Part shown: positions 1-64,000 of the stretch, piece by piece | Numbering within the stretch: position 1 is the first letter of the stretch | How the letters are laid out: every line of letters begins with the position of its first letter | NCBI RefSeq assembly: GCF_054482595.1 | Contig: NZ_CM137008.1 | Length of the DNA stretch: 64,000 bases | Strand: one strand, 5' to 3' | Translations under genes and position numbers: made by a program | Notes under the pieces: model-generated | Databases searched by the model: none | What the model was told of the DNA's origin: nothing | The model's input: the letters and a program-made list of their open reading frames with translations, nothing else

Positions 1-27
1 AAAACCTCATCTTTTAATATCAGTTAA

Positions 28-297
28 TTATTCAGCTTCACCGAAGCGGTCGCGAAATAAGTCGGTGAGAGTCTGTATGGCCTCGTTTTCATCATCACCG
101 TCGCAGCGTATTTCCACCGTTTTTCCGCCTTTTATTCCGGCGCGCATAATATTCATCATGCTGGTGGCATTAATATCATTACCCTCATAGTGCAGCGTCA
201 CTTTACAGCTATATTTTTTGGCGGCTTTCGCCAGACAGGCCGCCGGACGTGCATGCAGGCCAGTACTGTTTCTGACCTCCACGGTTTTATTCAACAT
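28..297 (-). CDS. HPr-like PTS phosphocarrier protein (89 aa)
   Basis: ORF with the HPr phospho-His signature GLHARPA near residue 15; ATG at 297 preceded by GGGAGG; overlaps the stop of the upstream kinase gene by 11 nt, so co-transcribed. Confidence 0.8.
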   Translation of the reverse strand: MLNKTVEVRNSTGLHARPAACLAKAAKKYSCKVTLHYEGNDINATSMMNIMRAGIKGGKTVEIRCDGDDENEAIQTLTDLFRDRFGEAE

Positions 298-1795
298 AGT
301 GTTCCTCCCGATGATGTAATGGCATCACGCCTTCTTGTTGTAATTTCAACTGATACCAGCTTTTCCATTTGTGCTGATAACGCTGTAATTGATGGTATCT
401 CGCCCGATTCGGTAACAAACGTTGGGCTATAGCGACTGGCGGCGGTGGAATATCCGGTGCGGCGGTTAATAATGCTCCGACAGAAACCGCCTCGTTAAAT
501 GCAATTGCTTCAACCGGACGCTGTAAAATATCCGCCTTTAATTGCAGCCAAAGAGGATTATGGGTTGCCGGACCGATCACTTTTAACGCGCTGGTGCCAG
601 GCACGTTAAAACAGGCGAAGCAGTTGGCAAATTCCATGGTTAATCCCAGTGATACGCTGGCAATTAACATGTCGATACTTAACGTATCGCCAAGCCCATA
701 AAATAATCCACGGGTATGGCGATTTTTATAGGGCGAACCCGAACCGCGAAGATGTGGAATAAAGACGGGAATGTCATCGAGCAACCAATTCCCCGCCAGA
801 TAATCAGCATGTCCGCGAGTAAGTGATGCGGCGATCTCCTCATCGGTTAGCCGGAACGTGTTGCGCAGCCACTCCAGCGCGAAACCGCCCACGGGCAGCG
901 ACGCAAACAGGGTGAACTGGTTGGCAAGTGAGTAACAGCCGTTTGCCAGCTTGTCACGTTTAGCCTGTTCATCCAGCGTCGGTTGTGTATCCAGTTGCAG
1001 AATGCCTTCCGTGGTCCCCGTCGAGTTAAGGATATCGCCTGGCATCATCTGCAACGCTCGCGCACCCACCATATGGTCATGTCCGGCCAGCGTCACGCTG
1101 ACCGGTTGCGAGAACCCAAGCGTCTTGCAAAGTGACTCGCTGACCCATCCGGCGTGCTCGCCTGGCTGCACCAATGGCGCAAATGCCGTACAGGGAACGT
1201 GTAACAACGCCGCCGCTTTCGCTGACCATTCGCCTTTGCGCACGTCCAGACACAGCGTGCGGCTGGCTAAGGTGATATCCGTGCGCTGTTCGCCAGTCAG
1301 CCGCCAGAGCAGCACTTCCGGCGCATGTAGCCAGCGCAAGCTGCGGCGATTACGCAGCGGGTAATGTTCCAGCAACCAGCGCATTTTGAAGGCAGAGTAA
1401 TTACTGTGTAGTGGTAGACCGCAGATGTCATAAAGTGCCGCACTGTCTGCCTCGCTAAGCGTTGCCAGATACTCTTCACCGCGACGGTCATACCATGCCA
1501 GCATTGGCGTCAGGATCTCGCCATGCTCGTCAAGGAACACGCCTGATTCGCCAAAACTGGCAATGCTGATCCGTCTGACTGGCAGCGGCGAAGCGGCGTT
1601 CAGTTGCGCTATCGCCTGGCGGACCTCCTGCCAGAGGGCGTCGATATCGAAATCGACATCGCCCTGTGGGGAGATCTGCTTTGCCGTCACGAATTTATGC
1701 GCGCCCAACGTCGTTGCGTCCAGGCAGGAAAAGCAGGTGACTTTGCAATTGGTGGTGCCAATATCGATAACGATAGCTGCGCTGTTATCAGGCAT
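287..1795 (-). CDS. FGGY-family carbohydrate kinase (xylulokinase/ribulokinase-like, 502 aa)
   Basis: N-terminal IDIGTTNCK motif typical of FGGY kinases; length typical of the family; start overlaps the stop of the upstream IIC gene. Confidence 0.8.
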   Translation of the reverse strand: MPDNSAAIVIDIGTTNCKVTCFSCLDATTLGAHKFVTAKQISPQGDVDFDIDALWQEVRQAIAQLNAASPLPVRRISIASFGESGVFLDEHGEILTPMLAWYDRRGEEYLATLSEADSAALYDICGLPLHSNYSAFKMRWLLEHYPLRNRRSLRWLHAPEVLLWRLTGEQRTDITLASRTLCLDVRKGEWSAKAAALLHVPCTAFAPLVQPGEHAGWVSESLCKTLGFSQPVSVTLAGHDHMVGARALQMMPGDILNSTGTTEGILQLDTQPTLDEQAKRDKLANGCYSLANQFTLFASLPVGGFALEWLRNTFRLTDEEIAASLTRGHADYLAGNWLLDDIPVFIPHLRGSGSPYKNRHTRGLFYGLGDTLSIDMLIASVSLGLTMEFANCFACFNVPGTSALKVIGPATHNPLWLQLKADILQRPVEAIAFNEAVSVGALLTAAPDIPPPPVAIAQRLLPNRARYHQLQRYQHKWKSWYQLKLQQEGVMPLHHREEHYVE

Positions 1796-3146
1796 AAACC
1801 GTGCTCCGCGTCATTCGGAAAATGCCATACAGTACCAGGGCGATAACCGGCACCAGACCAATGGCGATGATATTGCCGTTGAAGATTTCCAGCAGCCAGA
1901 AGCGGAACGGGTTACCGCCATCAAGGAAACTGGAAACCTGGCCGCTGGAGCCTTCGGCAAATTTGAAGTTAACGTCTTTCGCCATGCCGGTAATAAACGG
2001 TGCGATTTTAGTCGCAATCCACAGGTCGGCAATAATCACCGGGATCGCCGCCAGAACGGTGCGGAAAATATTGCCACGGCTGGCTAAAGCAATCATCGAC
2101 GCCATTACCGCCAGGTTGGCAAGGTCGCCAAGTGGCAGGACTTCATTACCTGGGAGGACAAACGCGATAAAGACCGAGATTGGCGTTAGCAGCAGGGCGG
2201 TGGAGATAATCGCCGGGTTACCTACGGCAACGGCGATATCCAGTCCGATATAGAGATCGTCACGGTCAGGGTATTTGGCATTGAGATACTTTTTAATAGC
2301 TTCAGACAGCGGTAATAAACCTTCCATCAGGATGCGTACCATGCGTGGCAGGATGAACATCACACCGCCAATGCTGATGCCAAGCAGCAATACTTTTTTG
2401 AAATCGTATCCGGCAATTACGCCGAGCAGAATGCCCAGAATGGTGCCAACCATCATCGGTTCACCGAAGATGCCAAACTTTTTCTGTACGGTTTCCGGGT
2501 CGATATGAATACGATTGAGGCCAGGGATATGGTCGATGATTTTGTCGACCAGCAGACCGACCGGGAAGAACACCACCGAAGAGAGCGTCGGCAATGAGAT
2601 CCCTTCCAGGCCAAAGTATTTTTGTACCAGTGGCGCAGACCAATCGGCGAGTTTAAGTACTACCACCGCAGCAATCGCCGCCGCCAGCAAACCAAAAAAC
2701 AGGCTGCCGGTGCTGTAATAAACCAGCGTACCAGCAAGGGCAAAATGCCAGTAGTTCCACATATCTACGTCAACGGTGCGGGTTTTATTTAACGCCAGCA
2801 TCGCCACGTTAATCAGAATGGTCAGGGGAATAACAAACGGGGCAATTGGCGAACCCCATGTAATAGCGGAAAGCGGCGGCCAGCCTAAATCTACCACCGG
2901 TAAATTAATTCCGGTGCGTTCAACCATCGCCTGGGCCGCTGGCCCGACATTGCTGGTCAGAATATCGAAAATGGCATAAATACCGACAAAACCAATGCCG
3001 ACTGTTAATGACGAACGTAAGGCTTTAGCGGGTTTTACTTTAAAACAGAGAGCAAGAATAAATAACACCAACGGCAACATTACCGTCGGGCCAAATCCCA
3101 ATATATATTGCACAATATTATAGAGGGTATGCGCGATATCGTTCAT
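1788..3146 (-). CDS. PTS EIIC component, galactitol (Gat) family
   Basis: Polytopic membrane protein with GatC-like sequence (LGFGPTVMLP, GEPMMVG, NLFRT); chosen start is ATG at 3146 (MNDIAH) with AAGAGG 7 nt upstream; the ORF track begins 30 nt further upstream. Confidence 0.8.
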   Translation of the reverse strand: MNDIAHTLYNIVQYILGFGPTVMLPLVLFILALCFKVKPAKALRSSLTVGIGFVGIYAIFDILTSNVGPAAQAMVERTGINLPVVDLGWPPLSAITWGSPIAPFVIPLTILINVAMLALNKTRTVDVDMWNYWHFALAGTLVYYSTGSLFFGLLAAAIAAVVVLKLADWSAPLVQKYFGLEGISLPTLSSVVFFPVGLLVDKIIDHIPGLNRIHIDPETVQKKFGIFGEPMMVGTILGILLGVIAGYDFKKVLLLGISIGGVMFILPRMVRILMEGLLPLSEAIKKYLNAKYPDRDDLYIGLDIAVAVGNPAIISTALLLTPISVFIAFVLPGNEVLPLGDLANLAVMASMIALASRGNIFRTVLAAIPVIIADLWIATKIAPFITGMAKDVNFKFAEGSSGQVSSFLDGGNPFRFWLLEIFNGNIIAIGLVPVIALVLYGIFRMTRSTVYA

Positions 3147-3222
3147 AATAAACCTCTTTTTCAGGCGAGAGCGCACCTCGCGTTAGCGCCTGATGGAGTG
3201 GGTTGAAATTAATTATTATTAA

Positions 3223-3504
3223 TTACTTTTTAAGGATCGAAACAATTTGCGCCAGTACTTTCTCTTCGCCAATACCGGTAATAATAGGCAAGCCGTTAAC
3301 CACCGGGACGTCGAGTTCATAAGGCACTTTAGTCGTTGAGACTACCAGTGCTACGCCGTCAGTATTTCCAGGTAAAGAGGCAACGTTGGTTTGGGAATAA
3401 TTGACGTTAAGACCTTGCTCTTTGCAATATTCCATGACTTTTTCTGTTACCGCCGTGGATGTGGCAATACCCGTGGCGCAGACAAATAAAATGGTTTGAC
3501 TCAT
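3223..3504 (-). CDS. PTS EIIB component, galactitol-type (93 aa)
   Basis: Small protein with N-terminal active-site Cys context ILFVCATGIATS typical of GatB-like IIB domains; 4-nt overlap with the IIA gene stop. Confidence 0.75.
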   Translation of the reverse strand: MSQTILFVCATGIATSTAVTEKVMEYCKEQGLNVNYSQTNVASLPGNTDGVALVVSTTKVPYELDVPVVNGLPIITGIGEEKVLAQIVSILKK

Positions 3505-3974
3505 ATTTCACCTCGTTCTTTCATTTTGTTTAAGATTACTGTGTGTATTTCTGTTGTTTCCATCGTAAGCAGGGCTTGCATAAAGGGCGTATCCTGAATC
3601 ATTTCCATAATCCAGCCCAGGGCATTTAATTGTTTGTTACTTTCGCTTAAGGCGAGCAAAAAAATCACCCTGACAGGTACGGGGTCAGGATCGCCGCCCA
3701 TATCGGCAAACTCTACCGGTTCCGGCAGGATGCCGACGGCAATTGCATTGTGCCTGACATGTTTATGGTCCGTGTGTGGAATAGCGACGCACGGTGGTTC
3801 GGTAGGCAGCCCCGTTGGGTACGTCGCCTCACGTTTCAGTACGTGATCGGCAAAGTCAGGGACCACCAGCTCGGCGGCAACCAACGGTTGCGCTAACTGA
3901 CGGATGATCTGTTCAACGCTTAACCCTGCCGGAAGTCGTTGAATATAATTTTCCTGAAACTGTATGCCTTGCAT
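3501..3974 (-). CDS. PTS EIIA component (type-2, mannitol/fructose-like, 157 aa)
   Basis: Size and His-containing core (AIPHTDH) consistent with the EIIA-2 family; first gene after the regulator. Confidence 0.7.
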   Translation of the reverse strand: MQGIQFQENYIQRLPAGLSVEQIIRQLAQPLVAAELVVPDFADHVLKREATYPTGLPTEPPCVAIPHTDHKHVRHNAIAVGILPEPVEFADMGGDPDPVPVRVIFLLALSESNKQLNALGWIMEMIQDTPFMQALLTMETTEIHTVILNKMKERGEI

Positions 3975-3998
3975 TTTATTCCTCTTAAAAAAGTGTAC

Positions 3999-4745
3999 TT
4001 AACTCACTTCCCGCCGTTGCAGCACGGTGCCAAGATAATATTTATTTCCTTTTAACCAGACGTTGCCAAACTCAACGGGTAATCCTCGGGAGAAAAAGAC
4101 TAACTGCTCCAGATGCAAAACGGGTGCATCTTCACTGATATCTAAAAAATGACCGCGTTCATTACCAATTAATCGCGCGGCATAGCGACTTTCCGAGTAA
4201 CGAATTTTTCTTTGCGACAAACTTTCTATTGTTGGAAATAAATTGTGTTGATTAAAATCGATTTCCGCGATGCCGGGGCATAGCTCAATATTGATACGGT
4301 TCTCTATCAGCATCGCTTTTTCATCACCAATCGAACGTAAACGTTCAAGGTAAAGAATATCCTGACCGGGCGTTATTCTTAATTTCTCTGCTACATAACG
4401 ATTAGCCGGTTCAATCCGTGACGTAATAACTTCAGTGGTAAAATGTATTTTCTGGCTTTCCAGCGATTCCGCGAATGACAATAATCCTTCACCTAACGGA
4501 TAGGCCACGTTCTCTTTTTTGACAAATGTTCCCTTGCCCTGGACCTGAATCAACACGCCTTCTTTTACCAGTTGGGCGACCGCTTTTTTAACGGTTCCCC
4601 GACTGACTTCCAGCATATCCATAATCTGGTATTCCGAAGGGATGCGATCGTCTTCCACCAGATCTCCGGTATAAATACTTTCTCTTATCCACTCCACCAC
4701 TTGTTGATAGAGCGGTATTTGTGACGACTTACTTAATGATTTCAT
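3999..4745 (-). CDS. GntR/HutC-family transcriptional regulator
   Basis: N-terminal winged-HTH (IPSEYQIMDMLEVSRGTVKKAVAQLVKEG) plus C-terminal effector-binding region; start chosen at ATG 4745 (MKSLSK) with AGGTG upstream rather than the GTG at 4754. Confidence 0.75.
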   Translation of the reverse strand: MKSLSKSSQIPLYQQVVEWIRESIYTGDLVEDDRIPSEYQIMDMLEVSRGTVKKAVAQLVKEGVLIQVQGKGTFVKKENVAYPLGEGLLSFAESLESQKIHFTTEVITSRIEPANRYVAEKLRITPGQDILYLERLRSIGDEKAMLIENRINIELCPGIAEIDFNQHNLFPTIESLSQRKIRYSESRYAARLIGNERGHFLDISEDAPVLHLEQLVFFSRGLPVEFGNVWLKGNKYYLGTVLQRREVS

Positions 4746-4768
4746 GGCGCGCACCTGAACATTTACAG

Positions 4769-4792
4769 TTGTCTATGGACAATCATGGACAA
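4769..4792. promoter_or_regulatory. Candidate operator: palindrome TTGTCTATGGACAA overlapping two ATGGACAA direct repeats
   Basis: Seen directly 25-45 bp upstream of the GntR-family regulator start; GT-N-AC palindromes are the usual HutC/GntR operator form; function inferred. Confidence 0.35.
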
Positions 4793-4943
4793 CTTCAAGC
4801 GTATAGTAGGTGAACAGGCGAAAAAGAGGATCGAAGCGTCTCACATTTTGAGGGACCAAATCGTGATCAAAAAAATGTGATGGAAGTCGAAGTTTGGCAG
4901 GAATTTACTGCGCCGTGAGGAAATAACGGCGCGTTGGGAGGTG

Positions 4944-7747
<2,804 letters not shown>

Positions 7748-7751
<4 letters not shown>

Positions 7752-8692
7752 GCGTGCGCTCCTTCATGACGACGAATGCGCGGGTCCAGCGCGGCGTTGA
7801 GCAAATCGACAATCAAATTACAGACCACAAAAACCACCACCATCATCAGCGTAAAGCACTGGATCACCGGATAGTCACGGTTAAAAATCGCCGACACCGC
7901 ATAGCGCCCGACGCCCGGCCAGGCAAAGATGTTTTCGATAATCATCGTCCCGCCAATCAGTTCGCCGATGTGCATCCCCACGGCGGTGATCATCGGCAGC
8001 GAGGCATTGCGCAGGATGTGGCGACGTTCGGTCTGTTTGTCATTCAGGCCGCGTAGCCGCGCCCAGGTGACGTGACGCTGACCGGCTACGTCCAGCATAC
8101 TGGCGCGCAGCAGCCGCGCGTTAATCGCCAGCGACATAAAGGCAATGGAAACCGCAGGCAAAATGATGTGCTGCCAGCCGCCGTAACCCATCGCGGGTAG
8201 CCATTGCAGATACACCGAAAACGCCATCACCAGTAAAAACGCCAGCCAGAAGTTAGGCATCGACACGCCAAGAAACGCGATGAAACGTACGGCGAAATCC
8301 GGCAGACGGTCACGATGGCGCGCCGCCCAGATACCGAGCGGTACGGAAGTGAGCAGAATTAATACCAGCGCCGCACCCGCCAGTTCCAGCGTAGCAGGCA
8401 GGAAGTTCAGCATATCGTCCAGCACCGGGCGCTGCGTGGCAAATGAGATGCCGAAATCAAGATGCAGCGCCTTCCACAACCAGGTGCCGTACTGCACATA
8501 CAGCGGCTGATCCAGTCCGAGCATGGTGCGGGTAGAGGCCAGCATCTCTGGCGTCGGCGGCAGGTTAGACAGACGCAAATAATCGAGCGCCGGGTCGCCG
8601 GTACCGAGGCGCAGCATCAGAAAAATGATCACCGAGGCGGCGAGCACCATGGGGATCAGCAGCAGAAAGCGGCGTAATACGTAACGCAACAT
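7748..8692 (-). CDS. nikB: Nickel ABC transporter permease NikB
   Basis: Polytopic permease; overlapping start/stop with nikC and nikA. Confidence 0.95.
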
Positions 8693-10266
8693 TAAGGTTT
8701 CACCGGTTTAATCTGTTCGAACGGAATTTCGGTGGCGATCGGCGCGTAGGGGATGTTACCCAGCTCCGGTTTTGATACCACCATCATTGAGATGTAACTG
8801 ATAGGCAGATAAACCGCCTCGTCATGCAGACGGGTCAGAATGTCGCGATACAGCGCCTGACGTTGCGTTTCGTCATGGGTCGCCAGCACTTCGCCGATCT
8901 CTTTATCAATCAGCGGTTTGTCGGCTAATCCTTGCTGTGCCTGGAAGTCAGCGTGTGACGGTACGCGCATTGAACTGAGGAAGGCGTGTGGATCGTATGG
9001 CGCGCCCCAGGTGCGGTGGAAAATCATGCCAAAACGACCGTCGCGCTGACGAGCATAGATACTGCTCTCTTCTTCGCCAATCAGCGAGACATCTGCGCCA
9101 ATCTGGCGCATATCAGCCTGAATGATTTCCGCCATCGATTTGCTTAACGCATCGGTGCCGATGAACGACAGTTCAATGCGCAGCGGCTGACCATTTTTCT
9201 CGCGGATGTCTTTGCCCGCAGGCAGCGTCCAACCGGCTTTTTCCAGCAACGCTTTCGCTTTCTGCGGATCGTACTGGCGCGGTTTCAGGCCGAGGTTGGC
9301 GTAGGGCACAGAAGGGGCAAACAGGGTGTCGGCGACCTGCTGGGTGCCATACAACGCGTTATCAATCAGCGATTTTTTGTTTACCGCGTAATTAAGAGCT
9401 TCACGTACTGCCAGCTCATTGGTGGGGGCTTTGGCGGTATTGAGCGCCAGCATCACGGTTTCGATCGGCTGTGACAGTTGGGTGTGGTAAGCCGGGTTCT
9501 GGCTAAAGCGGGCGAAGGTATCGAGCGGTAATAACCCTTCGTTTCCGTACAGCAGGTCGATATCGCCAGTTTCAAACGCCACCGCGCGGGTAGTCGGGTC
9601 CGGGATCACGTTAAAAGTGATCTTCTTAATCGCCGGCTTTTCGCCCCAGTAGTTTTCGTTACGGACGAAGACATCGTACTGATTCAGTTTCGATTCCTGC
9701 AAAACCCACGGCCCGGTGCCAATCGGCGCTTTAATCCCGTTCATGGTTTCATGGTTTTTAAACTGCGAGGGGGCGATAAAGCGGAAAGGGCGCGGCAGGG
9801 CCAGTTCTTGCAGGAAAGGATAGTAGGCGCTTTTCAGGGTGATTTGCAGCTCTGTTTTACTGAGTGCTTTGACATCAACAATCTGGTTTGCCAGCTCCAG
9901 CCAGGCGTGACGTTGACGGTTATCGAGCACTGCGCGGAAGTTTTCTGCCGCTGCCTCTGCATCAAACGGTTCGCCGTTGGAGAATTTCACGTCATCACGC
10001 AGGGTGAAGGTCCAGGTTTTACCATCTTCTGAATGAGTCCAGCTTTTTGCCAGCCACGGGATCACCGAACCGTCTGCCTGATATTTCACCAATGGTTCAT
10101 AAACCATGCTCTGGGCGAACATCTGGTTAGGCGTGTAAAGGTGCGGGTTTAGTGGCCCGACATTCACCGGCCAGGCGGTGGTGATTTCATCTGGTGCAGC
10201 GGCATGGACGATAAAAGACGCACAAGCCAGCAGCGCAAATAGAGTGCGGCGGAGTGTGGAGAGCAT
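8692..10266 (-). CDS. nikA: Periplasmic nickel-binding protein NikA
   Basis: 524-aa family-5 solute-binding protein with signal peptide; first gene of the nik operon. Confidence 0.95.
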
Positions 10267-10303
10267 GGTAACCCCAATGGATTAAAATAGATGGCGGAAA
10301 TAA

Positions 10304-10331
10304 GTATGACGATTTTAAGTATTCGTCATAC
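10304..10331. promoter_or_regulatory. NikR operator (GTATGA-N16-TCATAC) in the nikA promoter
   Basis: Exact dyad GTATGA (10304-10309) and TCATAC (10326-10331) with 16-bp spacer, 38 bp upstream of the nikA ATG; matches the established NikR operator. Confidence 0.85.
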
Positions 10332-10376
10332 TGATTACCTGTTCTGGATCAATAGATGGGCAGTCGGGTGGGCGGA

Positions 10377-10964
10377 TCAGTTAACTGAATCGATCCATTG
10401 CACACTGTCGGCGGTGAGCGTAAAGGGGGTGGGGGTGCAGATCGCAAGGCTTAAATTTTCTAGCTGACAATGGCTGACTGACAGCGAGGAGTGATAGGTG
10501 CTATCTACGCTGACGATTTGCCAGGCGCTGCCGCCACGCTGTTTAACGATGGCTTCTTTGCGCGTCCAGATGCGCCAGAACATTTCCAGTTGCTGATCAG
10601 GATGCACGGCGTCCATCTCAGCGTGTTCCCCGAGGCTGAATACGGCGTTCGCCAGCCAGCGCCAGTTGGCGCGCGGGCGAATCACTTCGATATCGCAGCC
10701 GACTTCGCCTTCATCACTCAACAGCAGAGCGATATCGTCACCGCTATGGCTTAAGTTGAACCATAGCGGCGTTTCCGGCGCGAATGCAGGTTTGCCTTGT
10801 TCGCCATAGATGATCTCCGGTAGCGGGGAAAGCGTGTGCGAAAGCAATGCACGCCCCGCCAGCCAGCGTTCGCGTCGTGGACCTTGCGGTGCTTGCTCGC
10901 GTAAACCCGGTGGCAGTGGAGCTGCGCTTAAGGTCGAAACTTTCCCCAGAACTATCCGATACAT
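10377..10964 (-). CDS. acpT: 4'-phosphopantetheinyl transferase AcpT
   Basis: 195-aa PPTase; start taken as ATG 10964 (MYRIVLGK), 1 nt after the stop of the upstream ketosynthase gene, so it is the last gene of the APE operon; the ORF track begins 120 nt further upstream. Confidence 0.9.
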   Translation of the reverse strand: MYRIVLGKVSTLSAAPLPPGLREQAPQGPRRERWLAGRALLSHTLSPLPEIIYGEQGKPAFAPETPLWFNLSHSGDDIALLLSDEGEVGCDIEVIRPRANWRWLANAVFSLGEHAEMDAVHPDQQLEMFWRIWTRKEAIVKQRGGSAWQIVSVDSTYHSSLSVSHCQLENLSLAICTPTPFTLTADSVQWIDSVN

Positions 10965-10965
10965 A

Positions 10966-12195
10966 TCAGGGCCAACGTTTAATGATGATGGATGTATTAA
11001 TGCCGCCAAAGGCAAAGTTGTTACTCTGCAAAAACTCACAATCAACCTTGCGGGCTTCATGCATGATGTAATCCAGCGCGCCACAATTCGGGTCTGGTTT
11101 ATTCAGGTTTAGCGTAGGCGCAAACCAACCTTCGCGCATCATTTGCAGACTCATCCAGGCTTCGAGCGCGCCACAGGCACCAAGCGTATGACCAAAATAA
11201 CTTTTCAGCGAGGAGAGCGGCACATTATCACCGTAAATGGTTGCTGTCGCCAGACTTTCTGCCATATCACCGCGATCGGTCGCCGTACCATGCGCTGAAA
11301 TATAGCCGATATCTTGTGCGCTTAACCCGGCGATTTTCAGCGATTGCTCCATACAATACTGCATGGTTTCGCGCTGCGGCTGGGTAATATGTGCCGCGTC
11401 GCAGTTAGTCGCAAAGCCGACGATTTCACCGTAAATGGTCGCGCCGCGCGCTTTGGCGTGCTCCAGTTCTTCGAGAATGAGCGTACCTGCGCCTTCACCA
11501 ATCACCAGCCCGTCGCGGTTTTCATCGAACGGTGAAGGTGTGGTTTTCGGCGCATCATTGTGCTGGCTGGTGGCGAAAAGCGTATCAAATACCGCTGCTT
11601 CTGAAGGACATAACTCTTCGGCACCACCAGCAACCATCACCGTTTGATAACCGTGGCGAATGGCTTCCCACGCATAACCGATTGCCTGGCTGCCGGAAGT
11701 ACAGGCGCTGGAGGTTGGGATCACCCGCCCGCGCAGGCCGAAAAAGAGGCCAGTATTAACGGCGGTGGTGTGCGGCATCATCTGCACATAGGTGGTGCCA
11801 GTGATGTTATTGGTGTGCTTTTCCGTCAGCATGGTGGCGAACTCGCTTACCGGGCCGGTACTGCCGGTCGATGAACCGTACGCAATGCCCGTTTCGCCGC
11901 TGGTTAATATCGGATCGCCAATCAACCCTGCCTGCTCTAACGCCAGCTCGCTGGCACGGGTCGACATTTGCGACACGCGGCCCATCGCACGGATACGCTT
12001 GCGGGTGTAGTGCTCCGGTAGCGTGAAATCATCAACAGGCGCGCCAAGCAGGGTGTGCAGCCCGTCGTAGACCTGCCACTCCGGCATTTTGCGCACCGCA
12101 TTTTCATACGCCAGTAAGCGTGCAGAAACGTCCTGCCAGTTTTCACCAAAGGCAGTCACGCCACCCATTCCTGTAATCACTACGCGACGTGTCAT
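10966..12195 (-). CDS. apeR: Beta-ketoacyl-ACP synthase (APE cluster KS)
   Basis: 409-aa KAS I/II-like protein with active-site Cys context (PTSSACTSGS) and the His pair; the ape letter is assigned by position in the 18-gene order as I recall it. Confidence 0.85.
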   Translation of the reverse strand: MTRRVVITGMGGVTAFGENWQDVSARLLAYENAVRKMPEWQVYDGLHTLLGAPVDDFTLPEHYTRKRIRAMGRVSQMSTRASELALEQAGLIGDPILTSGETGIAYGSSTGSTGPVSEFATMLTEKHTNNITGTTYVQMMPHTTAVNTGLFFGLRGRVIPTSSACTSGSQAIGYAWEAIRHGYQTVMVAGGAEELCPSEAAVFDTLFATSQHNDAPKTTPSPFDENRDGLVIGEGAGTLILEELEHAKARGATIYGEIVGFATNCDAAHITQPQRETMQYCMEQSLKIAGLSAQDIGYISAHGTATDRGDMAESLATATIYGDNVPLSSLKSYFGHTLGACGALEAWMSLQMMREGWFAPTLNLNKPDPNCGALDYIMHEARKVDCEFLQSNNFAFGGINTSIIIKRWP

Positions 12196-12923
12196 AACAT
12201 CCCTCCGTTGATGGAAATAACCTGGCGGGTGACGTAACCCGCAATATCAGACATTAAATAACTGGCAAGCCCGGCAACTTCTTCCGCCTGGCCCATACGT
12301 TTCATGGGGATCATCGACATTGCCTCTTTCAGAGCGCTCTCTTCCATTTCGATCATCCCGGTATCAATAAGCCCTGGCGCGATGCAATTGACGGTGATTT
12401 TGCGCTTTGCGAGTTCGATAGCCAGCGCTTTTGTTGCGCCGATAATTCCGGCTTTGGCAGCGCTGTAATTCACCTGGCCGCGATTGCCCATTACGCCGGA
12501 AACCGAGGACAGCGTGATGATGCGCCCACCCTGGCGCGCGCCGATCATTGGCATAATGCACGGCTGAATGACGTTGTAGAAACTGTCGAGATTGGTGTGG
12601 ATCACCGCATCCCAGTCGTCATCGCTTAAAGCCGGAAAAGCGGCATCGCGGGCGATCCCGGCGTTACTGACCACGCCGTACCAGGCACCGTGTTGCGCGA
12701 TCTCATGCTCCAGCACTTCCCGACACTGTTCGCGGTTTGCGACGTCGAAACTGAGCAAACGCCCGTTACCCCCGTTGGCGACAATGGCATTCAGCGTTTC
12801 CTGAGCGCCTGTGGCGTCACGGTGATAGTGAACGCCAATGTTAAAGCCGTCTGCCGCCAGTTGGCAGGCGATGGCGCGACCAATGCCTTTGCTGGCACCA
12901 GTAACCAGAACTGAACGACTCAT
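12192..12923 (-). CDS. apeQ: 3-oxoacyl-ACP reductase (SDR family, FabG-like)
   Basis: Rossmann motif TGASKGIGRA and SDR catalytic YSAAK; 4-nt overlap with the neighbouring gene. Confidence 0.85.
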   Translation of the reverse strand: MSRSVLVTGASKGIGRAIACQLAADGFNIGVHYHRDATGAQETLNAIVANGGNGRLLSFDVANREQCREVLEHEIAQHGAWYGVVSNAGIARDAAFPALSDDDWDAVIHTNLDSFYNVIQPCIMPMIGARQGGRIITLSSVSGVMGNRGQVNYSAAKAGIIGATKALAIELAKRKITVNCIAPGLIDTGMIEMEESALKEAMSMIPMKRMGQAEEVAGLASYLMSDIAGYVTRQVISINGGML

Positions 12924-13387
12924 CAGGACGCTCCTTGTTGAAACAGGGTGGTAAGTTCTTCCGCGGTCGGCTGGAAGGTGTTAATGCGGCCCGTCGCCTC
13001 GCCGTCGTTGATGCTGCACTCAAAACTGCCGAAGCGATCGTCCTGCATCAGCAGTTTGACGGTAATGGTCAGCGTCTGGCCTGCGGGCAGAATGCCAGCG
13101 GCGCAAAGCAATTCACGCGCGCCCAGTATCATCCCTAACTCAATACTGTTTTTGCCCTGCTGGTGGCGATGCCAGCCAGACCAGACGCCGACGGTTTGCG
13201 CCATCAGTTCAAGGGCAAACCAGCCAGGGAGATTGCCGTCCGGGTCGAGAAACGGTGCCAGTACGCCACTGGGCGAAACCGTCACGCGGCACACCGCGCT
13301 GTCATCGCTGACGCTCACCACGTCTTCCAGCAGTAACATGGGCGCGTCGTGGGGCAGATAAGCGCCGGGGGATAAATAGTGGCTCAC
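12923..13387 (-). CDS. apeP: Hotdog-fold 3-hydroxyacyl-ACP dehydratase
   Basis: 154-aa hotdog-fold protein; partners with the second dehydratase (apeI) in APE clusters. Confidence 0.75.
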   Translation of the reverse strand: MSHYLSPGAYLPHDAPMLLLEDVVSVSDDSAVCRVTVSPSGVLAPFLDPDGNLPGWFALELMAQTVGVWSGWHRHQQGKNSIELGMILGARELLCAAGILPAGQTLTITVKLLMQDDRFGSFECSINDGEATGRINTFQPTAEELTTLFQQGAS

Positions 13388-14562
13388 GAAACCCTCCCGA
13401 GCAGAATGCTGGCGTTATTGCCGCCAAAGGCGAAGGAATTGGACAGGATCACCGGACGTGCCAGCGGCTGCGGTTTTTCGATAATGCCGCAGGGTGGCAG
13501 CGTGGGATCGCGTGGCGACAGGCTGAAATCTTGGGCGGGCAGCGGTAAATCACGCTGTAAGATCAACATACTGATTGCTGCTTCGGTAATGCCCGCCGCG
13601 CCCAGCGTGTGGCCGGTCAAATGTTTGGTGGAGCTGCACGGTACGCGTTCGCCAAACAGGGCGTTAACCACCATCGATTCAATCTGGTCGTTGAGTTGCG
13701 TGGCGGTGCCGTGCAGGTTGATATAGCCGACGTCATCTGGCGTAAGCTGCGCATCGGTCAGTGCCTGATTAATGGCGCGGATCGCCCCTTCGCCCTGCGG
13801 ATGCGGGGCCGAAATATGGTAAGCGTCACTCGATTCACCAACGCCCAGCAATGCGATGGGCTGCGGTTCGCGGGTTAATAACATCAGCCCCGCGCCTTCG
13901 CCAATGGTGATACCTGCGCGGTCACGACCGAACGGCTGACATAAAGTTGGCGAGAGCGATTCGAGGCTGTGAAAACCGTTAATCGGCATCCGGCTCAGGG
14001 TGTCTGCGCCACCCACAATGGCGGCATCGACCAGCCCCGTCTCGATAAGCCTGCGCCCGCTGATCATCGCTCTGGCGCTGGAGGAGCAGGCGGTTGAAAG
14101 GGTATAGGCCGGGCCGTCGAGCGCCAGCCAGTGGCTGAGAAAACGCGACGGATCGCCAAGTTCCTGTTGTGCGTAGTGCCATGTGGTGCTCGGCAGCCCG
14201 TGGGTGCGCAGGTTAACGTGCGTGTCGCCTTCATGCAGGCCGGAGGTGCTGGTGCCAAGTACAATCGCGATGCGCTCGCGACCATATTTCGCTATAGCGT
14301 CATCAACCTGCGGCTGGAGCTGCGCCAGCGCCGCCAGCAGGATCTGATTGTTGCGCGAGCGATGCGCAGCGAATTTTTCCGGGATAAGCGGAAGCTCGCC
14401 ATCCACGCCAGCCAGGACCGCCTGCGGATGCCCCTGCAACCAGCCTGCGCGTGGGCGCATTCCGGGGGCGACACCGCGAGCCAGGTTGGCTGCGATTTCG
14501 TCAAGATTATTTCCCAGGGCGTTGATCATGCCGACGGCGGAAATATAAATCATATCAGTCAC
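13384..14562 (-). CDS. apeO: Beta-ketoacyl-ACP synthase (APE cluster KS)
   Basis: 392-aa KS-family protein with conserved Cys (LSTACSSSARA) and C-terminal SNSFAFGGNNA. Confidence 0.85.
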   Translation of the reverse strand: MTDMIYISAVGMINALGNNLDEIAANLARGVAPGMRPRAGWLQGHPQAVLAGVDGELPLIPEKFAAHRSRNNQILLAALAQLQPQVDDAIAKYGRERIAIVLGTSTSGLHEGDTHVNLRTHGLPSTTWHYAQQELGDPSRFLSHWLALDGPAYTLSTACSSSARAMISGRRLIETGLVDAAIVGGADTLSRMPINGFHSLESLSPTLCQPFGRDRAGITIGEGAGLMLLTREPQPIALLGVGESSDAYHISAPHPQGEGAIRAINQALTDAQLTPDDVGYINLHGTATQLNDQIESMVVNALFGERVPCSSTKHLTGHTLGAAGITEAAISMLILQRDLPLPAQDFSLSPRDPTLPPCGIIEKPQPLARPVILSNSFAFGGNNASILLGRVS

Positions 14563-15139
14563 CTAAGTATTGAATGGTGATGTGGTATTTAAAGACATGC
14601 TGTTCAATGCTGATTGGCACGCGTTTGCCCTTGCGATTCAGATAGGTGATTTCCGTGACCAGCTTGCCGCTGGCGTTACGCAGCTCGCGTTTGTCACCGT
14701 TGTCGCGAAGTGTCCAGCCAGTGGGAAGTTGCGGTTGCCAGGCGCTAATCGGCCAGTGGCTGAGCATTACGTCAGCCAGCACCTGACTTGCGGGCGGCAA
14801 CTGTGGGACGACGATGGATTGCTCGGCGCGTAGCCCTTGCGCATCGTAGGTCAACAGAAACAGGCGAATGCCGACCGACGACAGCCCGGCAAGGGTGATT
14901 TTCTGGTCGTCGGCGTTAAGCATCACTAACAGCGACTGGGTTTTGCCGTTGAAGCTGCCGGTCAACAGTTGCTGGGAATTGACGGCGGGTGAAATCCCTG
15001 GTGCCGGCAGCGTGATGCGCGTGCCAGGTTGCAGCCACGCCTGCGGGCGGCCTTCCTGTTCCGGTTGCGAGTGGCTACAGCCGGTGAGGATAAGCGTAGC
15101 GGTCAGGGCGAGCGCTCGCCAGAATGTGGGTTTGATCAT
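14555..15139 (-). CDS. apeN: Lipoprotein, APE-cluster associated
   Basis: Signal peptide with lipobox LTGC; conserved position between the KS and MMPL genes. Confidence 0.7.
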   Translation of the reverse strand: MIKPTFWRALALTATLILTGCSHSQPEQEGRPQAWLQPGTRITLPAPGISPAVNSQQLLTGSFNGKTQSLLVMLNADDQKITLAGLSSVGIRLFLLTYDAQGLRAEQSIVVPQLPPASQVLADVMLSHWPISAWQPQLPTGWTLRDNGDKRELRNASGKLVTEITYLNRKGKRVPISIEQHVFKYHITIQYLGD

Positions 15140-17454
15140 TTTTTTGTTCTCTTTTTATCGGGCATCGCCAGCGGCGAAAGCAGGAAGGCGGTGAAAATAC
15201 CGCTCACCAGCACAATGCCAAAACTGCTGATGGCCTGGGTGGCGCTGAATACCAGCATTCCCAGCGTCAGCAAGGTGGTGAGCATTGCCAGCGTGATCGC
15301 CAGTAGCGAAGTTAATGGTGTACCGCGCGGATTACTGAAAAACAGCGTGTAGTTGATGCCGATGCCAAGCACCAGCACCAGCGCCAGCAGCGAAAAGAGA
15401 TTCACCGCCTGCCCGCTCATCGCCAGCACCGCCAGACCACAACCCAGCGAAAGCACCGAAGGTACAAGGCTGATAAGCCCTTTGCGCCAGCCGAGACGGG
15501 CCACTGCGCCGCAGGCAATCACCGCCAGCGCCACCAGCAACAAGCCGGTTAAGACATAACGGTAAAGCGCGAACAACTCATCAAAGGTGCTTTTGCGATC
15601 AACCCAGGCAATGCCGCAAGGGTAATATGTGGCGATTTCCTGCATCAACGCGCTACTTTTAACCCCTTCAACCGGCACCAGTACGCCGCTTTCGCCGTTT
15701 TCCAGCGTCAGCCACAGCAGACGCCAGCCTTCACTGGCGGGGCTTGCCAGCCATTCATCAACGTTCACTGGCATGGCGTTGAGATCCGGGTTCACTGCCG
15801 TCAGCCCGGCATTTTGCAGCGCTTTTGTTACTGTCGGGGCCGCCGTTTTCAGCAGTTGTAAATCTTCCTCCTGCCGCGCAAGGGAGTTCAGCGGAATGGT
15901 GCGGTAGTTGCTGATAAGCCCCTCTTTTTTCGCATACTCAAGTGAGGCGGTATATTTCTCCAGTCGCCGCAATGTTTGCTGTGGCGAATCGCCGTAAACC
16001 ACAAACCATTTTTGATCGACGCTTTGTCCGGTCAGGGCGGTAATGGCTTTCTCCTGGGTCAGAATATGCTGCGGCAGCGCCTGTAACTGCGAGATATCGT
16101 CATCGACGCGCAGCATTGACATCCCCGCCAGCGAAAACAGCGCCAGCGCGACGGGCAGACCCAGCGACAGTTTTTTATTGCGCCGCCACGCTGCCAGCCA
16201 GCGCAGCATCAGCGCCATCGCCGGAACCGGACGCACCGGCAGGCCACGGCACAGCCACGGATGCCAGAACAGGACGGTCAGACAGGAGGCGCTCAACCCG
16301 ACGGCGGCAAAAATCGCCATCTGGCGAATGCCGGGGAAGGGGGCGAGCATCATAATCAGATATGCCGCCACGGTGGTGAGCAGCGCCAGCAGCAGGGCAT
16401 TGCGTACTTTCGCCAGGCTTTGCCACGGCGAAACGTCGTTGCCGTGCACCATCCGCTCGGTGAGATAATAGAGCGTGTAGTCAGCGGAAATGCCGATAAC
16501 GCTCATGCTCATCACCAGCGTCATCAGGTGTAATTCACCGAAAATCAATAAAGTGGCGACCGTTCCCGCCAGCGCGCCGATGCCGATGGAAATCACGCAA
16601 AGCAGCAACGGGCGCAAAGAGCGGAACACCGCCACAATCAGCAATATCACCCCCAGCAGCGTTGCCACGCCCAGGGTTGAGATATCCTGCTTCGCCTGTT
16701 GGCTGGCGTAATCGCTGTAAAACACCGTGCCGCGCGAAAGCAGCTGCGCCTGCGGGTAACGCGTTTTCAGATCCTTTTCCAGCGTATTCAGGGTCGTGAT
16801 GAGCTGGTGGGTTTGCTGCATATCAAACGACGATCCCGCCAGTTCACCGTGCAGCAGATACCAGTAGTTGCCCTGGGGATCCTGCGTCACCAGCCAGCCG
16901 TCCATCAGCCGCAAACGCTGGCCGTTTTTCGCCATCGCCAGCTGCGAGCCGCGCATTAACATCAGCGGATCGTTTTGCAGCTCCTTGCCGCTTACCCCGG
17001 AGAACGCAGAATAAAGCTGGGAGAGGATCCACTGCGCCTGCGCTTCGCCGCCGTTTTGCAGGCGCGCGCGGGTGTCGGGGTCAATCAGGCCGTTGCGGTG
17101 CTGCCAGAAAAACGCTCCCCACGCTTGCTGGCTGGCGGCATCCATTGGCCCTTTAACGTCGCCGAGCGCAGCGGATTTTTGCAGCAGCGTCAGCCACTCC
17201 TGAGCGACCCTGGGATTAGCCTCTTTACCGGGGCTGACCAGCCACACCAGTTGGCGGTCCAGACGCTGCATAAAGCCGTCATTCAGCGCTGGGGGAATAT
17301 CGCCCATAGCCTGTTTGGGTAACATAGCCAGCACGCTACTGTTCAGCCGTGATTGCGGCAGCAGGATCAGCAACGCCGCCGCCATGACCAGGCAGACTAG
17401 CCCCCATAACAGCGCGGGGCGTTTACTGGGCGGCAAAACGTTGGCGTTCGTCAT
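15136..17454 (-). CDS. apeM: MMPL/RND-family membrane exporter
   Basis: 772-aa protein with two hydrophobic bundles separated by periplasmic domains, typical of MMPL transporters. Confidence 0.8.
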   Translation of the reverse strand: MTNANVLPPSKRPALLWGLVCLVMAAALLILLPQSRLNSSVLAMLPKQAMGDIPPALNDGFMQRLDRQLVWLVSPGKEANPRVAQEWLTLLQKSAALGDVKGPMDAASQQAWGAFFWQHRNGLIDPDTRARLQNGGEAQAQWILSQLYSAFSGVSGKELQNDPLMLMRGSQLAMAKNGQRLRLMDGWLVTQDPQGNYWYLLHGELAGSSFDMQQTHQLITTLNTLEKDLKTRYPQAQLLSRGTVFYSDYASQQAKQDISTLGVATLLGVILLIVAVFRSLRPLLLCVISIGIGALAGTVATLLIFGELHLMTLVMSMSVIGISADYTLYYLTERMVHGNDVSPWQSLAKVRNALLLALLTTVAAYLIMMLAPFPGIRQMAIFAAVGLSASCLTVLFWHPWLCRGLPVRPVPAMALMLRWLAAWRRNKKLSLGLPVALALFSLAGMSMLRVDDDISQLQALPQHILTQEKAITALTGQSVDQKWFVVYGDSPQQTLRRLEKYTASLEYAKKEGLISNYRTIPLNSLARQEEDLQLLKTAAPTVTKALQNAGLTAVNPDLNAMPVNVDEWLASPASEGWRLLWLTLENGESGVLVPVEGVKSSALMQEIATYYPCGIAWVDRKSTFDELFALYRYVLTGLLLVALAVIACGAVARLGWRKGLISLVPSVLSLGCGLAVLAMSGQAVNLFSLLALVLVLGIGINYTLFFSNPRGTPLTSLLAITLAMLTTLLTLGMLVFSATQAISSFGIVLVSGIFTAFLLSPLAMPDKKRTKK

Positions 17455-18028
17455 CGGTCAGTTGCGCTGGCGTCAGTTGATGTTGGGTAAGAGCAATATC
17501 GGTGCGATCGCCCTGTTTATCATTAAGTTGAATGCTCTCCAGATAGGTTTTCCCGGCGAGATCGATGGTGTTGAAAATTTTATCCAGCGGCGTGGTGGTC
17601 GGCGTCAGGCGCAGCGTCCAGCGGCCTTCGCCTTTGTCAGCAAATTCGACGCGGAAGTTTTGTTCCAGCACTTTGCGATCGGCCTGGAACAGCGCGCGCA
17701 GCAGGTGGTTAAACTGGAACATCTGCGGGTTGTTTTCTGCCGTGATGATTTGCGGCGGCTGACCGTTGATCACCTGCACCATGCGTTTATCATCCAGCAA
17801 TAGCTGCATGGGGAACGGTGAGGTTTGATCCCACAATAACCCCTGGTCGCGGGCGATCAACATCTGACCCTGAGATCGCAGCGGCTGCGGCAGATCTTTA
17901 ATCGTCCGGGTTTGATCAAAATGGGCGCGGATCACCGGTTGTTCGGTAAAGCGTTGCTGAAGATCGTCCAGGGTCAGGGCGCTCACAAACGGGCTAATCA
18001 GCAGCGCCAGCAGCGGTAAAAATTTCAT
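17423..18028 (-). CDS. apeL: LolA-like outer-membrane lipoprotein carrier
   Basis: 201-aa secreted protein with signal peptide (MKFLPLLALLISPFVSA) and LolA-fold-like length/composition. Confidence 0.7.
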   Translation of the reverse strand: MKFLPLLALLISPFVSALTLDDLQQRFTEQPVIRAHFDQTRTIKDLPQPLRSQGQMLIARDQGLLWDQTSPFPMQLLLDDKRMVQVINGQPPQIITAENNPQMFQFNHLLRALFQADRKVLEQNFRVEFADKGEGRWTLRLTPTTTPLDKIFNTIDLAGKTYLESIQLNDKQGDRTDIALTQHQLTPAQLTDDERQRFAAQ

Positions 18029-18447
18029 GGTTTGACTCCCATGCGTTCAAACAGAATATCGGGGCTGACAAAGCACAGTTCGCGACTTTGCTCGTCGACC
18101 GCGACCTGAATGGTGTATCCGGTGGTGGCGCGTTTGCCCGTTTCGGCATCGAAAATCTGATAGCCAATCCGCAGACGGTTTTCGAACTCTTCGATATGCG
18201 CACGCACGCGGATGCGTTGCTCAAAGGTGAGGGCGTGGCGATATTTCACCCGCGCATCGACCACTGGCCACAAATAACCGGACTCTTTCATCTGCCGATA
18301 GCCGTAATTGAACTGGTTGAGCAGCGCCTCGCGGGCCACTTCAAAGTAGCGAAAATAGTTACCGTGCCAGGCCACGCCCATCATATCGACGTCGTGAAAG
18401 GGAATGGTCAGCTCGACTTCAGCGGTAAATCGGGGATCGTTAAGCAC
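18025..18447 (-). CDS. apeK: Hotdog-fold acyl thioesterase (4HBT-like)
   Basis: 140-aa protein resembling the YbgC/4-hydroxybenzoyl-CoA thioesterase family. Confidence 0.75.
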   Translation of the reverse strand: MLNDPRFTAEVELTIPFHDVDMMGVAWHGNYFRYFEVAREALLNQFNYGYRQMKESGYLWPVVDARVKYRHALTFEQRIRVRAHIEEFENRLRIGYQIFDAETGKRATTGYTIQVAVDEQSRELCFVSPDILFERMGVKP

Positions 18448-18450
18448 CCT

Positions 18451-20127
18451 TTACTCCTTGTCCTGAATTTCCGGCAGTTGCCAGAAATCGAAAAAATTAA
18501 ACCAGTCGAGGGGCGACTGGAGCGCGTAATGTTCCAGACGCGCGGCGTAGTGGTCGATAGCGTTTTGCAGCGCCTGCTGGCGTTCGCCACGCGGCAGTTG
18601 CAGCGGGTCGGCAAAGCTTTCGCAGTGAATATGCAGCTTGCCGTGCTGGCGTAGGGCGAAAATCAGATTCACTGGGCAGCGCAAAATAGAGGCGAGAATA
18701 AACGGCCCCTGTGGGAAGGGCGCAGGCTGGCCCATAAACGGACTCCAGCAGACGCGCCAGTCGCCGCCGCGTTGCGGGGTGACGGCGATGCGGTCACCGA
18801 CAATCGCCACCCATTCGCCGTTATCCAGCTTCTCTTTCAGCAGGATGGCGGTTTCTGGGCCGATATCTGTTACCGGCATCAGGTTAATGCCTGCCTGAGG
18901 AGCCATCTCCTGCATTATCTGTTTAAAGCGTTGGGCGTTTTCGCTAAACACCAGCGCGTTAATGGTTTTGTAGCCCTGAATTTTTGCCAGCGCCCGGCAC
19001 ACTTCCACATCGCCAAGATGCGAGGCCAGCAGCAATTTGCCGCGCGGATCGCGGACGTCAAGCGCCGCTTCTGCGCCTGGCGCAAACAGCACATCACGCC
19101 CCAGTTGTAGCTCGCCGCGCCAGCTGGCGATTTTGTCGAGCATGGCATTACCGAAACGTAGAAAGTGCTGATAGCTGTTGAGTTTTGCCGCCTGTGGTTG
19201 ATGCTGTCGTACACGGGCGAGCCAGTCTTGCGACGCTTTGCGCGCACGAGAAGCAGTGAGCCAGTAGACGCCCACCACCGGGTAAAGCAGCGCGCTAAAC
19301 GCCGTTCTTCCCAGCAGACGCCAGACCAGCAGCATCAGGCGCATTCCCCATAATCCTTTCACTTCACTCTGCCGCGCCCAGTGGCTGGAAGAGCGGCGCA
19401 TCAGCAGTGAAGGAATACGCGGTAACATGCCGAAAAATAGACGCGTGTGCATGAGCGAGATGCGGACGTTATCTTTCAGGGCATCAAAATGCGAAAGCCC
19501 GTCCAGTGGATAGGTGACGCGGGTCGGCACGAAATAGCTGGTGTTTCCCTGCCAGTAGAGGCGCACCATCACTTCAGTGTCGAAATCCATCCGCTTGCCG
19601 ATGGTGGCGTGTTTTGCCAGTTGCAGCGTTGGCGCAACCGGATAAACGCGAAAGCCGCACATGCTGTCTTTCAGTTGCAGGGAGAGCGTTTCGATCCATA
19701 CCCAGACGTGGGTGACCCAGCGCCCGTAAAGCCGTGAGCGGGGGATGGAGTCATCGTAAATTGGCTGGCCGGAGATCAGCGCCGCAGGGTGTTGTTCAGC
19801 GACTGCCAGCAGTTTGGGGATATCTTCAATCGCATGTTGACCGTCAGCATCCACCTGCACTGCATGGCTGAACCCTGCGTCTGCCGCTGCCTGTAAGCCA
19901 CGCATCACTGCCGCGCCTTTACCTGCGTTTTCTGCTAAGCGAATTAAGGTCACGCCAGGCTGTTCGCTAACCAGATTATCCAGTTGCTGTTGCGTGGCGG
20001 CATCGCTGCCGTCGTCCACCACAATACAGGGGAGATTAAATGGCTTAAGACGCGCCAGCACGCCCGGCATCATCGCGCCGTGGTTATAGCAGGGGATCAA
20101 CACGCAGGGAGAAAAGTTTACCGACAT
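18451..20127 (-). CDS. apeJ: Fusion of family-2 glycosyltransferase and LpxL/HtrB-like lipid acyltransferase
   Basis: N-terminus has the GT2 signature (IPCYN...VVDDGSD); C-terminal half resembles lauroyl/myristoyl lipid A acyltransferases. Confidence 0.75.
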   Translation of the reverse strand: MSVNFSPCVLIPCYNHGAMMPGVLARLKPFNLPCIVVDDGSDAATQQQLDNLVSEQPGVTLIRLAENAGKGAAVMRGLQAAADAGFSHAVQVDADGQHAIEDIPKLLAVAEQHPAALISGQPIYDDSIPRSRLYGRWVTHVWVWIETLSLQLKDSMCGFRVYPVAPTLQLAKHATIGKRMDFDTEVMVRLYWQGNTSYFVPTRVTYPLDGLSHFDALKDNVRISLMHTRLFFGMLPRIPSLLMRRSSSHWARQSEVKGLWGMRLMLLVWRLLGRTAFSALLYPVVGVYWLTASRARKASQDWLARVRQHQPQAAKLNSYQHFLRFGNAMLDKIASWRGELQLGRDVLFAPGAEAALDVRDPRGKLLLASHLGDVEVCRALAKIQGYKTINALVFSENAQRFKQIMQEMAPQAGINLMPVTDIGPETAILLKEKLDNGEWVAIVGDRIAVTPQRGGDWRVCWSPFMGQPAPFPQGPFILASILRCPVNLIFALRQHGKLHIHCESFADPLQLPRGERQQALQNAIDHYAARLEHYALQSPLDWFNFFDFWQLPEIQDKE

Positions 20128-20471
20128 AGGCGGATCTTCCCGCTACTGGCGGTGTGGCGGGCGTCACCGTCGTGACGCTGATAGCTAAAGCTCAGAATCT
20201 GGCGTTCTTCCTGCCAGTTAAGCGCGAGCGTGACGCGGTTTTCCGGCAGCAACGGAGACTGGAATTTTATGTTCTGAATGGAGTGAAAACGCCAGCCAGG
20301 CGCGAGCAGATTGAGCGCGTAGCTCATCGCCCAGTCGATTTGCGCAACTCCTGGGAGTAATGGTTGCACGGCAAAATGACCGCGAAACCAGAACAGATCC
20401 GCCCTGAGATGCAGAACAATTTCAAGGTGATTCGTTTGTGCCTGATGGCGCTCGATTTCATGGGGCTTCAT
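20118..20471 (-). CDS. apeI: Hotdog-fold dehydratase (FabA/FabZ-like)
   Basis: FabZ-like core (FRGHFAVQPLLPGV); start placed at ATG 20471 (MKPHEIERH) with AGGAG 7 nt upstream; the ORF track begins at a GTG 30 nt further upstream. Confidence 0.75.
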   Translation of the reverse strand: MKPHEIERHQAQTNHLEIVLHLRADLFWFRGHFAVQPLLPGVAQIDWAMSYALNLLAPGWRFHSIQNIKFQSPLLPENRVTLALNWQEERQILSFSYQRHDGDARHTASSGKIRLCR

Positions 20472-21819
20472 GAAATAACTCCTGTAATTGCGCATAGACA
20501 CGCTTGTTCATACTGTTTACTGGCATTTCATCAATAACGCGCCAGTAACGCGGAATAGCAACTGGCTCCAGCGTCGGGCGCAGTAAACGCCGCCAGGTCA
20601 TTTCCTGGCTATGCCCGCCGCCGTTCTGCCATTGCAGATGAGCTTCGTCATCCAGCACCAGCAAAACGCCTATGCTCTGACGCCCGCCGCGCGTAACGGG
20701 AACTGCCGCCGCCTCGCGAATGCCGTCCAGCGCCAGTAGACGTTGTTCTACTTCCTGGAGTGAAATACGTTTTTCTTCAATCTTAACGATGCGCCCACGA
20801 CGCCCCATCAGATGGAACTGACCATCTTCGCTAAGCTGTAAGATATCGTCGAGTAACAGGCCGTTATCTTCCGCTATCAGCGGTGAAAAGAGGCGAAAGG
20901 CATCGCCTTCGGCTTGGAACTGCATACCTGGGAGGGGTAGCCAGCGGCGTTGCTCTTGTTCGCGGTAACGCCAGGCGATGACGCCGGTTTCCGTGCTGCC
21001 GTAGATTTCATCAGGCCAGACGCGCAGCCAGCTTGCGGTGTGTTGTACATCCTGCCACGGCAGCTCACCGCCAGCAGAGAGAAGCACCTGAACGGGTGGC
21101 GGAGAAAGCTGGGTATCCAGGCGCTTCAAAAATGCCGGGCTGCTGATGAAGATATAGCGATGCTGATGACTCAACGCGGCAAACTGTTCGACATACCAGA
21201 GCATGGCGGCGTGCAGCGGTAATCCCAACGCCATGGGCAGGAAAACACGAAAAGTCAGGCCGTACAAATGCTGCGGCAATACGGAACCGACGACACGACA
21301 ACCCGCCAGACGTGCGCCTAATCGTTCAGCCAGCAGTTCTGCTTCACGATCCAGCAAATGAACAGGTTTAATCACCCGTTTCGGCTGTCCCGTGGAACCG
21401 GAGGTAAACAGCTCGATAAAAGCCTCTGGCGCTATAGCGGCAAAGGTGAAGGATTGTGTCGCGACTTGTGGGGAACTTGCTACCAACAGCCATGAACCTT
21501 GCCAGTTAAGTTCGCTGTCGCTAAGCACACCATCGAACAGTTCACGTTGCTCGTTAAGCTGGATGACACGGTTATGCCCCGGAAGCACCGGTGTTTTTCC
21601 GGCGTGTAGCGTGGCGAGCAGGGCAACGATAAACAGATAGCTGTTCTCAAAGCACAGCGCCCAGCGTTCACCCGGCTGTTGCTGCAAGCGGCAGATAAGT
21701 TGCGCGACATCGTGACGCAAATCGCCCAGCGTCCAGGTGCTTTCGTCCAGCCACGCAATGGGCGTGTCATCAGGGCGTGGCGCAGTCAGCCAGCGTGCAA
21801 GCGGTAAGGTCTGCTTCAT
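20458..21819 (-). CDS. apeH: AMP-dependent acyl/aryl-ACP ligase (adenylating starter-unit enzyme)
   Basis: ANL-superfamily motifs (TSGSTGQPK, YGSTETG); start placed at ATG 21819 forming an ATGA overlap with the upstream gene. Confidence 0.8.
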   Translation of the reverse strand: MKQTLPLARWLTAPRPDDTPIAWLDESTWTLGDLRHDVAQLICRLQQQPGERWALCFENSYLFIVALLATLHAGKTPVLPGHNRVIQLNEQRELFDGVLSDSELNWQGSWLLVASSPQVATQSFTFAAIAPEAFIELFTSGSTGQPKRVIKPVHLLDREAELLAERLGARLAGCRVVGSVLPQHLYGLTFRVFLPMALGLPLHAAMLWYVEQFAALSHQHRYIFISSPAFLKRLDTQLSPPPVQVLLSAGGELPWQDVQHTASWLRVWPDEIYGSTETGVIAWRYREQEQRRWLPLPGMQFQAEGDAFRLFSPLIAEDNGLLLDDILQLSEDGQFHLMGRRGRIVKIEEKRISLQEVEQRLLALDGIREAAAVPVTRGGRQSIGVLLVLDDEAHLQWQNGGGHSQEMTWRRLLRPTLEPVAIPRYWRVIDEMPVNSMNKRVYAQLQELFHEAP

Positions 21820-22397
21820 GCGCGATCTCTTTTCATCACCTGACGGCGCACCAGCCATTCACCAGCCATTAATGTTCCCATCAACAAATAAGCAATCATG
21901 CCGTTCCAGGCGGTCCATAACGACATATCGGCATAAAGCGCGGTAAAGAGGGCAATTCCACCGTTAATGATGAAAAAGCCGCACCAGATTTGCGTGACGT
22001 GGCGGGTATAGCGCACGCCCTTTTCCGGGAGGTCTGGCTCCTGCAACCGCGCCAGCCGCTCAACTATCGGCATTGCCGACCACAGCGAACCGCCAAAAAC
22101 CGCCAGCATGACCGCGTTAACCACTACCGGGTAAAACAGCAGTAGCTGGTGCGTTTTCAACATAAAGCTGGCGACACATAATGCGATGCCCACGACAGCG
22201 ACGAGTTGCGTGACGGCTTGTAAAGGCCCCGCCTGGCGACGGGTCTGGCGCAGACGCAACAAAAGCAGCAACGCCATTAGCGGTAACAGCCAGTGCAGGC
22301 CGTTATGCGCTAAGCCAAACCAAATCACAAACGGCCAGGCGAGCAGCAATAATCCAGTCAGCAGCTTAATCATCGGTAGCGAGCGAATGCCCGACAT
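21816..22397 (-). CDS. apeG: Integral membrane protein, APE-cluster associated
   Basis: 193-aa hydrophobic protein with several predicted TM helices; conserved position. Confidence 0.6.
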   Translation of the reverse strand: MSGIRSLPMIKLLTGLLLLAWPFVIWFGLAHNGLHWLLPLMALLLLLRLRQTRRQAGPLQAVTQLVAVVGIALCVASFMLKTHQLLLFYPVVVNAVMLAVFGGSLWSAMPIVERLARLQEPDLPEKGVRYTRHVTQIWCGFFIINGGIALFTALYADMSLWTAWNGMIAYLLMGTLMAGEWLVRRQVMKRDRA

Positions 22398-22401
22398 CAG
22401 A

Positions 22402-22653
22402 TCAGGCTTCTTGTAGCAGGCGTTCTACAGCCTCGACGACATCCTGGACTGTACGCACGGCTTTAAACTCTTCCGGCTTGATTTTCTTACCGGTTTTCTT
22501 TTGCAGGTGCACAATCATGTCAACGGCGTCGATGCTGTCCAGTTCCAGATCTTCGTACAGGCGCGCTTCAGGTTTGATGTCCTGCGGATCGATTTCAAAC
22601 AGCTTAACCAGCAGGGCTGAGACTTCCTGATAGACGGTTTGTTGTTCTGTCAT
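22402..22653 (-). CDS. apeF: Acyl carrier protein
   Basis: 83-aa acidic protein with phosphopantetheine attachment motif LELDSIDAVDM. Confidence 0.85.
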   Translation of the reverse strand: MTEQQTVYQEVSALLVKLFEIDPQDIKPEARLYEDLELDSIDAVDMIVHLQKKTGKKIKPEEFKAVRTVQDVVEAVERLLQEA

Positions 22654-22664
22654 GATGGCTTTCC

Positions 22665-22922
22665 TCAGGCACGTTGCGCAGCAATGAAAGAGGCCAGAGT
22701 GGCGACGGAGAAAAAGTGCTGACGCATCTCTTCGCTTTCCGCAGAGAGCACGATGCCGTACTCATTTTTTACTGCCAGTCCCAGTTCCAGGGCATCGATA
22801 GAGTCCAGCCCTAAACCGTCGCCAAACAGCGGCGCGTCGGTATCGATATCATCAGGCGTCAACTCGTCCAGATTGAGGGTGCTGATGATGAGGTTTTTAA
22901 TTTCCAGATAAAGCGCTTGCAT
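22665..22922 (-). CDS. apeE: Acyl carrier protein
   Basis: 85-aa protein with attachment motif LGLDSIDALEL; tandem with a second ACP. Confidence 0.85.
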   Translation of the reverse strand: MQALYLEIKNLIISTLNLDELTPDDIDTDAPLFGDGLGLDSIDALELGLAVKNEYGIVLSAESEEMRQHFFSVATLASFIAAQRA

Positions 22923-23736
22923 TATTTATTCCTGAGAGAGGTAAACAACCTTGTTGTAATTGAAGCAAAAGATGCCGGTTTAACTGCCTTGCTGCCAGCG
23001 CCGGTTCTTGTGAAGTTGCATCGTAAAATTTATTGATTTCAACCCGACCATGGACTGCAACCGTAAAAAACGGCCGGTCAGGTGGAACGTCATACCATTT
23101 ACTTTGTTTATCCAGCAGATGCTCGCTACAGCCGATCGTCACGATGCGTAAATCGCTGGCACAGCGCACGGCAATATTCGCCGCCCCGCGCTGCAGCGTC
23201 ATTTTTTCACCGGGCTTCGTTCGCGTGCCTTCGGGGAAAATCAGGATAGTGTCACCCTGTGCCAGTCGCTGTTGGCAGCGGGGTAACAGGGTTTCAGCTT
23301 CGCTGTTGATTAAATAATCTGCCGCCCGCACGACGCCGCCAAGAAAAGGATTTTTTAACAGCGCGCTTTTCACCAGGCAGTCAGTTTCTGGCATGACTGA
23401 CGCCAGCAGCACGTAATCGATCAGCGTGGGATGATTGGCTACGACGAGGCAACCGCGTTCCTGACGTAAAATTTCAGCGCCATCAATACGATAATCCAGC
23501 ACGCCAAGCCCTTTCGCGACAGTTAAAAACAGGCGAAAACTGGCGGCAATGCTGCGACGCGCCAAACGACGGCGGCGGGAAGTATCCCACACCAAAACTA
23601 ACAATATGTTAAACCACACGACAGAAAGCAGCAGGCCGCCGAGACCAAACAGGGCAAAACATAACCCGGTCATGACCAGTCGCCAGGTCCACTCCAGACG
23701 TGACAGCAGCTTACTCATCCACGGCTCCAGCGCCAC
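22897..23736 (-). CDS. apeD: Lysophospholipid (PlsC-like) acyltransferase
   Basis: N-terminal TM segment followed by an acyltransferase core with the HPTLIDY and FPEGTR motif pair. Confidence 0.75.
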   Translation of the reverse strand: MALEPWMSKLLSRLEWTWRLVMTGLCFALFGLGGLLLSVVWFNILLVLVWDTSRRRRLARRSIAASFRLFLTVAKGLGVLDYRIDGAEILRQERGCLVVANHPTLIDYVLLASVMPETDCLVKSALLKNPFLGGVVRAADYLINSEAETLLPRCQQRLAQGDTILIFPEGTRTKPGEKMTLQRGAANIAVRCASDLRIVTIGCSEHLLDKQSKWYDVPPDRPFFTVAVHGRVEINKFYDATSQEPALAARQLNRHLLLQLQQGCLPLSGINNASALSGN

Positions 23737-24437
23737 TGTACGCGCTCGCCAGGCAGTGAAAATGTGTCCGCATTTTGTAAATAGTGCTGTAAAAACAACA
23801 TGCTTTGCGGCAGTGTTGTTTCATTACCCGCAATGGCTGACTGCGTTTCACATTGCCACTCATCGCCAGCTTCAATCACCAGCGCGACGGCGTACGGCCA
23901 GGTCGGCATTTCTGCGGGCAGTTGTGGATGATAGAACTCAGGCAGAAAGCCATCAAAATCGACCATCAGCACGCGCTGGTATCCCGCTTGTAACAGGCTA
24001 AGCACTTCACACAAACCTTGCTGGAAAGTGTCGCGACCAGCAGAAAGCGATGACGAAACGATCGGCTGTTTGGCCGCAATGGTCAGGTTACCCACGGAAG
24101 AGTTGTGTACTGAAAGTGCAAAGTCGGTCGGAGAAAGCGCCTGTTCGGTTGCCAGTGCATGAACAATGCGGTAATTGCGCTCCAGTTCGCCATGACGACT
24201 GGTATACAAAACGGCGTCTGGCTGATGGCGGCGTAGCATTGCCAGACCGCATTCAACAGCCAGTTTGCTGCCTGAACTGAGGCGGCGGGCGGTCATCATT
24301 GGCAGTTCACTTAATTTTGCCAACGGCGCGGCAGGGTCAATCGCCCACGGCTGGCGCGACCATGCTTGCCATTGCTGCGCTTCGCTAAGTCCAGGCGCCA
24401 GTGCCTGCCAGTCGGTAATATTTAATGTAAATTTCAT
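23715..24437 (-). CDS. apeC: Ketosynthase-like chain-length-factor protein (no intact KS catalytic triad seen)
   Basis: 240-aa KS-related protein lacking an obvious active-site Cys context; start placed at ATG 24437 (MKFTLNI). Confidence 0.65.
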   Translation of the reverse strand: MKFTLNITDWQALAPGLSEAQQWQAWSRQPWAIDPAAPLAKLSELPMMTARRLSSGSKLAVECGLAMLRRHQPDAVLYTSRHGELERNYRIVHALATEQALSPTDFALSVHNSSVGNLTIAAKQPIVSSSLSAGRDTFQQGLCEVLSLLQAGYQRVLMVDFDGFLPEFYHPQLPAEMPTWPYAVALVIEAGDEWQCETQSAIAGNETTLPQSMLFLQHYLQNADTFSLPGERVQWRWSRG

Positions 24438-24477
24438 CAACGCGCGCCCGCGGTAAACCAAAATTATTAAGTGACGA

Positions 24478-25545
24478 TTATTTCTTTTGGCATATCAAAA
24501 GTGTATGCCCAACGCCTAAATTATCGTGGCGCTCTGCTACCTGGAATCCTGCTTTATTCAGATAGTCGTAAAATTTCTCTGCACTATAGAAACGGCTGTT
24601 ACCGTTTGCCATGCAGGTAAAATAAAGTGAGGACGCGTTCAGGCTAAATGATGCTGCTTCAAACCGCTGCGCATCCCAGAACAACTCCATGATGCAAACT
24701 TTTGCGCCAGGCTTCATTACGCTGGCAATTTTGCTGAGTATGCTAATTATTTGTTCGGGTGAAAAACAGTCTAAAAATTGGCTCATCCACCAGATATCAG
24801 CCTCGCCCGGTAATGGGGCATCGCTTAGCATATCCACCGCATGGAAATCTATGCGATCAGAAAAACCTGCATTCGCGATATTTTCTTTCGCTAGTACGAT
24901 TTGTTGTGGCAGATCTAATAACGTCACGGCGATGTTTTCATTGTATTTGCAGCAACGCAAAGCCCACTTACCCGTATTGCCGCCTACATCGTACAATGTT
25001 GTGGGGTTGTTGGCGAATACATAAGGCAGTGCGGCGTTAAATGCGCCATCTGAATAGTAATGATCAAACGCAAACCAGCTTTCACGAGCGGCGTCTGGTA
25101 ATTGCGAAAGTGCCGGATATATCGTCGACCAGTCGCCAAATACTTTTAACCCGGAAGGTTTTCCTTCATTGAGTGAATCGGCGAGGAAGAAGAGCCCCTG
25201 GTAACAGACATCCTGGGTGAAATCCATATTCACGCGAGTCATAGTGTCATGCAGGAGGTAATGACCGATTTTCGCCAGGTAATAAATTCCCTCTTTACAG
25301 GTAATAATTCGCCCGCTTAAGCCCATATCTAACAGAACGCTGGCAGCATATTCGTTGATATGGCTATGTTCGGTGATATCAGCCAGCGTTGCGCCATGTT
25401 TGCCTTGCCGATCCAGATATGAAAGTACACCCGCATTACGTAGGCAGAGTGCTGTTTGAAAAAGCATAGGGGCAAAGGCAATGCGTTGAGCTTCGGTAAT
25501 CGCATCCAGTGCGCTAAGAGAATCCTGTTCGTACATGTTGGGCAC
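24478..25545 (-). CDS. apeB: SAM-dependent methyltransferase (O-methyltransferase-like)
   Basis: Class I methyltransferase fold (VGGNTGKWA...LLDLP); an alternative ATG start lies at 25536. Confidence 0.75.
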   Translation of the reverse strand: MPNMYEQDSLSALDAITEAQRIAFAPMLFQTALCLRNAGVLSYLDRQGKHGATLADITEHSHINEYAASVLLDMGLSGRIITCKEGIYYLAKIGHYLLHDTMTRVNMDFTQDVCYQGLFFLADSLNEGKPSGLKVFGDWSTIYPALSQLPDAARESWFAFDHYYSDGAFNAALPYVFANNPTTLYDVGGNTGKWALRCCKYNENIAVTLLDLPQQIVLAKENIANAGFSDRIDFHAVDMLSDAPLPGEADIWWMSQFLDCFSPEQIISILSKIASVMKPGAKVCIMELFWDAQRFEAASFSLNASSLYFTCMANGNSRFYSAEKFYDYLNKAGFQVAERHDNLGVGHTLLICQKK

Positions 25546-25604
25546 AACCTGTTAAGAGGGAATTAAATTATTATCGGACCGCAACGGCCCGACTTTAGGA
25601 AGAA

Positions 25605-25994
25605 TTATAAATCTGCGCCCGCTGACAAATTCAGTTGAATATCTTTGTCGAGATTGCGGACCCAGCGATTGTAGTTTTTATGAATTTGTCCGCCTGACGC
25701 TTGTAGGTTCTGGCTATTTTCATAATTGATATCGTAGCTGGATGCCGTGTAGTTAATGCGTATTTCCGCTGAATGATCGCGTGACTGTTGACGTGCTTTA
25801 ATTATGCCTTGTCCGGCTTCGGACATAATCCATTTGCGTTCAACGCCAGCTTTCAGAATCGCTTTTTTCACTTGTTCCTGGGTATGACCAGCGCTGACGG
25901 TTGAGTGAACCTGATCAATTGGCGCAGTACGCGCGCAACCTGCTAAAGCACCCACAACAGCAATAGCCGCAAACCATTTCATGTAATGTCTCAT
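25605..25994 (-). CDS. apeA: Lipoprotein, first gene of the APE operon
   Basis: Signal peptide with lipobox LAGC; an alternative start (MKWFAAI) lies at 25982; followed upstream by a 380-bp AT-rich promoter region. Confidence 0.6.
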   Translation of the reverse strand: MRHYMKWFAAIAVVGALAGCARTAPIDQVHSTVSAGHTQEQVKKAILKAGVERKWIMSEAGQGIIKARQQSRDHSAEIRINYTASSYDINYENSQNLQASGGQIHKNYNRWVRNLDKDIQLNLSAGADL

Positions 25995-26323
25995 TAGAAC
26001 CCCATTAAAGTATTGTTTTTACGAGTAAAGCAAGATTTAACTGTAATTGCTGGCATCACTATTCTTTATTTAGAGAAAAAATTACTTGTGAGATAAGTCA
26101 GTAAGTGCACATCAGAGTAAAAATCTCTGAAATGACTAAATTACTGCCAGCAGGGACCAACTATAAGTGAGTGAGAAAAATGAGGCAATAAAAATAACAC
26201 AATGTTATCAGTGCATTCTTTGAGAAGGATTTAATCGCTATTCGGCGTTTATATATATTTGACTTAAGGAATGGTTTTTTTAAATTAATTTTCTGAATAA
26301 TGTTTCATCATTTCCTCAAATCA

Positions 26324-26354
26324 AATGGCCACTGTTAGATAAACGGTGGCCATT
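26324..26354 (-). terminator. Candidate terminator hairpin downstream of yhhT
   Basis: Inverted repeat AATGGCCAC-N12-GTGGCCATT 20 nt past the yhhT stop; T-rich tract is weak. Confidence 0.4.
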
Positions 26355-26373
26355 GCCTGCTCAGGAGGTGCTA

Positions 26374-27423
26374 TTAACCCGGTAACCGACTTTTCGGTCT
26401 GCCCGGCCCCAGTAAAATCGCCAGTTTGCTACCGCCTTTGGTGGTTTCCATCCAGATTTTACACACGCTGGTTAATGGCACCGAAAGTAGCATCCCTACC
26501 GGGCCGAGCAGCCATCCCCAAATTAACAATGAAAGAAATACCACCATGGTGGACATCCCCAGGCGATGGCCCATCATCCGTGGTTCTAAAATATTGCCGA
26601 TAACCATATGGACAACTAAAAACAATGCGCCGACCAGAATACATTCGTAAACACCATTAAACAGCAGCACCTGAATCATTGGCGGTACGGCGGAAATTAC
26701 CGCGCCGATATTGGGCACGTAGTTGAGCAAAAACGCCAGTACTGCCCACATCAGCGCAAACTGCACCCCCATCAGCTCCAGCCCCAGCCAGACGATGACA
26801 CCTGTCCATAAACTGAGTAGCGTCTTTAACGCCAGATAATGCGAAACGCCTTTAAGTGCGCGGTGTAATCCTGCGATGTGAATCTGTGGGTTATTCAGCG
26901 CAAAACGCATTTTGTAAGGGACGTGGCGCACTTCAAATAGCATGAAAACAACGGTCATCACCAGCAAAAGCACGCTCGCCATTGCCCCGGAAAGCCCGGT
27001 CATTAGCGCTGTGGTGAAGGTAACCACTTTTTCCGAGTCCATCCGCTGCAGCATTCGCTCCGGCGACATATGCAAATTAAGAAAAGGCAACATCTCCTGC
27101 AATTTAAAAAGTTTGCGCGTCAGCTCCTTATTAAACTTCGGCAGCATAGAGATAAATTCGTTAAACGATGCCGCCAGTACGCCGACCAGCGCGGTTAGAG
27201 TGATCAGCATCACCACCACCACAATCGTAATGGCAACGGGGCGTTTTACTCCCCGTCGAATAAACCAGGTAACGAGCGGGTTGAGGACGATGGCAAAAAA
27301 CAGCGCCAGTAACAGCTGCACAATGATATCTGCCGCTGCGTGAATGCCCGCGAGGATCACTACCAGCGAGGCCAGCTTGAGCAGAATGTGCATGCCCGTT
27401 TTATCGGGTTGAGGGGTTTCCAT
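26374..27423 (-). CDS. yhhT: AI-2E family inner-membrane transporter YhhT
   Basis: 349-aa polytopic protein starting METPQPDK; the ORF track begins 81 nt further upstream. Confidence 0.9.
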   Translation of the reverse strand: METPQPDKTGMHILLKLASLVVILAGIHAAADIIVQLLLALFFAIVLNPLVTWFIRRGVKRPVAITIVVVVMLITLTALVGVLAASFNEFISMLPKFNKELTRKLFKLQEMLPFLNLHMSPERMLQRMDSEKVVTFTTALMTGLSGAMASVLLLVMTVVFMLFEVRHVPYKMRFALNNPQIHIAGLHRALKGVSHYLALKTLLSLWTGVIVWLGLELMGVQFALMWAVLAFLLNYVPNIGAVISAVPPMIQVLLFNGVYECILVGALFLVVHMVIGNILEPRMMGHRLGMSTMVVFLSLLIWGWLLGPVGMLLSVPLTSVCKIWMETTKGGSKLAILLGPGRPKSRLPG

Positions 27424-27554
27424 TGGGGCTTCCTTGTGACTTTTTGTATTAAGTGTAGCGGGAGTCACGCCAGCAATATTCTGATTCTTACTGCTGATTT
27501 TCACGTCAGCACGTGGTAAAAATGAAACACTGTTGTAAAAATGTGGTGATCCTC

Positions 27555-28772
27555 ATGCCCGAACCCGTAGCCGAACCCGCGCTAAACGGATTGCGCCTGA
27601 ATTTGCGCATTGTCTCCATTGTCATGTTTAACTTCGCCAGCTACCTCACCATCGGGTTGCCGCTCGCTGTATTACCGGGCTATGTCCATGATGTGATGGG
27701 CTTTAGCGCTTTCTGGGCAGGATTGGTTATCAGCCTGCAATACTTCGCCACCTTGCTGAGCCGCCCTCATGCCGGACGTTACGCCGATTTGCTGGGACCC
27801 AAAAAGATTGTCGTCTTCGGTTTATGCGGCTGCTTTTTGAGCGGTCTGGGATATCTGACGGCAGGATTAACCGCCAGTCTGCCCGTCATCAGCCTGTTAT
27901 TACTTTGCTTGGGACGCGTCATCCTTGGGATTGGGCAAAGTTTTGCCGGAACGGGATCGACCCTGTGGGGCGTTGGCGTGGTTGGCTCGCTGCATATCGG
28001 ACGGGTGATTTCGTGGAACGGTATTGTCACTTATGGGGCGATGGCGATGGGTGCGCCGTTAGGTGTCGTGTTTTATCACTGGGGCGGCTTGCAGGCGTTA
28101 GCGTTAATCATTATGGCCGTGGCGCTGGTGGCCATTTTGTTGGCGATCCCGCGTCCGACGGTAAAAGCCAGTAAAGGCAAACCGCTGCCGTTTCGCGCGG
28201 TGCTTGGGCGCGTCTGGCTGTACGGTATGGCGCTGGCGTTGGCTTCCGCCGGATTTGGCGTCATCGCCACCTTTATCACGCTGTTTTATGACGCTAAAGG
28301 TTGGGACGGTGCGGCTTTCGCGCTGACGCTGTTTAGCTGTGCGTTTGTCGGTACGCGTTTGTTATTCCCTAACGGCATTAACCGTATCGGCGGCTTAAAC
28401 GTAGCGATGATTTGCTTTAGCGTTGAGATAATCGGCCTGCTACTGGTTGGCGTGGCGACTATGCCGTGGATGGCGAAAATCGGCGTCTTACTGGCGGGGG
28501 CCGGGTTTTCGCTGGTGTTCCCGGCATTGGGTGTAGTGGCGGTAAAAGCGGTTCCGCAGCAAAATCAGGGGGCGGCGCTGGCAACTTACACCGTATTTAT
28601 GGATTTATCGCTTGGCGTGACCGGACCACTGGCTGGGCTGGTGATGAGCTGGGCGGGCGTACCGGTGATTTATCTGGCGGCGGCGGGACTGGTCGCAATC
28701 GCGTTATTACTGACGTGGCGATTAAAAAAACGGCCTCCGGAACACGTCCCTGAGGCCGCCTCATCATCTTAA
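27555..28772 (+). CDS. yhhS: MFS transporter YhhS
   Basis: 405-aa 12-TM MFS protein starting MPEPVAEP; divergent from yhhT. Confidence 0.9.
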   Translation: MPEPVAEPALNGLRLNLRIVSIVMFNFASYLTIGLPLAVLPGYVHDVMGFSAFWAGLVISLQYFATLLSRPHAGRYADLLGPKKIVVFGLCGCFLSGLGYLTAGLTASLPVISLLLLCLGRVILGIGQSFAGTGSTLWGVGVVGSLHIGRVISWNGIVTYGAMAMGAPLGVVFYHWGGLQALALIIMAVALVAILLAIPRPTVKASKGKPLPFRAVLGRVWLYGMALALASAGFGVIATFITLFYDAKGWDGAAFALTLFSCAFVGTRLLFPNGINRIGGLNVAMICFSVEIIGLLLVGVATMPWMAKIGVLLAGAGFSLVFPALGVVAVKAVPQQNQGAALATYTVFMDLSLGVTGPLAGLVMSWAGVPVIYLAAAGLVAIALLLTWRLKKRPPEHVPEAASSS

Positions 28773-28775
28773 AAC

Positions 28776-29333
28776 TTACTGAATAACCAGCGTATTAATG
28801 ATGTTTTCTGCGGTTGTCTGCGCTTTTTGCTGATCGTCAGCTGGCAGCGTAATTTGCATGGTTAGCAGTTGATTACCCACGTTACCCAGAATAACGGAAG
28901 AGTACGCCGTCTGGCCTTTCGCGGAGATAATACTGTCTAACTGCTGCATTTTGTGACCTTTCAGCTCAATGGCTTTATTGGTTACCACTTGCAGCTGCGG
29001 ATCGCGGCTACGTTGCTGATCTTCCAGACGCTTCGCCAGCACCGCCAGATCTTCTTTCGGATCATCGCCCATGATGACGATGACTGCTTTCTGACCGGTG
29101 GCGTCGGACCAGACATGCATGTTATTGGCCTGCGTTCCCAGCTTACCGCTCTGGTCGGTCATATCCGCTGGCAGCGAGAAACTTAACTTGCCATCAAGCA
29201 GGTTGACGGGATTCCCGGTAGCGTTACTTTCCGCGACCGAACCCTGCGCCGTAGCGTTAGTGTCTTTATCATCACAGGCCGCAAGCCCCATAACCAGCAG
29301 GCCAATTCCGACATATTTAACCAGATTGCGCAT
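28776..29333 (-). CDS. dcrB: Periplasmic lipoprotein DcrB
   Basis: 185-aa protein starting [20 protein letters not shown] (lipobox); the ORF track begins 54 nt further upstream. Confidence 0.9.
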
Positions 29334-29405
29334 TGACTTCTTCCTTTCGATAAACGGCCATAACGGCTCATTCATCCATCTTATCACAACTCTGATAACG
29401 AACCT

Positions 29406-30071
29406 TTAACTCGCCTGCAAAGCGTTGATTTCGGATTTATCTGCCAGTCTTTTCAACAGCATATTGAGTAATACGCCATACATTGGCAGGAAGAAAACGA
29501 TACTGATTAACACTTTGAAACAGTAATCGACCAGCGCGATTTCCATCCAGTGTTCAGCCATAAAGGCATCCGGGCTACGCCAGAAGGCAATGAAGAAAAA
29601 GGCCAGCGTGTCGCTGACGTTACCGAACAGTGTGGACGCTGTCGGTGCCAGCCACCAGCGGCGACTCTGACGCAGGCGGTTAAAAACGTGCACGTCGAGG
29701 ATCTGTCCCAGCGCGTAGGCCATGAAACTGGCGGTGGCGATACGGGCGACAAACAGGTTGAAGTGGGCGAGTGCGCCGAATCCCTGCCAGGAACCCATAT
29801 AGAATAGCGACGAGATGACGTAGGAGATCAGCAACGCCGGGATCATCACCGCAAAGATGATACGACGGGCCAGCGGTGCGCCAAAAATACGTACGGTCAG
29901 GTCGGTAGCGAGAAAGATAAACGGAAAGCTAAACGCGCCCCAGGTGGTATGGAAACCAAAAATGGAGACGGGAAGCTGAACCAGATAGTTACTGGAGGTG
30001 ATCACCAGCAGATGAAATAAAGATAACCAGAACAATGCTTTATAGCGTTGAGTTTGCGAGAAAACGTTCAT
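29406..30071 (-). CDS. yhhQ: Queuosine-precursor (preQ0/preQ1) transporter YhhQ (COG1738)
   Basis: 221-aa polytopic membrane protein; synteny with tusA and dcrB. Confidence 0.9.
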   Translation of the reverse strand: MNVFSQTQRYKALFWLSLFHLLVITSSNYLVQLPVSIFGFHTTWGAFSFPFIFLATDLTVRIFGAPLARRIIFAVMIPALLISYVISSLFYMGSWQGFGALAHFNLFVARIATASFMAYALGQILDVHVFNRLRQSRRWWLAPTASTLFGNVSDTLAFFFIAFWRSPDAFMAEHWMEIALVDYCFKVLISIVFFLPMYGVLLNMLLKRLADKSEINALQAS

Positions 30072-30075
30072 ATTG

Positions 30076-30113
30076 TACCTTTTTGATTAACCATTGGGGT
30101 GAGGGAACCCAAT
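30076..30113 (-). promoter_or_regulatory. Candidate preQ1-I riboswitch aptamer in the yhhQ 5' leader
   Basis: The minus-strand leader reads UUGGG-UUCCCUCAC-CCCAA-UGGUUAAUCAAAAAGG then 6 nt then AUG: a 5-bp stem, a loop beginning UUC, and an A-rich tail ending in the Shine-Dalgarno, as in class-I preQ1 aptamers. Confidence 0.55.
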
Positions 30114-30291
30114 ACGTACGACACGTCTGTTACCTTAACATAATAACGTGCTTACCCTTTTTTCGAGCCGCCGCATGATACTGCTTTACGTTGACAATGC
30201 AATGGTTAATTTTCACGCAATCGTTAACCTGGTTTGCTTACGGACTCACAGGGCGTAAACTAGCGCCGTTTTTTTATGTGATGAGAAGAAA

Positions 30292-30537
30292 ATGACCGAT
30301 CTCTTTTCCAGCCCTGACCACACACTCGACGCACTTGGCCTGCGCTGCCCGGAACCCGTAATGATGGTGCGCAAAACAGTGCGCAATATGCAGCCAGGTG
30401 AAACGTTGCTGATTATTGCTGACGATCCGGCGACGACCCGCGATATTCCTGGGTTTTGTACCTTTATGGAACACGAACTGGTTGCTAAAGAGACGGATGG
30501 ATTGCCTTATCGTTATTTGATTCGTAAAGGCGGTTGA
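30292..30537 (+). CDS. tusA: Sulfur-carrier protein TusA
   Basis: 81-aa protein with the CPxP active-site motif ([11 protein letters not shown]). Confidence 0.95.
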
Positions 30538-30638
30538 TGGGGGCAGATTGGCTTCGATGCCGCCTTTTCCCCTCACCCTAACCCTCTCCCCAGAGGAGCG
30601 AGGGGACCGATCGCGCTCAATGTTGCGATCGGTTTGCC

Positions 30639-32837
30639 TTATCTCCTGCGCAACAATCTTAACGCATTCGCTGTCACCAGCACCGTCGCACCCGTATCTG
30701 CCAGCACCGCCAGCCATAGTCCGGTCATTCCTAACAGCGTGGTGACGAGGAAGATCCCTTTCAGCCCCAGCGCAATAGTGATGTTCTGGCGGATATTGGC
30801 GTGAGTGGCGCGTGCCAGTTCAATCATTTGCACCAGACCGCGCAGGTGGTTATGGGTTAATGCTGCGTCGGCGGTTTCCAGCGCCACGTCTGTGCCGCTG
30901 CCCATTGCAATCCCGATGGCGGCAGCTTTCATCGCTGGCGCGTCGTTAATACCGTCACCGACCATCGCCAGCGGCGCATGTTGATTCAGCTCGGTCACCG
31001 CTTTGACTTTATCTTCCGGCAACAGGCCCGCTTTAAACTCCAGCCCCAGCTCCCCGGCAATTGCCGCCGCTGCGCGTGGATTATCGCCGGTGAGGATCAC
31101 CCCTTTGACGCCCAGCGCGTTCAGTTCACTGATGGCTGTTGCAGCATCGGCGCGCAGGGTATCCTGTAACGCAATGACACCAAGCACGTCATCGTTACGT
31201 ACTACCAGCACTACCGTTTGCCCGGCGCTTTCCAGTTCGTTAATTAAACCAGCAAATGCATCAGCGGGATGTTTCCCGGCAGCGCATATCAACACGCGCT
31301 CACCGTTAACCTGCGCTTCAATGCCAGACCCGACCAGTGCCCGCTGTGATTCGGCGGCGGGAATGGCGAGTGCAGCAACCTGTGCTTCGCGCACGATGGC
31401 CTGCGCCAGTGGATGCGTCGCGCCTTGCTCGACCGCCGCCGCCAGTGTCAGCAGTTCAGATTCACTAATACCCGTTGCCGGATGAATCGCGGTAACGCGC
31501 GGTTTACCGACGGTCAGCGTACCGGTTTTATCAAACGCCACCTGGGTAACACGACCTAGCTGCTCCAGCGCCGCACCGCCTTTAATTAACGCCCCACGAC
31601 GTGCCGCTGCTGCCAGCCCGGAGGTAATCGCCGCGGGCGTGGAGATAACTAAAGCACACGGGCAGCCAATCAGCAGCAGCGTCAGCCCTTTATAAATCCA
31701 CTCCTGCCAACTTGCGGCAAACAGCAGCGGCGGCACCAGCGTTACCAGCAGGGCGACGGCCATAATCGCTGGCGTATAAATACGGCTGAAACGGTCGATA
31801 AACCGCTCAATGGGAGCGCGACGCTCTTCGGCTTCTTCGATCAGTTTCAGAATCCGGTCAATGGCGCTGGCACCCGGTTCTGACAGCACTTCCAGCGTTA
31901 CCAGACGGTCTACGCTGGTGGCTCCTGCAGGAACTTTATCGCCCGTCGCGCGCTCCACCGGAATGGATTCTCCGGTCAGGGCGCTTTCATCAAAACTGGC
32001 AAACGGTGAGAGCAGTTTACCGTCGGCAGGCAAACGTCCACCTGCGGCGACTTCAATCACATCGCCAGGGCGCAGGCTGTGAATCGCCACCTCTTCCCGC
32101 TCACCGTTACGCAGGCGCGTGGCGGTTTCTGGTTTCAGCGCCATCAACGCGCTAACGCCCTGACGCGCGCGGCTGGCGGCCCAGCCTTCCAGTCGTTCAC
32201 CAATCAAAAACAGCAGCAACACCATCGCAGCTTCAGCCGTTGCGCCAATAAACAGCGCACCAATAGCAGCTACGCTCATTAAGGTTTCAATGGCGAAGTA
32301 GCTGCCGGATTTGATCAGCCGTAATGCCTGACGAGCAATCGGGTACAGCCCAACCAGCGTGGTCGCGATAAACGCCAGTTGCCCGAACGGATGATTGAAC
32401 TGCTCCAGACCCCAGCTGATTGCCATCATCACGATTAGCGTAATCAGCGGCAGATTCTCTTTCAGGCGCGATTCTTGTGGCTCGTCGGCGGCCTGCTCAT
32501 CGCGCAGGGAATAGCCCGCTTTTTGCACCGCAGATTCAACCTGGGCACGGATGTCATTGTCGGCATCAACCACCAGTTTTTCGGTGGCGAACAGTACCTG
32601 CACCTGATTCACGCCTGCAAGCTGGCGCACGGCATTTTCTACCTTGCGCGCACAGGCGGCGCAGTCCATGCCGCTGACTTTCCAGCTATAGCGGGTGCCG
32701 GAGACGTTTTCAGAGAGCGTTGGCGTGCTGGAACATGCGCCGTCGCAGCAACAGTCGTTGGCGTTCTGTACCGTGGTTAGCGGTTTGAACGCAGCAAATT
32801 GAGGGGCTTTCTTGCCGTGATTGTCAGGAGTCGACAT
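30639..32837 (-). CDS. zntA: Zn/Cd/Pb-translocating P1B-type ATPase ZntA
   Basis: 732-aa protein with N-terminal metal-binding GMDCAAC, membrane CPC motif and phosphorylation site DKTGTLT. Confidence 0.95.
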   Translation of the reverse strand: MSTPDNHGKKAPQFAAFKPLTTVQNANDCCCDGACSSTPTLSENVSGTRYSWKVSGMDCAACARKVENAVRQLAGVNQVQVLFATEKLVVDADNDIRAQVESAVQKAGYSLRDEQAADEPQESRLKENLPLITLIVMMAISWGLEQFNHPFGQLAFIATTLVGLYPIARQALRLIKSGSYFAIETLMSVAAIGALFIGATAEAAMVLLLFLIGERLEGWAASRARQGVSALMALKPETATRLRNGEREEVAIHSLRPGDVIEVAAGGRLPADGKLLSPFASFDESALTGESIPVERATGDKVPAGATSVDRLVTLEVLSEPGASAIDRILKLIEEAEERRAPIERFIDRFSRIYTPAIMAVALLVTLVPPLLFAASWQEWIYKGLTLLLIGCPCALVISTPAAITSGLAAAARRGALIKGGAALEQLGRVTQVAFDKTGTLTVGKPRVTAIHPATGISESELLTLAAAVEQGATHPLAQAIVREAQVAALAIPAAESQRALVGSGIEAQVNGERVLICAAGKHPADAFAGLINELESAGQTVVLVVRNDDVLGVIALQDTLRADAATAISELNALGVKGVILTGDNPRAAAAIAGELGLEFKAGLLPEDKVKAVTELNQHAPLAMVGDGINDAPAMKAAAIGIAMGSGTDVALETADAALTHNHLRGLVQMIELARATHANIRQNITIALGLKGIFLVTTLLGMTGLWLAVLADTGATVLVTANALRLLRRR

Positions 32838-32872
32838 GGCATCCTCCGGTTAAGTTTTTTCTCATTAACCGA

Positions 32873-32904
32873 AGGATACACTCTGGAGTCGACTCCAGAG
32901 TCAA
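32873..32904 (-). promoter_or_regulatory. zntA promoter with ZntR operator (20-bp spacer)
   Basis: On the minus strand: -35 TTGACT, dyad ACTCTGGAGTCGACTCCAGAGT, -10 TATCCT, with the long 20-bp spacer typical of MerR-family promoters. Confidence 0.85.
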
Positions 32905-32910
32905 GTTTTA

Positions 32911-33537
32911 TCAGAGATACAGCGAGCGGACGATGAGGAAGTGACCGGCAAAGTAGCAGGCCGCAGCAATCGCGTTATCCGCACGGAAGCGTCGGCGATA
33001 GTGGCTACCCAGCCAGACAAAGTTACTGATAAACAGCAACGAAGCGCCGACAAACGCGGAGAGCGCCGGAGCGGTCGGACGGAAGAACCACAGTTCACCT
33101 GCCAGCCACACCATCACCAGCGTCATGCCGATAAACGTGCAGATGGGCCAACGATACTCTTCCAGCCGCGTCCAGATAATCGCCAGTAACAGCGCGCCCA
33201 GAACCAGCAGTACCAACGGCAGAGGCCAGAAGAAAGAGAGCGTCATCTGACTGGCGAAATAGATGGTGTACAGCAGGTGCGAGAGGAAAAACGCGCCGAT
33301 GGCGTACATCAGACGTTGACGTGGCAACAGGGTTAGCGCATCGCCCAGCAGTGAGGCGCACAGCCCCGCCAGCACCAGATAGCTAATGGCGTCGAACATC
33401 GGCGCTTGCCAGGCCAGTAACAACAGGAGAAGAAGGGTTAACGGTTTAAACACCCAGCGTTGCCAGGTTGGCCCACGATACGATGCATCCACAGATAGCC
33501 ATGCGGAAAGACAGACAGCGATAAACGACCAAAGCAT
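32911..33537 (-). CDS. yhhN: Inner-membrane protein YhhN
   Basis: 208-aa polytopic membrane protein; synteny. Confidence 0.9.
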
Positions 33538-33677
33538 CTTAGTTCCTTGAATTCGTTATTTTTTCGTAAGCGGAATGCCTACGGTCTTGCTTCCAGTTTA
33601 GTGGCGAGGGTGGACGGATGACAACACCATAACTGGCAGGGTATGCTTAATTCCGCATTTTCCGATGAGGGATAAAG

Positions 33678-34037
33678 ATGAGCAAACCACCTCTTTTCTT
33701 TATTGTTATCATTGGCTTAATCATCGTCGCCGCATCGTTTCGTTTTATGCAACAGCGACGGGAAAAAGCTGATAATGATATGGCACCGCTCCAGCAAAAG
33801 CTGGTGGTGGTGAGCAACAAGCGGGAAAAACCGATTAACGATCGCCGTTCGCGCCAGCAGGAAGTGACTCCGGCAGGCACCAGTATGCGCTATGAGGCAA
33901 GCTTCAAACCGCAAAGCGGAGGAATGGAGCAGACGTTTCGCCTCGACGCCCAGCAGTACCACGCCCTGACAGTGGGCGATAAAGGTACGCTGAGCTATAA
34001 AGGAACGCGCTTTGTTAGCTTTGTAGGCAAACAATAA
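33678..34037 (+). CDS. yhhM: Uncharacterised protein YhhM (DUF2500)
   Basis: 119-aa protein with N-terminal TM helix; synteny. Confidence 0.85.
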   Translation: MSKPPLFFIVIIGLIIVAASFRFMQQRREKADNDMAPLQQKLVVVSNKREKPINDRRSRQQEVTPAGTSMRYEASFKPQSGGMEQTFRLDAQQYHALTVGDKGTLSYKGTRFVSFVGKQ

Positions 34038-34039
34038 GG

Positions 34040-34309
34040 TTATTTTTTAACTTTAAATTTCTTCTGCCAGACCAGCAGTTCAAACACGCCGAAAAGGAAA
34101 ATCCGCACCTTTTCGGCGGTGGTCATCTGCGGGCCATCTTTCGGCAAGGTCGATTTCAACAGCGCCAGCTGCATACCATGCATCAGCACGGTAAAAATCA
34201 GCGCCACGTTAACGAAAATATTCAGCGGGCGCGGGAAGGGATGCACCAGGTTGAGGATTAAAAATCCCCAAACGCAGAGCATTAACAAACGACCAATATT
34301 AATCAGCAT
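34040..34309 (-). CDS. yhhL: Small membrane protein YhhL (DUF1145)
   Basis: 89-aa protein starting MLINIGRLL; start overlaps the rsmD stop by 11 nt; the ORF track begins 123 nt further upstream. Confidence 0.85.
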   Translation of the reverse strand: MLINIGRLLMLCVWGFLILNLVHPFPRPLNIFVNVALIFTVLMHGMQLALLKSTLPKDGPQMTTAEKVRIFLFGVFELLVWQKKFKVKK

Positions 34310-34895
34310 CACTTTCTCCTTGTGCTTCGCGTTGATACAGCCGATAAGCCACCTGACCCGCCACTTTTTCCCGATGTAACGACCAGTTTGCCGGAACAGT
34401 GGGCAGACCGTTTTCGACTTCGCTTTCGACATAAATCAGGGCTTCGTCAGCCAGCCAGCCGTTATCTTCCAGTAAATTTATCGTCTCTTCTAACAAGCCA
34501 CGGCGGAACGGTGGATCGACAAACACGATATTATGCGGTGTGCCTTTTTGCGCCAGGAATGACATTGCGTTGCTGTTCACCACGCGTGCATTGCCTGCTT
34601 TTAGTGTCGCCAGGTTCTTAATTAACTGCTGAGAAACTGCACGATCCATCTCAATCAACGTGGCCCCCGCAGCGTAGCGCGATAACGCTTCCAGCCCCAG
34701 CGCGCCGCTGCCGGCGAAGCAATCCAGACATTGGGCGTCAACAATGACCGGAGCCAGCCAGTTAAACAACGTTTCGCGTACGCGGTCGGTGGTGGGGCGC
34801 AGACCTGGACTATCAGGAACCGGGAGTTTACGGCCTCGCCACTGCCCGCCAATAATGCGGATTTGGCCGCTGCCGGAATGATTCGGTTTTTTCAT
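34299..34895 (-). CDS. rsmD: 16S rRNA (guanine966-N2)-methyltransferase RsmD
   Basis: 198-aa protein with SAM-binding motif DCFAGSGALGLEALSR and catalytic DPPF. Confidence 0.95.
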   Translation of the reverse strand: MKKPNHSGSGQIRIIGGQWRGRKLPVPDSPGLRPTTDRVRETLFNWLAPVIVDAQCLDCFAGSGALGLEALSRYAAGATLIEMDRAVSQQLIKNLATLKAGNARVVNSNAMSFLAQKGTPHNIVFVDPPFRRGLLEETINLLEDNGWLADEALIYVESEVENGLPTVPANWSLHREKVAGQVAYRLYQREAQGESDAD

Positions 34896-35044
34896 GATAA
34901 ATTGCTCAATCCGCCAGATAACACATACTTGCAGGCGGTGATGTGAATTAAGTTAAGTGATAGACTATTTCATCATTTTTTTAGCTGCTATGTACATAGC
35001 GTTAACGCTGTGCCATGAAGCAACAGCGAGGAGTGTAGTCGCAA

Positions 35045-36541
35045 ATGGCGAAAGAAAAAAAACGTGGCTTTTTTTCCTGGCTGGGCTTTGGTCAAAAAGA
35101 GCAGACCCCGGAAAAAGAGACAGAAGTTCAGAATGAACAACCGGTTGTAGAAGAAATCGTTCAGGCGCAAGAGCCTGTGAAGGCTTCGGAACAAGCCGTT
35201 GAAGAGCAGCCGCAGGCGCATACTGAAGCCGAGGCGGAAACTTTTGCTGCCGACGTTGTGGAAGTCACTGAACAGGTAGCTGAAAGTGAAAAAGCGCAGC
35301 CTGAAGCGGAAGTCGTTGCACAGCCGGAACCGGTCGTAGAAGAAACGCCGGAGCCAGTGGCTATCGAACGTGAAGAACTGCCGTTGCCGGAAGGCGTCAA
35401 CGCCGAAGAGGTTTCGCCAGAAGAGTGGCAGGCTGAAGCGGAAACCGTAGAGATTGTCGAAGCGGCGGAAGAAGAAGCGGCTAAAGAAGAAATTACCGAC
35501 GAAGAGCTGGAAGCACAGGCGCTGGCTGCCGAAGCGGCAGAAGAGGCGGTGATGGTGGTTCCTCCGGCAGAAGAAGAGCAGCCGGTGGAAGAAATCGCTC
35601 AGGAGCAGGAAAAACCGACCAAAGAAGGTTTTTTCGCGCGCCTGAAACGCAGCCTGTTAAAAACCAAAGAAAATCTCGGTTCCGGATTTATCAGCCTGTT
35701 CCGCGGTAAAAAAATCGACGATGATCTGTTTGAGGAGCTGGAAGAGCAGCTTTTGATCGCCGATGTGGGTGTGGAAACCACACGTAAAATTATCACCAAT
35801 CTGACGGAAGGCGCATCCCGCAAGCAGCTTCGTGATGCCGAGGCGCTCTATGGCCTGCTGAAAGAAGAGATGGGCGAGATTCTGGCGAAAGTCGATGAGC
35901 CGCTGAATGTTGAAGGCAAAGCGCCGTTTGTGATCCTGATGGTGGGCGTCAACGGTGTGGGTAAAACCACGACGATTGGTAAGCTGGCACGTCAGTTTGA
36001 GCAGCAGGGTAAATCGGTGATGCTGGCGGCGGGCGATACTTTCCGTGCAGCAGCGGTTGAACAGCTTCAGGTCTGGGGTCAGCGCAACAATATTCCGGTG
36101 ATTGCCCAGCATACCGGTGCGGATTCCGCCTCTGTTATCTTCGACGCCATTCAGGCAGCTAAAGCGCGTAATATCGACGTCTTGATTGCCGATACCGCCG
36201 GACGTCTGCAGAACAAATCGCATCTGATGGAAGAGTTGAAGAAAATCGTCCGCGTGATGAAGAAACTCGACGTTGAAGCGCCGCATGAAGTTATGCTGAC
36301 TATTGATGCCAGCACCGGGCAGAACGCGGTAAGCCAGGCCAAACTGTTCCACGAAGCTGTTGGCTTAACCGGCATCACGCTAACGAAACTGGACGGCACG
36401 GCGAAAGGCGGGGTAATTTTCTCGGTGGCTGACCAGTTTGGTATCCCTATCCGCTACATTGGTGTCGGCGAACGTATTGAGGATTTGCGTCCGTTTAAGG
36501 CGGACGACTTTATAGAGGCACTTTTTGCCCGAGAGGATTAA
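35045..36541 (+). CDS. ftsY: Signal recognition particle receptor FtsY
   Basis: Acidic N-terminal A domain followed by the NG GTPase domain (GVNGVGKTTTIGKLA, DTAGR). Confidence 0.95.
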   Translation: MAKEKKRGFFSWLGFGQKEQTPEKETEVQNEQPVVEEIVQAQEPVKASEQAVEEQPQAHTEAEAETFAADVVEVTEQVAESEKAQPEAEVVAQPEPVVEETPEPVAIEREELPLPEGVNAEEVSPEEWQAEAETVEIVEAAEEEAAKEEITDEELEAQALAAEAAEEAVMVVPPAEEEQPVEEIAQEQEKPTKEGFFARLKRSLLKTKENLGSGFISLFRGKKIDDDLFEELEEQLLIADVGVETTRKIITNLTEGASRKQLRDAEALYGLLKEEMGEILAKVDEPLNVEGKAPFVILMVGVNGVGKTTTIGKLARQFEQQGKSVMLAAGDTFRAAAVEQLQVWGQRNNIPVIAQHTGADSASVIFDAIQAAKARNIDVLIADTAGRLQNKSHLMEELKKIVRVMKKLDVEAPHEVMLTIDASTGQNAVSQAKLFHEAVGLTGITLTKLDGTAKGGVIFSVADQFGIPIRYIGVGERIEDLRPFKADDFIEALFARED

Positions 36542-36543
36542 CA

Positions 36544-37212
36544 ATGATTCGCTTTGAACATGTCAGCAAGGCTTATCTCGGTGGGAGACAGGCGCTGCAG
36601 GGCGTTACGTTCCATATGCAGCCGGGTGAGATGGCGTTTCTGACCGGTCATTCCGGCGCAGGGAAAAGTACCCTCCTGAAGCTGATCTGTGGGATTGAGC
36701 GGCCCAGCGCCGGGAAAATCTGGTTTAGCGGCCATGACATCACGCGTCTGAAAAACCGTGAAGTTCCGTTTCTGCGCCGCCAGATTGGCATGATTTTCCA
36801 GGATCACCATCTACTGATGGACCGTACTGTCTACGATAACGTGGCGATCCCCCTGATTATCGCTGGTGCCAGCGGTGACGATATTCGTCGCCGGGTGTCG
36901 GCGGCACTGGATAAAGTCGGGCTACTGGACAAAGCGAAGAACTTCCCTATTCAGCTTTCTGGCGGTGAACAACAGCGTGTTGGCATTGCCCGCGCGGTGG
37001 TGAATAAGCCCGCGGTACTGCTGGCGGACGAACCGACTGGTAACCTGGACGACGCGTTGTCGGAAGGGATTCTACGTCTGTTTGAAGAGTTTAACCGCGT
37101 TGGGGTAACCGTATTGATGGCAACGCACGACATCAACCTGATTTCGCGGCGTTCCTATCGCATGCTCACCCTGAGCGATGGTCACTTGCATGGAGGCGTG
37201 GGCCATGAATAA
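36544..37212 (+). CDS. ftsE: Cell-division ABC ATPase FtsE
   Basis: Walker [12 protein letters not shown], signature LSGGEQQR. Confidence 0.95.
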
Positions 37213-38263
37213 GCGCGATGCAATCAATCATATTCGGCAGTTTGGCGGGCGTCTGGATCGCTTCCGTAAATCGGTCGGCGGCTCAGGCGACGGCGGTCGT
37301 AACGCGCCGAAACGCGCGAAATCCTCGCCAAAACCGGTAAATCGCAAAACCAACGTTTTCAACGAACAGGTGCGCTATGCCTTCCACGGCGCATTGCAGG
37401 ATCTGAAAAGCAAACCGTTCGCCACGTTTTTAACGGTGATGGTTATCGCCATCTCTCTGACGCTGCCCAGCGTCTGTTATATGGTGTACAAAAACGTTAA
37501 CCAGGCGGCGACGCAATATTATCCGTCACCGCAAATCACTGTTTATCTGCAAAAAACGCTGGACGATGACGCTGCTGCGGGCGTGGTGGCACAGTTGCAG
37601 GCCGAGCAGGGCGTGGAGAAAGTGAATTATCTTTCTCGTGAAGACGCACTGGGCGAGTTCCGTAACTGGTCTGGTTTTGGTGGTGCGCTGGATATGCTGG
37701 AAGAAAACCCGCTTCCGGCAGTGGCGGTGGTGATCCCGAAACTCGATTTCCAGGGTACGGAATCACTCAATACGCTGCGTGATCGTATCACGCAGATTAA
37801 CGGCATTGACGAAGTGCGGATGGATGACAGCTGGTTTGCCCGTCTGGCGGCGTTGACCGGGCTGGTCGGGCGCGTTTCGGCGATGATCGGCGTGTTGATG
37901 GTGGCGGCAGTGTTCCTCGTCATCGGTAACAGTGTACGCCTGAGTATCTTTGCTCGCCGTGACTCCATCAACGTGCAGAAACTGATTGGTGCGACGGATG
38001 GTTTCATCCTGCGCCCGTTCCTGTACGGTGGCGCACTGCTGGGATTTTCTGGCGCATTGTTGTCATTAATTTTGTCAGAAATTCTGGTGCTGCGATTGTC
38101 ATCGGCGGTTGCGGAAGTGGCACAGGTTTTCGGAACGAAGTTTGATATCAATGGCTTATCGTTCGATGAATGCCTGCTATTGCTGCTGGTATGCTCGATG
38201 ATTGGCTGGGTGGCAGCGTGGCTTGCCACGGTACAACATTTACGCCACTTTACGCCTGAATAA
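37205..38263 (+). CDS. ftsX: Cell-division ABC permease-like protein FtsX
   Basis: 352-aa protein starting MNKRDAINH; 8-nt overlap with ftsE; the ORF track begins 27 nt further upstream. Confidence 0.95.
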
Positions 38264-38387
38264 TAAAAGCGTGTTATACTCTTTCCCTGCAATGGGTTCC
38301 GTAGCAGGGAAAGAGACCCCGTTGTCTCTTCCCGGTATTTCATCTCTATGTCACATTTTGTGCGTAATTTATTCACAAGCTTGCATT

Positions 38388-38414
38388 GAACTTGTGGATA
38401 AAATCACGGTCTGA
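38388..38414 (+). promoter_or_regulatory. Sigma-E-dependent promoter (rpoH P3)
   Basis: GAACTT (38388-38393), 16-bp spacer, TCTGA (38410-38414) matches the sigma-E consensus; about 95 bp upstream of rpoH. Confidence 0.8.
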
Positions 38415-38507
38415 TAAAACAGTGAATGATAACCTCGTTGCTCTTAAGCTCTGGCACAGTTGTTGCTACCACTGAAGCGCCAGAAGATATCGATTGAGAG
38501 GATTTGA

Positions 38508-39362
38508 ATGACTGACAAAATGCAAAGTTTAGCTTTAGCCCCAGTTGGCAACCTGGATTCCTACATCCGGGCAGCTAACGCGTGGCCGATGTTGTCGGCT
38601 GACGAGGAGCGGGCGCTGGCTGAAAAGCTGCATTACCATGGCGATCTGGAAGCAGCTAAAACGCTGATCCTGTCTCACCTGCGGTTTGTTGTTCATATTG
38701 CTCGTAATTATGCGGGCTATGGCCTGCCACAGGCGGATTTGATTCAGGAAGGTAACATCGGCCTGATGAAAGCAGTGCGCCGTTTTAACCCGGAAGTGGG
38801 TGTGCGCCTGGTCTCCTTCGCCGTTCACTGGATCAAAGCAGAGATCCACGAATACGTCCTGCGTAACTGGCGTATCGTCAAAGTTGCGACCACCAAAGCG
38901 CAGCGCAAACTGTTCTTCAACCTGCGTAAAACCAAGCAGCGTTTGGGCTGGTTTAACCAGGATGAAGTCGAAATGGTGGCCCGTGAACTGGGCGTAACCA
39001 GCAAAGACGTACGTGAGATGGAATCACGTATGGCGGCACAGGACATGACCTTTGACCTGTCTTCCGACGACGATTCCGACAGCCAACCGATGGCACCGGT
39101 GCTCTATCTGCAGGATAAATCATCTAACTTTGCCGACGGCATTGAAGATGATAACTGGGAAGAGCAGGCAGCAAACCGTCTGACCGACGCGATGCAGGGT
39201 CTGGACGAACGCAGCCAGGACATCATCCGTGCGCGCTGGCTGGACGAAGACAACAAGTCCACGTTGCAGGAACTGGCTGACCGTTACGGTGTTTCCGCTG
39301 AGCGTGTACGCCAGCTGGAAAAGAACGCGATGAAAAAACTGCGCGCTGCTATAGAAGCGTAA
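38508..39362 (+). CDS. rpoH: RNA polymerase sigma-32 (heat-shock sigma factor)
   Basis: 284-aa sigma-70-family protein containing the RpoH box ([10 protein letters not shown]). Confidence 0.97.
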
Positions 39363-39382
39363 TTTCCGCTATTAAGCAGAGA

Positions 39383-39416
39383 ACCCTGGATGCGAGTCCG
39401 GGGTTTTTGTTTTTTG
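39383..39416 (+). terminator. Rho-independent terminator of rpoH
   Basis: GC-rich hairpin CCCTGGA-tgcgag-TCCGGGG followed by TTTTTGTTTTTT. Confidence 0.8.
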
Positions 39417-39632
39417 GGCCTCTACAATAATCAATTTCCCCTCCGGCAAAACGCCAATCCCCACGCAGATTGTTAATAAACTGTCAAAATAGCTATTCCA
39501 ATATCATAAAAATCGGGTATGTTTTAGCAGAGTATGCTGCTAAAGCACGGGTAGTCATGCATAAAACGAAATAAAGTGCTGAACAACAACATCACAACAC
39601 ACGTAATAACCAGAAGAATGGGGATTCTCAGG

Positions 39633-40736
39633 ATGAACATAAAGGGTAAAGCGTTACTGGCAGGATGTATCGCGCTGGCATTCAGCAATATGGCTCTGGC
39701 AGAAGATATTAAAGTCGCGGTCGTGGGCGCAATGTCCGGTCCGGTTGCGCAGTACGGTGACCAGGAGTTTACCGGCGCAGAGCAGGCGGTTGCGGATATC
39801 AACGCTAAAGGCGGCATTAAAGGCAACAAACTGCAAATCGTAAAATATGACGATGCCTGTGACCCGAAACAGGCGGTTGCGGTGGCGAACAAAGTCGTTA
39901 ACGACGGCATTAAATACGTGATTGGTCACCTCTGTTCTTCATCAACGCAGCCTGCGTCTGACATCTACGAAGACGAAGGCATTTTAATGATCACCCCAGC
40001 GGCAACCGCGCCGGAGCTGACCGCCCGTGGCTATCAGCTGATCCTGCGCACCACCGGCCTGGACTCCGACCAGGGGCCGACGGCGGCGAAATATATTCTT
40101 GCGAAAGTGAAACCGCAGCGTATTGCTATCGTTCACGACAAACAGCAATACGGCGAAGGTCTGGCGCGAGCGGTGCAGGACGGCCTGAAGAAAGGCAATG
40201 CTAACGTGGTGTTCTTTGATGGTATCACCGCCGGGGAAAAAGATTTCTCAACGCTGGTAGCGCGTCTGAAGAAAGAGAATATCGACTTCGTTTACTACGG
40301 CGGTTATCACCCGGAAATGGGGCAAATCCTGCGTCAGGCACGCGCGGCAGGGCTGAAAACTCAGTTTATGGGGCCGGAAGGTGTGGCTAACGTTTCGCTG
40401 TCTAACATTGCGGGCGAATCAGCGGAAGGGCTGCTGGTGACCAAGCCGAAGAACTACGATCAGGTTCCGGCGAACAAACCCATTGTTGATGCGATCAAAG
40501 CGAAAAAACAGGACCCAAGCGGCGCATTCGTTTGGACCACCTACGCCGCGCTACAATCTTTGCAGGCGGGCCTGAATCAGTCTGACGATCCGGCTGAGAT
40601 CGCCAAATACCTGAAAGCGAACTCGGTTGATACCGTGATGGGTCCGCTGACGTGGGATGAGAAAGGTGATCTGAAAGGCTTTGAGTTCGGTGTGTTTGAC
40701 TGGCACGCCAACGGCACAGCGACCGATGCGAAGTAA
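39633..40736 (+). CDS. livJ: Leu/Ile/Val-binding periplasmic protein LivJ
   Basis: 367-aa protein starting [23 protein letters not shown] (signal peptide); the ORF track begins 57 nt further upstream. Confidence 0.95.
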
Positions 40737-40794
40737 TTGTTAATCGGCAACTTTGGGTTGCCGCCAAATTGCTAATATAGAGTACGTTGCTTCA

Positions 40795-40895
<101 letters not shown>

Positions 40896-40935
40896 ATTTC
40901 TCGTTGGTCATCACTTTTGAAATCAAACTTGACGA

Positions 40936-41319
40936 TTAACGCTTCTCCCAGCCGCCCTGCTGTGCCGTAAATCCCAGTGCCTGCATAAACGCCGTCATCA
41001 CACCGCGATCTTCCACGCCTACATCCGCCATCCACCAGCATGAAACGCCAGGATTGTTACGCAAAACCTCTTCCAGCAGATATTGCCCCACACCGCGACG
41101 TCGAGTGACTTCCCGCACGCGCAGGGAATCCAGTGCCCCCTCGGTGCCGCTTAAGGTTACCCGCACGGCCGCAAGCAGGCGCTCGTTAAAACGCGCGGCG
41201 TAGATGCGGTGGTTATCGTCAACCTGTAAAGAGGAAGGGGAATACTCCGGCCAGATCTTTTGCAGGTCAATCCGGTCCTGGTCGCTAAATTTTTCTAATC
41301 GAATGATGGTCAGCTTCAT
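40936..41319 (-). CDS. panM: PanD maturation factor PanM/PanZ (GNAT-like)
   Basis: 127-aa GNAT-fold protein between livJ and livK. Confidence 0.9.
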   Translation of the reverse strand: MKLTIIRLEKFSDQDRIDLQKIWPEYSPSSLQVDDNHRIYAARFNERLLAAVRVTLSGTEGALDSLRVREVTRRRGVGQYLLEEVLRNNPGVSCWWMADVGVEDRGVMTAFMQALGFTAQQGGWEKR

Positions 41320-41742
41320 GGGTAACCCGTGTAAATCACAAAAGTGGAACCAGTGTAGCGAAATAATTTAATCGGAGGCTTTCTCTTTTTTATTTCTTTT
41401 GGCAGGTGATTAATTTTTTAACAGCAATAATTACAAAGTTAAAACATTAGAGAATGAAAAATGTCCAGCATAATCCCCTGAATGATAGTGAATTATTCCG
41501 CCCTTTGTGCCGTTATTTTATGCTGACAAAGGCACTTTTTTCTGTTTATCTATCAATAAATTCAGAATATTATCTGTTCTTAATCGACTGAAAAATAGGG
41601 ATTTTAATCGCTATCATCACAAAATACTGCGCTAAACCCTTAATCAGACAGGCAAAAACAGTGCAGTATAAAAAAAGAACAGTCTGATTTGTTAACACAT
41701 AAAAACAAAGCAACACAACATCACGAATGGGGATTTTTGACT

Positions 41743-42852
41743 ATGAAACGGAATGCGAAAACTATCATCGCAGGGATGATTGCACTGGCAATTTCACACA
41801 CCGCTTTAGCCGACGATATTAAAGTTGCCGTTGTCGGCGCGATGTCCGGCCCGATTGCCCAGTGGGGCGATATGGAATTTAACGGCGCGCGTCAGGCGAT
41901 TAAAGACATTAATGCCAAAGGGGGAATTAAGGGCGACAAGCTGGTTGGCGTGGAATATGACGACGCCTGCGACCCGAAACAAGCCGTTGCGGTCGCCAAC
42001 AAAATCGTTAATGACGGCATTAAATACGTTATTGGTCATCTGTGTTCTTCTTCTACCCAGCCTGCGTCAGATATCTATGAAGACGAAGGTATTCTGATGA
42101 TCTCGCCGGGGGCGACCAACCCGGAGCTGACCCAACGCGGTTATCAACACATCATGCGTACTGCCGGGCTGGACTCTTCCCAGGGGCCAACGGCGGCAAA
42201 ATACATTCTTGAGACGGTGAAGCCCCAGCGCATCGCCATCATTCACGACAAACAACAGTATGGCGAAGGGCTGGCGCGTTCGGTGCAGGACGGGCTGAAA
42301 GCGGCTAACGCTAACGTCGTCTTCTTCGACGGCATTACCGCTGGCGAGAAAGATTTCTCCGCGCTGATCGCCCGCCTGAAAAAAGAAAACATCGACTTTG
42401 TTTACTACGGCGGTTACTACCCGGAAATGGGGCAGATGCTGCGCCAGGCCCGTTCCGTTGGCCTGAAAACTCAGTTTATGGGGCCGGAAGGCGTGGGTAA
42501 CGCGTCGCTGTCGAATATTGCTGGCGATGCTGCCGAAGGCATGTTGGTCACTATGCCAAAACGCTATGACCAGGATCCGGCAAACCAGGGCATCGTTGAT
42601 GCGCTGAAAGCAGACAAGAAAGATCCGTCCGGGCCATATGTCTGGATCACCTACGCGGCGGTGCAATCTCTGGCAACTGCCCTTGAGCGTACCGGCAGCG
42701 ATGAGCCGCTGGCGCTGGTGAAAGATTTAAAAGCTAACGGTGCAAAGACCGTAATTGGGCCGCTGAACTGGGATGAAAAAGGCGATCTTAAGGGATTTGA
42801 TTTTGGTGTCTTCCAGTGGCACGCCGACGGTTCATCCACGGCAGCCAAGTGA
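41743..42852 (+). CDS. livK: Leucine-specific binding protein LivK
   Basis: 369-aa paralogue of LivJ starting [11 protein letters not shown]; the ORF track begins 54 nt further upstream. Confidence 0.95.
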
Positions 42853-42899
42853 TCATCCCACCGCCCGTGAAATGCGGGCGGGTTTAGAAAGGTTACCTT

Positions 42900-43826
42900 A
42901 TGTCTGAGCAGTTTTTGTATTTCTTGCAGCAGATGTTTAACGGCGTCACGCTGGGCAGTACCTACGCGCTGATAGCCATCGGCTACACCATGGTTTACGG
43001 CATTATCGGCATGATCAACTTCGCCCACGGCGAGGTTTACATGATTGGCAGCTACGTCTCTTTTATGATCATCGCCGCGCTGATGATGATGGGCATTGAT
43101 ACCGGCTGGCTGCTGGTGGCGGCGGGATTCGTCGGCGCAATCGTCATTGCCAGCGCCTACGGCTGGAGTATCGAACGGGTGGCCTATCGCCCGGTGCGTA
43201 ACTCCAAGCGCCTGATTGCACTCATCTCGGCAATCGGTATGTCCATCTTCCTGCAAAACTACGTCAGCCTGACCGAAGGTTCGCGCGACGTGGCGCTGCC
43301 GAGCCTGTTTAACGGTCAGTGGGTGGTGGGCCATAGCGAAAACTTCTCTGCCTCTATTACTACCATGCAGGCGGTGATCTGGATTGTTACTTTCCTCGCC
43401 ATGCTGGCGCTGACGATTTTCATTCGCTATTCCCGCATGGGGCGCGCGTGTCGTGCCTGTGCGGAAGATCTGAAAATGGCGAGCCTGCTTGGCATTAACA
43501 CTGACCGGGTGATTGCGCTGACCTTTGTGATTGGCGCGGCGATGGCAGCGGTGGCGGGCGTACTGCTCGGTCAGTTCTACGGCGTCATTAACCCCTATAT
43601 CGGCTTTATGGCCGGGATGAAAGCCTTTACCGCTGCGGTGCTCGGTGGGATTGGCAGCATTCCGGGAGCGATGATTGGCGGGCTGATTCTGGGGATTGCG
43701 GAGGCGCTCTCTTCTGCCTATCTGAGTACGGAATATAAAGATGTGGTCTCATTCGCCCTGCTGATTCTGGTGCTGCTGGTGATGCCGACCGGTATTCTGG
43801 GTCGCCCGGAGGTAGAGAAAGTATGA
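42900..43826 (+). CDS. livH: Branched-chain amino acid ABC permease LivH
   Basis: 308-aa polytopic permease. Confidence 0.95.
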
Positions 43827-45100
43827 AACCGATGCATATTGCAATGGCGTTGCTCTCTGCCGCGATGTTTTTTGTCCTGGCGGGCGTCTTTATGGGCGTA
43901 CAACTGGAGCTGGATGGCACCAAACTGGTGGTCGACACGGCTTCAGACATCCGTTGGCAGTGGGTGTTTATCGGCACGGCGGTGGTCTTTTTCTTCCAGC
44001 TTTTGCGACCGGCTTTCCAGAAAGGGTTGAAAAGCGTTTCCGGACCGAAGTTTATTCTGCCCGCCATTGATGGCTCCACGGTGAAGCAAAAGCTGTTTCT
44101 CGTGGCGCTGCTGGTGCTTGCGGTGGCGTGGCCGTTTATGGTCTCACGCGGGACGGTGGATATCGCCACCCTGACCATGATCTACATTATCCTCGGACTC
44201 GGGCTGAACGTGGTTGTTGGTCTTTCTGGTCTGCTGGTGCTGGGGTACGGCGGCTTTTACGCCATCGGCGCTTACACTTTTGCGCTGCTCAATCACTATT
44301 ACGGTTTGGGCTTCTGGACCTGTCTGCCGATTGCCGGGTTAATGGCGGCGGCGGCGGGCTTCCTGCTCGGCTTTCCGGTGCTGCGTCTGCGCGGTGACTA
44401 TCTGGCGATCGTTACCCTCGGTTTCGGCGAAATTGTGCGCATATTGCTGCTCAATAACACCGAAATTACCGGCGGCCCGAACGGTATCAGTCAGATCCCG
44501 AAACCGACTTTCTTCGGCCTTGAGTTCAGCCGTACCGCCCGCGAAGGCGGCTGGGACACGTTCAGTAATTTCTTTGGCCTGAAATACGATCCCTCCGATC
44601 GCGTCATCTTCCTCTACCTGGTGGCGTTGCTGCTGGTGGTGTTAAGCCTGTTTGTCATTAACCGCCTGCTGCGGATGCCGCTGGGGCGTGCGTGGGAAGC
44701 GTTGCGTGAAGACGAGATCGCCTGCCGTTCGCTGGGCTTAAGCCCGCGTCGTATCAAGCTGACTGCCTTTACCATCAGCGCCGCGTTTGCCGGTTTTGCC
44801 GGAACGCTGTTTGCTGCGCGCCAGGGCTTTGTCAGCCCGGAATCCTTCACCTTTGCCGAATCAGCCTTTGTACTGGCGATAGTGGTGCTCGGCGGTATGG
44901 GCTCGCAATTTGCGGTGATTCTGGCGGCTGTTCTGCTGGTGGTGTCGCGCGAGTTGATGCGTGATTTCAACGAATACAGCATGTTAATGCTCGGTGGTTT
45001 GATGGTGCTGATGATGATCTGGCGTCCGCAGGGCTTGCTGCCCATGACGCGCCCGCAACTGAAGCTGAAAAACGGCGCAGCGAAAGGAGAGCAGGCATGA
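43823..45100 (+). CDS. livM: Branched-chain amino acid ABC permease LivM
   Basis: 425-aa polytopic permease; ATGA overlap with livH. Confidence 0.95.
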
Positions 45101-45864
45101 GTCAGCCATTATTATCTGTTAACGGCCTGATGATGCGCTTCGGCGGCCTGCTGGCGGTGAACAACGTCAATCTCGAACTGTACCCGCAGGAGATCGTCTC
45201 GTTAATCGGCCCTAACGGTGCCGGAAAAACGACGGTCTTCAACTGCCTGACCGGTTTCTACAAACCCACCGGCGGCACTATTTTACTGCGCGATCAGCAT
45301 CTGGAGGGTTTGCCGGGGCAGCAAATCGCCCGCATGGGCGTGGTGCGTACCTTCCAGCATGTGCGTCTGTTCCGTGAAATGACGGTAATTGAAAACCTGC
45401 TGGTGGCGCAGCATCAGCAACTGAAAACCGGGCTGTTCTCAGGCCTGTTGAAAACGCCGTCTTTCCGTCGCGCCCAAAGTGAAGCGCTCGACCGCGCCGC
45501 CACCTGGCTTGAGCGCATTGGTTTGCTGGAACACGCCAACCGCCAGGCGAGCAACCTGGCCTACGGTGACCAGCGCCGTCTGGAGATCGCCCGCTGCATG
45601 GTGACGCAGCCGGAGATTTTAATGCTCGACGAACCTGCGGCAGGTCTTAACCCGAAAGAAACGAAAGAGCTGGATGAGCTGATTGCCGAACTGCGCAATC
45701 ATCACAACACCACTATCTTGTTGATTGAACACGATATGAAGCTGGTGATGGGAATTTCGGACCGAATTTACGTGGTCAATCAGGGGACGCCGCTGGCAAA
45801 CGGTACGCCGGAGCAAATCCGTAATAACCCGGACGTGATCCGTGCCTATTTAGGTGAGGCATAA
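45097..45864 (+). CDS. livG: Branched-chain amino acid ABC ATPase LivG
   Basis: Walker [10 protein letters not shown]; overlap with livM. Confidence 0.95.
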
Positions 45865-45865
45865 G

Positions 45866-46579
45866 ATGGAAAAAGTCATGTTGTCCTTTGACAAAGTCAG
45901 CGCCCACTACGGCAAAATCCAGGCGCTGCATGAGGTGAGCCTGCATATCAATCAGGGCGAGATTGTCACCCTTATTGGCGCGAACGGGGCGGGGAAAACC
46001 ACCTTGCTCGGCACGTTATGCGGCGACCCGCGCGCCACCAGTGGGCGAATTGTGTTTGATGATAAAGACATTACCGGCTGGCAGACGGCGAAAATCATGC
46101 GCGAAGCGGTGGCGATTGTCCCGGAAGGGCGTCGCGTCTTCTCGCGGATGACGGTAGAAGAGAACCTGGCGATGGGTGGTTTCTTTGCCGAACGTGACCA
46201 GTTTCAGGAGCGCATAAAGTGGGTGTATGAACTATTTCCACGTCTGCATGAGCGTCGTGTTCAGCGGGCGGGAACGATGTCCGGTGGTGAACAGCAGATG
46301 CTGGCGATTGGTCGTGCGCTGATGAGCAACCCGCGTTTGTTGTTGCTTGATGAGCCATCGCTCGGTCTTGCGCCGATTATCATCCAGCAAATTTTCGACA
46401 CCATCGAGCAGCTGCGCGAGCAGGGGATGACTATCTTCCTCGTCGAGCAGAACGCCAACCAGGCGCTAAAGCTGGCGGATCGCGGCTACGTGCTGGAAAA
46501 CGGCCATGTGGTGCTCTCCGATACTGGTGATGCACTACTGGCGAACGAAGCGGTGAGAAGTGCGTATTTAGGCGGGTAA
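45866..46579 (+). CDS. livF: Branched-chain amino acid ABC ATPase LivF
   Basis: Walker A GANGAGKTTLL; start taken as ATG 45866 (MEKVML) immediately after the livG stop; the ORF track begins 12 nt further upstream. Confidence 0.95.
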   Translation: MEKVMLSFDKVSAHYGKIQALHEVSLHINQGEIVTLIGANGAGKTTLLGTLCGDPRATSGRIVFDDKDITGWQTAKIMREAVAIVPEGRRVFSRMTVEENLAMGGFFAERDQFQERIKWVYELFPRLHERRVQRAGTMSGGEQQMLAIGRALMSNPRLLLLDEPSLGLAPIIIQQIFDTIEQLREQGMTIFLVEQNANQALKLADRGYVLENGHVVLSDTGDALLANEAVRSAYLGG

Positions 46580-46697
46580 ATTATCGAATACCCGGCAGCC
46601 ACGTTCTGTCGGGCTCTTCGTCCGTATACAGACTTGTTTCAACTGACCGGGAGGATTAAAACCAGACCACTTATTTGCCACGGAAAGGTTCCCTCCC

Positions 46698-47444
46698 ATG
46701 CATTATGCCGTTGTCGCCATGCTTGAAATGCTTTGCTGTATCCACGCTTACCGTACCGGACAAGAGCGATATTGGTTTTTTATCATCTTCTGTTTTCCGG
46801 TGATTGGTTGCGTGGCGTATTTTGTCATGGTGATGCTGCCAGAAACGGGCGCTGACCGTCACGGGCGTACCTTTCTGATGCGCCTGCAGGACAAAATCAA
46901 TCCGGAACGTCACCTGCGCAAATTAACCGAAGAACTGGCGATTGCCGAGACGAATCAAAACCATTATGCGTTGGCTAATGAACTGGCGCGTCTGGGGCGT
47001 TATCACGAAGCTGTTCCCCATTATCAGCAGGCGTTAAGCGGGATATTCGCCCATGAAGCGGCAATGATGCTAAGCCTGGCGCAGGCACAGTTTGCTATTC
47101 AGGAGTTCGCCGCCTGTCAGCAGACGCTGGAAGATGTGATGCGTTATAACCCTGATTTTCAGTCGGCAGACGGGCATTTGTTATTTGCCAGAACGTTAGC
47201 CGCACAAGAAAAATACGCTGATGCGGAAAGTGAGTTTGAAGTGTTGGTTTCTTATTACCCCGGCCCGCAGGCGCGTATTTACTATGCGGAAATGCTGGAG
47301 AAAATGAGTCGGTTACGTGAAGCCAACGAGCAGTATGTTGCTGTAGTTGATACGGCTAAACGCTCAAGACCTCATTATAGAAAACACCACCGGGAATGGA
47401 TTAAGACCGCCAATGAGCGGCTGAAGCAGAGTGTGGTGCAATGA
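46698..47444 (+). CDS. Hypothetical membrane-anchored protein: PLDc_N-like hairpin anchor plus helical (TPR-like) domain
   Basis: 248-aa ORF with normal codon usage; N-terminus YWFFIIFCFPVIGCVAYFV resembles the PLDc_N membrane-anchor motif; the rest is alpha-helical repeat-like; as far as I recall K-12 annotates no gene between livF and ugpB. Confidence 0.55.
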   Translation: MHYAVVAMLEMLCCIHAYRTGQERYWFFIIFCFPVIGCVAYFVMVMLPETGADRHGRTFLMRLQDKINPERHLRKLTEELAIAETNQNHYALANELARLGRYHEAVPHYQQALSGIFAHEAAMMLSLAQAQFAIQEFAACQQTLEDVMRYNPDFQSADGHLLFARTLAAQEKYADAESEFEVLVSYYPGPQARIYYAEMLEKMSRLREANEQYVAVVDTAKRSRPHYRKHHREWIKTANERLKQSVVQ

Positions 47445-47515
47445 AAATCTTCTTTGCCGTTAGACCAGTGTCGCGGCAATCTTTTGTTAAAATTGAAAAA
47501 TGTAGCTCTCATCGG

Positions 47516-47606
47516 GCAGCAAAACTGGACGCAGAATTTGCTGCCATTTTTGCTCTTCATGGTAAGGAGTTCTGGCGATTAGCTGGCCGTTAATCGCCTC
47601 TTTTCA
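47516..47606 (+). terminator. Two tandem candidate terminator hairpins
   Basis: GCAGCAAA-N13-TTTGCTGC followed by a T-rich run, then GGCGATTA-N9-TAATCGCC followed by TCTTTTC; downstream of the 248-aa ORF and the liv operon. Confidence 0.4.
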
Positions 47607-47665
47607 GTGCATTCTCGGGATATCCGTGCCCCATCTCCCATTTTCCCTCACCCGTACCGTCACCG

Positions 47666-47745
47666 CCTTGTCATCTTTCTGACACCTTACTATCTTACAA
47701 ATGTAACAAAAAAGTTATTTTTCTGTAATTCGAGCATGTCATGTT
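47666..47745 (+). promoter_or_regulatory. ugpB promoter region with PhoB boxes
   Basis: TTGTCATCTTTCTGACAC and TTCTGTAATTCGAGCATGTCAT match the CTGTCAT-N4-CTGTCAY Pho-box pattern 60-140 bp upstream of ugpB. Confidence 0.7.
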
Positions 47746-47803
47746 ACCCCGCGAGCATAAAACGCGTGAATTCGCGCATTCGGTACAACAAGAGAGATAA
47801 ACG

Positions 47804-49120
47804 ATGAAACCGTTACATTATACAGCTTCAGCACTGGCGCTCGGACTGGCGTTAATGGGGAATGCACAGGCAGTGACGACCATTCCGTTCTGGCATTCTA
47901 TGGAAGGGGAACTGGGTAAAGAGGTGGATTCTCTGGCCCAACGTTTTAACGCCGAAAACCCGGATTACAAAATTGTACCGACCTATAAAGGCAACTACGA
48001 ACAGAATTTAAGCGCGGGGATTGCCGCATTTCGTACCGGCAACGCTCCGGCTATTTTGCAGGTTTATGAAGTTGGCACCGCCACCATGATGGCGTCGAAA
48101 GCCATTAAACCGGTGTATGACGTGTTTAAAGAGGCGGGGATTCAATTCGATGAGTCGCAGTTTGTGCCGACGGTTTCCGGTTACTACTCCGACAGCAAAA
48201 CGGGCCACTTACTCTCCCAGCCGTTCAACAGCTCGACCCCCGTTCTCTATTACAACAAAGACGCCTTCAAGAAAGCAGGATTAGACCCGGAACAGCCGCC
48301 GAAAACCTGGCAGGATCTGGCGGACTATTCTGCAAAACTGAAAGCCTCCGGAATGAAGTGCGGCTACGCCAGCGGCTGGCAGGGCTGGATCCAACTGGAA
48401 AACTTTAGCGCCTGGAACGGTCTGCCGTTTGCCAGCAAAAACAACGGCTTTGACGGCACGGATGCGGTGCTGGAGTTCAACAAGCCGGAGCAGGTGAAAC
48501 ACATCGCCATGCTCGAAGAGATGAACAAGAAGGGCGATTTCAGCTACGTCGGGCGTAAGGATGAATCCACCGAGAAGTTCTATAACGGTGATTGCGCGAT
48601 GACCACCGCCTCTTCCGGTTCTCTCGCTAATATTCGCGAGTACGCCAAATTCAACTATGGCGTAGGCATGATGCCTTACGACGCCGATGCGAAAGATGCA
48701 CCGCAAAACGCCATTATCGGCGGGGCCAGCCTGTGGGTGATGCAGGGCAAAGATAAAGAAACTTATACCGGCGTGGCGAAGTTCCTCGACTTCCTCGCTA
48801 AGCCAGAAAATGCTGCCGAGTGGCATCAGAAAACTGGTTATCTGCCAATCACCAAAGCGGCGTATGACTTGACTCGTGAGCAGGGCTTTTATGAGAAAAA
48901 CCCAGGGGCGGATACCGCGACGCGTCAGATGCTGAATAAGCCGCCGTTGCCGTTCACCAAAGGGCTGCGTCTGGGCAACATGCCGCAGATCCGCGTGATT
49001 GTGGATGAAGAGCTCGAGAGCGTGTGGACCGGCAAGAAGACGCCACAGCAGGCGCTGGATACCGCCGTTGAGCGTGGGAATCAGTTGCTGCGCCGTTTTG
49101 AGAAATCTACGAAGTCTTAA
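47804..49120 (+). CDS. ugpB: sn-glycerol-3-phosphate-binding periplasmic protein UgpB
   Basis: 438-aa solute-binding protein with signal peptide. Confidence 0.95.
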
Positions 49121-49130
49121 TCAGTGTAAT

Positions 49131-49198
49131 GTCGGATGCGTTTCGCTTATCTGACCTGGCATCGCGTGTAGGCCGGATAAGCGAAGCGCATCCGGCAC
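49131..49198. repeat. REP elements between ugpB and ugpA
   Basis: GTCGGATGCG...CTGACC and GTGTAGGCCGGATAAGCGAAGCGCATCCGGCAC, REP-consensus-like. Confidence 0.8.
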
Positions 49199-49217
49199 AG
49201 TTCAGGAATTAACCGTA

Positions 49218-50105
49218 ATGTCATCATCCCGTCCGGTGTTCCGCTCGCGCTGGCTGCCTTATCTGCTGGTCGCGCCGCAGCTCATCATCACCGTTATCTT
49301 TTTTATCTGGCCTGCGGGCGAAGCGTTGCGGTACTCGCTGCAAAGCGTCGATCCGTTTGGTTTCTCCAGCCAGTTTGTCGGCCTGGATAACTTCGTCGCG
49401 CTGTTTCATGACAGCTACTATATCGACTCCTTCTGGACGACGATAAAATTCAGCACCTTTGTCACCGTCAGCGGTTTGCTGGTATCGCTGTTCTTTGCGG
49501 CGCTGGTGGAGTACATCGTGCGCGGCAGTCGTTTCTATCAAACCTTGATGCTGCTGCCGTATGCCGTGGCTCCCGCCGTTGCCGCCGTATTGTGGATATT
49601 TTTGTTTAACCCCGGTCGCGGGCTGATCACTCATTTTCTCGCCGAGTTCGGCTACGACTGGAACCACGCGCAAAACAGCGGTCAGGCGATGTTTCTGGTG
49701 GTGTTTGCCTCGGTGTGGAAGCAAATCAGCTACAACTTTCTGTTCTTCTATGCCGCGCTGCAATCCATTCCCCGTTCGTTGATTGAAGCCGCAGCCATTG
49801 ATGGCGCAGGCCCGATTCGCCGCTTCTTTAAGATTGCGCTACCGCTTATCGCTCCGGTGAGTTTCTTCCTGCTGGTAGTGAACCTGGTGTATGCCTTCTT
49901 CGACACCTTCCCGGTGATCGACGCCGCCACGTCCGGTGGGCCGGTGCAGGCCACCACGACGCTGATTTATAAGATCTACCGTGAAGGCTTTACCGGACTG
50001 GATCTGGCTTCGTCTGCCGCACAGTCGGTGGTGTTGATGTTCCTCGTCATCGTGCTGACGGTGGTGCAGTTCCGCTATGTTGAAAGCAAGGTGCGTTACC
50101 AATGA
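49218..50105 (+). CDS. ugpA: G3P ABC permease UgpA
   Basis: 295-aa MalF-type permease. Confidence 0.95.
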
Positions 50106-50947
50106 TTGAGAACCGTCCGTGGCTGACGATATTCAGCCATACCATACTGATCCTCGGGATCGCGGTGATCCTATTCCCGCTGTACGTGGCGTTTGTCGCG
50201 GCGACGCTGGATAAACAGGCCGTCTACGCCGCGCCGATGACGCTCATCCCCGGCACGCATCTGCTGGAAAACATCCACAACATCTGGGTAAACGGGGTAG
50301 GCACAAATAGTGCGCCGTTCTGGCGGATGTTGCTTAACAGCTTCGTGATGGCGTTCAGCATTACGCTCGGCAAAATTACCGTCTCGATGCTCTCGGCATT
50401 TGCCATTGTCTGGTTTCGTTTTCCGCTACGTAACCTCTTCTTCTGGATGATTTTTATCACCCTGATGCTGCCGGTTGAAGTGCGTATCTTCCCGACGGTG
50501 GAAGTCATCGCCAACCTGAAAATGCTCGACAGCTACGCCGGTTTAACGCTGCCGCTGATGGCCTCGGCGACCGCTACCTTCCTGTTCCGCCAGTTCTTTA
50601 TGACGCTGCCGGATGAGCTGGTGGAGGCCGCGCGGATCGACGGCGCGTCACCAATGCGTTTCTTTTGCGACATCGTTTTTCCGTTGTCCAAAACTAATCT
50701 GGCGGCGCTGTTTGTGATCACCTTTATTTACGGCTGGAACCAGTATTTGTGGCCGTTGTTGATTATTACCGACGTGGATCTCGGCACCACCGTGGCAGGG
50801 ATCAAAGGGATGATCGCCACTGGCGAAGGCACCACAGAATGGAACTCAGTGATGGCGGCGATGTTGTTAACGCTTATCCCTCCGGTGGTGATTGTTTTAG
50901 TGATGCAGCGTGCCTTCGTGCGCGGCCTGGTCGATAGTGAGAAATAA
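50102..50947 (+). CDS. ugpE: G3P ABC permease UgpE
   Basis: 281-aa MalG-type permease; ATGA overlap with ugpA. Confidence 0.95.
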
Positions 50948-50948
50948 G

Positions 50949-52019
50949 ATGGCAGGACTGAAATTACAGGCAGTAACCAAAAGCTGGGATGGCAAAACCC
51001 AGGTCATTAAACCGCTGACTCTTGATGTGGCGGATGGCGAATTTATCGTGATGGTCGGGCCGTCAGGCTGCGGGAAATCGACGCTGCTGCGCATGGTTGC
51101 CGGGCTGGAGCGGGTGACGGAAGGCGATATCTGGATCAACGACCAGCGGGTGACCGAAATGGAGCCGAAAGATCGCGGGATTGCGATGGTGTTCCAGAAC
51201 TACGCGCTTTATCCGCATATGAGTGTTGAAGAAAACATGGCGTGGGGGCTGAAAATTCGCGGCATGGGCAAGCAGCAAATTGCCGAGCGCGTTAAAGAGG
51301 CGGCGCGCATTCTGGAACTGGACGGTCTGCTTAAGCGCCGCCCGCGCGAGCTTTCCGGCGGTCAGCGTCAGCGTGTGGCGATGGGCCGCGCGATTGTGCG
51401 CGATCCGGCGGTGTTCCTGTTTGATGAGCCACTCTCTAACCTCGATGCCAAGCTGCGCGTACAGATGCGTCTTGAACTGCAACAGCTGCACCGTCGCCTG
51501 AAAACGACATCACTCTACGTTACTCACGATCAGGTTGAGGCGATGACCCTCGCCCAGCGAGTAATGGTGATGAACGGCGGCGTTGCCGAACAGATTGGCA
51601 CGCCAGTTGAAGTCTACGAAAAGCCCGCCAGCCTGTTTGTGGCGAGTTTTATTGGCAGTCCGGCGATGAATCTGCTGACAGGCCGCGTGAATAATGAAGG
51701 CACGCATTTTGAACTGGACGGCGGTATCGTGCTACCGCTAAACGGTGGCTACCGTCAGTATGCCGGGCGTAAAATGACTCTCGGCATTCGCCCGGAACAT
51801 ATTGCGCTAAGCTCGCAGGCAGAAGGCGGCGTACCGCTGGTGATGGACACGCTGGAGATCCTCGGCGCAGATAACCTGGCGCACGGACGCTGGGGCGAAC
51901 AGAAGCTGGTGGTGCGACTGGCGCATCAGGAGCGCCCGACGGCAGGCAGCACGCTGTGGCTGCATCTGGCGGAAAATCAGCTGCATCTTTTTGATGGTGA
52001 AACAGGACAACGAGTATGA
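50949..52019 (+). CDS. ugpC: G3P ABC ATPase UgpC
   Basis: 356-aa MalK-like ATPase starting MAGLKLQAV; Walker [10 protein letters not shown]; the ORF track begins 39 nt further upstream. Confidence 0.95.
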
Positions 52020-52759
52020 GTAACTGGCCTTATCCCCGCATCGTCGCACATCGTGGCGGCGGTAAGCTGGCCCCGGAAAACACCCTGGCGGCAATCGACG
52101 TCGGGGCAAAATACGGTCATAAGATGATCGAATTTGACGCGAAGTTGTCGAAAGATGGCGAAATCTTCCTGCTCCATGACGACAATCTCGAACGTACCAG
52201 CAACGGCTGGGGCGTCGCGGGTGAACTGAACTGGCAGGATTTACTACGTGTGGATGCAGGCAGTTGGTACGGCAAAGCGTTTAAAGGTGAGCCGCTGCCG
52301 TTGCTTTCGCAGGTGGCGGAACGCTGTCGCGAACATGGGATGATGGCGAATATCGAAATCAAACCCACCACTGGCACCGGGCCATTAACGGGCAAAATGG
52401 TGGCGCTGGCGGCACGCGAACTGTGGGCCGGTATGACGCCGCCGCTACTGTCATCGTTTGAGATTGATGCTTTAGAAGCCGCACAACAGGCAGTACCAGA
52501 ACTGCCGCGCGGTTTGTTGCTGGATGAGTGGCGCGACGACTGGCGAGAACTGACCGCGCGGCTGGGCTGCGTCTCTATTCATCTCAATCATAAGTTGCTT
52601 GATAAAGCGCGAGTAATGCAGTTGAAAGACGCCGGATTACGGATTCTGGTTTATACCGTCAATAAACCCCAGCGCGCGGCAGAGTTGCTGCGCTGGGGCG
52701 TGGATTGCATCTGTACCGATGCGATTGATGTGATTGGTCCGAACTTTACGGCCCAATAG
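52016..52759 (+). CDS. ugpQ: Glycerophosphodiester phosphodiesterase UgpQ
   Basis: 247-aa GDPD-family protein (HRGGG motif); overlap with ugpC. Confidence 0.95.
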
Positions 52760-53186
52760 TTTTCAGCGGTATATCAGGCTGCGGCGTGCCGGGCTGATTC
52801 AGCATGTCGCCGTTTCTCCTCTCCGGCAACATATGCTGCTGATTCAACGAACTATCCGGATTACGGTTGCTGTTTAACATCCCGCCATTGGTGTTGGGCA
52901 GCATTTGCTGCCGGGCGGGATTTCGCTCCCCCGGCTGTGACTGCAACACCCGCTGAGAATTATTGTTTATCTGGTTTTCTAAATGCTGTTGTTGCAACTG
53001 AGTTTGCGTTTTCAGTTGCTGATTCAGCATCCCTTTTTGCTGGATTTGCTGAGTCTGCATCTGGGTTTGCATCCGCTGCTGACTGGGGATCTGATACCCC
53101 GGCTGGTTAGGGTTGTTCAGAGTATTAATGGGCTGTGCAAAGCCGACAAACGGCAGGAGTGCCGTAAGAATCAGAAGTCGTTTCAT
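52746..53186 (-). CDS. yhhA: Secreted Q-rich protein YhhA
   Basis: 146-aa protein with signal peptide and glutamine-rich low-complexity body; convergent with ugpQ. Confidence 0.85.
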
Positions 53187-53305
53187 CGCGTATCCTCCTC
53201 TGAAGATATTCTTTAAGTTTACTCCTTTCCTGCAATCATCAGGATTAATTCAGAGTTATATACCAGGCTTAGCTGGGGTTGCCCCTTAATCTCTGGAGAA
53301 TAACG

Positions 53306-55039
53306 ATGATAAAACCGACGTTTTTACGCCGGGTGGCCATTGCTGCTCTGTTCACAGGAAGTTGTTTTAGCGCCGCCGCTGCGCCTCCTGTTTCTTACGG
53401 CGTGGAGGAAGATGTCTTCCATCCGGTACGCGCGAAACAGGGGATGGTGGCATCTGTAGATGCTACTGCCACTCAGGTGGGGGTGGATATCCTCAAGGAG
53501 GGCGGGAATGCCGTTGATGCCGCCGTGGCTGTGGGCTACGCGCTGGCGGTAACGCATCCGCAGGCAGGGAATCTGGGCGGTGGTGGTTTTATGCTGATCC
53601 GCTCGAAAAATGGCAATACCACCGCTATCGATTTCCGCGAAATGGCACCCGCCAAAGCGACCCGCGATATGTTCCTTGATGATCAGGGTAACCCGGACAG
53701 CAAAAAATCACTCACTTCGCATCTGGCTTCCGGCACGCCCGGTACGGTCGCTGGTTTCTCGCTGGCGTTGGATAAATACGGCACAATGCCGTTGAACAAA
53801 GTGGTGCAGCCAGCGTTTAAACTGGCACGCGATGGTTTTATCGTTAACGACGCGCTGGCAGACGATCTCAAAACCTACGGTAGCGAAGTGCTGCCGAATC
53901 ACGAAAACAGCAAGGCTATCTTCTGGAAAGAGGGCGAGCCGCTGAAAAAGGGCGACAAGCTGGTGCAGGCGAACCTGGCAAAGAGCCTGGAGATGATTGC
54001 CGAAAACGGCCCGGACGAATTCTACAAAGGCACGATAGCGGAACAGATTGCCCAGGAGATGCAGAAAAACGGTGGCCTGATCACTAAAGAAGATTTAGCG
54101 GCGTATAAAGCGGTCGAACGCACACCGATAAGCGGCGATTATCGCGGGTATCAGGTTTACTCCATGCCACCGCCATCCTCCGGCGGGATCCATATCGTAC
54201 AAATCCTCAATATTCTGGAAAACTTCGATATGAAGAAATACGGTTTTGGCAGCGCCGACGCGATGCAGATCATGGCAGAAGCGGAGAAATATGCCTACGC
54301 TGACCGCTCGGAATATCTTGGCGACCCGGATTTTGTCAAAGTCCCGTGGCAGGCGCTGACCAATAAAGCCTATGCCAAATCTATTGCCGAGCAAATCGAT
54401 ATCAATAAAGCGAAACCGTCCAGCGAGATTCGCCCCGGCAAGCTTGCGCCTTATGAGAGTAATCAAACTACCCATTACTCAGTGGTGGATAAAGACGGTA
54501 ACGCCGTGGCGGTGACCTATACGCTGAACACCACCTTCGGTACGGGTATTGTCGCGGGCGAGAGCGGTATTTTGCTCAATAACCAAATGGATGATTTCTC
54601 TGCCAAACCGGGCGTACCGAACGTTTACGGGCTGGTGGGCGGTGATGCCAACGCCGTCGGGCCGAACAAACGCCCGCTGTCATCGATGTCACCAACCATT
54701 GTGGTGAAAGACGGTAAAACCTGGCTGGTCACCGGTAGCCCTGGCGGGAGCCGGATCATCACTACAGTGCTTCAAATGGTGGTGAATAGCATCGATTATG
54801 GCATGAACGTCGCCGAAGCGACCAATGCGCCGCGTTTCCACCATCAGTGGTTGCCGGACGAGCTGCGTGTCGAAAAAGGGTTTAGCCCGGATACGCTCAA
54901 GCTGCTGGAAGCAAAAGGTCAGAAAGTGGCGCTGAAAGAGGCGATGGGCAGTACACAAAGCATTATGGTTGGGCCGGACGGTGAGTTGTACGGCGCATCC
55001 GACCCGCGCTCGGTGGATGATTTAACGGCGGGGTACTAA
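53306..55039 (+). CDS. ggt: Gamma-glutamyltranspeptidase
   Basis: 577-aa protein starting MIKPTFLRR with signal peptide and the conserved Thr autoprocessing site (QTTHYSVVD); GGAGAA Shine-Dalgarno; the ORF track begins at a TTG 27 nt further upstream. Confidence 0.95.
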   Translation: MIKPTFLRRVAIAALFTGSCFSAAAAPPVSYGVEEDVFHPVRAKQGMVASVDATATQVGVDILKEGGNAVDAAVAVGYALAVTHPQAGNLGGGGFMLIRSKNGNTTAIDFREMAPAKATRDMFLDDQGNPDSKKSLTSHLASGTPGTVAGFSLALDKYGTMPLNKVVQPAFKLARDGFIVNDALADDLKTYGSEVLPNHENSKAIFWKEGEPLKKGDKLVQANLAKSLEMIAENGPDEFYKGTIAEQIAQEMQKNGGLITKEDLAAYKAVERTPISGDYRGYQVYSMPPPSSGGIHIVQILNILENFDMKKYGFGSADAMQIMAEAEKYAYADRSEYLGDPDFVKVPWQALTNKAYAKSIAEQIDINKAKPSSEIRPGKLAPYESNQTTHYSVVDKDGNAVAVTYTLNTTFGTGIVAGESGILLNNQMDDFSAKPGVPNVYGLVGGDANAVGPNKRPLSSMSPTIVVKDGKTWLVTGSPGGSRIITTVLQMVVNSIDYGMNVAEATNAPRFHHQWLPDELRVEKGFSPDTLKLLEAKGQKVALKEAMGSTQSIMVGPDGELYGASDPRSVDDLTAGY

Positions 55040-55046
55040 GGTTAGC

Positions 55047-55078
55047 GGCCCTCTTCGTGGGAAGAGGGCTGTTTTCTT
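55047..55078 (+). terminator. Rho-independent terminator of ggt
   Basis: Hairpin GGCCCTCTTC-gtgg-GAAGAGGGCT followed by GTTTTCTT. Confidence 0.8.
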
Positions 55079-55407
55079 GAACAAGATAAATTAGTGTCTG
55101 GATTGCTTTTACTATTGCTCCGTAATATATAATCATAATTATCCTGAATGCTTTTAAGGGGCTTAGGTTATGCTTTCTTTTCAAGAGTATGCAGAATAGT
55201 TTTTCATTTACCGTGAAAATAGGACGTGCGATAATTACTTCCTGATATTCAGGAAAGGAATTAACTATGCTATTAAATAAACTGTAGTTATAGTTCATTT
55301 TAGAGTGTAATTTATTGATTTAAATATCACGCTTTGTGTTGTTTATGTGCATAATGGCATTCATCATGACTTTGATCGATTTTGTAAAGTGTTTTTAAGG
55401 GGGCATA

Positions 55408-55824
55408 ATGAAAGCAAAATACGTGATTCTCTCTGTACTTAATAAACAAGAACTCTTCTATTTAAAATCAAGATACAAAGAAATGAAGAAACTTGCTAAT
55501 AAGCATGAAGTCTCTCTCGTAGAACAAAATTTCATTGATGCTATTATTTCAATGGTGGGTTATTGCTCTTTGGGGTTTGGGTTGGTAAGTATAGTTAATG
55601 GGATATTGCTTGTATTCTCATTTTTTCAGGATAACATGTTGAAAAGTTTTTTTCTGTCTTCAATCGTTAGTATTGCCATGTTCGCTATTCTTAGCATACA
55701 CAGAAAACTGGATACTAAATTCTCTTACCAATTATGCCTCAAAATGTTTTATCTTAAAATTAAGTTATTCTGTTATTGTATTCCTGCACCAGTTGTAGTT
55801 CCTGATATATTCATTAATAATTGA
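55408..55824 (+). CDS. Hypothetical small membrane protein (138 aa, two to three TM helices)
   Basis: AT-rich ORF with strong Shine-Dalgarno (AAGGGGG) before the ATG; hydrophobic segments MVGYCSLGFGLVSIVNGILLVFSFF and IVSIAMFAILSI; no family recognised. Confidence 0.55.
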   Translation: MKAKYVILSVLNKQELFYLKSRYKEMKKLANKHEVSLVEQNFIDAIISMVGYCSLGFGLVSIVNGILLVFSFFQDNMLKSFFLSSIVSIAMFAILSIHRKLDTKFSYQLCLKMFYLKIKLFCYCIPAPVVVPDIFINN

Positions 55825-55836
55825 TGTGGCATATGA

Positions 55837-56685
55837 TTATTGAGGCCATGTTTTATCCTCAAATTTGTATTTTTCATCATAAAATGTAACCTTGAATTTT
55901 TTTACAGTAGAACTAATTTGTATGATTTTTAAAGGGGTAGGTTTTAATGAGAATTTATTTTTAAAATCAACTGATGTGTAATGAAATAATCGTCCTGTAC
56001 CAGGTCTATTTCCTAATGAAGGACGAATCAATCTATTATACTTAGGTACGATTTTCATGCCTGAATATCCACCATATGCAGTAATCGAAAAGTCCACGAT
56101 GCTGTATGCATAATCAGCAGAATTAATATCACCTCCCATTTTTTTTGCTATTACTCTGTAGAGTTCACGTATTAGACCTGAATCATACTCGTTAAAAAAT
56201 AAAGGTGATAAGCTTTCATAAAAATTATTCGCCCCATGAGCAACTAATGTGACGCCTATACCTTTTATTCGGTTTGAATGCACTACCTTACCAAATTTCA
56301 ACGCGCCAACCCCGCCTACGACCTGTCCTACAGATGCAACAATATCGAAACTTAAGTTCACATATTTTATCAAACCATGTTCTTCGAAAATATCAGTAGT
56401 GATATATTTATCATAATTTCCTTGTCTGAAAAGTTGATATTCTTTTCTTGCTGTTTCTGACTCCATTTTTAATTCATTGATAAGTCGTGTTTTTTCATTG
56501 ATGTCATATGAAGAATTGAATCTGTGAGTAATATCATTAATAGTATTTTCTATTTCTTGCAGATACTCGAATCTAACTAATGGGGACTCAATAAAAAATG
56601 TTGAAGCAAGTGTTGCGGTTTTGCGTAAAGAAAGGGCATATTTGTTAAGATCATATCGTAAATGACTTATAGCTGCTGTACCCAT
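55837..56685 (-). CDS. Hypothetical protein (282 aa) with a glycine-zipper segment
   Basis: AT-rich ORF convergent with the 138-aa gene, 12 nt between stops; central motif VASVGQVVGGVGALKFG; no recognisable catalytic motif; weak Shine-Dalgarno. Confidence 0.5.
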   Translation of the reverse strand: MGTAAISHLRYDLNKYALSLRKTATLASTFFIESPLVRFEYLQEIENTINDITHRFNSSYDINEKTRLINELKMESETARKEYQLFRQGNYDKYITTDIFEEHGLIKYVNLSFDIVASVGQVVGGVGALKFGKVVHSNRIKGIGVTLVAHGANNFYESLSPLFFNEYDSGLIRELYRVIAKKMGGDINSADYAYSIVDFSITAYGGYSGMKIVPKYNRLIRPSLGNRPGTGRLFHYTSVDFKNKFSLKPTPLKIIQISSTVKKFKVTFYDEKYKFEDKTWPQ

Positions 56686-56895
56686 TAAGTAGACTCTCTA
56701 TCCATAAACAAACAGTAATAACTATTGCTTGCGAAAATATGTTCTCTTTAATAAGAAATATTAACGAGTAATGATTCAAAAGTCTCTTGATGTTACAAAT
56801 TATTTCAAAATGATGGTGGTAATATAAGGAAAAACTCAAATTAGATGAACAAAACTAATTATTCACATTGGTAACAGGCAATTTGAGAATATTCT

Positions 56896-57384
56896 TTACT
56901 TCACCCGCGCCATATAATACGCATCGACATATTCACCATTACGCAATGCGTACTTCTTACCAGTCCCTTCAATTTCAAAGCCGTATTTTTTATAGACCTT
57001 AATTGCTGGCGCGTTATCGACGAACACCGTTAGCTCGATACGATCTACCCGCAACCAGTTGTCGCACATTTCAATCATCTCTCGCATAAGGGCGCTGGCG
57101 ACGCCGCGATTCTTCCAACGGGCGTCGACACAGATACCAAAATCGGCAACATGACTGCGGCGTGGGCGCTGTTGCACGTCAATGGTGAGGTGACCCACGA
57201 CGGTTCCATCAATACAGGCAACTAACTGTTTGATGCCGGGACGATCGGCGAGTCGCTCCTGCCACATATGATCGGAAGGATGAGGCACCTGTAGTGTGTT
57301 GCAATACACCTCCGGCTGGGCGTGAATCTGCCTGATGGCCTCGTAATCGCGCGTTTCAGCATGGCGTATCACTATCTCACTCAT
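56896..57384 (-). CDS. yhhY: GNAT-family N-acetyltransferase YhhY
   Basis: 162-aa protein starting MSEIVIRHAE with AAGAGGA upstream; the ORF track begins 93 nt further upstream. Confidence 0.9.
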   Translation of the reverse strand: MSEIVIRHAETRDYEAIRQIHAQPEVYCNTLQVPHPSDHMWQERLADRPGIKQLVACIDGTVVGHLTIDVQQRPRRSHVADFGICVDARWKNRGVASALMREMIEMCDNWLRVDRIELTVFVDNAPAIKVYKKYGFEIEGTGKKYALRNGEYVDAYYMARVK

Positions 57385-57482
57385 TCCTTTGTCCTCTTTG
57401 GGGTAAATGTCCCTTTCAACATCATTGACTTTCGAATGCGAGTCAAATGCATTTTTTTTGCAAAAAGTGTTGGACAAGTGCG

Positions 57483-57504
57483 AATGAGAATGATTATTAT
57501 TGTC
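57483..57504 (+). promoter_or_regulatory. Fur box overlapping the ryhB promoter
   Basis: AATGAGAATGATTATTATTGTC matches the Fur consensus GATAATGATAATCATTATC and sits immediately upstream of the ryhB start. Confidence 0.8.
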
Positions 57505-57506
57505 TC

Positions 57507-57598
57507 GCGATCAGGAAGACCCTCGCGGAGAACCTGAAAGCACGACATTGCTCACATTGCTTCCAGTATTACTTAGCCAGCCGGGTGCTGGCTTTTTT
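57507..57598 (+). ncRNA. ryhB: Iron-starvation small RNA RyhB
   Basis: Sequence GCGATCAGGAAGACCCTCGCGGAGAACCTGAAAGCACGACATTGCTCACATTGCTTCCAGTATTACTTAGCCAGCCGGGTGCTGGCTTTTTTTTT matches the RyhB sequence as I recall it, including its terminator. Confidence 0.95.
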
Positions 57599-57718
57599 TT
57601 TGATCTTTCGTTCTCAATTTATCCTCGGGAAGTGCTTGTGTTCGTTATGCGCACTCCAGTAGGAACCACGTCCGCTTTGCGCTAAGGTGTAAATAACCAC
57701 CTTAAAAAGGACGAAATC

Positions 57719-58756
57719 ATGGTCATCAACTGCGCCTTTATTGGCTTCGGCAAAAGCACCACCCGTTACCATCTGCCGTATGTACTTAACCGCAAGGATA
57801 GCTGGCATGTCGCGCATATTTTTCGTCGCCATGCGAAGCCGGAAGAACAGGCTCCCATTTACTCTCATATCCATTTCACCAGCGATCTCGACGAAGTGCT
57901 AAACGATCCCGATGTTAAGCTGGTTGTGGTCTGCACCCACGCGGACAGCCATTTCGAGTACGCGAAACGCGCGCTGGAAGCCGGGAAAAATGTGCTGGTC
58001 GAAAAACCGTTCACTCCGACACTTGCGCAGGCGAAAGAGCTGTTTGCACTGGCGAAAAGCAAAGGGCTGACCGTCACGCCATATCAGAATCGTCGCTTTG
58101 ATTCCTGCTTCCTGACAGCGAAAAAAGCGATTGAAAGCGGCAAGCTGGGAGAGATTGTCGAAGTGGAAAGCCATTTTGACTATTACCGCCCGGTGGCAGA
58201 AACCAAACCTGGGCTGCCGCAGGATGGCGCGTTCTATGGCCTTGGTGTGCATACGATGGACCAGATTATTTCTCTGTTCGGTCGCCCGGATCACGTCGCT
58301 TATGACATCCGCAGCCTGCGCAATAAAGCCAATCCTGACGATACTTTCGAAGCGCAACTGTTTTATGGCGATCTAAAAGCCATCGTCAAAACCAGCCATC
58401 TGGTGAAAATCGATTATCCGAAATTTATCGTTCACGGTAAGAAAGGTTCGTTTATTAAATACGGTATCGACCAGCAGGAAACCAGCCTGAAGGCTAATAT
58501 TATGCCGGGCGAACCGGGATTCGCAGCGGATGATTCGGTCGGTGTGCTGGAGTATGTCAATGACGAGGGCGTGACGGTCAGAGAAGAGATGAAGCCGGAG
58601 ATGGGCGATTACGGGCGCGTTTATGATGCGTTGTATCAAACCATCACCCACGGTGCGCCAAATTACGTCAAGGAATCTGAAGTTCTTACGAATCTGGAAA
58701 TCCTTGAACGCGGATTCGAGCAAGCCTCTCCCTCCACCGTGACTCTCGCGAAGTAA
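57719..58756 (+). CDS. yhhX: Gfo/Idh/MocA-family NAD(P)-dependent oxidoreductase YhhX
   Basis: 345-aa protein with N-terminal Rossmann fold (INCAFIGFGKS). Confidence 0.9.
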   Translation: MVINCAFIGFGKSTTRYHLPYVLNRKDSWHVAHIFRRHAKPEEQAPIYSHIHFTSDLDEVLNDPDVKLVVVCTHADSHFEYAKRALEAGKNVLVEKPFTPTLAQAKELFALAKSKGLTVTPYQNRRFDSCFLTAKKAIESGKLGEIVEVESHFDYYRPVAETKPGLPQDGAFYGLGVHTMDQIISLFGRPDHVAYDIRSLRNKANPDDTFEAQLFYGDLKAIVKTSHLVKIDYPKFIVHGKKGSFIKYGIDQQETSLKANIMPGEPGFAADDSVGVLEYVNDEGVTVREEMKPEMGDYGRVYDALYQTITHGAPNYVKESEVLTNLEILERGFEQASPSTVTLAK

Positions 58757-58878
58757 GTTTGATGGCCCCTCAAATAGTTCAATTTTTTTGAACAGAGGGG
58801 TCAATTTTCACCCTCTATCATCCCAGGCAGATCGGGTCCACACTAAGCCCATCGAAATCATTCAGGGGGCGAATACAA

Positions 58879-59574
58879 ATGATCTACTTACGCAAAGCAA
58901 ATGAACGTGGTCATGCAAATCATGGCTGGCTGGACTCCTGGCATACTTTCTCTTTTGCCAACTATTACGATCCGAACTTTATGGGCTTCTCCGCGCTGCG
59001 CGTGATTAACGACGACGTGATTGAAGCAGGGCAGGGCTTCGGCACTCACCCGCATAAAGATATGGAAATTTTGACCTACGTGCTGGAAGGTACTGTTGAG
59101 CACCAGGACAGCATGGGCAATAAAGAGCAGGTTCCGGCGGGCGAGTTCCAGATTATGAGTGCGGGTACGGGTATTCGTCACTCAGAGTACAACCCAAGCA
59201 GCACCGAGCGTCTGCATCTGTATCAGATCTGGATCATGCCTGAAGAAAACGGTATTACGCCGCGTTATGAACAGCGTCGCTTCGATGCCGTGCAGGGCAA
59301 ACAACTGGTGCTTTCGCCAGATGCGCGAGATGGTTCATTGAAAGTGCATCAGGATATGGAACTGTACCGCTGGGCGTTGCTGAAAGATGAGCAGTCGGTG
59401 CATCAGATTGCCGCTGAACGCCGCGTCTGGATCCAGGTGGTGAAAGGCAATGTCACCATTAACGGCGTGAAAGCCTCGACCAGCGATGGTCTGGCAATCT
59501 GGGATGAGCAGGCAATCTCCATCCATGCGGATAGCGACAGCGAAGTGTTACTGTTCGATCTGCCGCCGGTTTAA
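58879..59574 (+). CDS. yhhW: Pirin-like quercetin 2,3-dioxygenase YhhW
   Basis: 231-aa bicupin with metal-binding His residues (HPHKDMEI). Confidence 0.9.
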   Translation: MIYLRKANERGHANHGWLDSWHTFSFANYYDPNFMGFSALRVINDDVIEAGQGFGTHPHKDMEILTYVLEGTVEHQDSMGNKEQVPAGEFQIMSAGTGIRHSEYNPSSTERLHLYQIWIMPEENGITPRYEQRRFDAVQGKQLVLSPDARDGSLKVHQDMELYRWALLKDEQSVHQIAAERRVWIQVVKGNVTINGVKASTSDGLAIWDEQAISIHADSDSEVLLFDLPPV

Positions 59575-59797
59575 AACTCAACGGCATCTTTGAAGCCTGC
59601 CCTTTTGCAGGCTTCCTCGCTCGCTCCGGTCGCGTGCTGATGTACGCTTCCGGGGTTTTGCCGCGTCGTTAGCACAATGCGATGCAATTGATTTAGTGTA
59701 TATCTAATAATTGTAAACAAGCACTGTTTTCCCCGGGAAGGTTCTGATGCGTCCGTGTTAAACTAAGAGAATCTATCTCTTTTGTACCTTCAGGACG

Positions 59798-60793
59798 ATG
59801 AAAAAGAAAAGACCCGTACTTCAGGATGTGGCTGACCGTGTAGGCGTGACCAAAATGACGGTCAGCCGTTTTTTACGCAACCCGGAGCAGGTTTCCGTCG
59901 CTCTACGCGGCAAGATTGCCGCGGCTCTTGATGAACTGGGCTATATTCCCAATCGTGCGCCCGATATCCTCTCTAACGCCACCAGCCGGGCGATTGGCGT
60001 CCTGTTACCTTCTCTCACCAACCAGGTTTTCGCGGAAGTATTACGCGGAATCGAAAGCGTCACCGACGCGCACGGTTATCAGACCATGCTGGCCCACTAC
60101 GGTTATAAACCGGAAATGGAGCAAGAACGTCTCGAATCAATGCTCTCATGGAATATCGACGGACTTATCCTCACCGAACGTACCCACACGCCGCGCACCT
60201 TAAAGATGATTGAAGTGGCGGGGATTCCCGTGGTGGAACTGATGGACAGCAAGTCGCCATGCCTCGATATTGCCGTCGGTTTTGATAACTTTGAAGCGGC
60301 ACGCCAGATGACCGCCGCCATTATTGCTCGCGGGCATCGCCATATTGCCTATCTCGGCGCACGTCTCGACGAACGTACTATCATCAAACAGAAGGGATAC
60401 GAACAGGCGATGCGGGATGCAGGCCTGGTGCCGTATAGCGTGATGGTTGAGCAATCTTCTTCTTACTCTTCCGGTATTGAACTGATTCGCCAGGCGCGGC
60501 GGGAATATCCGCAGCTGGATGGCGTGTTCTGTACTAATGATGATCTGGCGGTCGGCGCGGCGTTTGAATGTCAGCGTCTGGGGTTAAAAGTTCCTGACGA
60601 TATGGCGATTGCCGGTTTCCACGGTCATGACATTGGTCAGGTGATGGAGCCACGACTTGCGAGCGTGCTGACGCCGCGTGAGCGGATGGGCAGTATTGGC
60701 GCTGAACGCCTTCTGGCGCGTATTCGTGGCGAATCTGTGACACCGAAAATGTTAGATTTAGGTTTCACCTTGTCACCGGGCGGATCTATTTAA
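59798..60793 (+). CDS. gntR: Gluconate operon repressor GntR (LacI family)
   Basis: 331-aa protein with LacI-type HTH (VTKMTVSRFL) and periplasmic-binding-protein-like domain. Confidence 0.95.
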   Translation: MKKKRPVLQDVADRVGVTKMTVSRFLRNPEQVSVALRGKIAAALDELGYIPNRAPDILSNATSRAIGVLLPSLTNQVFAEVLRGIESVTDAHGYQTMLAHYGYKPEMEQERLESMLSWNIDGLILTERTHTPRTLKMIEVAGIPVVELMDSKSPCLDIAVGFDNFEAARQMTAAIIARGHRHIAYLGARLDERTIIKQKGYEQAMRDAGLVPYSVMVEQSSSYSSGIELIRQARREYPQLDGVFCTNDDLAVGAAFECQRLGLKVPDDMAIAGFHGHDIGQVMEPRLASVLTPRERMGSIGAERLLARIRGESVTPKMLDLGFTLSPGGSI

Positions 60794-60931
60794 GCCCACA
60801 AATTTGAAGTAGCTCACACTTATACACTTAAGGCACGGATGGATATTGCTTCTGATATTGTCCGGCCGGAGAATGTTACCGATAACAGTTACCCGTAACA
60901 TTTTTAATTCTTGTATTGTGGGGGCACCACT

Positions 60932-61459
60932 TTGAGCACGACTAACCATGATCACCACATTTACGTCTTGATGGGCGTATCGGGCAGCGGCAAATCTGCG
61001 GTCGCAAGTGAAGTGGCGCATCAACTTCATGCCGCGTTTCTTGATGGCGATTTCCTCCATCCACGGCGCAATATCGAAAAAATGGCGTCTGGCGAACCGC
61101 TGAATGACGACGATCGCAAACCGTGGTTGCAGGCGCTGAACGACGCCGCGTTTGCTATGCAGCGCACTAATAAAGTGTCGCTGATCGTCTGTTCTGCATT
61201 GAAAAAACACTATCGCGACTTGCTGCGTGAAGGTAATCCGAATCTCTCTTTCATCTACCTGAAAGGCGATTTTGATGTGATTGAAAGCCGCCTGAAAGCG
61301 CGCAAAGGCCATTTCTTTAAAACCCAAATGTTGGTGACGCAGTTTGAAACGCTGCAGGAGCCGGGTGCGGACGAAACCGATGTACTGGTGGTGGATATCG
61401 ATCAACCGCTGGAAGGTGTTGTGGCAAGCACCATTGAGGTTATTAAAAAAGGCAAATAA
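60932..61459 (+). CDS. gntK: Thermoresistant gluconokinase GntK
   Basis: 175-aa protein starting with TTG (MSTTNHDHH); P-loop GVSGSGKS; GGGGG Shine-Dalgarno 8 nt upstream. Confidence 0.9.
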   Translation: MSTTNHDHHIYVLMGVSGSGKSAVASEVAHQLHAAFLDGDFLHPRRNIEKMASGEPLNDDDRKPWLQALNDAAFAMQRTNKVSLIVCSALKKHYRDLLREGNPNLSFIYLKGDFDVIESRLKARKGHFFKTQMLVTQFETLQEPGADETDVLVVDIDQPLEGVVASTIEVIKKGK

Positions 61460-61462
61460 GTA

Positions 61463-62803
61463 GTGACTACATTAACGCTTGTTTTAACAGCAGTAGGGTC
61501 TGTTTTACTGCTGCTGTTTTTAGTCATGAAGGCGCGTATGCACGCTTTCCTGGCTTTAATGGTGGTGTCCATGGGGGCTGGCCTTTTTTCCGGTATGCCG
61601 CTCGATAAAATCGCAGCGACGATGGAAAAAGGGATGGGAGGCACCCTCGGCTTCCTGGCGGTGGTTGTCGCCCTGGGAGCTATGTTTGGCAAGATCTTAC
61701 ATGAAACCGGCGCAGTCGATCAGATTGCCGTCAAAATGCTTAAATCCTTCGGTCACAGCCGCGCGCATTATGCCATCGGCCTTGCGGGGCTGGTCTGTGC
61801 GCTACCGCTGTTCTTTGAAGTGGCGATTGTTCTGCTGATTAGCGTTGCTTTCTCAATGGCGCGCCACACCGGTACGAACCTGGTGAAGCTGGTAATCCCA
61901 TTATTCGCAGGCGTGGCGGCCGCGGCTGCGTTCCTGGTGCCAGGGCCAGCGCCAATGCTGCTGGCATCGCAGATGAACGCCGATTTTGGCTGGATGATCC
62001 TGATTGGCCTGTGTGCGGCAATTCCGGGAATGATTATTGCCGGGCCGCTGTGGGGTAACTTCATCAGCCGTTACGTTGAGCTGCATATTCCTGACGACAT
62101 CAGCGAGCCGCATCTCGGCGAAGGCAAAATGCCGTCCTTCGGATTCAGCCTGTCGCTGATCCTGCTGCCGCTGGTGCTGGTGGGGCTGAAAACCATTGCC
62201 GCGCGTTTTGTGCCGGAAGGCTCTACCGCTTACGAATGGTTCGAGTTTATTGGTCATCCGTTTACCGCGATTCTGGTTGCTTGTCTGGTAGCGATTTATG
62301 GCCTGGCAATGCGTCAGGGCATGCCAAAAGACAAAGTGATGGAGATTTGCGGTCACGCGCTGCAACCGGCGGGGATCATTCTGCTGGTGATTGGTGCGGG
62401 CGGCGTGTTCAAACAGGTGCTGGTTGACTCTGGCGTAGGTCCGGCACTGGGCGAAGCGTTAACCGGCATGGGCCTGCCGATTGCTATCACCTGCTTCGTG
62501 CTGGCAGCTGCAGTGCGCATCATTCAGGGTTCTGCAACCGTTGCCTGTTTAACGGCGGTGGGACTGGTGATGCCGGTTATTGAACAACTGAACTACTCCG
62601 GTGCGCAAATGGCGGCGCTGTCGATTTGTATCGCCGGTGGTTCGATTGTTGTCAGCCACGTTAACGACGCTGGTTTCTGGTTGTTCGGTAAATTTACCGG
62701 CGCGACCGAAGCCGAAACGCTGAAAACCTGGACCATGATGGAAACCATCCTCGGCACTGTCGGTGCCATCGTTGGGATGATTGCGTTCCAGCTGTTGAGT
62801 TAA
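61463..62803 (+). CDS. gntU: Low-affinity gluconate permease GntU
   Basis: 446-aa GntP-family transporter; GTG start 3 nt after the gntK stop. Confidence 0.9.
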   Translation: MTTLTLVLTAVGSVLLLLFLVMKARMHAFLALMVVSMGAGLFSGMPLDKIAATMEKGMGGTLGFLAVVVALGAMFGKILHETGAVDQIAVKMLKSFGHSRAHYAIGLAGLVCALPLFFEVAIVLLISVAFSMARHTGTNLVKLVIPLFAGVAAAAAFLVPGPAPMLLASQMNADFGWMILIGLCAAIPGMIIAGPLWGNFISRYVELHIPDDISEPHLGEGKMPSFGFSLSLILLPLVLVGLKTIAARFVPEGSTAYEWFEFIGHPFTAILVACLVAIYGLAMRQGMPKDKVMEICGHALQPAGIILLVIGAGGVFKQVLVDSGVGPALGEALTGMGLPIAITCFVLAAAVRIIQGSATVACLTAVGLVMPVIEQLNYSGAQMAALSICIAGGSIVVSHVNDAGFWLFGKFTGATEAETLKTWTMMETILGTVGAIVGMIAFQLLS

Positions 62804-62814
62804 TTACTGCGACA

Positions 62815-62856
62815 AATTACTGCGAGCTTGCTCGCAGTAATTCATTTCTCTTTTCT
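62815..62856 (+). terminator. Rho-independent terminator of gntU
   Basis: Perfect 13-bp inverted repeat AATTACTGCGAGC-tt-GCTCGCAGTAATT followed by a T-rich tract. Confidence 0.8.
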
Positions 62857-62942
62857 CCTCTCTTCATCTTTTTGATCTCTCTCGCAAATTTACCTGCAAA
62901 TAATCCGTTCTAATCACTGCCCAAAGATCGCAGGAGATAAAG

Positions 62943-64000
62943 ATGGAAAAGCACGCAGCTGAATTGCTTTTACAGCGGATGTTAGGAAATACCACCGCTA
63001 CTTTCAGGGAAGGGCAATGGGAAGCCATAGACGCGGTGGTGAACCAACGGCGAAAACTGCTGGTTGTCCAACGCACTGGCTGGGGGAAAAGTGCTGTGTA
63101 CTTCATCGCCAGTAAAATCTTCCGCGATCGCGGCGCTGGCCCGACAATTATCATCTCTCCTTTGCTTGCCCTGATGCGTAACCAGGTTGCCGCCGCTGAA
63201 CGGTTAGGTATTACGGCTGAAACGTTGAATTCTACAAACAGAGAAGAATGGCAGCGCATTAGCGATAAGTTGCTGCAAGGTGAGGTCGATTGCTTGCTGG
63301 TTTCCCCGGAACGTTTGGCAAACCAGGACTTTATCGAAACGGTTTTATATCCTATAGCCGATCGTATTGGCTTGCTTGTGGTCGACGAGGCGCACTGCAT
63401 CTCTGATTGGGGCCACGATTTTCGCCCGGATTACCGACGTATATTAGATATTTTGCGCCAACTACCTGCGAATACCCCTGTTCTGGGTACAACCGCGACA
63501 GCGAATAACCGTGTCGTTGAGGATATCCGTCAGCAATTGGGTGACATTGTGATTCAGCGTGGAACGCTGGCTCGCGAAAGTTTGGCGCTTGATGCCTTAG
63601 TCTTAGGTGAACAGTCATCCCGTCTGGCATGGTTAGCAACGGTTATCCCTCAGTTTTCCAAATCGGGAATTGTTTATACCCTGACTACTCGCGATGCCGA
63701 ACTTGTCGCCGAGTGGTTAAGGAAAAATGGTATCAGTGCATTTGCTTACTACAGCGGCGTGACTTGCGAAGGCGCGGAAGATTCTAATACTGCCAGGGAA
63801 TATCTGGAGCAGGCGTTGCTGGCAAATAAAATTAAAGTGCTGGTTGCGACAACGGCGCTGGGAATGGGCTTTGACAAACCGGATTTGGGGTTTGTTATTC
63901 ATTACCAGATGCCAGGTTCGATAGTTGGTTACTACCAACAGGTGGGGCGTGCCGGTCGCGGTATCGATTCTGCTGTTGGCATACTGCTTTGCGGCAGTGA
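62943..64000 (+). CDS. RecQ-family DEAH-box DNA helicase paralogue (5' portion; continues beyond window)
   Basis: Open frame to the window edge; GGAG Shine-Dalgarno 6 nt before the ATG; helicase motifs I (TGWGKSAVY), II (VVDEAHCISDWGHDFRP), III (TATA) and VI (QQVGRAGR); sequence clearly differs from housekeeping RecQ. Confidence 0.75.
   Translation, partial: MEKHAAELLLQRMLGNTTATFREGQWEAIDAVVNQRRKLLVVQRTGWGKSAVYFIASKIFRDRGAGPTIIISPLLALMRNQVAAAERLGITAETLNSTNREEWQRISDKLLQGEVDCLLVSPERLANQDFIETVLYPIADRIGLLVVDEAHCISDWGHDFRPDYRRILDILRQLPANTPVLGTTATANNRVVEDIRQQLGDIVIQRGTLARESLALDALVLGEQSSRLAWLATVIPQFSKSGIVYTLTTRDAELVAEWLRKNGISAFAYYSGVTCEGAEDSNTAREYLEQALLANKIKVLVATTALGMGFDKPDLGFVIHYQMPGSIVGYYQQVGRAGRGIDSAVGILLCGS

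Follow-up and report, generated by a model that had tools for sequence, protein, structure and literature searches.

Downstream of nikR in E. coli, the window (the whole stretch of 64,000 nt from contig NZ_CM137008.1, assembly GCF_054482595.1, that was analysed here) begins with genes for a galactitol-type PTS that is combined with a sugar kinase of the FGGY family, and this raises the question what such a kinase may phosphorylate in an operon whose transporter would already deliver its sugar as a monophosphate. The operon is intact, accessory and lies on the minus strand, and the genes for the regulator, EIIA, EIIB, EIIC, the FGGY kinase and HPr are within the window (Table 1). These six identities and their order next to nikR had been given by the initial annotation and were matched by HMM searches, on that strand and in that place. 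The genes nikR and yhhJ converge, and the island spans precisely the segment from one stop codon to the other; in island-negative genomes the match to the window begins only at position 4946. The site is empty in some strains, carries the operon in others, and in K-12 is occupied by rhsB-yhhH-yrhC-yhhI, in line with the initial annotation, which had placed rhsB at this position. With 1637 positive genomes among 5426 complete E. coli genomes (about 30%), the description as an accessory island holds, and the lack of an integrase or IS element that had been noticed at the nikR side applies to both junctions. K-12 MG1655 and W are island-negative, whereas O157:H7 carries the island (ECs4349-4355, Z4874-4880), as found in Sakai and in Z910, and the locus is thus not restricted to extraintestinal E. 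coli, with whose sgc/vpe-type loci it had been compared.

Table 1. Features of the nikR-adjoining island, in window coordinates
Feature	Position	Strand	Remarks
Class II ketose-bisphosphate-type aldolase, 286 aa	ATG 5 nt beyond window base 1 (L001 11136-11996)	-	seventh gene
Spacer 3' of HPr gene	1..27	-	carries aldolase Shine-Dalgarno (GAGG)
HPr paralogue, 89 aa	28..297	-	GLHARPA phospho-histidine motif (His15), aligned Ser46
FGGY-family carbohydrate kinase, 502 aa	287..1795	-	start overlaps EIIC stop by 8 nt
PTS EIIC, galactitol (Gat) family, 452 aa	1788..3146	-	TIGR00827
18-nt block CAGGCGCTAACGCGAGGT	3175..3192	-	EIIB-EIIC spacer
PTS EIIB, 93 aa	3223..3504	-	active-site Cys9 in VCATGIATS; GatB model 58 bits
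PTS EIIA, mannitol/fructose/galactitol type, 157 aa	3501..3974	-	VAIPH phospho-histidine motif (His67)
GntR/HutC-subfamily regulator, 248 aa	3999..4745	-	first gene of the operon; AGGTG Shine-Dalgarno 7 nt before ATG
Operator-like repeats GTTGTCCATGATTGTCCATAGACAAC	4768..4793	-	two direct TTGTCCAT units
Candidate CRP half-site AAAATGTGA-N6-TCGAT	4828..4849	-	inferred
Hairpin GCGCCGT-N9-ACGGCGC	4910..4932	-	7-bp G+C-rich stem; directly downstream of nikR, within island
nikR	4944..5345	-	core gene; stop codon is right-hand edge of variable segment; NikR HMM 235 bits

The phosphorelay residues of HPr, EIIA and EIIB are all intact. EIIA is matched by GatA/FruA-like models (58 and 50 bits), and the HPr is a dedicated paralogue, as had been claimed, with 103 bits against TIGR01003 (cut-off 47.9) and just 51 and 49 bits against the PtsH and NPr models. 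The start of EIIC was set at the ATG at 3146, following RefSeq and the Shine-Dalgarno sequence, the longest open reading frame reaching 3176. Further overlaps join EIIA to EIIB (4 nt) and the kinase to HPr (11 nt). The kinase is matched by the XylB (145 bits) and GlpK (127 bits) models at the family level only, is 18-23% identical to GlpK, XylB, FucK, RhaB, LyxK and YgcE (FucK 23%), and no characterised member of its clade was located in the searches; in Sakai its gene is annotated as 'fucK'. The phosphate motifs DIGTTN and NSTGTTEG are retained, and the catalytic Asp sits in a GHDH motif that is invariant in all 116 members of the clade.

That the operon continues past the start of the window, as had been predicted, could be seen in XH990, a genome that is 100% identical to the window and in which the gene of a class II aldolase follows HPr. 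This aldolase reaches 558 bits with the model NF005943/PRK07998, whose cut-off is 364. The kinase and the aldolase are found together with a Gat-type EIIABC in all 13 kinase-clade loci examined, with E. coli, Salmonella, two species of Pantoea, Gibbsiella and two metagenomic Enterobacterales-like contigs among them, and also Enterococcus, Listeria, Clostridium, Pectinatus and Mitsuokella, where the core of regulator, EIIABC, FGGY and PF01116 aldolase is present as well and FGGY directly follows EIIC every time. Eight modules, including that of E. coli, have no enzyme besides the kinase and the aldolase, and in these FGGY begins 1-26 nt before the end of EIIC (8 nt in E. coli) while the genes of the aldolase and HPr shift position. 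As such minimal modules have no other enzyme, two phosphorylations and one aldol cleavage would be the simplest full pathway into central metabolism.

We therefore read the island, with moderate confidence, as a self-contained accessory catabolic operon for a ketose-type sugar that is degraded via a bisphosphate. Phosphate would pass from PEP via Enzyme I and the island HPr to His67 of EIIA and Cys9 of EIIB, and EIIC would bring the sugar in as monophosphate. The FGGY kinase, apparently coupled in translation to EIIC, would then put a second phosphate on the other end, most plausibly on C1, as FucK and RhaB do, and the aldolase would split the bisphosphate into DHAP and a phosphorylated aldehyde, which would be glyceraldehyde-3-phosphate in case of a hexulose. 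A second phosphorylation had already been suggested from the combination of a PTS with an FGGY kinase, and the aldolase gene and the conservation of the trio across phyla add weight to it. The substrate is probably a rare hexulose or possibly a heptulose; no identification of it was found in the literature searched. The pentulose intermediate that had been considered does not fit, as a pentulose bisphosphate would yield DHAP and glycolaldehyde phosphate, which is no standard central intermediate.

The module aldolases lack the canonical DPR arginine, which we take to be the distal-phosphate binder of FBP/TBP aldolases (Arg331 of FbaA, Arg257 of AgaY), and have NL(A/I)(R/K)V instead; this counts against the bisphosphate route. 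The monophosphate aldolase YdjI likewise has no DPR arginine, and the aldolase could act first and the kinase last, with the ketose-1-phosphate from the PTS being cleaved to DHAP and a free aldehyde such as glyceraldehyde, which the kinase would then phosphorylate, in parallel to the fructose-1-phosphate route of the liver. Among solved structures, the kinase matches glycerol kinases best (87 bits), and E. coli GlpK accepts glyceraldehyde. We nevertheless regard this order as rather unlikely: in the clade, Gly replaces the glycerol-binding Arg83 of GlpK, and the active site has the motifs [FW]G..G, GHD and GT.E of the ketose-1-kinases FucK and RhaB, which it resembles rather than GlpK. The strict adjacency and overlap of EIIC and FGGY point to a kinase that uses the product of the transporter, and 11 of 12 module aldolases retain a basic residue one position off the canonical Arg (Glu in Mitsuokella). 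Some variants of the module also have Zn-dehydrogenases, one of which is nearest to GatD (238 bits), and these appear to resemble the galactitol route with a dedicated kinase added; their substrate would be the matching polyol. In such polyol-type variants, a GatD-like dehydrogenase would form the carbonyl at a position far away from the phosphate that the PTS has added, as known from gat, and a kinase for C1 would thus be required.

Two further points count against the bisphosphate route, namely the adenosine motif of the kinase clade, which has G-P in place of G-G, and the lack of precedent, as we know of no FGGY kinase with demonstrated activity on a sugar phosphate. Alternatively, the kinase could provide a parallel entry and convert free intracellular sugar, which might enter through EIIC by facilitated diffusion or arise in the cell by dephosphorylation or when a larger compound is hydrolysed, to the same monophosphate that the PTS delivers and the aldolase cleaves. 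Only activities on unphosphorylated sugars are listed for characterised FGGY kinases (PMC3245297), which is in agreement with such a function, as are the phosphatase or mutase-like genes (SurE or His_Phos_1) of polyol-type variants. It is quite improbable, however, since a redundant enzyme would be expected neither in 13 of 13 modules nor in translational coupling to EIIC from Firmicutes to Enterobacterales, and the kinase is under purifying selection (dN/dS 0.06).

Even less probable is a second galactitol or D-tagatose system that is redundant with gat/tag. RefSeq has 'PTS galactitol transporter subunit IIC' as product name of the EIIC, the aldolase shows 32-36% identity with GatY and AgaY, and the tagatose-negative reports cover K-12 (MG1655, BW25113), BL21(DE3) and W, of which MG1655 and W have no island. 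But with 476 bits (E = 8.5e-143) against the EIIC-GAT model TIGR00827, EIIC is below the GatC-level cut-off of 542 and only about 40% identical to GatC, the island has neither a GatD dehydrogenase nor a GatZ partner, its kinase is of the FGGY type and not a PfkB-type TagK or PfkA, and its regulator is HutC-type and not DeoR-type.

Hardly any credence can be given to the reading as a remnant of horizontal transfer that is silenced or decays and at present serves no metabolic function in E. coli: although the G+C content from the regulator to EIIB is low (42-48%) and the orthologous Salmonella island is reported to be repressed by H-NS (PMC3604774), all seven reading frames are intact and under purifying selection (dN/dS 0.02-0.21 at a dS of up to 0.22, similar to nikE and nikR), transcripts of Z4875-77 and Z4879 are higher by 2-4 log2 units in the digestive contents of cattle (PMC6199705), Z4874 is RpoS-dependent in stationary phase (PMC2907692), and expression of the Salmonella genes has been seen in a chicken caecal community of the permissive kind. 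The locus is a real orphan pathway; growth, enzyme or binding data for it were not found in the literature searched.

As for control, the regulator is matched by HutC/PhnF/TreR-type GntR models (100-122 bits), and its orthologues combine PF00392 with the UTRA domain PF07702. A predicted operator of TTGTACAT-type repeats lies 5' of the module in all 10 loci with a GntR-type regulator; it was not found at Pectinatus, the sole examined locus with an Mga/PRD-type regulator. The second TTGTCCAT unit belongs to an imperfect palindrome, TTGTCCATAGACAA, and the regulator would repress its own operon at these repeats and probably be released by the sugar phosphate. The TGTGA half of the candidate CRP site is kept in Salmonella and Pantoea. 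The 18-nt block does not differ between E. coli, Salmonella and Pantoea, with no Rfam match and no covariation, and the hairpin next to nikR, which has no T-tract, may terminate nikR transcription.

Among known systems, the island had been likened to sgc and vpe. The likeness to K-12 sgc (sgcXBCQAER) is superficial: sgc has a Gat-family EIIC (about 40% identity to SgcC), EIIB and EIIA, but no kinase, aldolase or HPr, and has an epimerase, SgcQ, SgcX and a DeoR-type regulator at another locus. A kinship with vpe was rejected, as vpe adjoins deoK on another island. The actual orthologue, which had been missed, is STM3779-STM3785 of Salmonella enterica, tags that we assigned ourselves from the published island description and the LT2 annotation. 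It agrees with the island in its seven gene families (GntR+UTRA, EIIA_2, PTS_IIB, EIIC-GAT, FGGY, PF01116 aldolase, HPr), in the EIIC/FGGY overlap of 8 nt, in the operator motif and in the spacer block, with 63% identity for the kinase and 89% for the aldolase, but ends with aldolase-HPr instead of HPr-aldolase and is found at another chromosomal site with other neighbours. It has been described as an 'unknown carbohydrate' PTS island that subspecies I acquired, of 'unknown specificity' in 2013 (PMC3604774) and for 'Unknown sugars' in a 2024 paper. The gatYZABCD operon likewise combines a Gat-family EIIABC with a class II aldolase that forms DHAP and GAP from a ketose bisphosphate, but requires GatD and GatZ, obtains the second phosphate from the housekeeping PfkA (PMC9720028), is under a DeoR-type regulator, and has neither an FGGY kinase nor an HPr of its own. 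The FucK/FucA and RhaB/RhaD routes share with the island an FGGY kinase, which in their case phosphorylates 2-ketoses at C1, and an aldolase that depends on a metal and yields DHAP, but L-fucose and L-rhamnose are 6-deoxy sugars that enter by proton symport and therefore receive a single phosphate, and FucA and RhaD belong to another aldolase family. The transporter for D-tagatose is described as fructose-type, and TagK is a PfkB-type kinase, in contrast to the FGGY kinase of the island. The PTS-dependent D-tagatose pathway (TagTH, TagK, GatYZ) of Klebsiella oxytoca, Salmonella and Bacillus licheniformis leads from a ketose-1-phosphate via the 1,6-bisphosphate to an aldolase (PMC9720028) that needs GatZ, and its logic, including the dedicated kinase, equals that of the route proposed for the island.

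The operon downstream of nikR comprises seven genes, the last of which codes for a class II aldolase that is annotated in E. coli XH990, a urine isolate with 100% identity to the window. NCBIfam profiles confirm each family of the six genes inside the window, and the phosphorelay residues of HPr, EIIA and EIIB are all intact, which bears out the observation in the initial annotation of a six-gene set with PTS and FGGY families behind nikR. The genes are tightly packed, with overlaps of 4 nt between EIIA and EIIB, 8 nt between EIIC and the FGGY kinase, and 11 nt between the kinase and HPr. None of the PTS proteins, nor the kinase or the regulator, reaches the equivalog cut-off of any curated NCBIfam model, and these proteins are thus family members without a match to any protein of known specificity. 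In XH990, a hairpin with a 9-bp stem follows 3' of the aldolase gene, facing a convergent hicAB toxin-antitoxin pair, and the core gene yhhJ comes next. The G+C content of the operon (window 1-4750) is a mosaic, with 42-48% in the genes of the regulator, EIIA and EIIB and 55-59% in the kinase gene.

Features of the operon (window positions) and extents of the type 2 loci (L numbers are loci of relatives, in their own positions)
Feature	Position	Strand	Remarks
nikR	4944-5345	minus	core gene, followed by a 198-bp intergenic region
Operator-like repeats GTTGTCCATGATTGTCCATAGACAAC	4768-4793	minus	directly upstream of the regulator gene
GntR/HutC regulator	3999-4745	minus	NCBIfam profiles
EIIA	3501-3974	minus	NCBIfam profile; VAIPH (His67)
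EIIB	3223-3504	minus	NCBIfam profile; VCATGIATS (Cys9); followed by a 76-nt spacer before EIIC
18-nt block CAGGCGCTAACGCGAGGT	3175-3192	minus	EIIB-EIIC spacer
Gat-family EIIC	1788-3146	minus	NCBIfam profile
FGGY kinase	287-1795	minus	NCBIfam profile
HPr paralogue	28-297	minus	NCBIfam profile; GLHARPA (His15)
Class II aldolase, 286 aa, seventh operon gene	ATG 5 nt beyond window base 1		XH990 annotation
Type 2 locus L011	5706-14596		
Type 2 locus L022	5582-13476		
Type 2 loci L023 and L024	4079-11650		

The combination of these genes recurs far beyond E. coli. In 13 of 13 loci inspected the kinase gene lies directly downstream of that of a Gat-family EIIC, and EIIA, EIIB and a PF01116 aldolase are encoded in the same cluster. 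Eight modules, here termed type 1 (E. coli, Salmonella, Pantoea, Enterococcus, Listeria, Clostridium, Pectinatus and Mitsuokella), contain no further enzyme, and their EIIC and FGGY genes overlap by 1-26 nt. The aldolase gene precedes that of EIIA in Enterococcus, Listeria, Clostridium and Pectinatus and follows that of the kinase in the Enterobacterales of type 1 and in Mitsuokella, and among the loci examined an HPr gene is present only in the Enterobacterales E. coli, Salmonella, both Pantoea species and Gibbsiella. The type 2 modules of Pantoea rwandensis, Gibbsiella and two metagenomic contigs additionally encode one or two Zn-dependent dehydrogenases and a SurE or histidine-phosphatase gene, and here EIIC and kinase genes do not overlap but are separated by 90-210 nt. 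One of these dehydrogenases is closest to galactitol-1-phosphate dehydrogenase (238 bits), and the type 2 gene content suggests a polyol-specific sister pathway. The simplest route that makes use of exactly the proteins of the island, and of no others, has three steps, from the PTS via the FGGY kinase to the aldolase, and is slightly more likely than not the one that operates: the PTS would import the sugar as a monophosphate, the FGGY kinase would add a second phosphate to this PTS product, and the aldolase would split the bisphosphate into DHAP and a phosphorylated aldehyde. Type 2 would be the polyol version of the same route, with a dehydrogenase step ahead that yields the ketose phosphate.

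The aldolase belongs to the class II (metal-dependent) family PF01116, in the superfamily of fructose/tagatose-bisphosphate aldolases (TIGR00167, 220 bits at a cut-off of 216) and is recognized with 558 bits by NF005943/PRK07998 (cut-off 364), a curated model that is named only "class II aldolase". The motifs with the Zn-binding His and the catalytic Asp residues (HLDH, VHG, HGG) are kept in comparison to AgaY (1GVF), GatY and YdjI. The protein does not group with the class II aldolases specific for fructose or tagatose bisphosphate (FbaA, GatY, KbaY), as it scores 239 against a cut-off of 383 with the GatY model and 181 against 542 with the KbaY model. In FBP and TBP aldolases such as FbaA and AgaY, the Arg of a DPR motif binds the distal (C6) phosphate. 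The module aldolases have NL(A/I)(R/K)V in place of DPR, with a basic residue one position later than the DPR Arg in 11 of 12 aldolase loci and a Glu in Mitsuokella, and the DPR Arg is likewise missing in the ketose-1-phosphate aldolase YdjI. The missing DPR is the main misfit with a canonical hexulose-1,6-bisphosphate as the presumed substrate. The best-surviving alternative to the three-step route, though an unlikely one, starts from here: the aldolase would act first, and the kinase would then act on the unphosphorylated fragment.

This alternative has to be weighed against the features of the kinase. Like the 2-ketose C1 kinases FucK and RhaB, it has the motifs [FW]G..G, HD and GT.E, and its whole clade has a Gly where GlpK has the glycerol-binding Arg83, so that the alignment favours a pocket similar to that of ketose kinases rather than to that of triose or glycerol kinases, which does not reveal the substrate. 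Membership in the FGGY family is clear, with PF00370 and PF02782 on a 97%-identical cluster representative, and DIGTTN, GHDH and NSTGTTEG align with GlpK, FucK and RhaB, the catalytic Asp and both phosphate motifs being retained. To our knowledge, FGGY folds are all alike. None of the named specificities of the family (XylB, GlpK, FucK, RhaB, GntK, LsrK, AraB) applies: the best equivalog match is XylB with 145 bits against a cut-off of 380, GlpK reaches 127 against 590 and FucK 120 against 471, and the identity to GlpK, XylB, FucK, RhaB, LyxK and YgcE is 18-23%. The kinase belongs to a distinct clade, with 60-79% identity to proteins of Citrobacter, Salmonella, Pantoea, Sodalis and Cedecea and 34-40% to those of Enterococcus, Listeria, Clostridium, Pectinatus and Mitsuokella. 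GHDH is invariant in this clade (116 of 116 members), and in the adenosine motif G-P replaces the usual G-G in all members but one (115 of 116). An alignment of the activation loop, the place of the His that is phosphorylated by HPr in GlpK-type kinases, revealed no His in the kinase. With a kinase of this type it is also conceivable, albeit quite improbable, that the enzyme serves as a bypass for free sugar instead of acting on the imported monophosphate.

Back to the three-step route, its first component is an enzyme II of the Gat family (TC 4.A.5), with an EIIC that matches EIIC-GAT (TIGR00827) at E = 8.5e-143 and with separate EIIB and EIIA; PF03611, PF02302 and PF00359 are recorded in the orthologous loci. 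The EIIC reaches 476 bits and thus not the GatC-level cut-off of 542, the system is not a galactitol-specific GatABC or gat operon, and an inspection of the seven-gene operon revealed neither a dehydrogenase nor GatZ. That the island encodes a redundant galactitol or tagatose system, as the family of its transporter might suggest, is therefore very unlikely. The small phosphocarrier is a genuine HPr (TIGR01003, 103 bits at a cut-off of 47.9), with GLHARPA at residues 13-19 and a Ser that aligns with Ser46 of PtsH. It is an orthologue neither of PtsH (51 bits against 153) nor of NPr (PtsO; 49 against 119), and with 78 bits it scores higher with another HPr equivalog model, NF010352/PRK13780, than with the models of these two.

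The island occupies a variable site between two convergent core genes. Homology to K-12 ends at the stop codon of yhhJ and restarts at that of nikR, and the 6.57 kb between them contain only hicAB and the seven operon genes. At least three states of this site exist: it is empty in strain MS20677, with 8 bp between the two stop codons, it harbours an Rhs element in K-12, O121 and strain 746, or it carries the island. XH990 and O157 have hicAB together with the island (in the XH990 locus the hicA/hicB pair is at 10455-11086, between yhhJ and the aldolase gene and outside the window), but Ecol_743 has the island without hicAB, which indicates that hicAB joined this hot spot as an addition of its own. 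No integrase, IS element or tRNA gene was found at the site, and by its gene content the region does not qualify as an integrase- or IS-mobilized island. Also a perfect 7-bp G+C stem, GCGCCGT-N9-ACGGCGC at 4910-4932, 12 nt 3' of the nikR stop codon, is island DNA and not core DNA, and the 3' ends of nikR transcripts may thus differ among strains depending on the occupant of the site.

A match to at least 80% of window 1-5400, taken as presence of the island, was obtained for 1637 of 5426 complete E. coli genomes (~30%), while all but one of the other genomes match only nikR and nikE, from 4943-4946 on, and one has no match. Between XH990 and Ecol_743, dS of the island genes is 0.05-0.22 and dN/dS 0.02-0.21, much like in nikE of the same pair (0.19 and 0.06), with a higher dS in the kinase gene (0.21) than in the EIIC gene (0.11). 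From these values, the island has long resided in the species and is kept there by selection; it is neither a recent insertion nor a decaying remnant, and that it could be silent debris is hardly credible. In all, the locus is a real and old one, intact and expressed. Two further segments of the window are of note. A large biosynthetic cluster of lipid or aryl-polyene-like type at ~10970-26000, between acpT and yhhT, encodes ketosynthases, a chain-length factor, two ACPs, FabG2, an ApeP-type dehydratase, an MMPL transporter, a LolA-like protein, a GT2, an AMP-ligase and a methyltransferase, and is present in O157:H7 and absent from K-12, O121, MS20677 and strain 746. At the window end (~62940-64000), gntU is followed by a RecQ-family helicase gene, which is presumably not the K-12 arrangement, and this gene may therefore be another accessory insertion.

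As to regulation, the regulator belongs to the GntR/HutC subfamily, with 100-122 bits over its full length for the HutC, PhnF, TreR and LSA1692 models, and its orthologues carry PF00392 and PF07702 (GntR wHTH and UTRA). Repeats of the form TTGT(A/C)(C/T)AT, as at 4768-4793, recur at a spacing of ~10-11 nt ahead of the module in Salmonella, Pantoea, Mitsuokella, Listeria, Enterococcus, Clostridium, Gibbsiella and the metagenomic loci. P. rwandensis and Gibbsiella have their genes in two separate units, each with the repeats in front, and in the Salmonella and Pantoea loci 3 of 3 motif matches in 19.5 kb are on the upstream side of the operon at a distance of at most 120 nt. No such repeats were found at the Pectinatus locus, where an Mga/PRD-type regulator replaces GntR. 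This co-variation of motif and regulator type is good comparative evidence that a HutC-type protein controls the operon from the repeats in front of the regulator gene, the candidate operator. A TGTGA half-site at 4828-4849, kept in the enterobacterial copies, may be a CRP site. A scan for sigma-70 promoters and terminators gave nothing above chance, with no hit between nikR and the GntR gene. In the spacer between EIIB and EIIC, the 18-nt block shows no difference between two E. coli alleles, Salmonella and Pantoea, whereas the remaining spacer has diverged. It is not a copy of the operator motif; a consensus fold of the spacer showed no covariation, and an Rfam search of 1-5400 gave no match.

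In the literature, searched by locus tag and keyword, no functional study was found, only mentions in transcriptome or genome comparisons. The island genes of O157:H7 are ECs4349-4355 and Z4874-4880. Compared with glucose medium, the contents of the rumen, small intestine and rectum of cattle raise Z4875-77 and Z4879 of EDL933 by 2-4 log2 units, and the authors label them "galactitol transporter" (PMC6199705); Z4874 is ~60-fold RpoS-dependent (PMC2907692). The Salmonella genes STM3779-3785, which we consider orthologous, are described as AT-rich and H-NS-repressed, as a gain of the ancestor of subspecies enterica, and as coding for "a complete PTS with unknown specificity" (PMC3604774). In 2024, STM3780-85 were listed under "Unknown sugars" (PMC11000858). 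STM3784 is ArcA-activated. The existence of the island is thus not new, as it has been annotated and comparative papers mention it, with its specificity given as unknown. The trio of PTS, FGGY kinase and aldolase as a fixed module over two phyla does not appear in the searchable papers, nor do the tight coupling of EIIC and kinase and the conserved putative operator, and the same holds for an FGGY kinase that may act on a PTS product, as the module implies.

As a tentative proposal that we hold with less than even confidence, the substrate of the kinase would be a sugar phosphate, a specificity new to the FGGY family, and the enzyme would phosphorylate a ketose phosphate that it receives directly from a Gat-family EIIC. 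The three-step PTS pathway formed in this way would be new as well. It would serve a rare ketose, for instance an uncommon hexulose or a heptulose of plants like sedoheptulose or mannoheptulose, and would be conserved between Firmicutes and Enterobacterales, with O157:H7 and Salmonella subspecies I among its carriers. In a more extreme version, the G-P of the adenosine motif and the dedicated HPr could point to an unusual phosphoryl donor. If the kinase acts on the PTS product, FGGY chemistry would be extended, and a third non-homologous type of ketose-phosphate kinase would stand beside PfkA and the PfkB type. Knowledge of the sugar would give two major enteric pathogens an additional nutrient niche that is specific to certain strains, and as the locus is small and self-contained and has a clear candidate operator, it is directly testable.

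Among known systems, a resemblance of the layout to sgc/vpe-type loci had been suggested in the initial annotation, but the likeness to sgc is superficial: the EIIC is ~40% identical to SgcC and to GatC alike, and in both the sgc and the gat operon the regulator and all enzymes are unlike those of the island. The vpe locus is reported to lie elsewhere in the genome, in a region with deoK (PMC5382810). The D-tagatose cluster of E. coli Nissle was also considered and rejected, as it is another locus, between accC and yhdT, with an ABC transporter and PfkB-type kinases (PMC9720028). The logic proposed here is the same as in the PTS-dependent D-tagatose pathway (TagTH, TagK, GatYZ) and in the galactitol pathway, but both are built from parts that are non-homologous to those of the island.

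Follow-up and report, generated by a model that had tools for sequence, protein, structure and literature searches.

A predicted phased direct-repeat operator in front of a HutC-type regulator gene on an accessory sugar-PTS island of Escherichia coli

The 25-nt segment at positions 4768-4792 (minus strand) of the window, by which we mean the whole 64,000-nt stretch of contig NZ_CM137008.1 analyzed here, is very likely the operator of the adjacent HutC-type regulator, which is predicted to be an effector-released repressor of its own gene and of the seven-gene operon that begins with it. We read the segment as an operator because the repeat that it contains precedes the orthologous gene cluster even in lineages as remote as Enterococcus. 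The first-pass annotation of this DNA had proposed an autoregulatory operator, and the conservation of the predicted site before the regulator lends strong support to that idea.

The plus strand at 4769-4782 is TTGTCTATGGACAA (TTGTC / TATG / GACAA), with perfectly complementary arms, and ATGGACAA occurs twice at a spacing of 10 bp, at 4775-4782 and 4785-4792 (4775-4792 overall). The 5-4-5 dyad and the overlapping direct repeats 10 bp apart had thus been described correctly in both sequence and coordinates, as had their position just upstream of a GntR/HutC regulator gene, the motif ending 23 nt from the regulator ATG (4745, minus strand). Read on the gene's strand, the segment consists of two direct 10-bp units, TTGTCCATGA (4792-4783) and TTGTCCATAG (4782-4773), followed by the inverted half-site ACAAC (4772-4768). 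We therefore predict a functional unit of 25 nt, 4768-4792, which refines the 4769-4792 motif noted originally. The 8/8 identity of the two ATGGACAA copies is specific to Escherichia and C. amalonaticus, and the first unit in most relatives is TTGTACATGA. Tandem 10-bp direct repeats are found as two units in E. coli and as two to five in relatives. An inverted repeat with a GT/AC core is present as well (TTGTCCATAGACAA on the gene's strand), and in several relatives the dyad is a perfect 14-bp palindrome, TTGTCTATAGACAA. The GT-N-AC rule invoked in the annotation agrees with the published survey of the family (PMC4494728), but the distance from GT to AC in the operator is 6 nt (GT-CCATAG-AC) and not the 4 nt typical of HutC sites.

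The presumed operator-binding protein, encoded at 3999-4745 (minus strand, RefSeq start), is a GntR/HutC-family regulator of 248 aa. Its GntR winged helix-turn-helix domain (PF00392, residues 15-78) exceeded its cut-off of 27 at 58.8 bits, and its UTRA domain (PF07702, residues 101-239) exceeded 23.8 at 97.9 bits, a domain layout that is that of the HutC subfamily of the GntR family. None of the NCBIfam equivalogs scored above its own cut-off for the regulator. Downstream on the same strand lie the genes for a PTS EIIA (PTS_EIIA_2, 3501-3974, 24 bp past the regulator stop), a PTS EIIB (3223-3504), a PTS EIIC of the galactitol (Gat) family (1788-3146), an FGGY-family sugar kinase (287-1795) and an HPr-like phosphocarrier (28-297); the seventh gene, for a class II ketose-bisphosphate aldolase, lies just past the left end of the window. 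Two repeats unrelated to the operator motif, TAATTAATAATAATTAAT, which is AT-rich, and the GC-rich inverted repeat CAGGCG...CGCCTG, lie in the EIIB-EIIC spacer (3147-3222) and may form an internal mRNA-processing or stability element.

The seven genes are an insertion between hicB and nikR, and the 198-bp spacer from the nikR stop (4944) to the regulator ATG is part of the island. Positions 1-5400 are 100% identical to E. coli strain XH990, and of 5426 complete E. coli genomes 1637 have the island, those of O157:H7, O145 and ATCC 25922 among them. A further accessory region lies upstream of the nik operon, at 10966-14562 and beyond, where acpT is joined by a cluster of genes of the fatty-acid/polyketide type (for beta-ketoacyl-ACP synthases, FabG2 and a dehydratase). 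The relative position of shared sequence suggests that the E. whittamii locus (L004) lacks this region. Our search of the literature found no published function, substrate or regulation for the island, no paper on the regulator or the motif (binding, footprint and expression work included) and no match for 3HFI or OI-139, and four exact motif strings were absent from full texts and from the supplementary site tables of PMC4494728. Identity of the island with the published ExPEC vpe carbohydrate locus was considered and rejected, vpe being a different locus next to deoK.

How much of the motif might arise by chance was estimated at two scales. Across the whole window the dyad pattern, with at most one mismatch, matched three times against 2.0 expected, ATGGACAA occurred four times against 2.1 expected, and 8-bp direct repeats with a spacing of exactly 10 occurred four times against 0.74 expected, so that neither the dyad nor the repeat is remarkable at the 64-kb scale. 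Shuffling the 198-bp intergenic region 5000 times gave an 8-bp direct repeat at a spacing of 8-30 in 286 cases (5.7%), and such a repeat together with an overlapping dyad with 5-bp arms in 58 (1.2%). At about 1% by shuffling, the sequence by itself is suggestive and not decisive, and the case consequently rests on conservation at orthologous loci. In a tandem-unit scan of the window the operator scored best, at 27.1 bits. The runner-up, a 19.2-bit match at 26606-26625, lies inside a 376-aa ORF and was dismissed as an extra site at chance level. Also dismissed was a second perfect TTGTC-N4-GACAA dyad, TTGTCCTTTGACAA at 45881-45894, which occurs at chance frequency with no tandem units beside it; it sits just inside the start of an ORF at 45854-46579. 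The island's other 8-bp repeat spaced by 10 bp (3208) has no relation to the operator; it is low-complexity TAATTAAT that follows the EIIB stop. Tandem-unit and dyad scans thus gave no further credible operator copy in the window.

The regulator was aligned with 22 relatives of 52-90% identity, and the alignment was used to fetch 53 syntenic loci, one genome per species, from Enterobacterales, Gilliamella, Enterococcus, Selenomonas, Anaeromonas and a Coriobacteriaceae MAG; the 53rd locus is cut off inside the regulator gene. The regulator, the Gat-family PTS, the FGGY kinase and the class II aldolase occur together in all 52 full-length loci, which identifies the clusters as orthologous, and no regulator other than the HutC-type protein was seen in the cluster in these loci. 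Most of the 53 loci carry two to five phased TTGTACATAG-like units before the regulator. The annotation had named absence of the motif from orthologous loci as grounds for abandoning the idea; instead, a degenerate 24-nt pattern was found once per locus, always in the same position, in 19 of the 20 group-1 loci, the twentieth, Izhakiella, having ACGA instead of ACAA.

Among 16 Enterobacterales whose regulators are 84-100% identical, the block TTGTACATGA-TTGTCYATAG-ACAAC is invariant or nearly so, and the 30 nt between the proximal TGTGA box and the -10 hexamer, both described below, are scrambled. Since the stretch from the operator to the ATG is conserved throughout, conservation within the Enterobacterales fails to single out the repeat. 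Five further E. coli spacer alleles (94-95% identical overall) have the same operator; they differ only in the nikR-proximal spacer and show no change between the TGTGA box and the ATG. The variable part of the spacer (4860-4943, compared with L057-L061) is unusually so, most E. coli being 90-95% identical to the window allele over 214 bp, and O157:H7 strain TR01 has a different junction sequence beside nikR.

Where the regulators are only 48-59% identical, in Gilliamella, Enterococcus, Selenomonas, Anaeromonas and the Coriobacteriaceae MAG, the units persist and the remaining region is unalignable; among the Firmicutes, most loci show a recognizable phased array. There are three or four units in Gilliamella (for example TTGTCCATAG-TTGTACATAG-TTGTCTATGG-ATGTATATTT), three to five in Anaeromonas and several enterococci, and two followed by ACAAG in Selenomonas. 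In the E. raffinosus/avium/pallens group (L040 and L042-L046, at about 7900-7990) the array spans some 80 bp; strong TTGTACA units recur at 20-bp intervals, and one adjacent pair is 10 bp apart. Five of the six loci of this group fell below the tandem threshold given below, as did the Sporolactobacillus locus, with scattered weak units only; the Coriobacteriaceae MAG has one strong unit in a weak array of 18.4 bits. In 21 representative upstream regions, TGTACAT was present in 16, compared with a maximum of 8 in shuffles, and TGTnnA elements were spaced by 10, 20 and 30 bp in 17, 15 and 7 cases against about 0.15 expected. The loci are phylogenetically related, and counts of loci therefore overstate the number of independent events. 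Gilliamella and several Firmicutes have the direct repeats and lack the inverted arm. On one point the annotation needs correction: the core conserved across phyla is the direct repeat with its 10-bp phase and not the palindrome.

The specificity of the motif was assessed with a matrix of the 10-nt unit trained only on DNA upstream of the regulator. Tandem pairs were scored on both strands over about 16 kb per locus, about 0.85 Mb in all, with a threshold of 22 bits. Scores of at least 22 bits were found only before the regulator and, in species with a split operon, at a class of sites upstream of EIIA, so that within this sample the motif is confined to promoters of the cluster. In 15 species the cluster is split into EIIA-EIIB-EIIC-kinase-dehydrogenase and regulator-aldolase-HPr, and all 15 have a second site about 100-130 bp upstream of EIIA. 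The second site (L022-L035 and L052, about 2900-2955; 2912-2936 in L026) follows a good CRP site and a -35/-10-like pair, and in 14 of the 15 species its sequence is TTGAACATAG-TTGTACATAG-ACAAC or a near match; the site of Pantoea sp. BAV 3049 (L022) reads TTGTACATAG-TCGTACATGG-ACAAC. The sites upstream of EIIA were not part of the training set, and since the matrix had never seen them they constitute an independent test. In the Pantoea locus the site stands upstream of EIIA only, with none before the regulator, which indicates that autoregulation is not universal.

A motif upstream of EIIA had been suggested as a check on the first reading, and the outcome depends on the organism: the motif is there in each of the 15 split-operon species and is missing in E. 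coli, where the gap is only 24 bp and holds neither a site nor a separate operator or promoter before EIIA. With EIIA starting 24 bp after the regulator stop, the gene is evidently co-transcribed with the regulator. The split-operon cluster also includes a gene for a zinc-dependent alcohol/polyol dehydrogenase (6777-7811 in L026) for which the E. coli island has no counterpart. The extra gene suggests use of a hexitol by the split-operon relatives and possibly direct uptake of a ketose by the E. coli island, with phosphorylation by the PTS followed by the FGGY kinase and the bisphosphate aldolase.

A consensus sigma-70 scan of the minus strand of 3900-5000 found no -35/-10 pair, and the E. coli promoter was therefore placed by alignment only. 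The putative -10 hexamer, TACTAT at 4803-4808 (minus strand; TAYYAT in most relatives), lies 10 nt upstream of the operator, and its T, A and T columns are nearly invariant in the Enterobacterales alignment, which would put the transcription start at about 4794-4796. The absence of a consensus -35/-10 pair fits an activator-dependent promoter. In three Firmicute loci, those of Anaeromonas, Selenomonas and E. canintestini, a promoter of the sigma-A type (10/12) with a near-consensus -10 ends 4-5 nt before the array. Because the array begins 4-5 or 10 nt after the -10, it would in every lineage cover the transcription start and the early leader, which is the classical position of a repressor.

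Two boxes upstream of the -10 resemble CRP sites, for which the consensus is TGTGA-N6-TCACA. The proximal one, TGTGAGACGCTTCGAT at 4830-4845 (minus strand), has an AAAnTGTGA half that is invariant in 16 Enterobacterales and a weak right half, and its center is about -41.5 from the presumed start, where the CRP site of a class II promoter would be expected. The distal one (4877-4892, unstranded) reads TGTGA-N6-TCACA in most relatives and is the better site, with one half degenerate in the window allele (TTCGA-N6-TCACA on the gene's strand). The two centers are 47 bp apart with a conserved TGATC between them. Judged by the known consensus, both boxes are probably CRP sites. The enterococcal loci have a cre-like TGATACCGATTACA in the equivalent place, just upstream of the array in the E. 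raffinosus group, and the cre-like and CRP-like sites together suggest that catabolite control is also conserved in the cluster. Downstream of the operator, a ribosome-binding site, AGGTG (4752-4756, minus strand), stands 6 nt before the ATG. The leader at 4746-4767 (TGTTCAGGTGCGCRCCATG) is nearly invariant in 16 Enterobacterales genera, beyond what a ribosome-binding site needs.

The DNA-reading residues of the regulator were compared with those of NagR, its closest characterized relative of known structure. Arg38 and Arg48 of NagR recognize a pair of adjacent guanines in the GTGG half-site of the complex with DNA, and the wing residue Gly69 enters the minor groove (PMC4333415). An ungapped alignment of the DNA-binding domain with NagR (2WV0) matches Arg49 and Gly70 of the island regulator to Arg48 and Gly69, and neither residue varies among 23 orthologues that range from E. 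coli to Firmicutes. The recognition-helix segment VSRGTVKK and the wing GKGT show little or no variation over this range. The equivalent of NagR Arg38 is Tyr39 in the island regulator and Asn in most orthologues. A single guanine-reading Arg matches the single G in each TTGT half-site, which is consistent with, and no proof of, recognition of the TTGT core by the regulator. For the effector side of the protein, PDB entry 3HFI (a "putative regulator" of 170 residues) is identical at 166 of 170 positions to residues 79-248 of the regulator (window 3999-4511), a match close enough that it is probably the allele of another E. coli strain, and it already offers an effector-domain structure for docking or soaking of ligands.

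Taken together, these features suggest the following mechanism. The operator would present three TTGT-type half-sites, two of them direct and one helical turn apart and the third inverted, forming TTGT-N6-ACAA with the second. Beginning about 10 nt after the presumed -10, it would extend across the transcription start and 25-30 nt into the leader. Without inducer the regulator would occupy the operator, probably as two cooperating dimers or as one dimer with an extra domain contact, and would block initiation or promoter escape at the single promoter that would drive regulator-EIIA-EIIB-EIIC-kinase-HPr-aldolase. With that one promoter blocked, the regulator would repress itself together with the pathway. 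A phosphorylated intermediate of the pathway would bind the UTRA domain and release the regulator from the DNA, and the CRP-like sites upstream suggest that cAMP-CRP may be needed for full expression.

A more general form of the operator can be imagined, and we put it forward tentatively, as a possibility that we would not wager on. The ancestral site may have been a phased head-to-tail array of up to five copies of TTGTACATAG, or of about 80 bp as in the E. raffinosus group, and not a palindrome, with regulator dimers coating the start region cooperatively, side by side or head to tail, and with the two-direct-one-inverted arrangement of E. coli as a minimal derivative. If this were true, the orthologous group would offer a natural series in which one GntR-family domain accommodates direct and inverted half-sites.

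Other explanations of the conserved segment compete with an operator for the HutC-type regulator. It might be a genuine binding site of another transcription factor, global or PTS-linked, and the CRP-like and cre-like sites are a reminder that other factors act in the same regions. That reading retains a small probability, since the motif and the regulator travel together across phyla: the motif accompanies the cluster through Proteobacteria, Firmicutes and an actinobacterial MAG, and the cluster's only regulator is of the HutC type. The TTGT/ACAA cores, moreover, fit the GT..AC rule of the GntR family, and the regulator's DNA-reading residues are invariant in parallel with the motif core. To our knowledge, the motif is also unlike the consensus sequences of CRP, Cra, Mlc/NagC and CcpA. 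Slightly less probable still is that RNA polymerase keeps the segment as part of the core promoter or initiation region, that is, as a discriminator, an initially transcribed sequence or an alternative -35/-10. The segment does abut the -10 in every lineage examined, and TGTACA and TATAGT within the array make a weak promoter-like match in one locus. Promoter elements, however, do not come in two to five phased copies or in arrays of up to 80 bp, the motif is unchanged whether the promoter is of the sigma-70 or the sigma-A type and despite wide differences in promoter quality, and it is restricted to this gene cluster.

An element of the RNA, namely a hairpin in the 5' leader acting on translation or stability of the regulator mRNA, deserves slimmer credence again. 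If the start has been placed correctly the segment is transcribed, and the E. coli leader could form a GUUGUC...GACAAC hairpin of -12.6 kcal/mol, but the fold has a z of only -1.1 and 24 of 200 shuffles fold as well. No Rfam match was found in 3000-5400. The absence of the inverted arm in Gilliamella and several Firmicutes argues in the same direction, as do the conservation of sequence and 10-bp phase in place of pairing and the presence of the operator at a second promoter with an unrelated leader. As for a chance repeat without function, the dyad and the repeat taken singly are indeed unremarkable at the scale of the window; their combination, however, arose in just 58 of 5000 intergenic shuffles, and its conservation across phyla and recurrence at a second promoter already contradict chance, to which we give next to no weight. 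The operator of the adjacent HutC-type regulator is thus the reading that we carry forward.

The predicted operator provides an experimental handle on a widespread accessory sugar pathway. A reporter on 4746-4943 should be derepressed by the true substrate and would thereby identify what the PTS/kinase/aldolase pathway consumes, and the motif permits genome-wide searches for further targets of the regulator. The site would also add a documented case of a HutC regulator with phased direct repeats to what is otherwise conventional repressor-operator biology.

Compared with the generic HutC operator, the island site shows both likeness and difference. The HutC consensus is NyGTMTAKACNy, with 4 nt between GT and AC in most sites (Suvorova et al. 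2015, PMC4494728). The island site shares the GT..AC dyad with an A/T-rich center (GT-C-TA-TA-G-AC), whereas its GT and AC are separated by 6 nt in place of 4. Many palindromic sites of the GntR family have a weaker extra half-site 7-12 nt from the dyad center (PMC4494728); the extra box of the island site, in contrast, is as strongly conserved as the dyad, and several lineages retain the direct repeats only, unlike the generic dyad.

The closest characterized relatives of solved structure are NagR (YvoA) of B. subtilis and DasR of Streptomyces (E = 1.5e-22), which share the domain layout of the island regulator and conserve the equivalents of Arg48 and Gly69. Both are repressors released by sugar phosphates, and their target, dre, is a dyad built on GT..AC cores that in nature is an imperfect palindrome. 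The dre site is a single 16-bp dyad whose GG half-site is read by Arg38 and Arg48, whereas the island half-site has one G and the position of Arg38 is taken by Tyr or Asn. The island dyad is, in addition, 2 bp wider than dre (GT-N6-AC) and is accompanied by at least one direct copy in phase.

In architecture the island site is closest to the operator of FarR/MngR of E. coli K-12, likewise a HutC-subfamily repressor of a PTS sugar operon. FarR, with direct repeats of TGTATTAWTT, and NagQ are the exceptions within HutC that bind direct repeats, and the FarR/MngR operator consists of tandem 10-bp direct repeats that begin with TGTA (PMC4494728). The K-12 mngR-mngA spacer shows TGTATT repeats, and this operator, like the island site, stands in the promoter region of the regulator's own gene. 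The two systems differ in the unit (TGTATTAWTT for FarR and TTGTACATAG for the island), in the inverted half-site that ends the E. coli island site and that the FarR/MngR operator lacks, and in gene order, mngR being divergent from mngA and the island regulator being the first gene of its operon. The regulators themselves share 29% identity. Against NCBIfam PRK09764, which we take to be the MngR model, the island regulator scores 100 bits with a cut-off of 281, and on these sequence comparisons it is not an MngR orthologue. A HutC-family repressor with an operator overlapping the promoter is known biology, and what is somewhat unusual in the island site is the arrangement of two direct half-sites and one inverted.

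Follow-up and report, generated by a model that had tools for sequence, protein, structure and literature searches.

The window analysed here, a 64,000-nt stretch of contig NZ_CM137008.1 (RefSeq assembly GCF_054482595.1), carries between yhhT and nikA a run of 19 minus-strand genes, apeA to apeR and then acpT, that extends from position 25994 down to 10377 (Table 1). Successive genes overlap or lie within 16 nt of each other, except for one gap of 59 nt after the first gene, and the members of the apeQ, apeP, apeO block (12192..14562) all overlap by 1–8 nt. Judged by its collinear apeA–apeR set, the run appears to be an aryl polyene (APE) biosynthetic gene cluster for which a pigment is predicted. 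The core genes are present (methyltransferase, KS/CLF pair, acyltransferase, two ACPs and adenylating enzyme), as are two dehydratases, a ketoreductase, two more ketosynthases, a thioesterase and the LolA/MMPL/DUF3261 export genes, and the gene order apeA–apeR agrees with that in Table 1 of Johnston et al. (2021; PMC8253772) for the E. coli aryl polyene cluster. ApeI-like and AMP-binding Pfam families found on orthologues support the assignments in the apeJ–apeG block, and the family match of the acyltransferase in the run is of the lysophospholipid type. The two acyl carrier proteins that the initial annotation had placed in the operon are real; each matches its own family model, both contain the LDSIDA serine motif, and they are the presumed substrates of AcpT.

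Table 1. Features of the ape–acpT locus (positions are those of the window)
Feature	Position	Strand	Evidence
yhhT	26374-27423		
Candidate sigma-70 promoter upstream of apeA, TTGCCT-17-TATAGT	26160..26188	-	consensus scan only
apeD (acyltransferase), apeC (chain-length-factor-like), apeB (FlxJ-family methyltransferase), apeA (lipoprotein)	22897..25994	-	family matches
apeE, acyl carrier protein, 85 aa	22665-22922	-	NF006617, 90.8 bits
apeF, acyl carrier protein, 83 aa	22402-22653	-	NF003757, 146 bits
apeJ (glycosyl/acyltransferase), apeI (dehydratase), apeH (adenylating acyl-ACP synthetase), apeG	18451..22397	-	family matches
apeN (DUF3261), apeM (MMPL/RND exporter), apeL (LolA-like), apeK (thioesterase)	14555..18447	-	family matches; CFT073 gene order
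apeO, ketosynthase	13384-14562	-	NCBIfam
apeP, dehydratase	12923-13387	-	NCBIfam; ApeP-like Pfam on orthologues
apeQ, FabG2 ketoreductase	12192-12923	-	NCBIfam
apeR, last beta-ketoacyl-ACP synthase, 409 aa	10966..12195	-	NF006587
O-island 138 type segment, 15,393 bp, absent from K-12	10985..26377	-	blastn vs K-12 MC4100
19-nt apeR 3' end, kept before acpT in K-12 and all operon-less E. coli	10966..10984	-	alignment
apeR stop/acpT start junction, TGA-T-ATG	10962..10968	-	direct sequence reading
acpT, Sfp-type 4'-phosphopantetheinyl transferase, 195 aa, last cistron of the same-strand run	10377..10964	-	NF007676
acpT–nikA spacer with 10-bp palindrome at 10304-10331 (GTATGACGA...TCGTCATAC), then TTATTT	10267..10376	-	fold
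nikA	8692-10266		

Upstream of apeA, a 380-nt AT-rich spacer holds the candidate sigma-70 site, a consensus scan match that is no evidence of function. The acpT–nikA spacer has a predicted fold of -26.8 kcal/mol (z -2.88) and contains a palindrome which we take to match the NikR operator and which may also act as a weak terminator; our terminator scan could not report it because its 10-nt loop exceeds the 3–8 nt limit.

Model and motif evidence together point to AcpT, a Sfp-type (group II) phosphopantetheinyl transferase (PPTase), as the product of the last gene. The protein scores 396 bits against the AcpT equivalog model NF007676 (cut-off 174) over residues 1–195 of 195, and PF01648 is recorded on its homologues. 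The motif G-x-D-x-E is present as G89-C90-D91-I92-E93 and W/F-x-x-K-E-A-x-x-K as W133-T134-R135-K136-E137-A138..K141; both GCD(I)E and WT(R)KEAxxK are kept across 80 AcpT orthologues, in which D91, E93, K136, E137 and K141 are invariant in operon-bearing and operon-less genomes alike. A longer in-frame GTG start at 11084 was rejected, as the family model and all orthologues start at the ATG. The product of apeR scores 778 bits against NF006587 (cut-off 470).

Read directly from the window, the minus-strand apeR stop codon TGA occupies 10968-10966 and the acpT start codon ATG 10964-10962, and the single T at 10965 is the whole spacer, the junction text being ATC ATC ATT AAA CGT TGG CCC TGA T ATG TAT CGG ATA. 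The initial annotation had described acpT as the terminal gene of the operon, one nucleotide away from the ketosynthase stop, and on the minus strand its coordinates are exact and acpT does physically close the window's APE operon. Pairing with the anti-Shine-Dalgarno (anti-SD) sequence upstream of the acpT ATG amounts to only -1.5 kcal/mol, and to -8 to -11 kcal/mol for apeP, apeQ and apeR; among 58 operon-bearing loci the median before acpT is -2.4 kcal/mol. An SD-like GGAG does precede acpT in 7 of these 58 loci, and thus coupling may not be the sole route to its translation. The junction RNA is less structured than its shuffles (z +1.67), and a hairpin was not found at the junction. Consensus scans of the minus strand from 12195 to 10266 (apeR start to nikA) returned neither a promoter-like nor a terminator-like site, although a promoter inside apeR could escape such scans; a promoter and terminator between the ketosynthase and acpT, which had been named as the finding that would speak against a shared operon, are therefore not seen at the level of consensus. 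The common strand, the 1-nt spacing and the lack of consensus sites in between fit a single operon in which apeR and acpT would be coupled.

The junction is not peculiar to this genome. In a survey of one representative genome per species, which returned 80 acpT loci, apeR lies immediately upstream of acpT in 55, and in 53 of these, from at least 17 genera, the stop-to-start distance falls between -1 and 3 nt (-1 nt in 1 locus, 1 nt in 22, 2 nt in 29 and 3 nt in 1); the other two, in which the protein alignment ends early, have the same junction text. Spacing this tight exceeds chance. At 22 loci yhhT is the upstream neighbor, at a stop-to-start distance of 51–159 nt, and of the last three loci two are at contig ends and one is without an upstream match within 600 nt. 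Operon-bearing genera include Escherichia, Citrobacter, Klebsiella, Raoultella, Enterobacter, Leclercia, Lelliottia, Kosakonia, Pluralibacter, Kluyvera, Cedecea, Phytobacter, Silvania, Huaxiibacter, Superficieibacter, and others. Across these lineages the spacer bases vary freely while the spacing is kept. Downstream of acpT, E. coli and C. koseri have the nik operon, K. aerogenes and Enterobacter a convergent arn operon, and other genomes a glycosyltransferase or NlpC/P60 gene; since the downstream neighbor varies, it is the ape genes, not nik, that acpT accompanies. Conservation of the junction is therefore independent of the flanking genes. Moreover, PPTases only 37–63% identical to AcpT sit 1–3 nt after apeR in Cronobacter, in a Pantoea-labelled genome and in metagenomic contigs, and at the same loci ApeR is 80–91% identical, which shows that AcpT diverges much faster than ApeR.

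In E. coli K-12 the operon is missing, and alignment of the yhhT–acpT junction, as the initial annotation had proposed, maps the endpoints to window positions 10985 and 26377. K-12 MC4100 aligns to 30339-26378 and 10984-5800 (blastn), and 38 nt stand in K-12 in place of the 15,393 bp of the window. The left breakpoint is the yhhT stop codon (GGA TGA in K-12 vs GGT TAA in the window) and the right one lies 19 nt inside apeR, the K-12 sequence ahead of acpT being CATTAAACGTTGGCCCTGA-T-ATG. Because this 19-nt apeR remnant persists, the empty site of K-12 arose by deletion; it is not an insertion site that was never filled. A search of the window for the 38-nt filler with up to three mismatches gave no match; by eye, the filler resembles a degraded apeR 3' end (GGCGACA.. 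vs GGCGGCA..), a likeness without statistical support.

It had been suggested that acpT was orphaned in K-12 by deletion of the island. The deletion stands, but it is not an event specific to K-12, as 4856 of the 5426 complete E. coli genomes carry the K-12-type yhhT-scar-acpT junction. The apeR-acpT junction of the native-locus operon is present in 569, the two types together account for 5425 genomes, and acpT is full length in 5425. The 51–63-nt spacers can be aligned over their full length among E. coli, E. albertii, Salmonella enterica subspecies and several Citrobacter, and the left junction at the yhhT stop is common to the Escherichia, Salmonella and Citrobacter scars. Taken with its frequency in E. 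coli, this alignment indicates that the loss is old. The scars of the three genera look like a single old deletion allele by their sequence, or may have come from repeated deletions at a hot spot. The Enterobacter scar is 134 nt long with about 115 nt of apeR kept, and, as its sequence reads, it is independent and younger.

After loss of the operon, acpT has not decayed. It is intact in 22/22 operon-less species, and its dN/dS (Nei-Gojobori, median per group) is 0.07–0.11 in the groups in which the operon is absent (Salmonella, the C. freundii complex, a second Citrobacter group and Escherichia), compared with 0.09–0.16 in four operon-bearing groups (Fisher tests of synonymous versus nonsynonymous changes, p below 1e-7). 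Orphan acpT is thus kept under purifying selection. The scar, too, is far more conserved than acpT fourfold-degenerate sites, with changes at 1/54 between E. coli and E. albertii, where acpT fourfold-degenerate sites differ at 0.24 (P about 5e-6), 0/54 in one Citrobacter group vs 0.20, and 6/134 in Enterobacter vs 0.20. Selection on acpT where the operon is lacking means that the gene is more than an accessory of the operon, and "dedicated" is too strong a word for AcpT. The view that AcpT is the PPTase for the island ACPs is otherwise largely right, activation of these proteins in vitro being reported (PMC8253772).

Other functions or substrates of AcpT were considered. Suppression of yejM mutants by AcpT was rejected as a native second function, as catalysis is not needed and the effect is ascribed to FtsH titration on overexpression (PMC7240159). 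IacP as a substrate of Salmonella AcpT proved to be a text-match artefact ("IacP_TAP" vs "acpt"). As to APE genes elsewhere in Salmonella genomes, Salmonella names are absent among the best 120 ApeF homologues, which is weak negative evidence only.

APE clusters without acpT also exist, so that the gene does not close every APE operon. Of the E. coli genomes, 824 contain the ApeE/F region, 255 above the count of apeR-acpT junctions. The cluster of Nissle 1917, DA61218 and HH45 lies on a genomic island by cdiBA and a garD fragment and stops at the apeR TGA, beyond which the island DNA is unrelated, and a Serratia cluster of the same architecture ends at apeR without acpT. The 18-gene cluster of CFT073 (c1186-c1204) lacks a dedicated PPTase and yields pigment in the K-12 host Top10 (Johnston et al. 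2021, PMC8253772), and the PPTase is therefore provided in trans by the host, with chromosomal acpT as the obvious candidate. Because the CFT073/Nissle-type and Serratia clusters end at apeR, a linked PPTase is not needed for APE synthesis.

We consider it very probable that the native-locus APE operon has acpT as its 19th and last cistron and that this gene encodes the PPTase for ApeE and ApeF, its translation being likely coupled to that of apeR. acpT would be co-transcribed with the operon, and ribosomes that finish apeR would start anew at the acpT ATG; reinitiation is the most likely route because acpT is without an SD of its own and its ATG is one base past the apeR stop. Such coupling would tie a small amount of a catalytic enzyme to expression of the operon. 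AcpT would then convert apo-ApeE and apo-ApeF to their holo forms, which would let the type II PKS-like machinery build the polyene.

The adjacency would be accidental if acpT were an independent core-genome gene beside which the APE cluster had inserted. We regard this as highly improbable, although acpT is found in 5425 of 5426 E. coli genomes with an adjacent operon in only 569, is conserved (dN/dS 0.07–0.11) in operon-less Salmonella, C. freundii complex and Escherichia, and is missing from some APE clusters. Against it, apeR 3' codons stand before acpT in operon-less genomes: Citrobacter scars still encode the SIIIKRW-stop of apeR, and some 115 nt remain in Enterobacter, from which it follows that the operon-bearing state is ancestral and the empty site a deletion. 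These codons belong to apeR, because ApeR also ends in ...IKRW where acpT is absent, in Serratia and in a genomic-island copy. Insertion is likewise difficult to reconcile with a tight junction in at least 17 genera despite changing downstream genes, and with a dS of ape genes between E. coli and Citrobacter (0.9–1.3) that is in line with that of nikA (1.0–1.1). Given this agreement in dS, the full and empty alleles both appear old.

It is also improbable that transcription of acpT starts mainly at its own promoter within the 3' part of apeR and that the gene is translated on its own, in which case the 1-nt spacing would be mere gene packing. Consensus scans of the window's apeR 3' end gave no sigma-70-like site and those of the K-12 yhhT–acpT interval neither a promoter-like nor a terminator-like site, and acpT is without an SD for independent initiation. 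Yet acpT is evidently expressed in operon-less genomes, as indicated by selection and by the pigment that a PPTase-less cluster yields in a K-12 host. The apeR-derived spacer, more conserved than acpT fourfold sites (1/54 vs 0.24), could reflect a promoter; a short coupling ORF explains this conservation equally well. Such ORFs are present. In Escherichia and Salmonella scars a frame of 17–18 codons opens with an ATG that shares bases with the yhhT stop (GGATGA) and closes at the former apeR TGA, one base ahead of the acpT ATG; between the two genera it differs by an in-frame 3-nt indel. One Citrobacter group has a 14-codon ORF with its end at the same TGA, and the Enterobacter scar a 32-codon apeR tail ORF from an internal Met. 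The chance of an open 17-codon frame is about 0.4, and hence such a frame is not improbable in itself.

We tentatively propose, as a possibility to which we give somewhat less than even weight, that orphan acpT is no decaying relic: after one old deletion in ancestors of most E. coli, E. albertii, Salmonella and several Citrobacter, acpT and its 51–63-nt spacer would have been kept by purifying selection, with a relay ORF that would re-wire translation of acpT from apeR to yhhT and with AcpT serving PPTase-less APE islands, another carrier protein, or both. The conserved TGnTAC(G/A)AT in the scar could instead be an extended -10 promoter, which is not separable from the relay-ORF reading.

Several consequences follow. 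The native-locus APE cluster comprises 19 genes, not 18, with its own PPTase, which bears on cluster-boundary annotation and heterologous expression. The practical value is modest, as the link between acpT and the operon restates a result of 2006. Loss of the operon is ancient and common to several genera, and the PPTase and the scar before acpT are still under selection. The approximately 255 E. coli genomes with a mobile APE cluster must borrow a PPTase, presumably that of chromosomal acpT. Should this be confirmed, acpT would clearly exemplify how an accessory enzyme can outlast its pathway and render that pathway functional when it is acquired again later.

The closest known system is E. 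coli AcpT (YhhU, ORF195) with O-island 138 of O157:H7 EDL933, which has the same gene, locus and proposed ACP substrates as the window. The published idea invoked in the initial annotation, that AcpT serves the island ACPs, does exist: in the account given by PMC8253772, activation by AcpT in vitro extends to the ApeE/ApeF homologues of O157:H7 (De Lay & Cronan 2006), and the title cited there has a genome rearrangement orphaning K-12 AcpT from its O157:H7 substrates. The same paper (De Lay & Cronan, Mol Microbiol 2006) is also among the citations in PMC4103896, and for the enzymology of AcpT we rely on the descriptions in PMC8253772, PMC4103896 and PMC7240159. In comparison with the system of De Lay & Cronan (2006), as it is portrayed in these sources, nothing essential differs, and the acpT–APE operon link is already known from that 2006 publication. 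New beyond it are the exact breakpoints, the population frequencies, the conservation of the junction across genera and the selection on orphan acpT.

Among other APE clusters, the genomic-island copies resemble the window closely, with the apeR-region DNA of DA61218 97% identical and the ACP region of HH45 92% identical. The APE_Ec cluster of CFT073, reportedly treated by Cimermancic in 2014, has the same 18 genes, apeA–apeR, in the same order. The CFT073/Nissle-type copy lies elsewhere in the chromosome and is without a PPTase, whereas the window holds the native-locus version with one. PPTase genes within secondary-metabolite clusters are familiar from clbA of the colibactin island, entD and sfp. 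Like these, acpT is a Sfp-type PPTase gene encoded together with its own carrier proteins; unlike them, it is a 3'-terminal cistron without an SD that outlasts loss of its cluster under purifying selection.

The association of acpT, the gene of an Sfp-type phosphopantetheinyl transferase (PPTase), with APE clusters is not universal. In E. coli, a genomic island carries a second type of APE cluster, neighbored by cdiBA and a garD fragment, that ends exactly at the apeR TGA and lacks acpT at that site in DA61218, HH45, and Nissle 1917. Among 5426 complete E. coli genomes, the region of the acyl carrier proteins ApeE/F is found in 824 and the apeR-acpT junction in only 569, indicating that about 255 genomes rely on a PPTase encoded elsewhere. 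A cluster in Serratia sp. shares the 18-gene architecture of the E. coli APE cluster, and its ApeR is 89% identical to that of the window. This cluster also stops at apeR, which is followed by 181 nt and then a convergent gene, and no AcpT-like sequence was found across the whole Serratia locus.

Coordinates of the features discussed
Feature	Locus and position	Strand	Remarks
yhhT-acpT spacer (scar)	L001 (K-12) 3963-4020		Equivalent region in L003, L029, L030, L014
O-island 138 genes	Window 10985-26377		
Serratia sp. APE cluster end	L091 9560-9790		CP074137.1
Genomic-island APE cluster	L094 (E. coli DA61218) 1-5700; L095 (HH45) 13000-28200		Nissle 1917 match H53
Perfect palindrome GTATGACGA-N10-TCGTCATAC	Window 10304-10331	minus	acpT-nikA spacer; then TTATTT
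Inverted repeat AATGGCCAC...GTGGCCATT	Window 26324-26354	minus	Directly after yhhT stop, operon-bearing allele

The apeR-derived scar contains a short ORF, encoding MRRQVIRYALSFSIKRWP in E. coli and MRRQMLQSPLLHRQRWS in Salmonella up to the stop codon, whose start ATG overlaps the yhhT stop and whose TGA lies 1 nt upstream of the acpT ATG. Conservation of this spacer is well above that of acpT fourfold-degenerate sites.

The palindrome beyond acpT matches the NikR operator; its RNA folds as a 10-bp hairpin (z -2.9) which could also serve as a terminator of the ape-acpT transcript. The inverted repeat following yhhT is missing in the K-12 scar allele and may act as an insulator between yhhT and the ape promoter region. 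With regard to regulation, seven O-island 138 genes (Z4851-Z4861) in EDL933 are under negative RpoS regulation, 2- to 6-fold, and acpT is missing from the table that gives these genes (PMC2907692).

The apeR-acpT region in a record titled Chryseobacterium sp. 18061 is typical of Enterobacteriaceae and near-identical to that of Citrobacter sp. 18056; this record is probably mislabeled or contaminated. Of two strains labeled Citrobacter youngae (L020 and L021), one has the operon, with apeR and acpT 1 nt apart, whereas the other has the 62-nt scar. As in E. coli, the operon is therefore polymorphic for presence or absence, either inside one Citrobacter lineage or among very close ones.

Follow-up and report, generated by a model that had tools for sequence, protein, structure and literature searches.

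Positions 10966–25994 of the window, i.e., of the 64,000-nt stretch of contig NZ_CM137008.1 analyzed here, are occupied by the genes apeA to apeR (Table 1). The ORF listing gives 18 same-direction frames on the minus strand, from 25994 (or 25982) down to 10966, with zero internal stops, and no frameshift is seen in 15 kb, so that the complete and uninterrupted 18-gene operon described in the initial annotation is upheld. Junction lengths range from –32 to +68 nt, genes overlap at 12 of the 17 internal junctions, and six junctions show the classic 4-nt ATGA-type overlap. Identical 18 CDSs are annotated in the RefSeq record NZ_AP022540.1, which is 100% identical to the window, as is Escherichia coli THO-010, a non-O157 human isolate. 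For seven ape genes RefSeq gives shorter N-termini, e.g., apeA starts at 25982 and not at 25994, and apeC, at 24437 and not at 24461; the latter choice agrees with the 6QSP_B alignment, in which the long ORF is covered from its residue 9 onward.

The GC content of the island (55.5%) exceeds that of the adjacent 5 kb toward yhhT (51.0%), but not that of the 5 kb toward nik (57.3%), hence the GC enrichment relative to the flanks noted earlier holds for one side only. Inside the island it climbs from 46% in apeA and apeB to 60% in apeO and apeP. The upstream region, presumed to hold the promoter and regulatory signals, contains a hairpin following yhhT (approximately 26324–26354) and the sole intergenic sigma70-like site (26188 to 26160); promoter-like sites are not enriched over shuffled sequences, and no Rfam element was found.

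Table 1. Genes and other features of the ape locus (positions in the window).
Feature	Coordinates	Strand	Description
ape cluster	10966–25994	–	18 genes, apeA to apeR; tight or overlapping spacing
acpT	10377–10964	–	4'-phosphopantetheinyl transferase; follows apeR after a 1-nt gap
apeR	10966–12195	–	second ketosynthase, homodimer-type; Cys/His/His triad present
apeQ	12192–12923	–	FabG2-type 3-ketoacyl-ACP reductase; YSAAK motif
apeP	12923–13387	–	hotdog dehydratase subunit; ApeI partner
apeO	13384–14553	–	elongating ketosynthase, 389 aa; Cys156, His281, His315
apeN	14555–15139	–	DUF3261 lipoprotein (RefSeq), lipobox LTGC; proposed LolB-like acceptor
apeM	15136–17454	–	MMPL/RND-superfamily exporter; HAE3, HpnN and MMPL matches
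apeL	17423–18028	–	LolA-like periplasmic carrier, signal peptide; TIGR00547 1.6e-16, LolA2_flexi 8.7e-15
apeK	18025–18447	–	4HBT/YbgC-type thioesterase; TIGR00051 1.3e-16
apeJ	18451–20127	–	fusion of GT2 glycosyltransferase and PatA/LpxM-type acyltransferase (predicted)
apeI	20118–20471	–	hotdog dehydratase subunit
apeH	20458–21819	–	adenylating enzyme (AMP-binding), activates aryl starter
apeG	21816–22397	–	polytopic membrane protein, COG4648 family; 3' part in divergent cassette
apeF	22402–22653	–	second acyl carrier protein, DSID serine; NF003757 2.7e-43, above cut-off
apeE	22665–22922	–	acyl carrier protein, DSID serine; NF006617 4e-26, above cut-off
apeD	22897–23718	–	LPLAT/PlsC-type acyltransferase; HX4D = HPTLID; TIGR00530 3e-15
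apeC	23715–24437	–	truncated ketosynthase-like chain-length factor, 240 aa; ApeO partner
apeB	24478–25536	–	SAM-dependent O/C-methyltransferase, aryl head group; DVGGNTG motif
apeA	25605–25994	–	small lipoprotein, lipobox LAGC; 125 aa from 25982, 129 aa from 25994
Divergent recombination cassette	20150–22050	.	apeI 5' end, apeH, apeG 3' end; ~1.9 kb
Second divergent block	25300–25994	.	apeB 5' end and apeA; 63–77% nucleotide identity to CFT073 type
Upstream intergenic region	25983–26373	–	391 nt, AT-rich, 33% GC; presumed promoter/regulatory region

Each of the core polyene-building enzymes has a counterpart of solved structure: 6QSP for ApeO:ApeC, 6QSR for ApeI:ApeP, 7F27 for ApeR and 4IIU/7CZC for ApeQ. 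ApeO matches ApeO of Xenorhabdus doucetiae (6QSP_A) at 4e-174 and passes the cut-off of NF006618 (555 bits vs. 407); ApeR matches ApeR of Acinetobacter baumannii (7F27) at 5e-158 and 4EWG at 1e-164, and passes that of NF006587 (778 bits vs. 470). ApeC, named “beta-ketoacyl synthase chain length factor” in RefSeq, matches 6QSP_B at 1.2e-92, and the motif scan shows that the Cys/His/His triad, retained in both ketosynthases, is absent from it. ApeQ scores 476 bits with TIGR01831 (cut-off 339) and matches 4IIU and 7CZC at 1e-154 and 1e-115, respectively. ApeI and ApeP match the Pfam families ApeI-like (8e-40) and ApeP-like (9.4e-41), as well as 6QSR_A (7e-39) and 6QSR_B (1.9e-47). Thus, the two ketosynthases with a chain-length-factor homologue, the ketoreductase and the two hotdog dehydratases of the initial annotation are all recovered, with ketosynthase active-site residues kept and homology to characterized Ape proteins present.

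The assignments of two carrier proteins, an adenylating ligase, a thioesterase and a methyltransferase agree with our data as well. ApeH retains the adenylation motifs TSGSTGQPK, YGSTE and NSMNK, and by analogy its starter may be 4-hydroxybenzoate. ApeB matches the FlxJ-family methyltransferase model at 2e-142 (474 bits, under the equivalog cut-off of 560); its role in head-group methylation is suggested by the Xenorhabdus apeB deletion, which yields desmethyl aryl polyene (APE) lipids (APELs). AcpT scores 396 bits with NF007676, above the cut-off.

Both acyltransferases expected at the locus, one of them fused to a glycosyltransferase, are likewise found. Orthologues of apeD in L005–L007 carry the Pfam Acyltransferase domain. 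In ApeJ the GT2 domain covers residues 8–131 and beyond (Pfam, 3.7e-20), and the C-terminal half (approximately residues 243–558, catalytic H370-x4-E375 and D445-R446), which is not detected by Pfam, is predicted to be a PatA/LpxM-type acyltransferase on the basis of profile, family and fold: its profile matches LpxM (5KN7) at 7e-7, 61 of 71 ApeJ homologues match Lip_A_acyltrans, and an AF2 model with pLDDT 90.9 retrieves PatA/LpxM in Foldseek at E of about 1e-11. This half of ApeJ shares its fold and the catalytic H-x4-E dyad with PatA and LpxM/LpxL, whereas the sequence identity is about 15–18%, the domain is fused to GT2, and APE-ApeE, rather than acyl-CoA or acyl-AcpP, is the presumed acyl donor. 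The acceptor of mycobacterial PatA is the 6-OH of a sugar on a glycerophospholipid, namely a lipid-linked mannose, so that its reaction is analogous to the one proposed for ApeJ. In Xenorhabdus APELs the APE chain is joined via the GalNAc oxymethylene (C-6), the same kind of position, and this supports the acyltransferase role of ApeJ.

The LolA-like carrier, the MMPL exporter, two lipoproteins and a membrane protein of the initial annotation correspond to ApeL, ApeM, ApeA with ApeN, and ApeG. Pfam MMPL is found in the ApeM orthologues of L005–L007. No Pfam or NCBIfam family was matched by ApeA or ApeG; for the latter, some RefSeq records use the name “COG4648 family protein”. The export roles of ApeA, ApeG, ApeL and ApeN are literature proposals and would apply here by analogy.

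The flexirubin and xanthomonadin clusters of Bacteroidota and Xanthomonas are related aryl-polyene type II PKS machineries, but flexirubin models score below their cut-offs, namely FlxJ with ApeB (474 vs. 560), FlxB with ApeQ (266 vs. 340) and LolA2_flexi with ApeL (55 vs. 125 bits). No DarA/DarB dialkylresorcinol genes are present in the cluster (DarB model, 22 bits vs. cut-off 550). The X. doucetiae cluster, which was reconstituted in vitro, agrees with the window in gene set and naming, and crystal structures of its ApeO, ApeC, ApeI and ApeP match the window, while its proteins are clearly more diverged from ours than those of E. coli, Klebsiella or Citrobacter. The structure of its full APE lipid has been solved, and both this end product, an APE-GalNAc-phosphoglycerol lipid, and the pathway proposed for it are the source of the scheme given below. 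In line with the earlier statement, the final E. coli product is only partly defined according to Johnston et al. (2021), who dissected the family genetically.

The experimentally studied counterpart is APE_Ec of E. coli CFT073 (c1186–c1204; MIBiG BGC0000836), a cluster that Nissle 1917 and ATCC 25922 carry as well. Its 18 genes are those of the window and are collinear with them, confirming the previous assignment to the APE family by gene content and order. The CFT073 cluster is located beside garD and hemagglutinin pseudogenes, with acpT not adjacent. Fourteen of the 18 proteins are 94–100% identical (ApeK, 100%), compared to 66% for ApeH, 72% for ApeI, 82% for ApeG and 65% for ApeA. The difference is concentrated in the two divergent segments (Table 1), the cassette matching the CFT073 type at about 65% of nucleotides vs. 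93–100% elsewhere; the CFT073 apeB primers have no match in the window. By sequence comparison, the window cluster is a mosaic relative to that of CFT073, with the apeG-apeH-apeI and apeA segments swapped, a feature missed in the initial annotation. The cluster compared here was recognized as the CFT073 type because the 12 ape qPCR primers published for CFT073 all match it exactly. Among 5,426 complete E. coli genomes, the window allele of the cassette is present in 567 and the CFT073 allele in about 260, the two being discrete, with no intermediates.

Since the four swapped proteins are just 65–82% identical, we can only infer that the product is equivalent to that of CFT073. The swapped cassette and the divergent 5' end of apeA/apeB could instead change the starter, the ACP pairing or the methylation within the same family. 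This would fit the saturated synonymous divergence of apeH (dS about 3), the discreteness of the two alleles, the divergence of ApeH, ApeI, ApeG and ApeA, which is at least that between E. coli and Klebsiella for the same proteins, and the fact that the reported chemistry comes from other cluster types (CFT073, Vibrio or Xenorhabdus) and not from the yhhT–acpT type. However, both ApeH alleles keep 198 of 214 positions conserved at ≥90% among 118 homologues, the few deviations being mostly conservative, every ApeH adenylation motif is intact, and the dN/dS of 0.08 is that of ordinary orthologues. Moreover, among the core proteins ApeH evolves fastest across genera anyway (66–74%), and the APE moiety of Xenorhabdus equals the CFT073 hydrolysis product despite more diverged ApeO, ApeC, ApeI and ApeP. 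Hence we consider a different product quite unlikely; both allele sets appear functional.

The same yhhT–acpT locus is occupied in E. coli O157:H7 by O-island 138 (Z4850–Z4868; Sakai ECs_4324–4341, S-loop 225), as stated previously: a single alignment spanning all 15,029 bp gives 98.1% identity, the approximately 2% divergence being the only difference. The Sakai genes have already been called the APE cluster BGC0000836 under an antiSMASH label (PMC9205054). The cluster is present in 841 of the 5,426 genomes (about 15%). Its reported absence from K-12 is also confirmed, yhhT (b3474) and acpT (b3475) being 54 bp apart. A sampled island-free genome retains 10966–10984, the last ~19 nt of apeR, and in Citrobacter the cluster is found in the same yhhT/nik neighborhood; based on this scar and this location, island-free strains such as K-12 probably arose by deletion, with acpT left orphaned. 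As in the window, an ACPS gene follows apeR by 1 nt in Klebsiella, in Citrobacter and in one more genome, these clusters occupying three different chromosomal contexts, and in vitro modification of O157 ApeE/F homologues by AcpT is known from a citation in Johnston et al. (2021). Because of this conserved gap and the cited biochemistry, we regard acpT, which activates ApeE and ApeF, as conserved and, functionally, the 19th gene of the cluster, and not as a flank.

That the island is cryptic or decaying, its genes being intact but silent in the strain and with no current physiological role, is highly improbable. In its favor, the AT-rich upstream region is typical of xenogeneic silencing targets, this biosynthetic cluster has no dedicated regulator, laboratory expression of ape clusters is often weak according to the literature (that of Xenorhabdus, being silent, had to be given a promoter), and the cluster is missing from 85% of E. 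coli genomes, with a deletion scar in the sampled one. Against it, 15 kb are free of frameshifts, every gene is under purifying selection (dN/dS 0.01–0.31 between the window and CFT073 types), signals from the OI-138 genes of O157 are measurable and modulated by RpoS, and in CFT073 both growth at 37°C and chronic oxidative stress induce ape genes, with proteins detected.

With high confidence, therefore, the region is the yhhT–acpT (“O-island 138”) version of the enterobacterial APE cluster, whose product is a yellow pigment lipid of the membrane; it is intact and probably functional, with acpT as its built-in 19th gene. This identity follows from the 18 intact genes, matches to crystallized Ape proteins and to Pfam and NCBIfam families, the full set of catalytic motifs, the CFT073-like majority of proteins and low dN/dS. 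The locus has already been described and annotated, and the family is known; the cluster is real and correctly identified, but not new.

The protein identities obtained here, combined by analogy with the chemistry of Xenorhabdus and CFT073, suggest the following pathway. AcpT would phosphopantetheinylate ApeE and ApeF, and ApeH would adenylate the aryl acid (in studied systems, 4-hydroxybenzoate from UbiC) and load it on ApeE. The ApeO:ApeC heterodimer and ApeR would elongate the chain with malonyl units, the beta-keto groups being reduced by ApeQ and dehydrated by ApeI:ApeP to yield a conjugated polyene; ApeB would methylate the ring, with ApeK as the thioesterase. ApeD may acylate a lysophospholipid, to whose phosphoglycerol head group the GT2 domain of ApeJ would add a hexosamine, the sugar then being esterified with the APE chain by the PatA/LpxM-like C-terminal domain. 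The pigment-lipid would reach the outer membrane via ApeM, ApeG, ApeL, ApeN and ApeA, and there may quench reactive oxygen species and promote biofilm formation, in agreement with the pigment, ROS-protection and biofilm roles described for such clusters (PMC8253772, PMC12871727).

The cluster between yhhT and acpT is a member of the well-characterised aryl polyene (APE) family, and the locus has been annotated and published before, hence is known already. It consists of 18 co-directional genes, as the initial annotation had it: 18 ORFs without internal stops, in which frameshifts were looked for and none found, so that the operon is uninterrupted. E. coli THO-010 (NZ_AP022540.1) matches the window at 100% identity, and its RefSeq annotation contains the same 18 CDS. 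Gene names have been assigned by order, after Xenorhabdus and CFT073, and the order from apeA to apeR is the same in the CFT073-type locus of ATCC 25922 (L002), in Klebsiella, in Citrobacter, and in a third enterobacterial ape locus (L007). With RefSeq starts, the first two gaps, apeA>apeB (68 nt) and apeB>apeC (40 nt), are the only large ones; then come junctions of -4, -26, +11, +4, -4, -14, -10, +3, -4, -32, -4, +1, -4, -1 and -4 nt; apeA-apeR is a translationally coupled operon. The interval initially annotated extends from the apeR stop codon to the longest possible apeA start, the RefSeq start lying 12 nt inside the latter, and for apeC the shorter RefSeq start is favoured by alignment with the crystal structure (the ApeC chain of 6QSP).

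Coordinates of the features discussed, in the window and in the loci used for comparison
Locus	Position	Strand	Feature
Window	1-4745		Variable region downstream of nikR
Window	9500-28000		Region scanned against Rfam
Window	10966-25994	minus	apeA-apeR
Window	10966-10984		Last ~19 nt of apeR, kept in an island-free genome
Window	10985-26377		Segment replaced by 38 bp in island-free genomes
Window	17500-18500		apeK, apeL and apeJ 3' end, 100% identical between both cluster types
Window	20118-20471		apeI
Window	~20150-22050		~65% nucleotide identity to L002
Window	~25300-25994		~65% nucleotide identity to L002
Window	25982		RefSeq start of apeA
Window	26188->26160		sigma70-like site upstream of apeA
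Window	46698-47444		Tetratricopeptide-repeat protein gene
L002 (ATCC 25922)	1-4000, 19500-22758		Pseudogenes around the ape cluster
L003 (island-free E. coli)	2486-2523		38 bp in place of the island
L005 (K. variicola)	4161-20925		yhhS / apeA..apeR acpT / yhhT
L007	5062-5688		626-nt gap at the methyltransferase position

The APE core set, taken after Grammbitter et al., comprises ketosynthases (apeO, apeR), acyl carrier proteins (apeE, apeF), a chain-length factor (apeC), dehydratases (apeI, apeP), a ketoreductase (apeQ), and a transporter (apeM). The claimed homology to Ape proteins is borne out by strong matches to crystallised ones (6QSP, 6QSR, 7F27, 4IIU, 7CZC). ApeO matches ApeO of X. doucetiae (6QSP_A, 4e-174) and model NF006618 (555 bits, cut-off 407), and ApeR matches ApeR of A. 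baumannii (7F27, 5e-158) and NF006587 (778 bits, cut-off 470). The active sites of both ketosynthases are intact: ApeR has the Cys/His/His triad, and in ApeO it is formed by the motifs TACSS, HGTAT and GHTLGAAG. ApeC matches, over its full length, the partner chain of ApeO (6QSP_B, 1.2e-92); with this match and the absence of ketosynthase motifs, it is a truncated chain-length factor and the putative heterodimer partner of ApeO. The tandem carrier proteins ApeE and ApeF, each with the phosphopantetheine serine motif DSID, exceed the cut-offs of the curated NCBIfam models NF006617 and NF003757, and AcpT likewise exceeds its curated cut-off. The hotdog dehydratases match Pfam ApeI-like (8e-40) and ApeP-like (9e-41) and chains A (7e-39) and B (2e-47) of 6QSR, respectively, while ApeQ, with the reductase motif YSAAK, matches 4IIU, 7CZC and TIGR01831 (FabG2; 476 bits, equivalog cut-off 339). 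Among the remaining proteins, ApeH, which would activate an aryl acid (4-hydroxybenzoate), has an AMP-binding domain with motifs TSGSTGQPK and YGSTE and the C-terminal lysine, ApeB carries the methyltransferase motif DVGGNTG, and ApeD, HX4D. The transport set is present (MMPL/RND ApeM, LolA-like ApeL, DUF3261 ApeN), with the same Pfam families in orthologous clusters; ApeA and ApeN each have a lipobox, and ApeL has a signal peptide. Pfam and NCBIfam searches returned no family for ApeA and ApeG, and the roles of these two proteins are literature proposals. Reports of yellow APE pigment or APE-lipid production concern only the clusters of CFT073, Vibrio and Xenorhabdus (PMC8253772; Grammbitter et al.).

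Two other affiliations have been considered. The cluster is related to the flexirubin (Flx/Dar) subfamily but is not a member of it: the FlxJ, FlxB and LolA2 scores are all below the equivalog cut-offs, and DarB is absent. Housekeeping type II fatty acid synthesis is rejected, as the FabF model gives 353 bits for ApeR and 209 for ApeO, both below 494, and the FabZ scores are 21-25 bits against cut-offs of 113-155. The ketosynthase and dehydratase proteins of the window are FAS paralogues and not FAS itself. RefSeq/PGAP names the window-type ApeI a "3-hydroxyacyl-ACP dehydratase FabZ family protein" and the CFT073-type allele an "ApeI family dehydratase", though the window allele, too, matches ApeI-like; this inconsistency arises because the window allele is divergent.

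ApeJ had been described as an acyltransferase fused to a glycosyltransferase, and this holds for both halves. Pfam covers only the GT2 domain (residues 8-131, with DDGS and DAD); for the C-terminal half both a single-sequence Pfam search and a PDB search with residues 243-558 were empty, and the acyltransferase domain is detectable only via a 71-sequence profile and a structure model. The C-terminal half has 3,056 relatives in the 50%-clustered protein library, many of them standalone proteins of ~310 aa. In the 71-sequence alignment H128, G130, D203 and R204 (H370, G372, D445 and R446 of ApeJ) are invariant, and 61 of the 71 members match Pfam Lip_A_acyltrans. The profile matches LpxM (5KN7, 7e-7), with SHLGxxE aligned to the catalytic HFGTWE motif, and, more weakly, PatA. 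In the PDB, the AlphaFold2 model of the domain (pLDDT 90.9, pTM 0.90) is significantly similar only to PatA and LpxM (E ~1e-11, probability 1.0). As profile, family and predicted fold agree, we consider the fusion confirmed. PatA transfers its acyl group to the 6-OH of a sugar linked to a phospholipid, which parallels the step proposed for ApeJ: the Xenorhabdus APE-lipid carries the APE chain at the oxymethylene (C-6) of GalNAc on a GalNAc-phosphate-glycerol backbone, and its attachment is ascribed to ApeJ. The PatA analogy is thus consistent with APE-lipid chemistry, and the predicted fold supports a sugar-acylating role of the C-terminal half.

The unit extends by one gene beyond the 18. acpT begins 1 nt past the apeR stop, and in K. 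variicola, Citrobacter youngae and L007 an ACPS-family gene (192-195 aa, 60-82% identity to AcpT) likewise follows these 18 genes at a distance of 1 nt, the chromosomal contexts being all different. According to work cited by Johnston et al. (2021; PMC8253772), the O157 homologues of ApeE/F are activated by AcpT. acpT belongs to the ape system as its 19th gene, and the unit is of 19 genes. In the CFT073-type locus homology stops exactly at the apeR stop and acpT is absent, so this copy must depend on the orphaned acpT at its separate chromosomal site. In E. coli and Citrobacter yhhT is upstream of apeA, but Klebsiella variicola has the cluster flanked by yhhS and yhhT, so that genera differ in where yhhT stands with respect to the cluster. 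In the otherwise complete L007 cluster apeB is not called, and tblastn with the window ApeB reaches only 42% identity in this locus; the methyltransferase may have been lost there, giving a desmethyl APE.

The reported absence of the cluster from K-12 is correct, with yhhT (b3474) and acpT (b3475) of MG1655 being separated by 54 bp, and so is the identification with O-island 138, as many O157:H7 genomes match 100% of the island at 98.1% identity with the same yhhT / acpT flanks. Z4851-Z4861 are listed as O-island 138, with genes annotated as acyltransferase and ACP (PMC2907692), and in Sakai ECs_4324-4341 have been assigned by antiSMASH to APE cluster BGC0000836 (PMC9205054). Of the 5,426 complete E. 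coli genomes, 841 have the island interior, in no case on a plasmid. In about 587 genomes the best match has at least 95% identity, many O157:H7, O55:H7 and O145 strains among them (~98% over the full length), and in about 254 it is of 90-95%, in two pieces; the remaining genomes match the flanks alone, with yhhT adjoining acpT.

One sampled island-free genome keeps the end of apeR upstream of acpT, and the Citrobacter cluster occupies the same yhhT/nik neighbourhood. Given this scar and the synteny, the cluster with acpT appears to be the ancestral state at the yhhT site, apeA-R having been deleted in K-12-type genomes. The island is replaced in island-free genomes by 38 bp (GAAAATGAAAGTGCGTATCGTATCACTTGTCGCCTCAT) for which a search of the window allowing up to 9 substitutions gave no match, so the deletion junction is not a simple excision. 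The cluster had been described as more GC-rich than its flanks; it does exceed the whole window (55.5% vs 53.0%), but the nik-side flank is equally GC-rich (nik operon, 57.3%). Within the island GC climbs from 46% (apeA/apeB) to 60% (apeO/apeP). GC content as evidence of foreign origin is rejected, given the GC-rich nik flank and the apparently ancestral cluster. A second variable region of the window, at the position of rhsB in K-12, encodes a GntR regulator, galactitol-type PTS IIA/IIB/IIC, an FGGY kinase and an HPr-like protein; elsewhere, between livF and ugpB, the annotation has a gene for a tetratricopeptide-repeat protein.

The Rfam scan yielded only a chance snoRNA match (E 0.9) and no riboswitch or leader. 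Promoter and terminator consensus counts are within chance (17 vs 12.4 ± 3.7; 29 vs 21.7 ± 5.2), and no internal terminator is assignable by the consensus scan within the operon. The 391-nt region upstream of apeA (33% GC) opens with a hairpin after yhhT and contains the only intergenic sigma70-like site; both assignments we infer from sequence. A dedicated regulator is absent from the BGC, and CFT073 ape genes are modestly induced under chronic oxidative stress (PMC12871727). Modest induction of the CFT073 genes is also seen at 37 C, and seven OI-138 genes are 2-6-fold up in an rpoS mutant of EDL933 (PMC2907692).

Compared with the CFT073 type, the window cluster is a mosaic. L002 was taken as representing that type since it contains exact matches to 12 of 12 published ape primers for CFT073. 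Fourteen proteins are 94-100% identical between the two, and the other four diverge (ApeA 65%, ApeH 66%, ApeI 72%, ApeG 82%); outside the two divergent segments nucleotide identity is 93-100%. dS is ~3 in apeH and 0 in apeK and apeL, with 0.09-0.15 in the genes around the latter two. The two E. coli ape loci are unlinked, and the ~1 kb of identity suggests that sequence was recently converted or exchanged between them. Cassette alleles are discrete (567 vs ~260 of the 5,426 genomes, without intermediates), and the distance between them approximates that of E. coli-Klebsiella orthologues. The L002 cluster sits among pseudogenes (garD, DeoR, and fragments of tagatose-bisphosphate aldolase and ShlB/hemagglutinin), consistent with a decayed pathogenicity-island context.

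Both allele sets look functional, with dN/dS of 0.08-0.20 for divergent alleles, all motifs intact, and 198 of the 214 family-conserved ApeH positions retained in both alleles. For this reason we read the mosaic as an old replacement by recombination between orthologous clusters, followed by gene conversion between the E. coli loci, and not as a change of function. We found no published account of it. That the two ancient allele sets of apeG-apeH-apeI (with apeA), segregating with the two ape loci, are functionally distinct modules seems very unlikely; such modules might differ in the aryl starter, in the pairing of ACP and dehydratase, or, under diversifying selection, in a component that is exposed on the surface or serves transport, and the evidence here argues against a functional difference. 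If they did differ, the widespread O157 (yhhT-acpT) type would make or handle a product unlike the CFT073 reference APE. A new substrate of the divergent ApeH allele is unsupported, given its retained motifs and conserved positions and dN/dS of 0.08.

Both the observation of an APE operon in the window and its interpretation were, then, correct. Since annotation and literature already cover the locus, nothing new about the biology comes from this copy itself. Modest additions are acpT as the 19th gene, the acyltransferase fold of ApeJ, the scar left by the deletion, and the mosaic of apeG-H-I/apeA. Few bacterial biosynthetic gene clusters are as widespread as those for APEs, and in pathogenic E. 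coli the latter have been linked to protection from oxidative stress and to biofilm formation (PMC8253772, PMC12871727). The commoner E. coli type (567 complete genomes, O157:H7 included) is not the one studied experimentally, and the two differ in the region of the starter-activating enzyme. The CFT073 apeH and apeB qPCR primers have no match in the window (O157-type) cluster. Because of this difference, neither conclusions drawn from CFT073 nor its qPCR primers can be automatically transferred to the commoner type.
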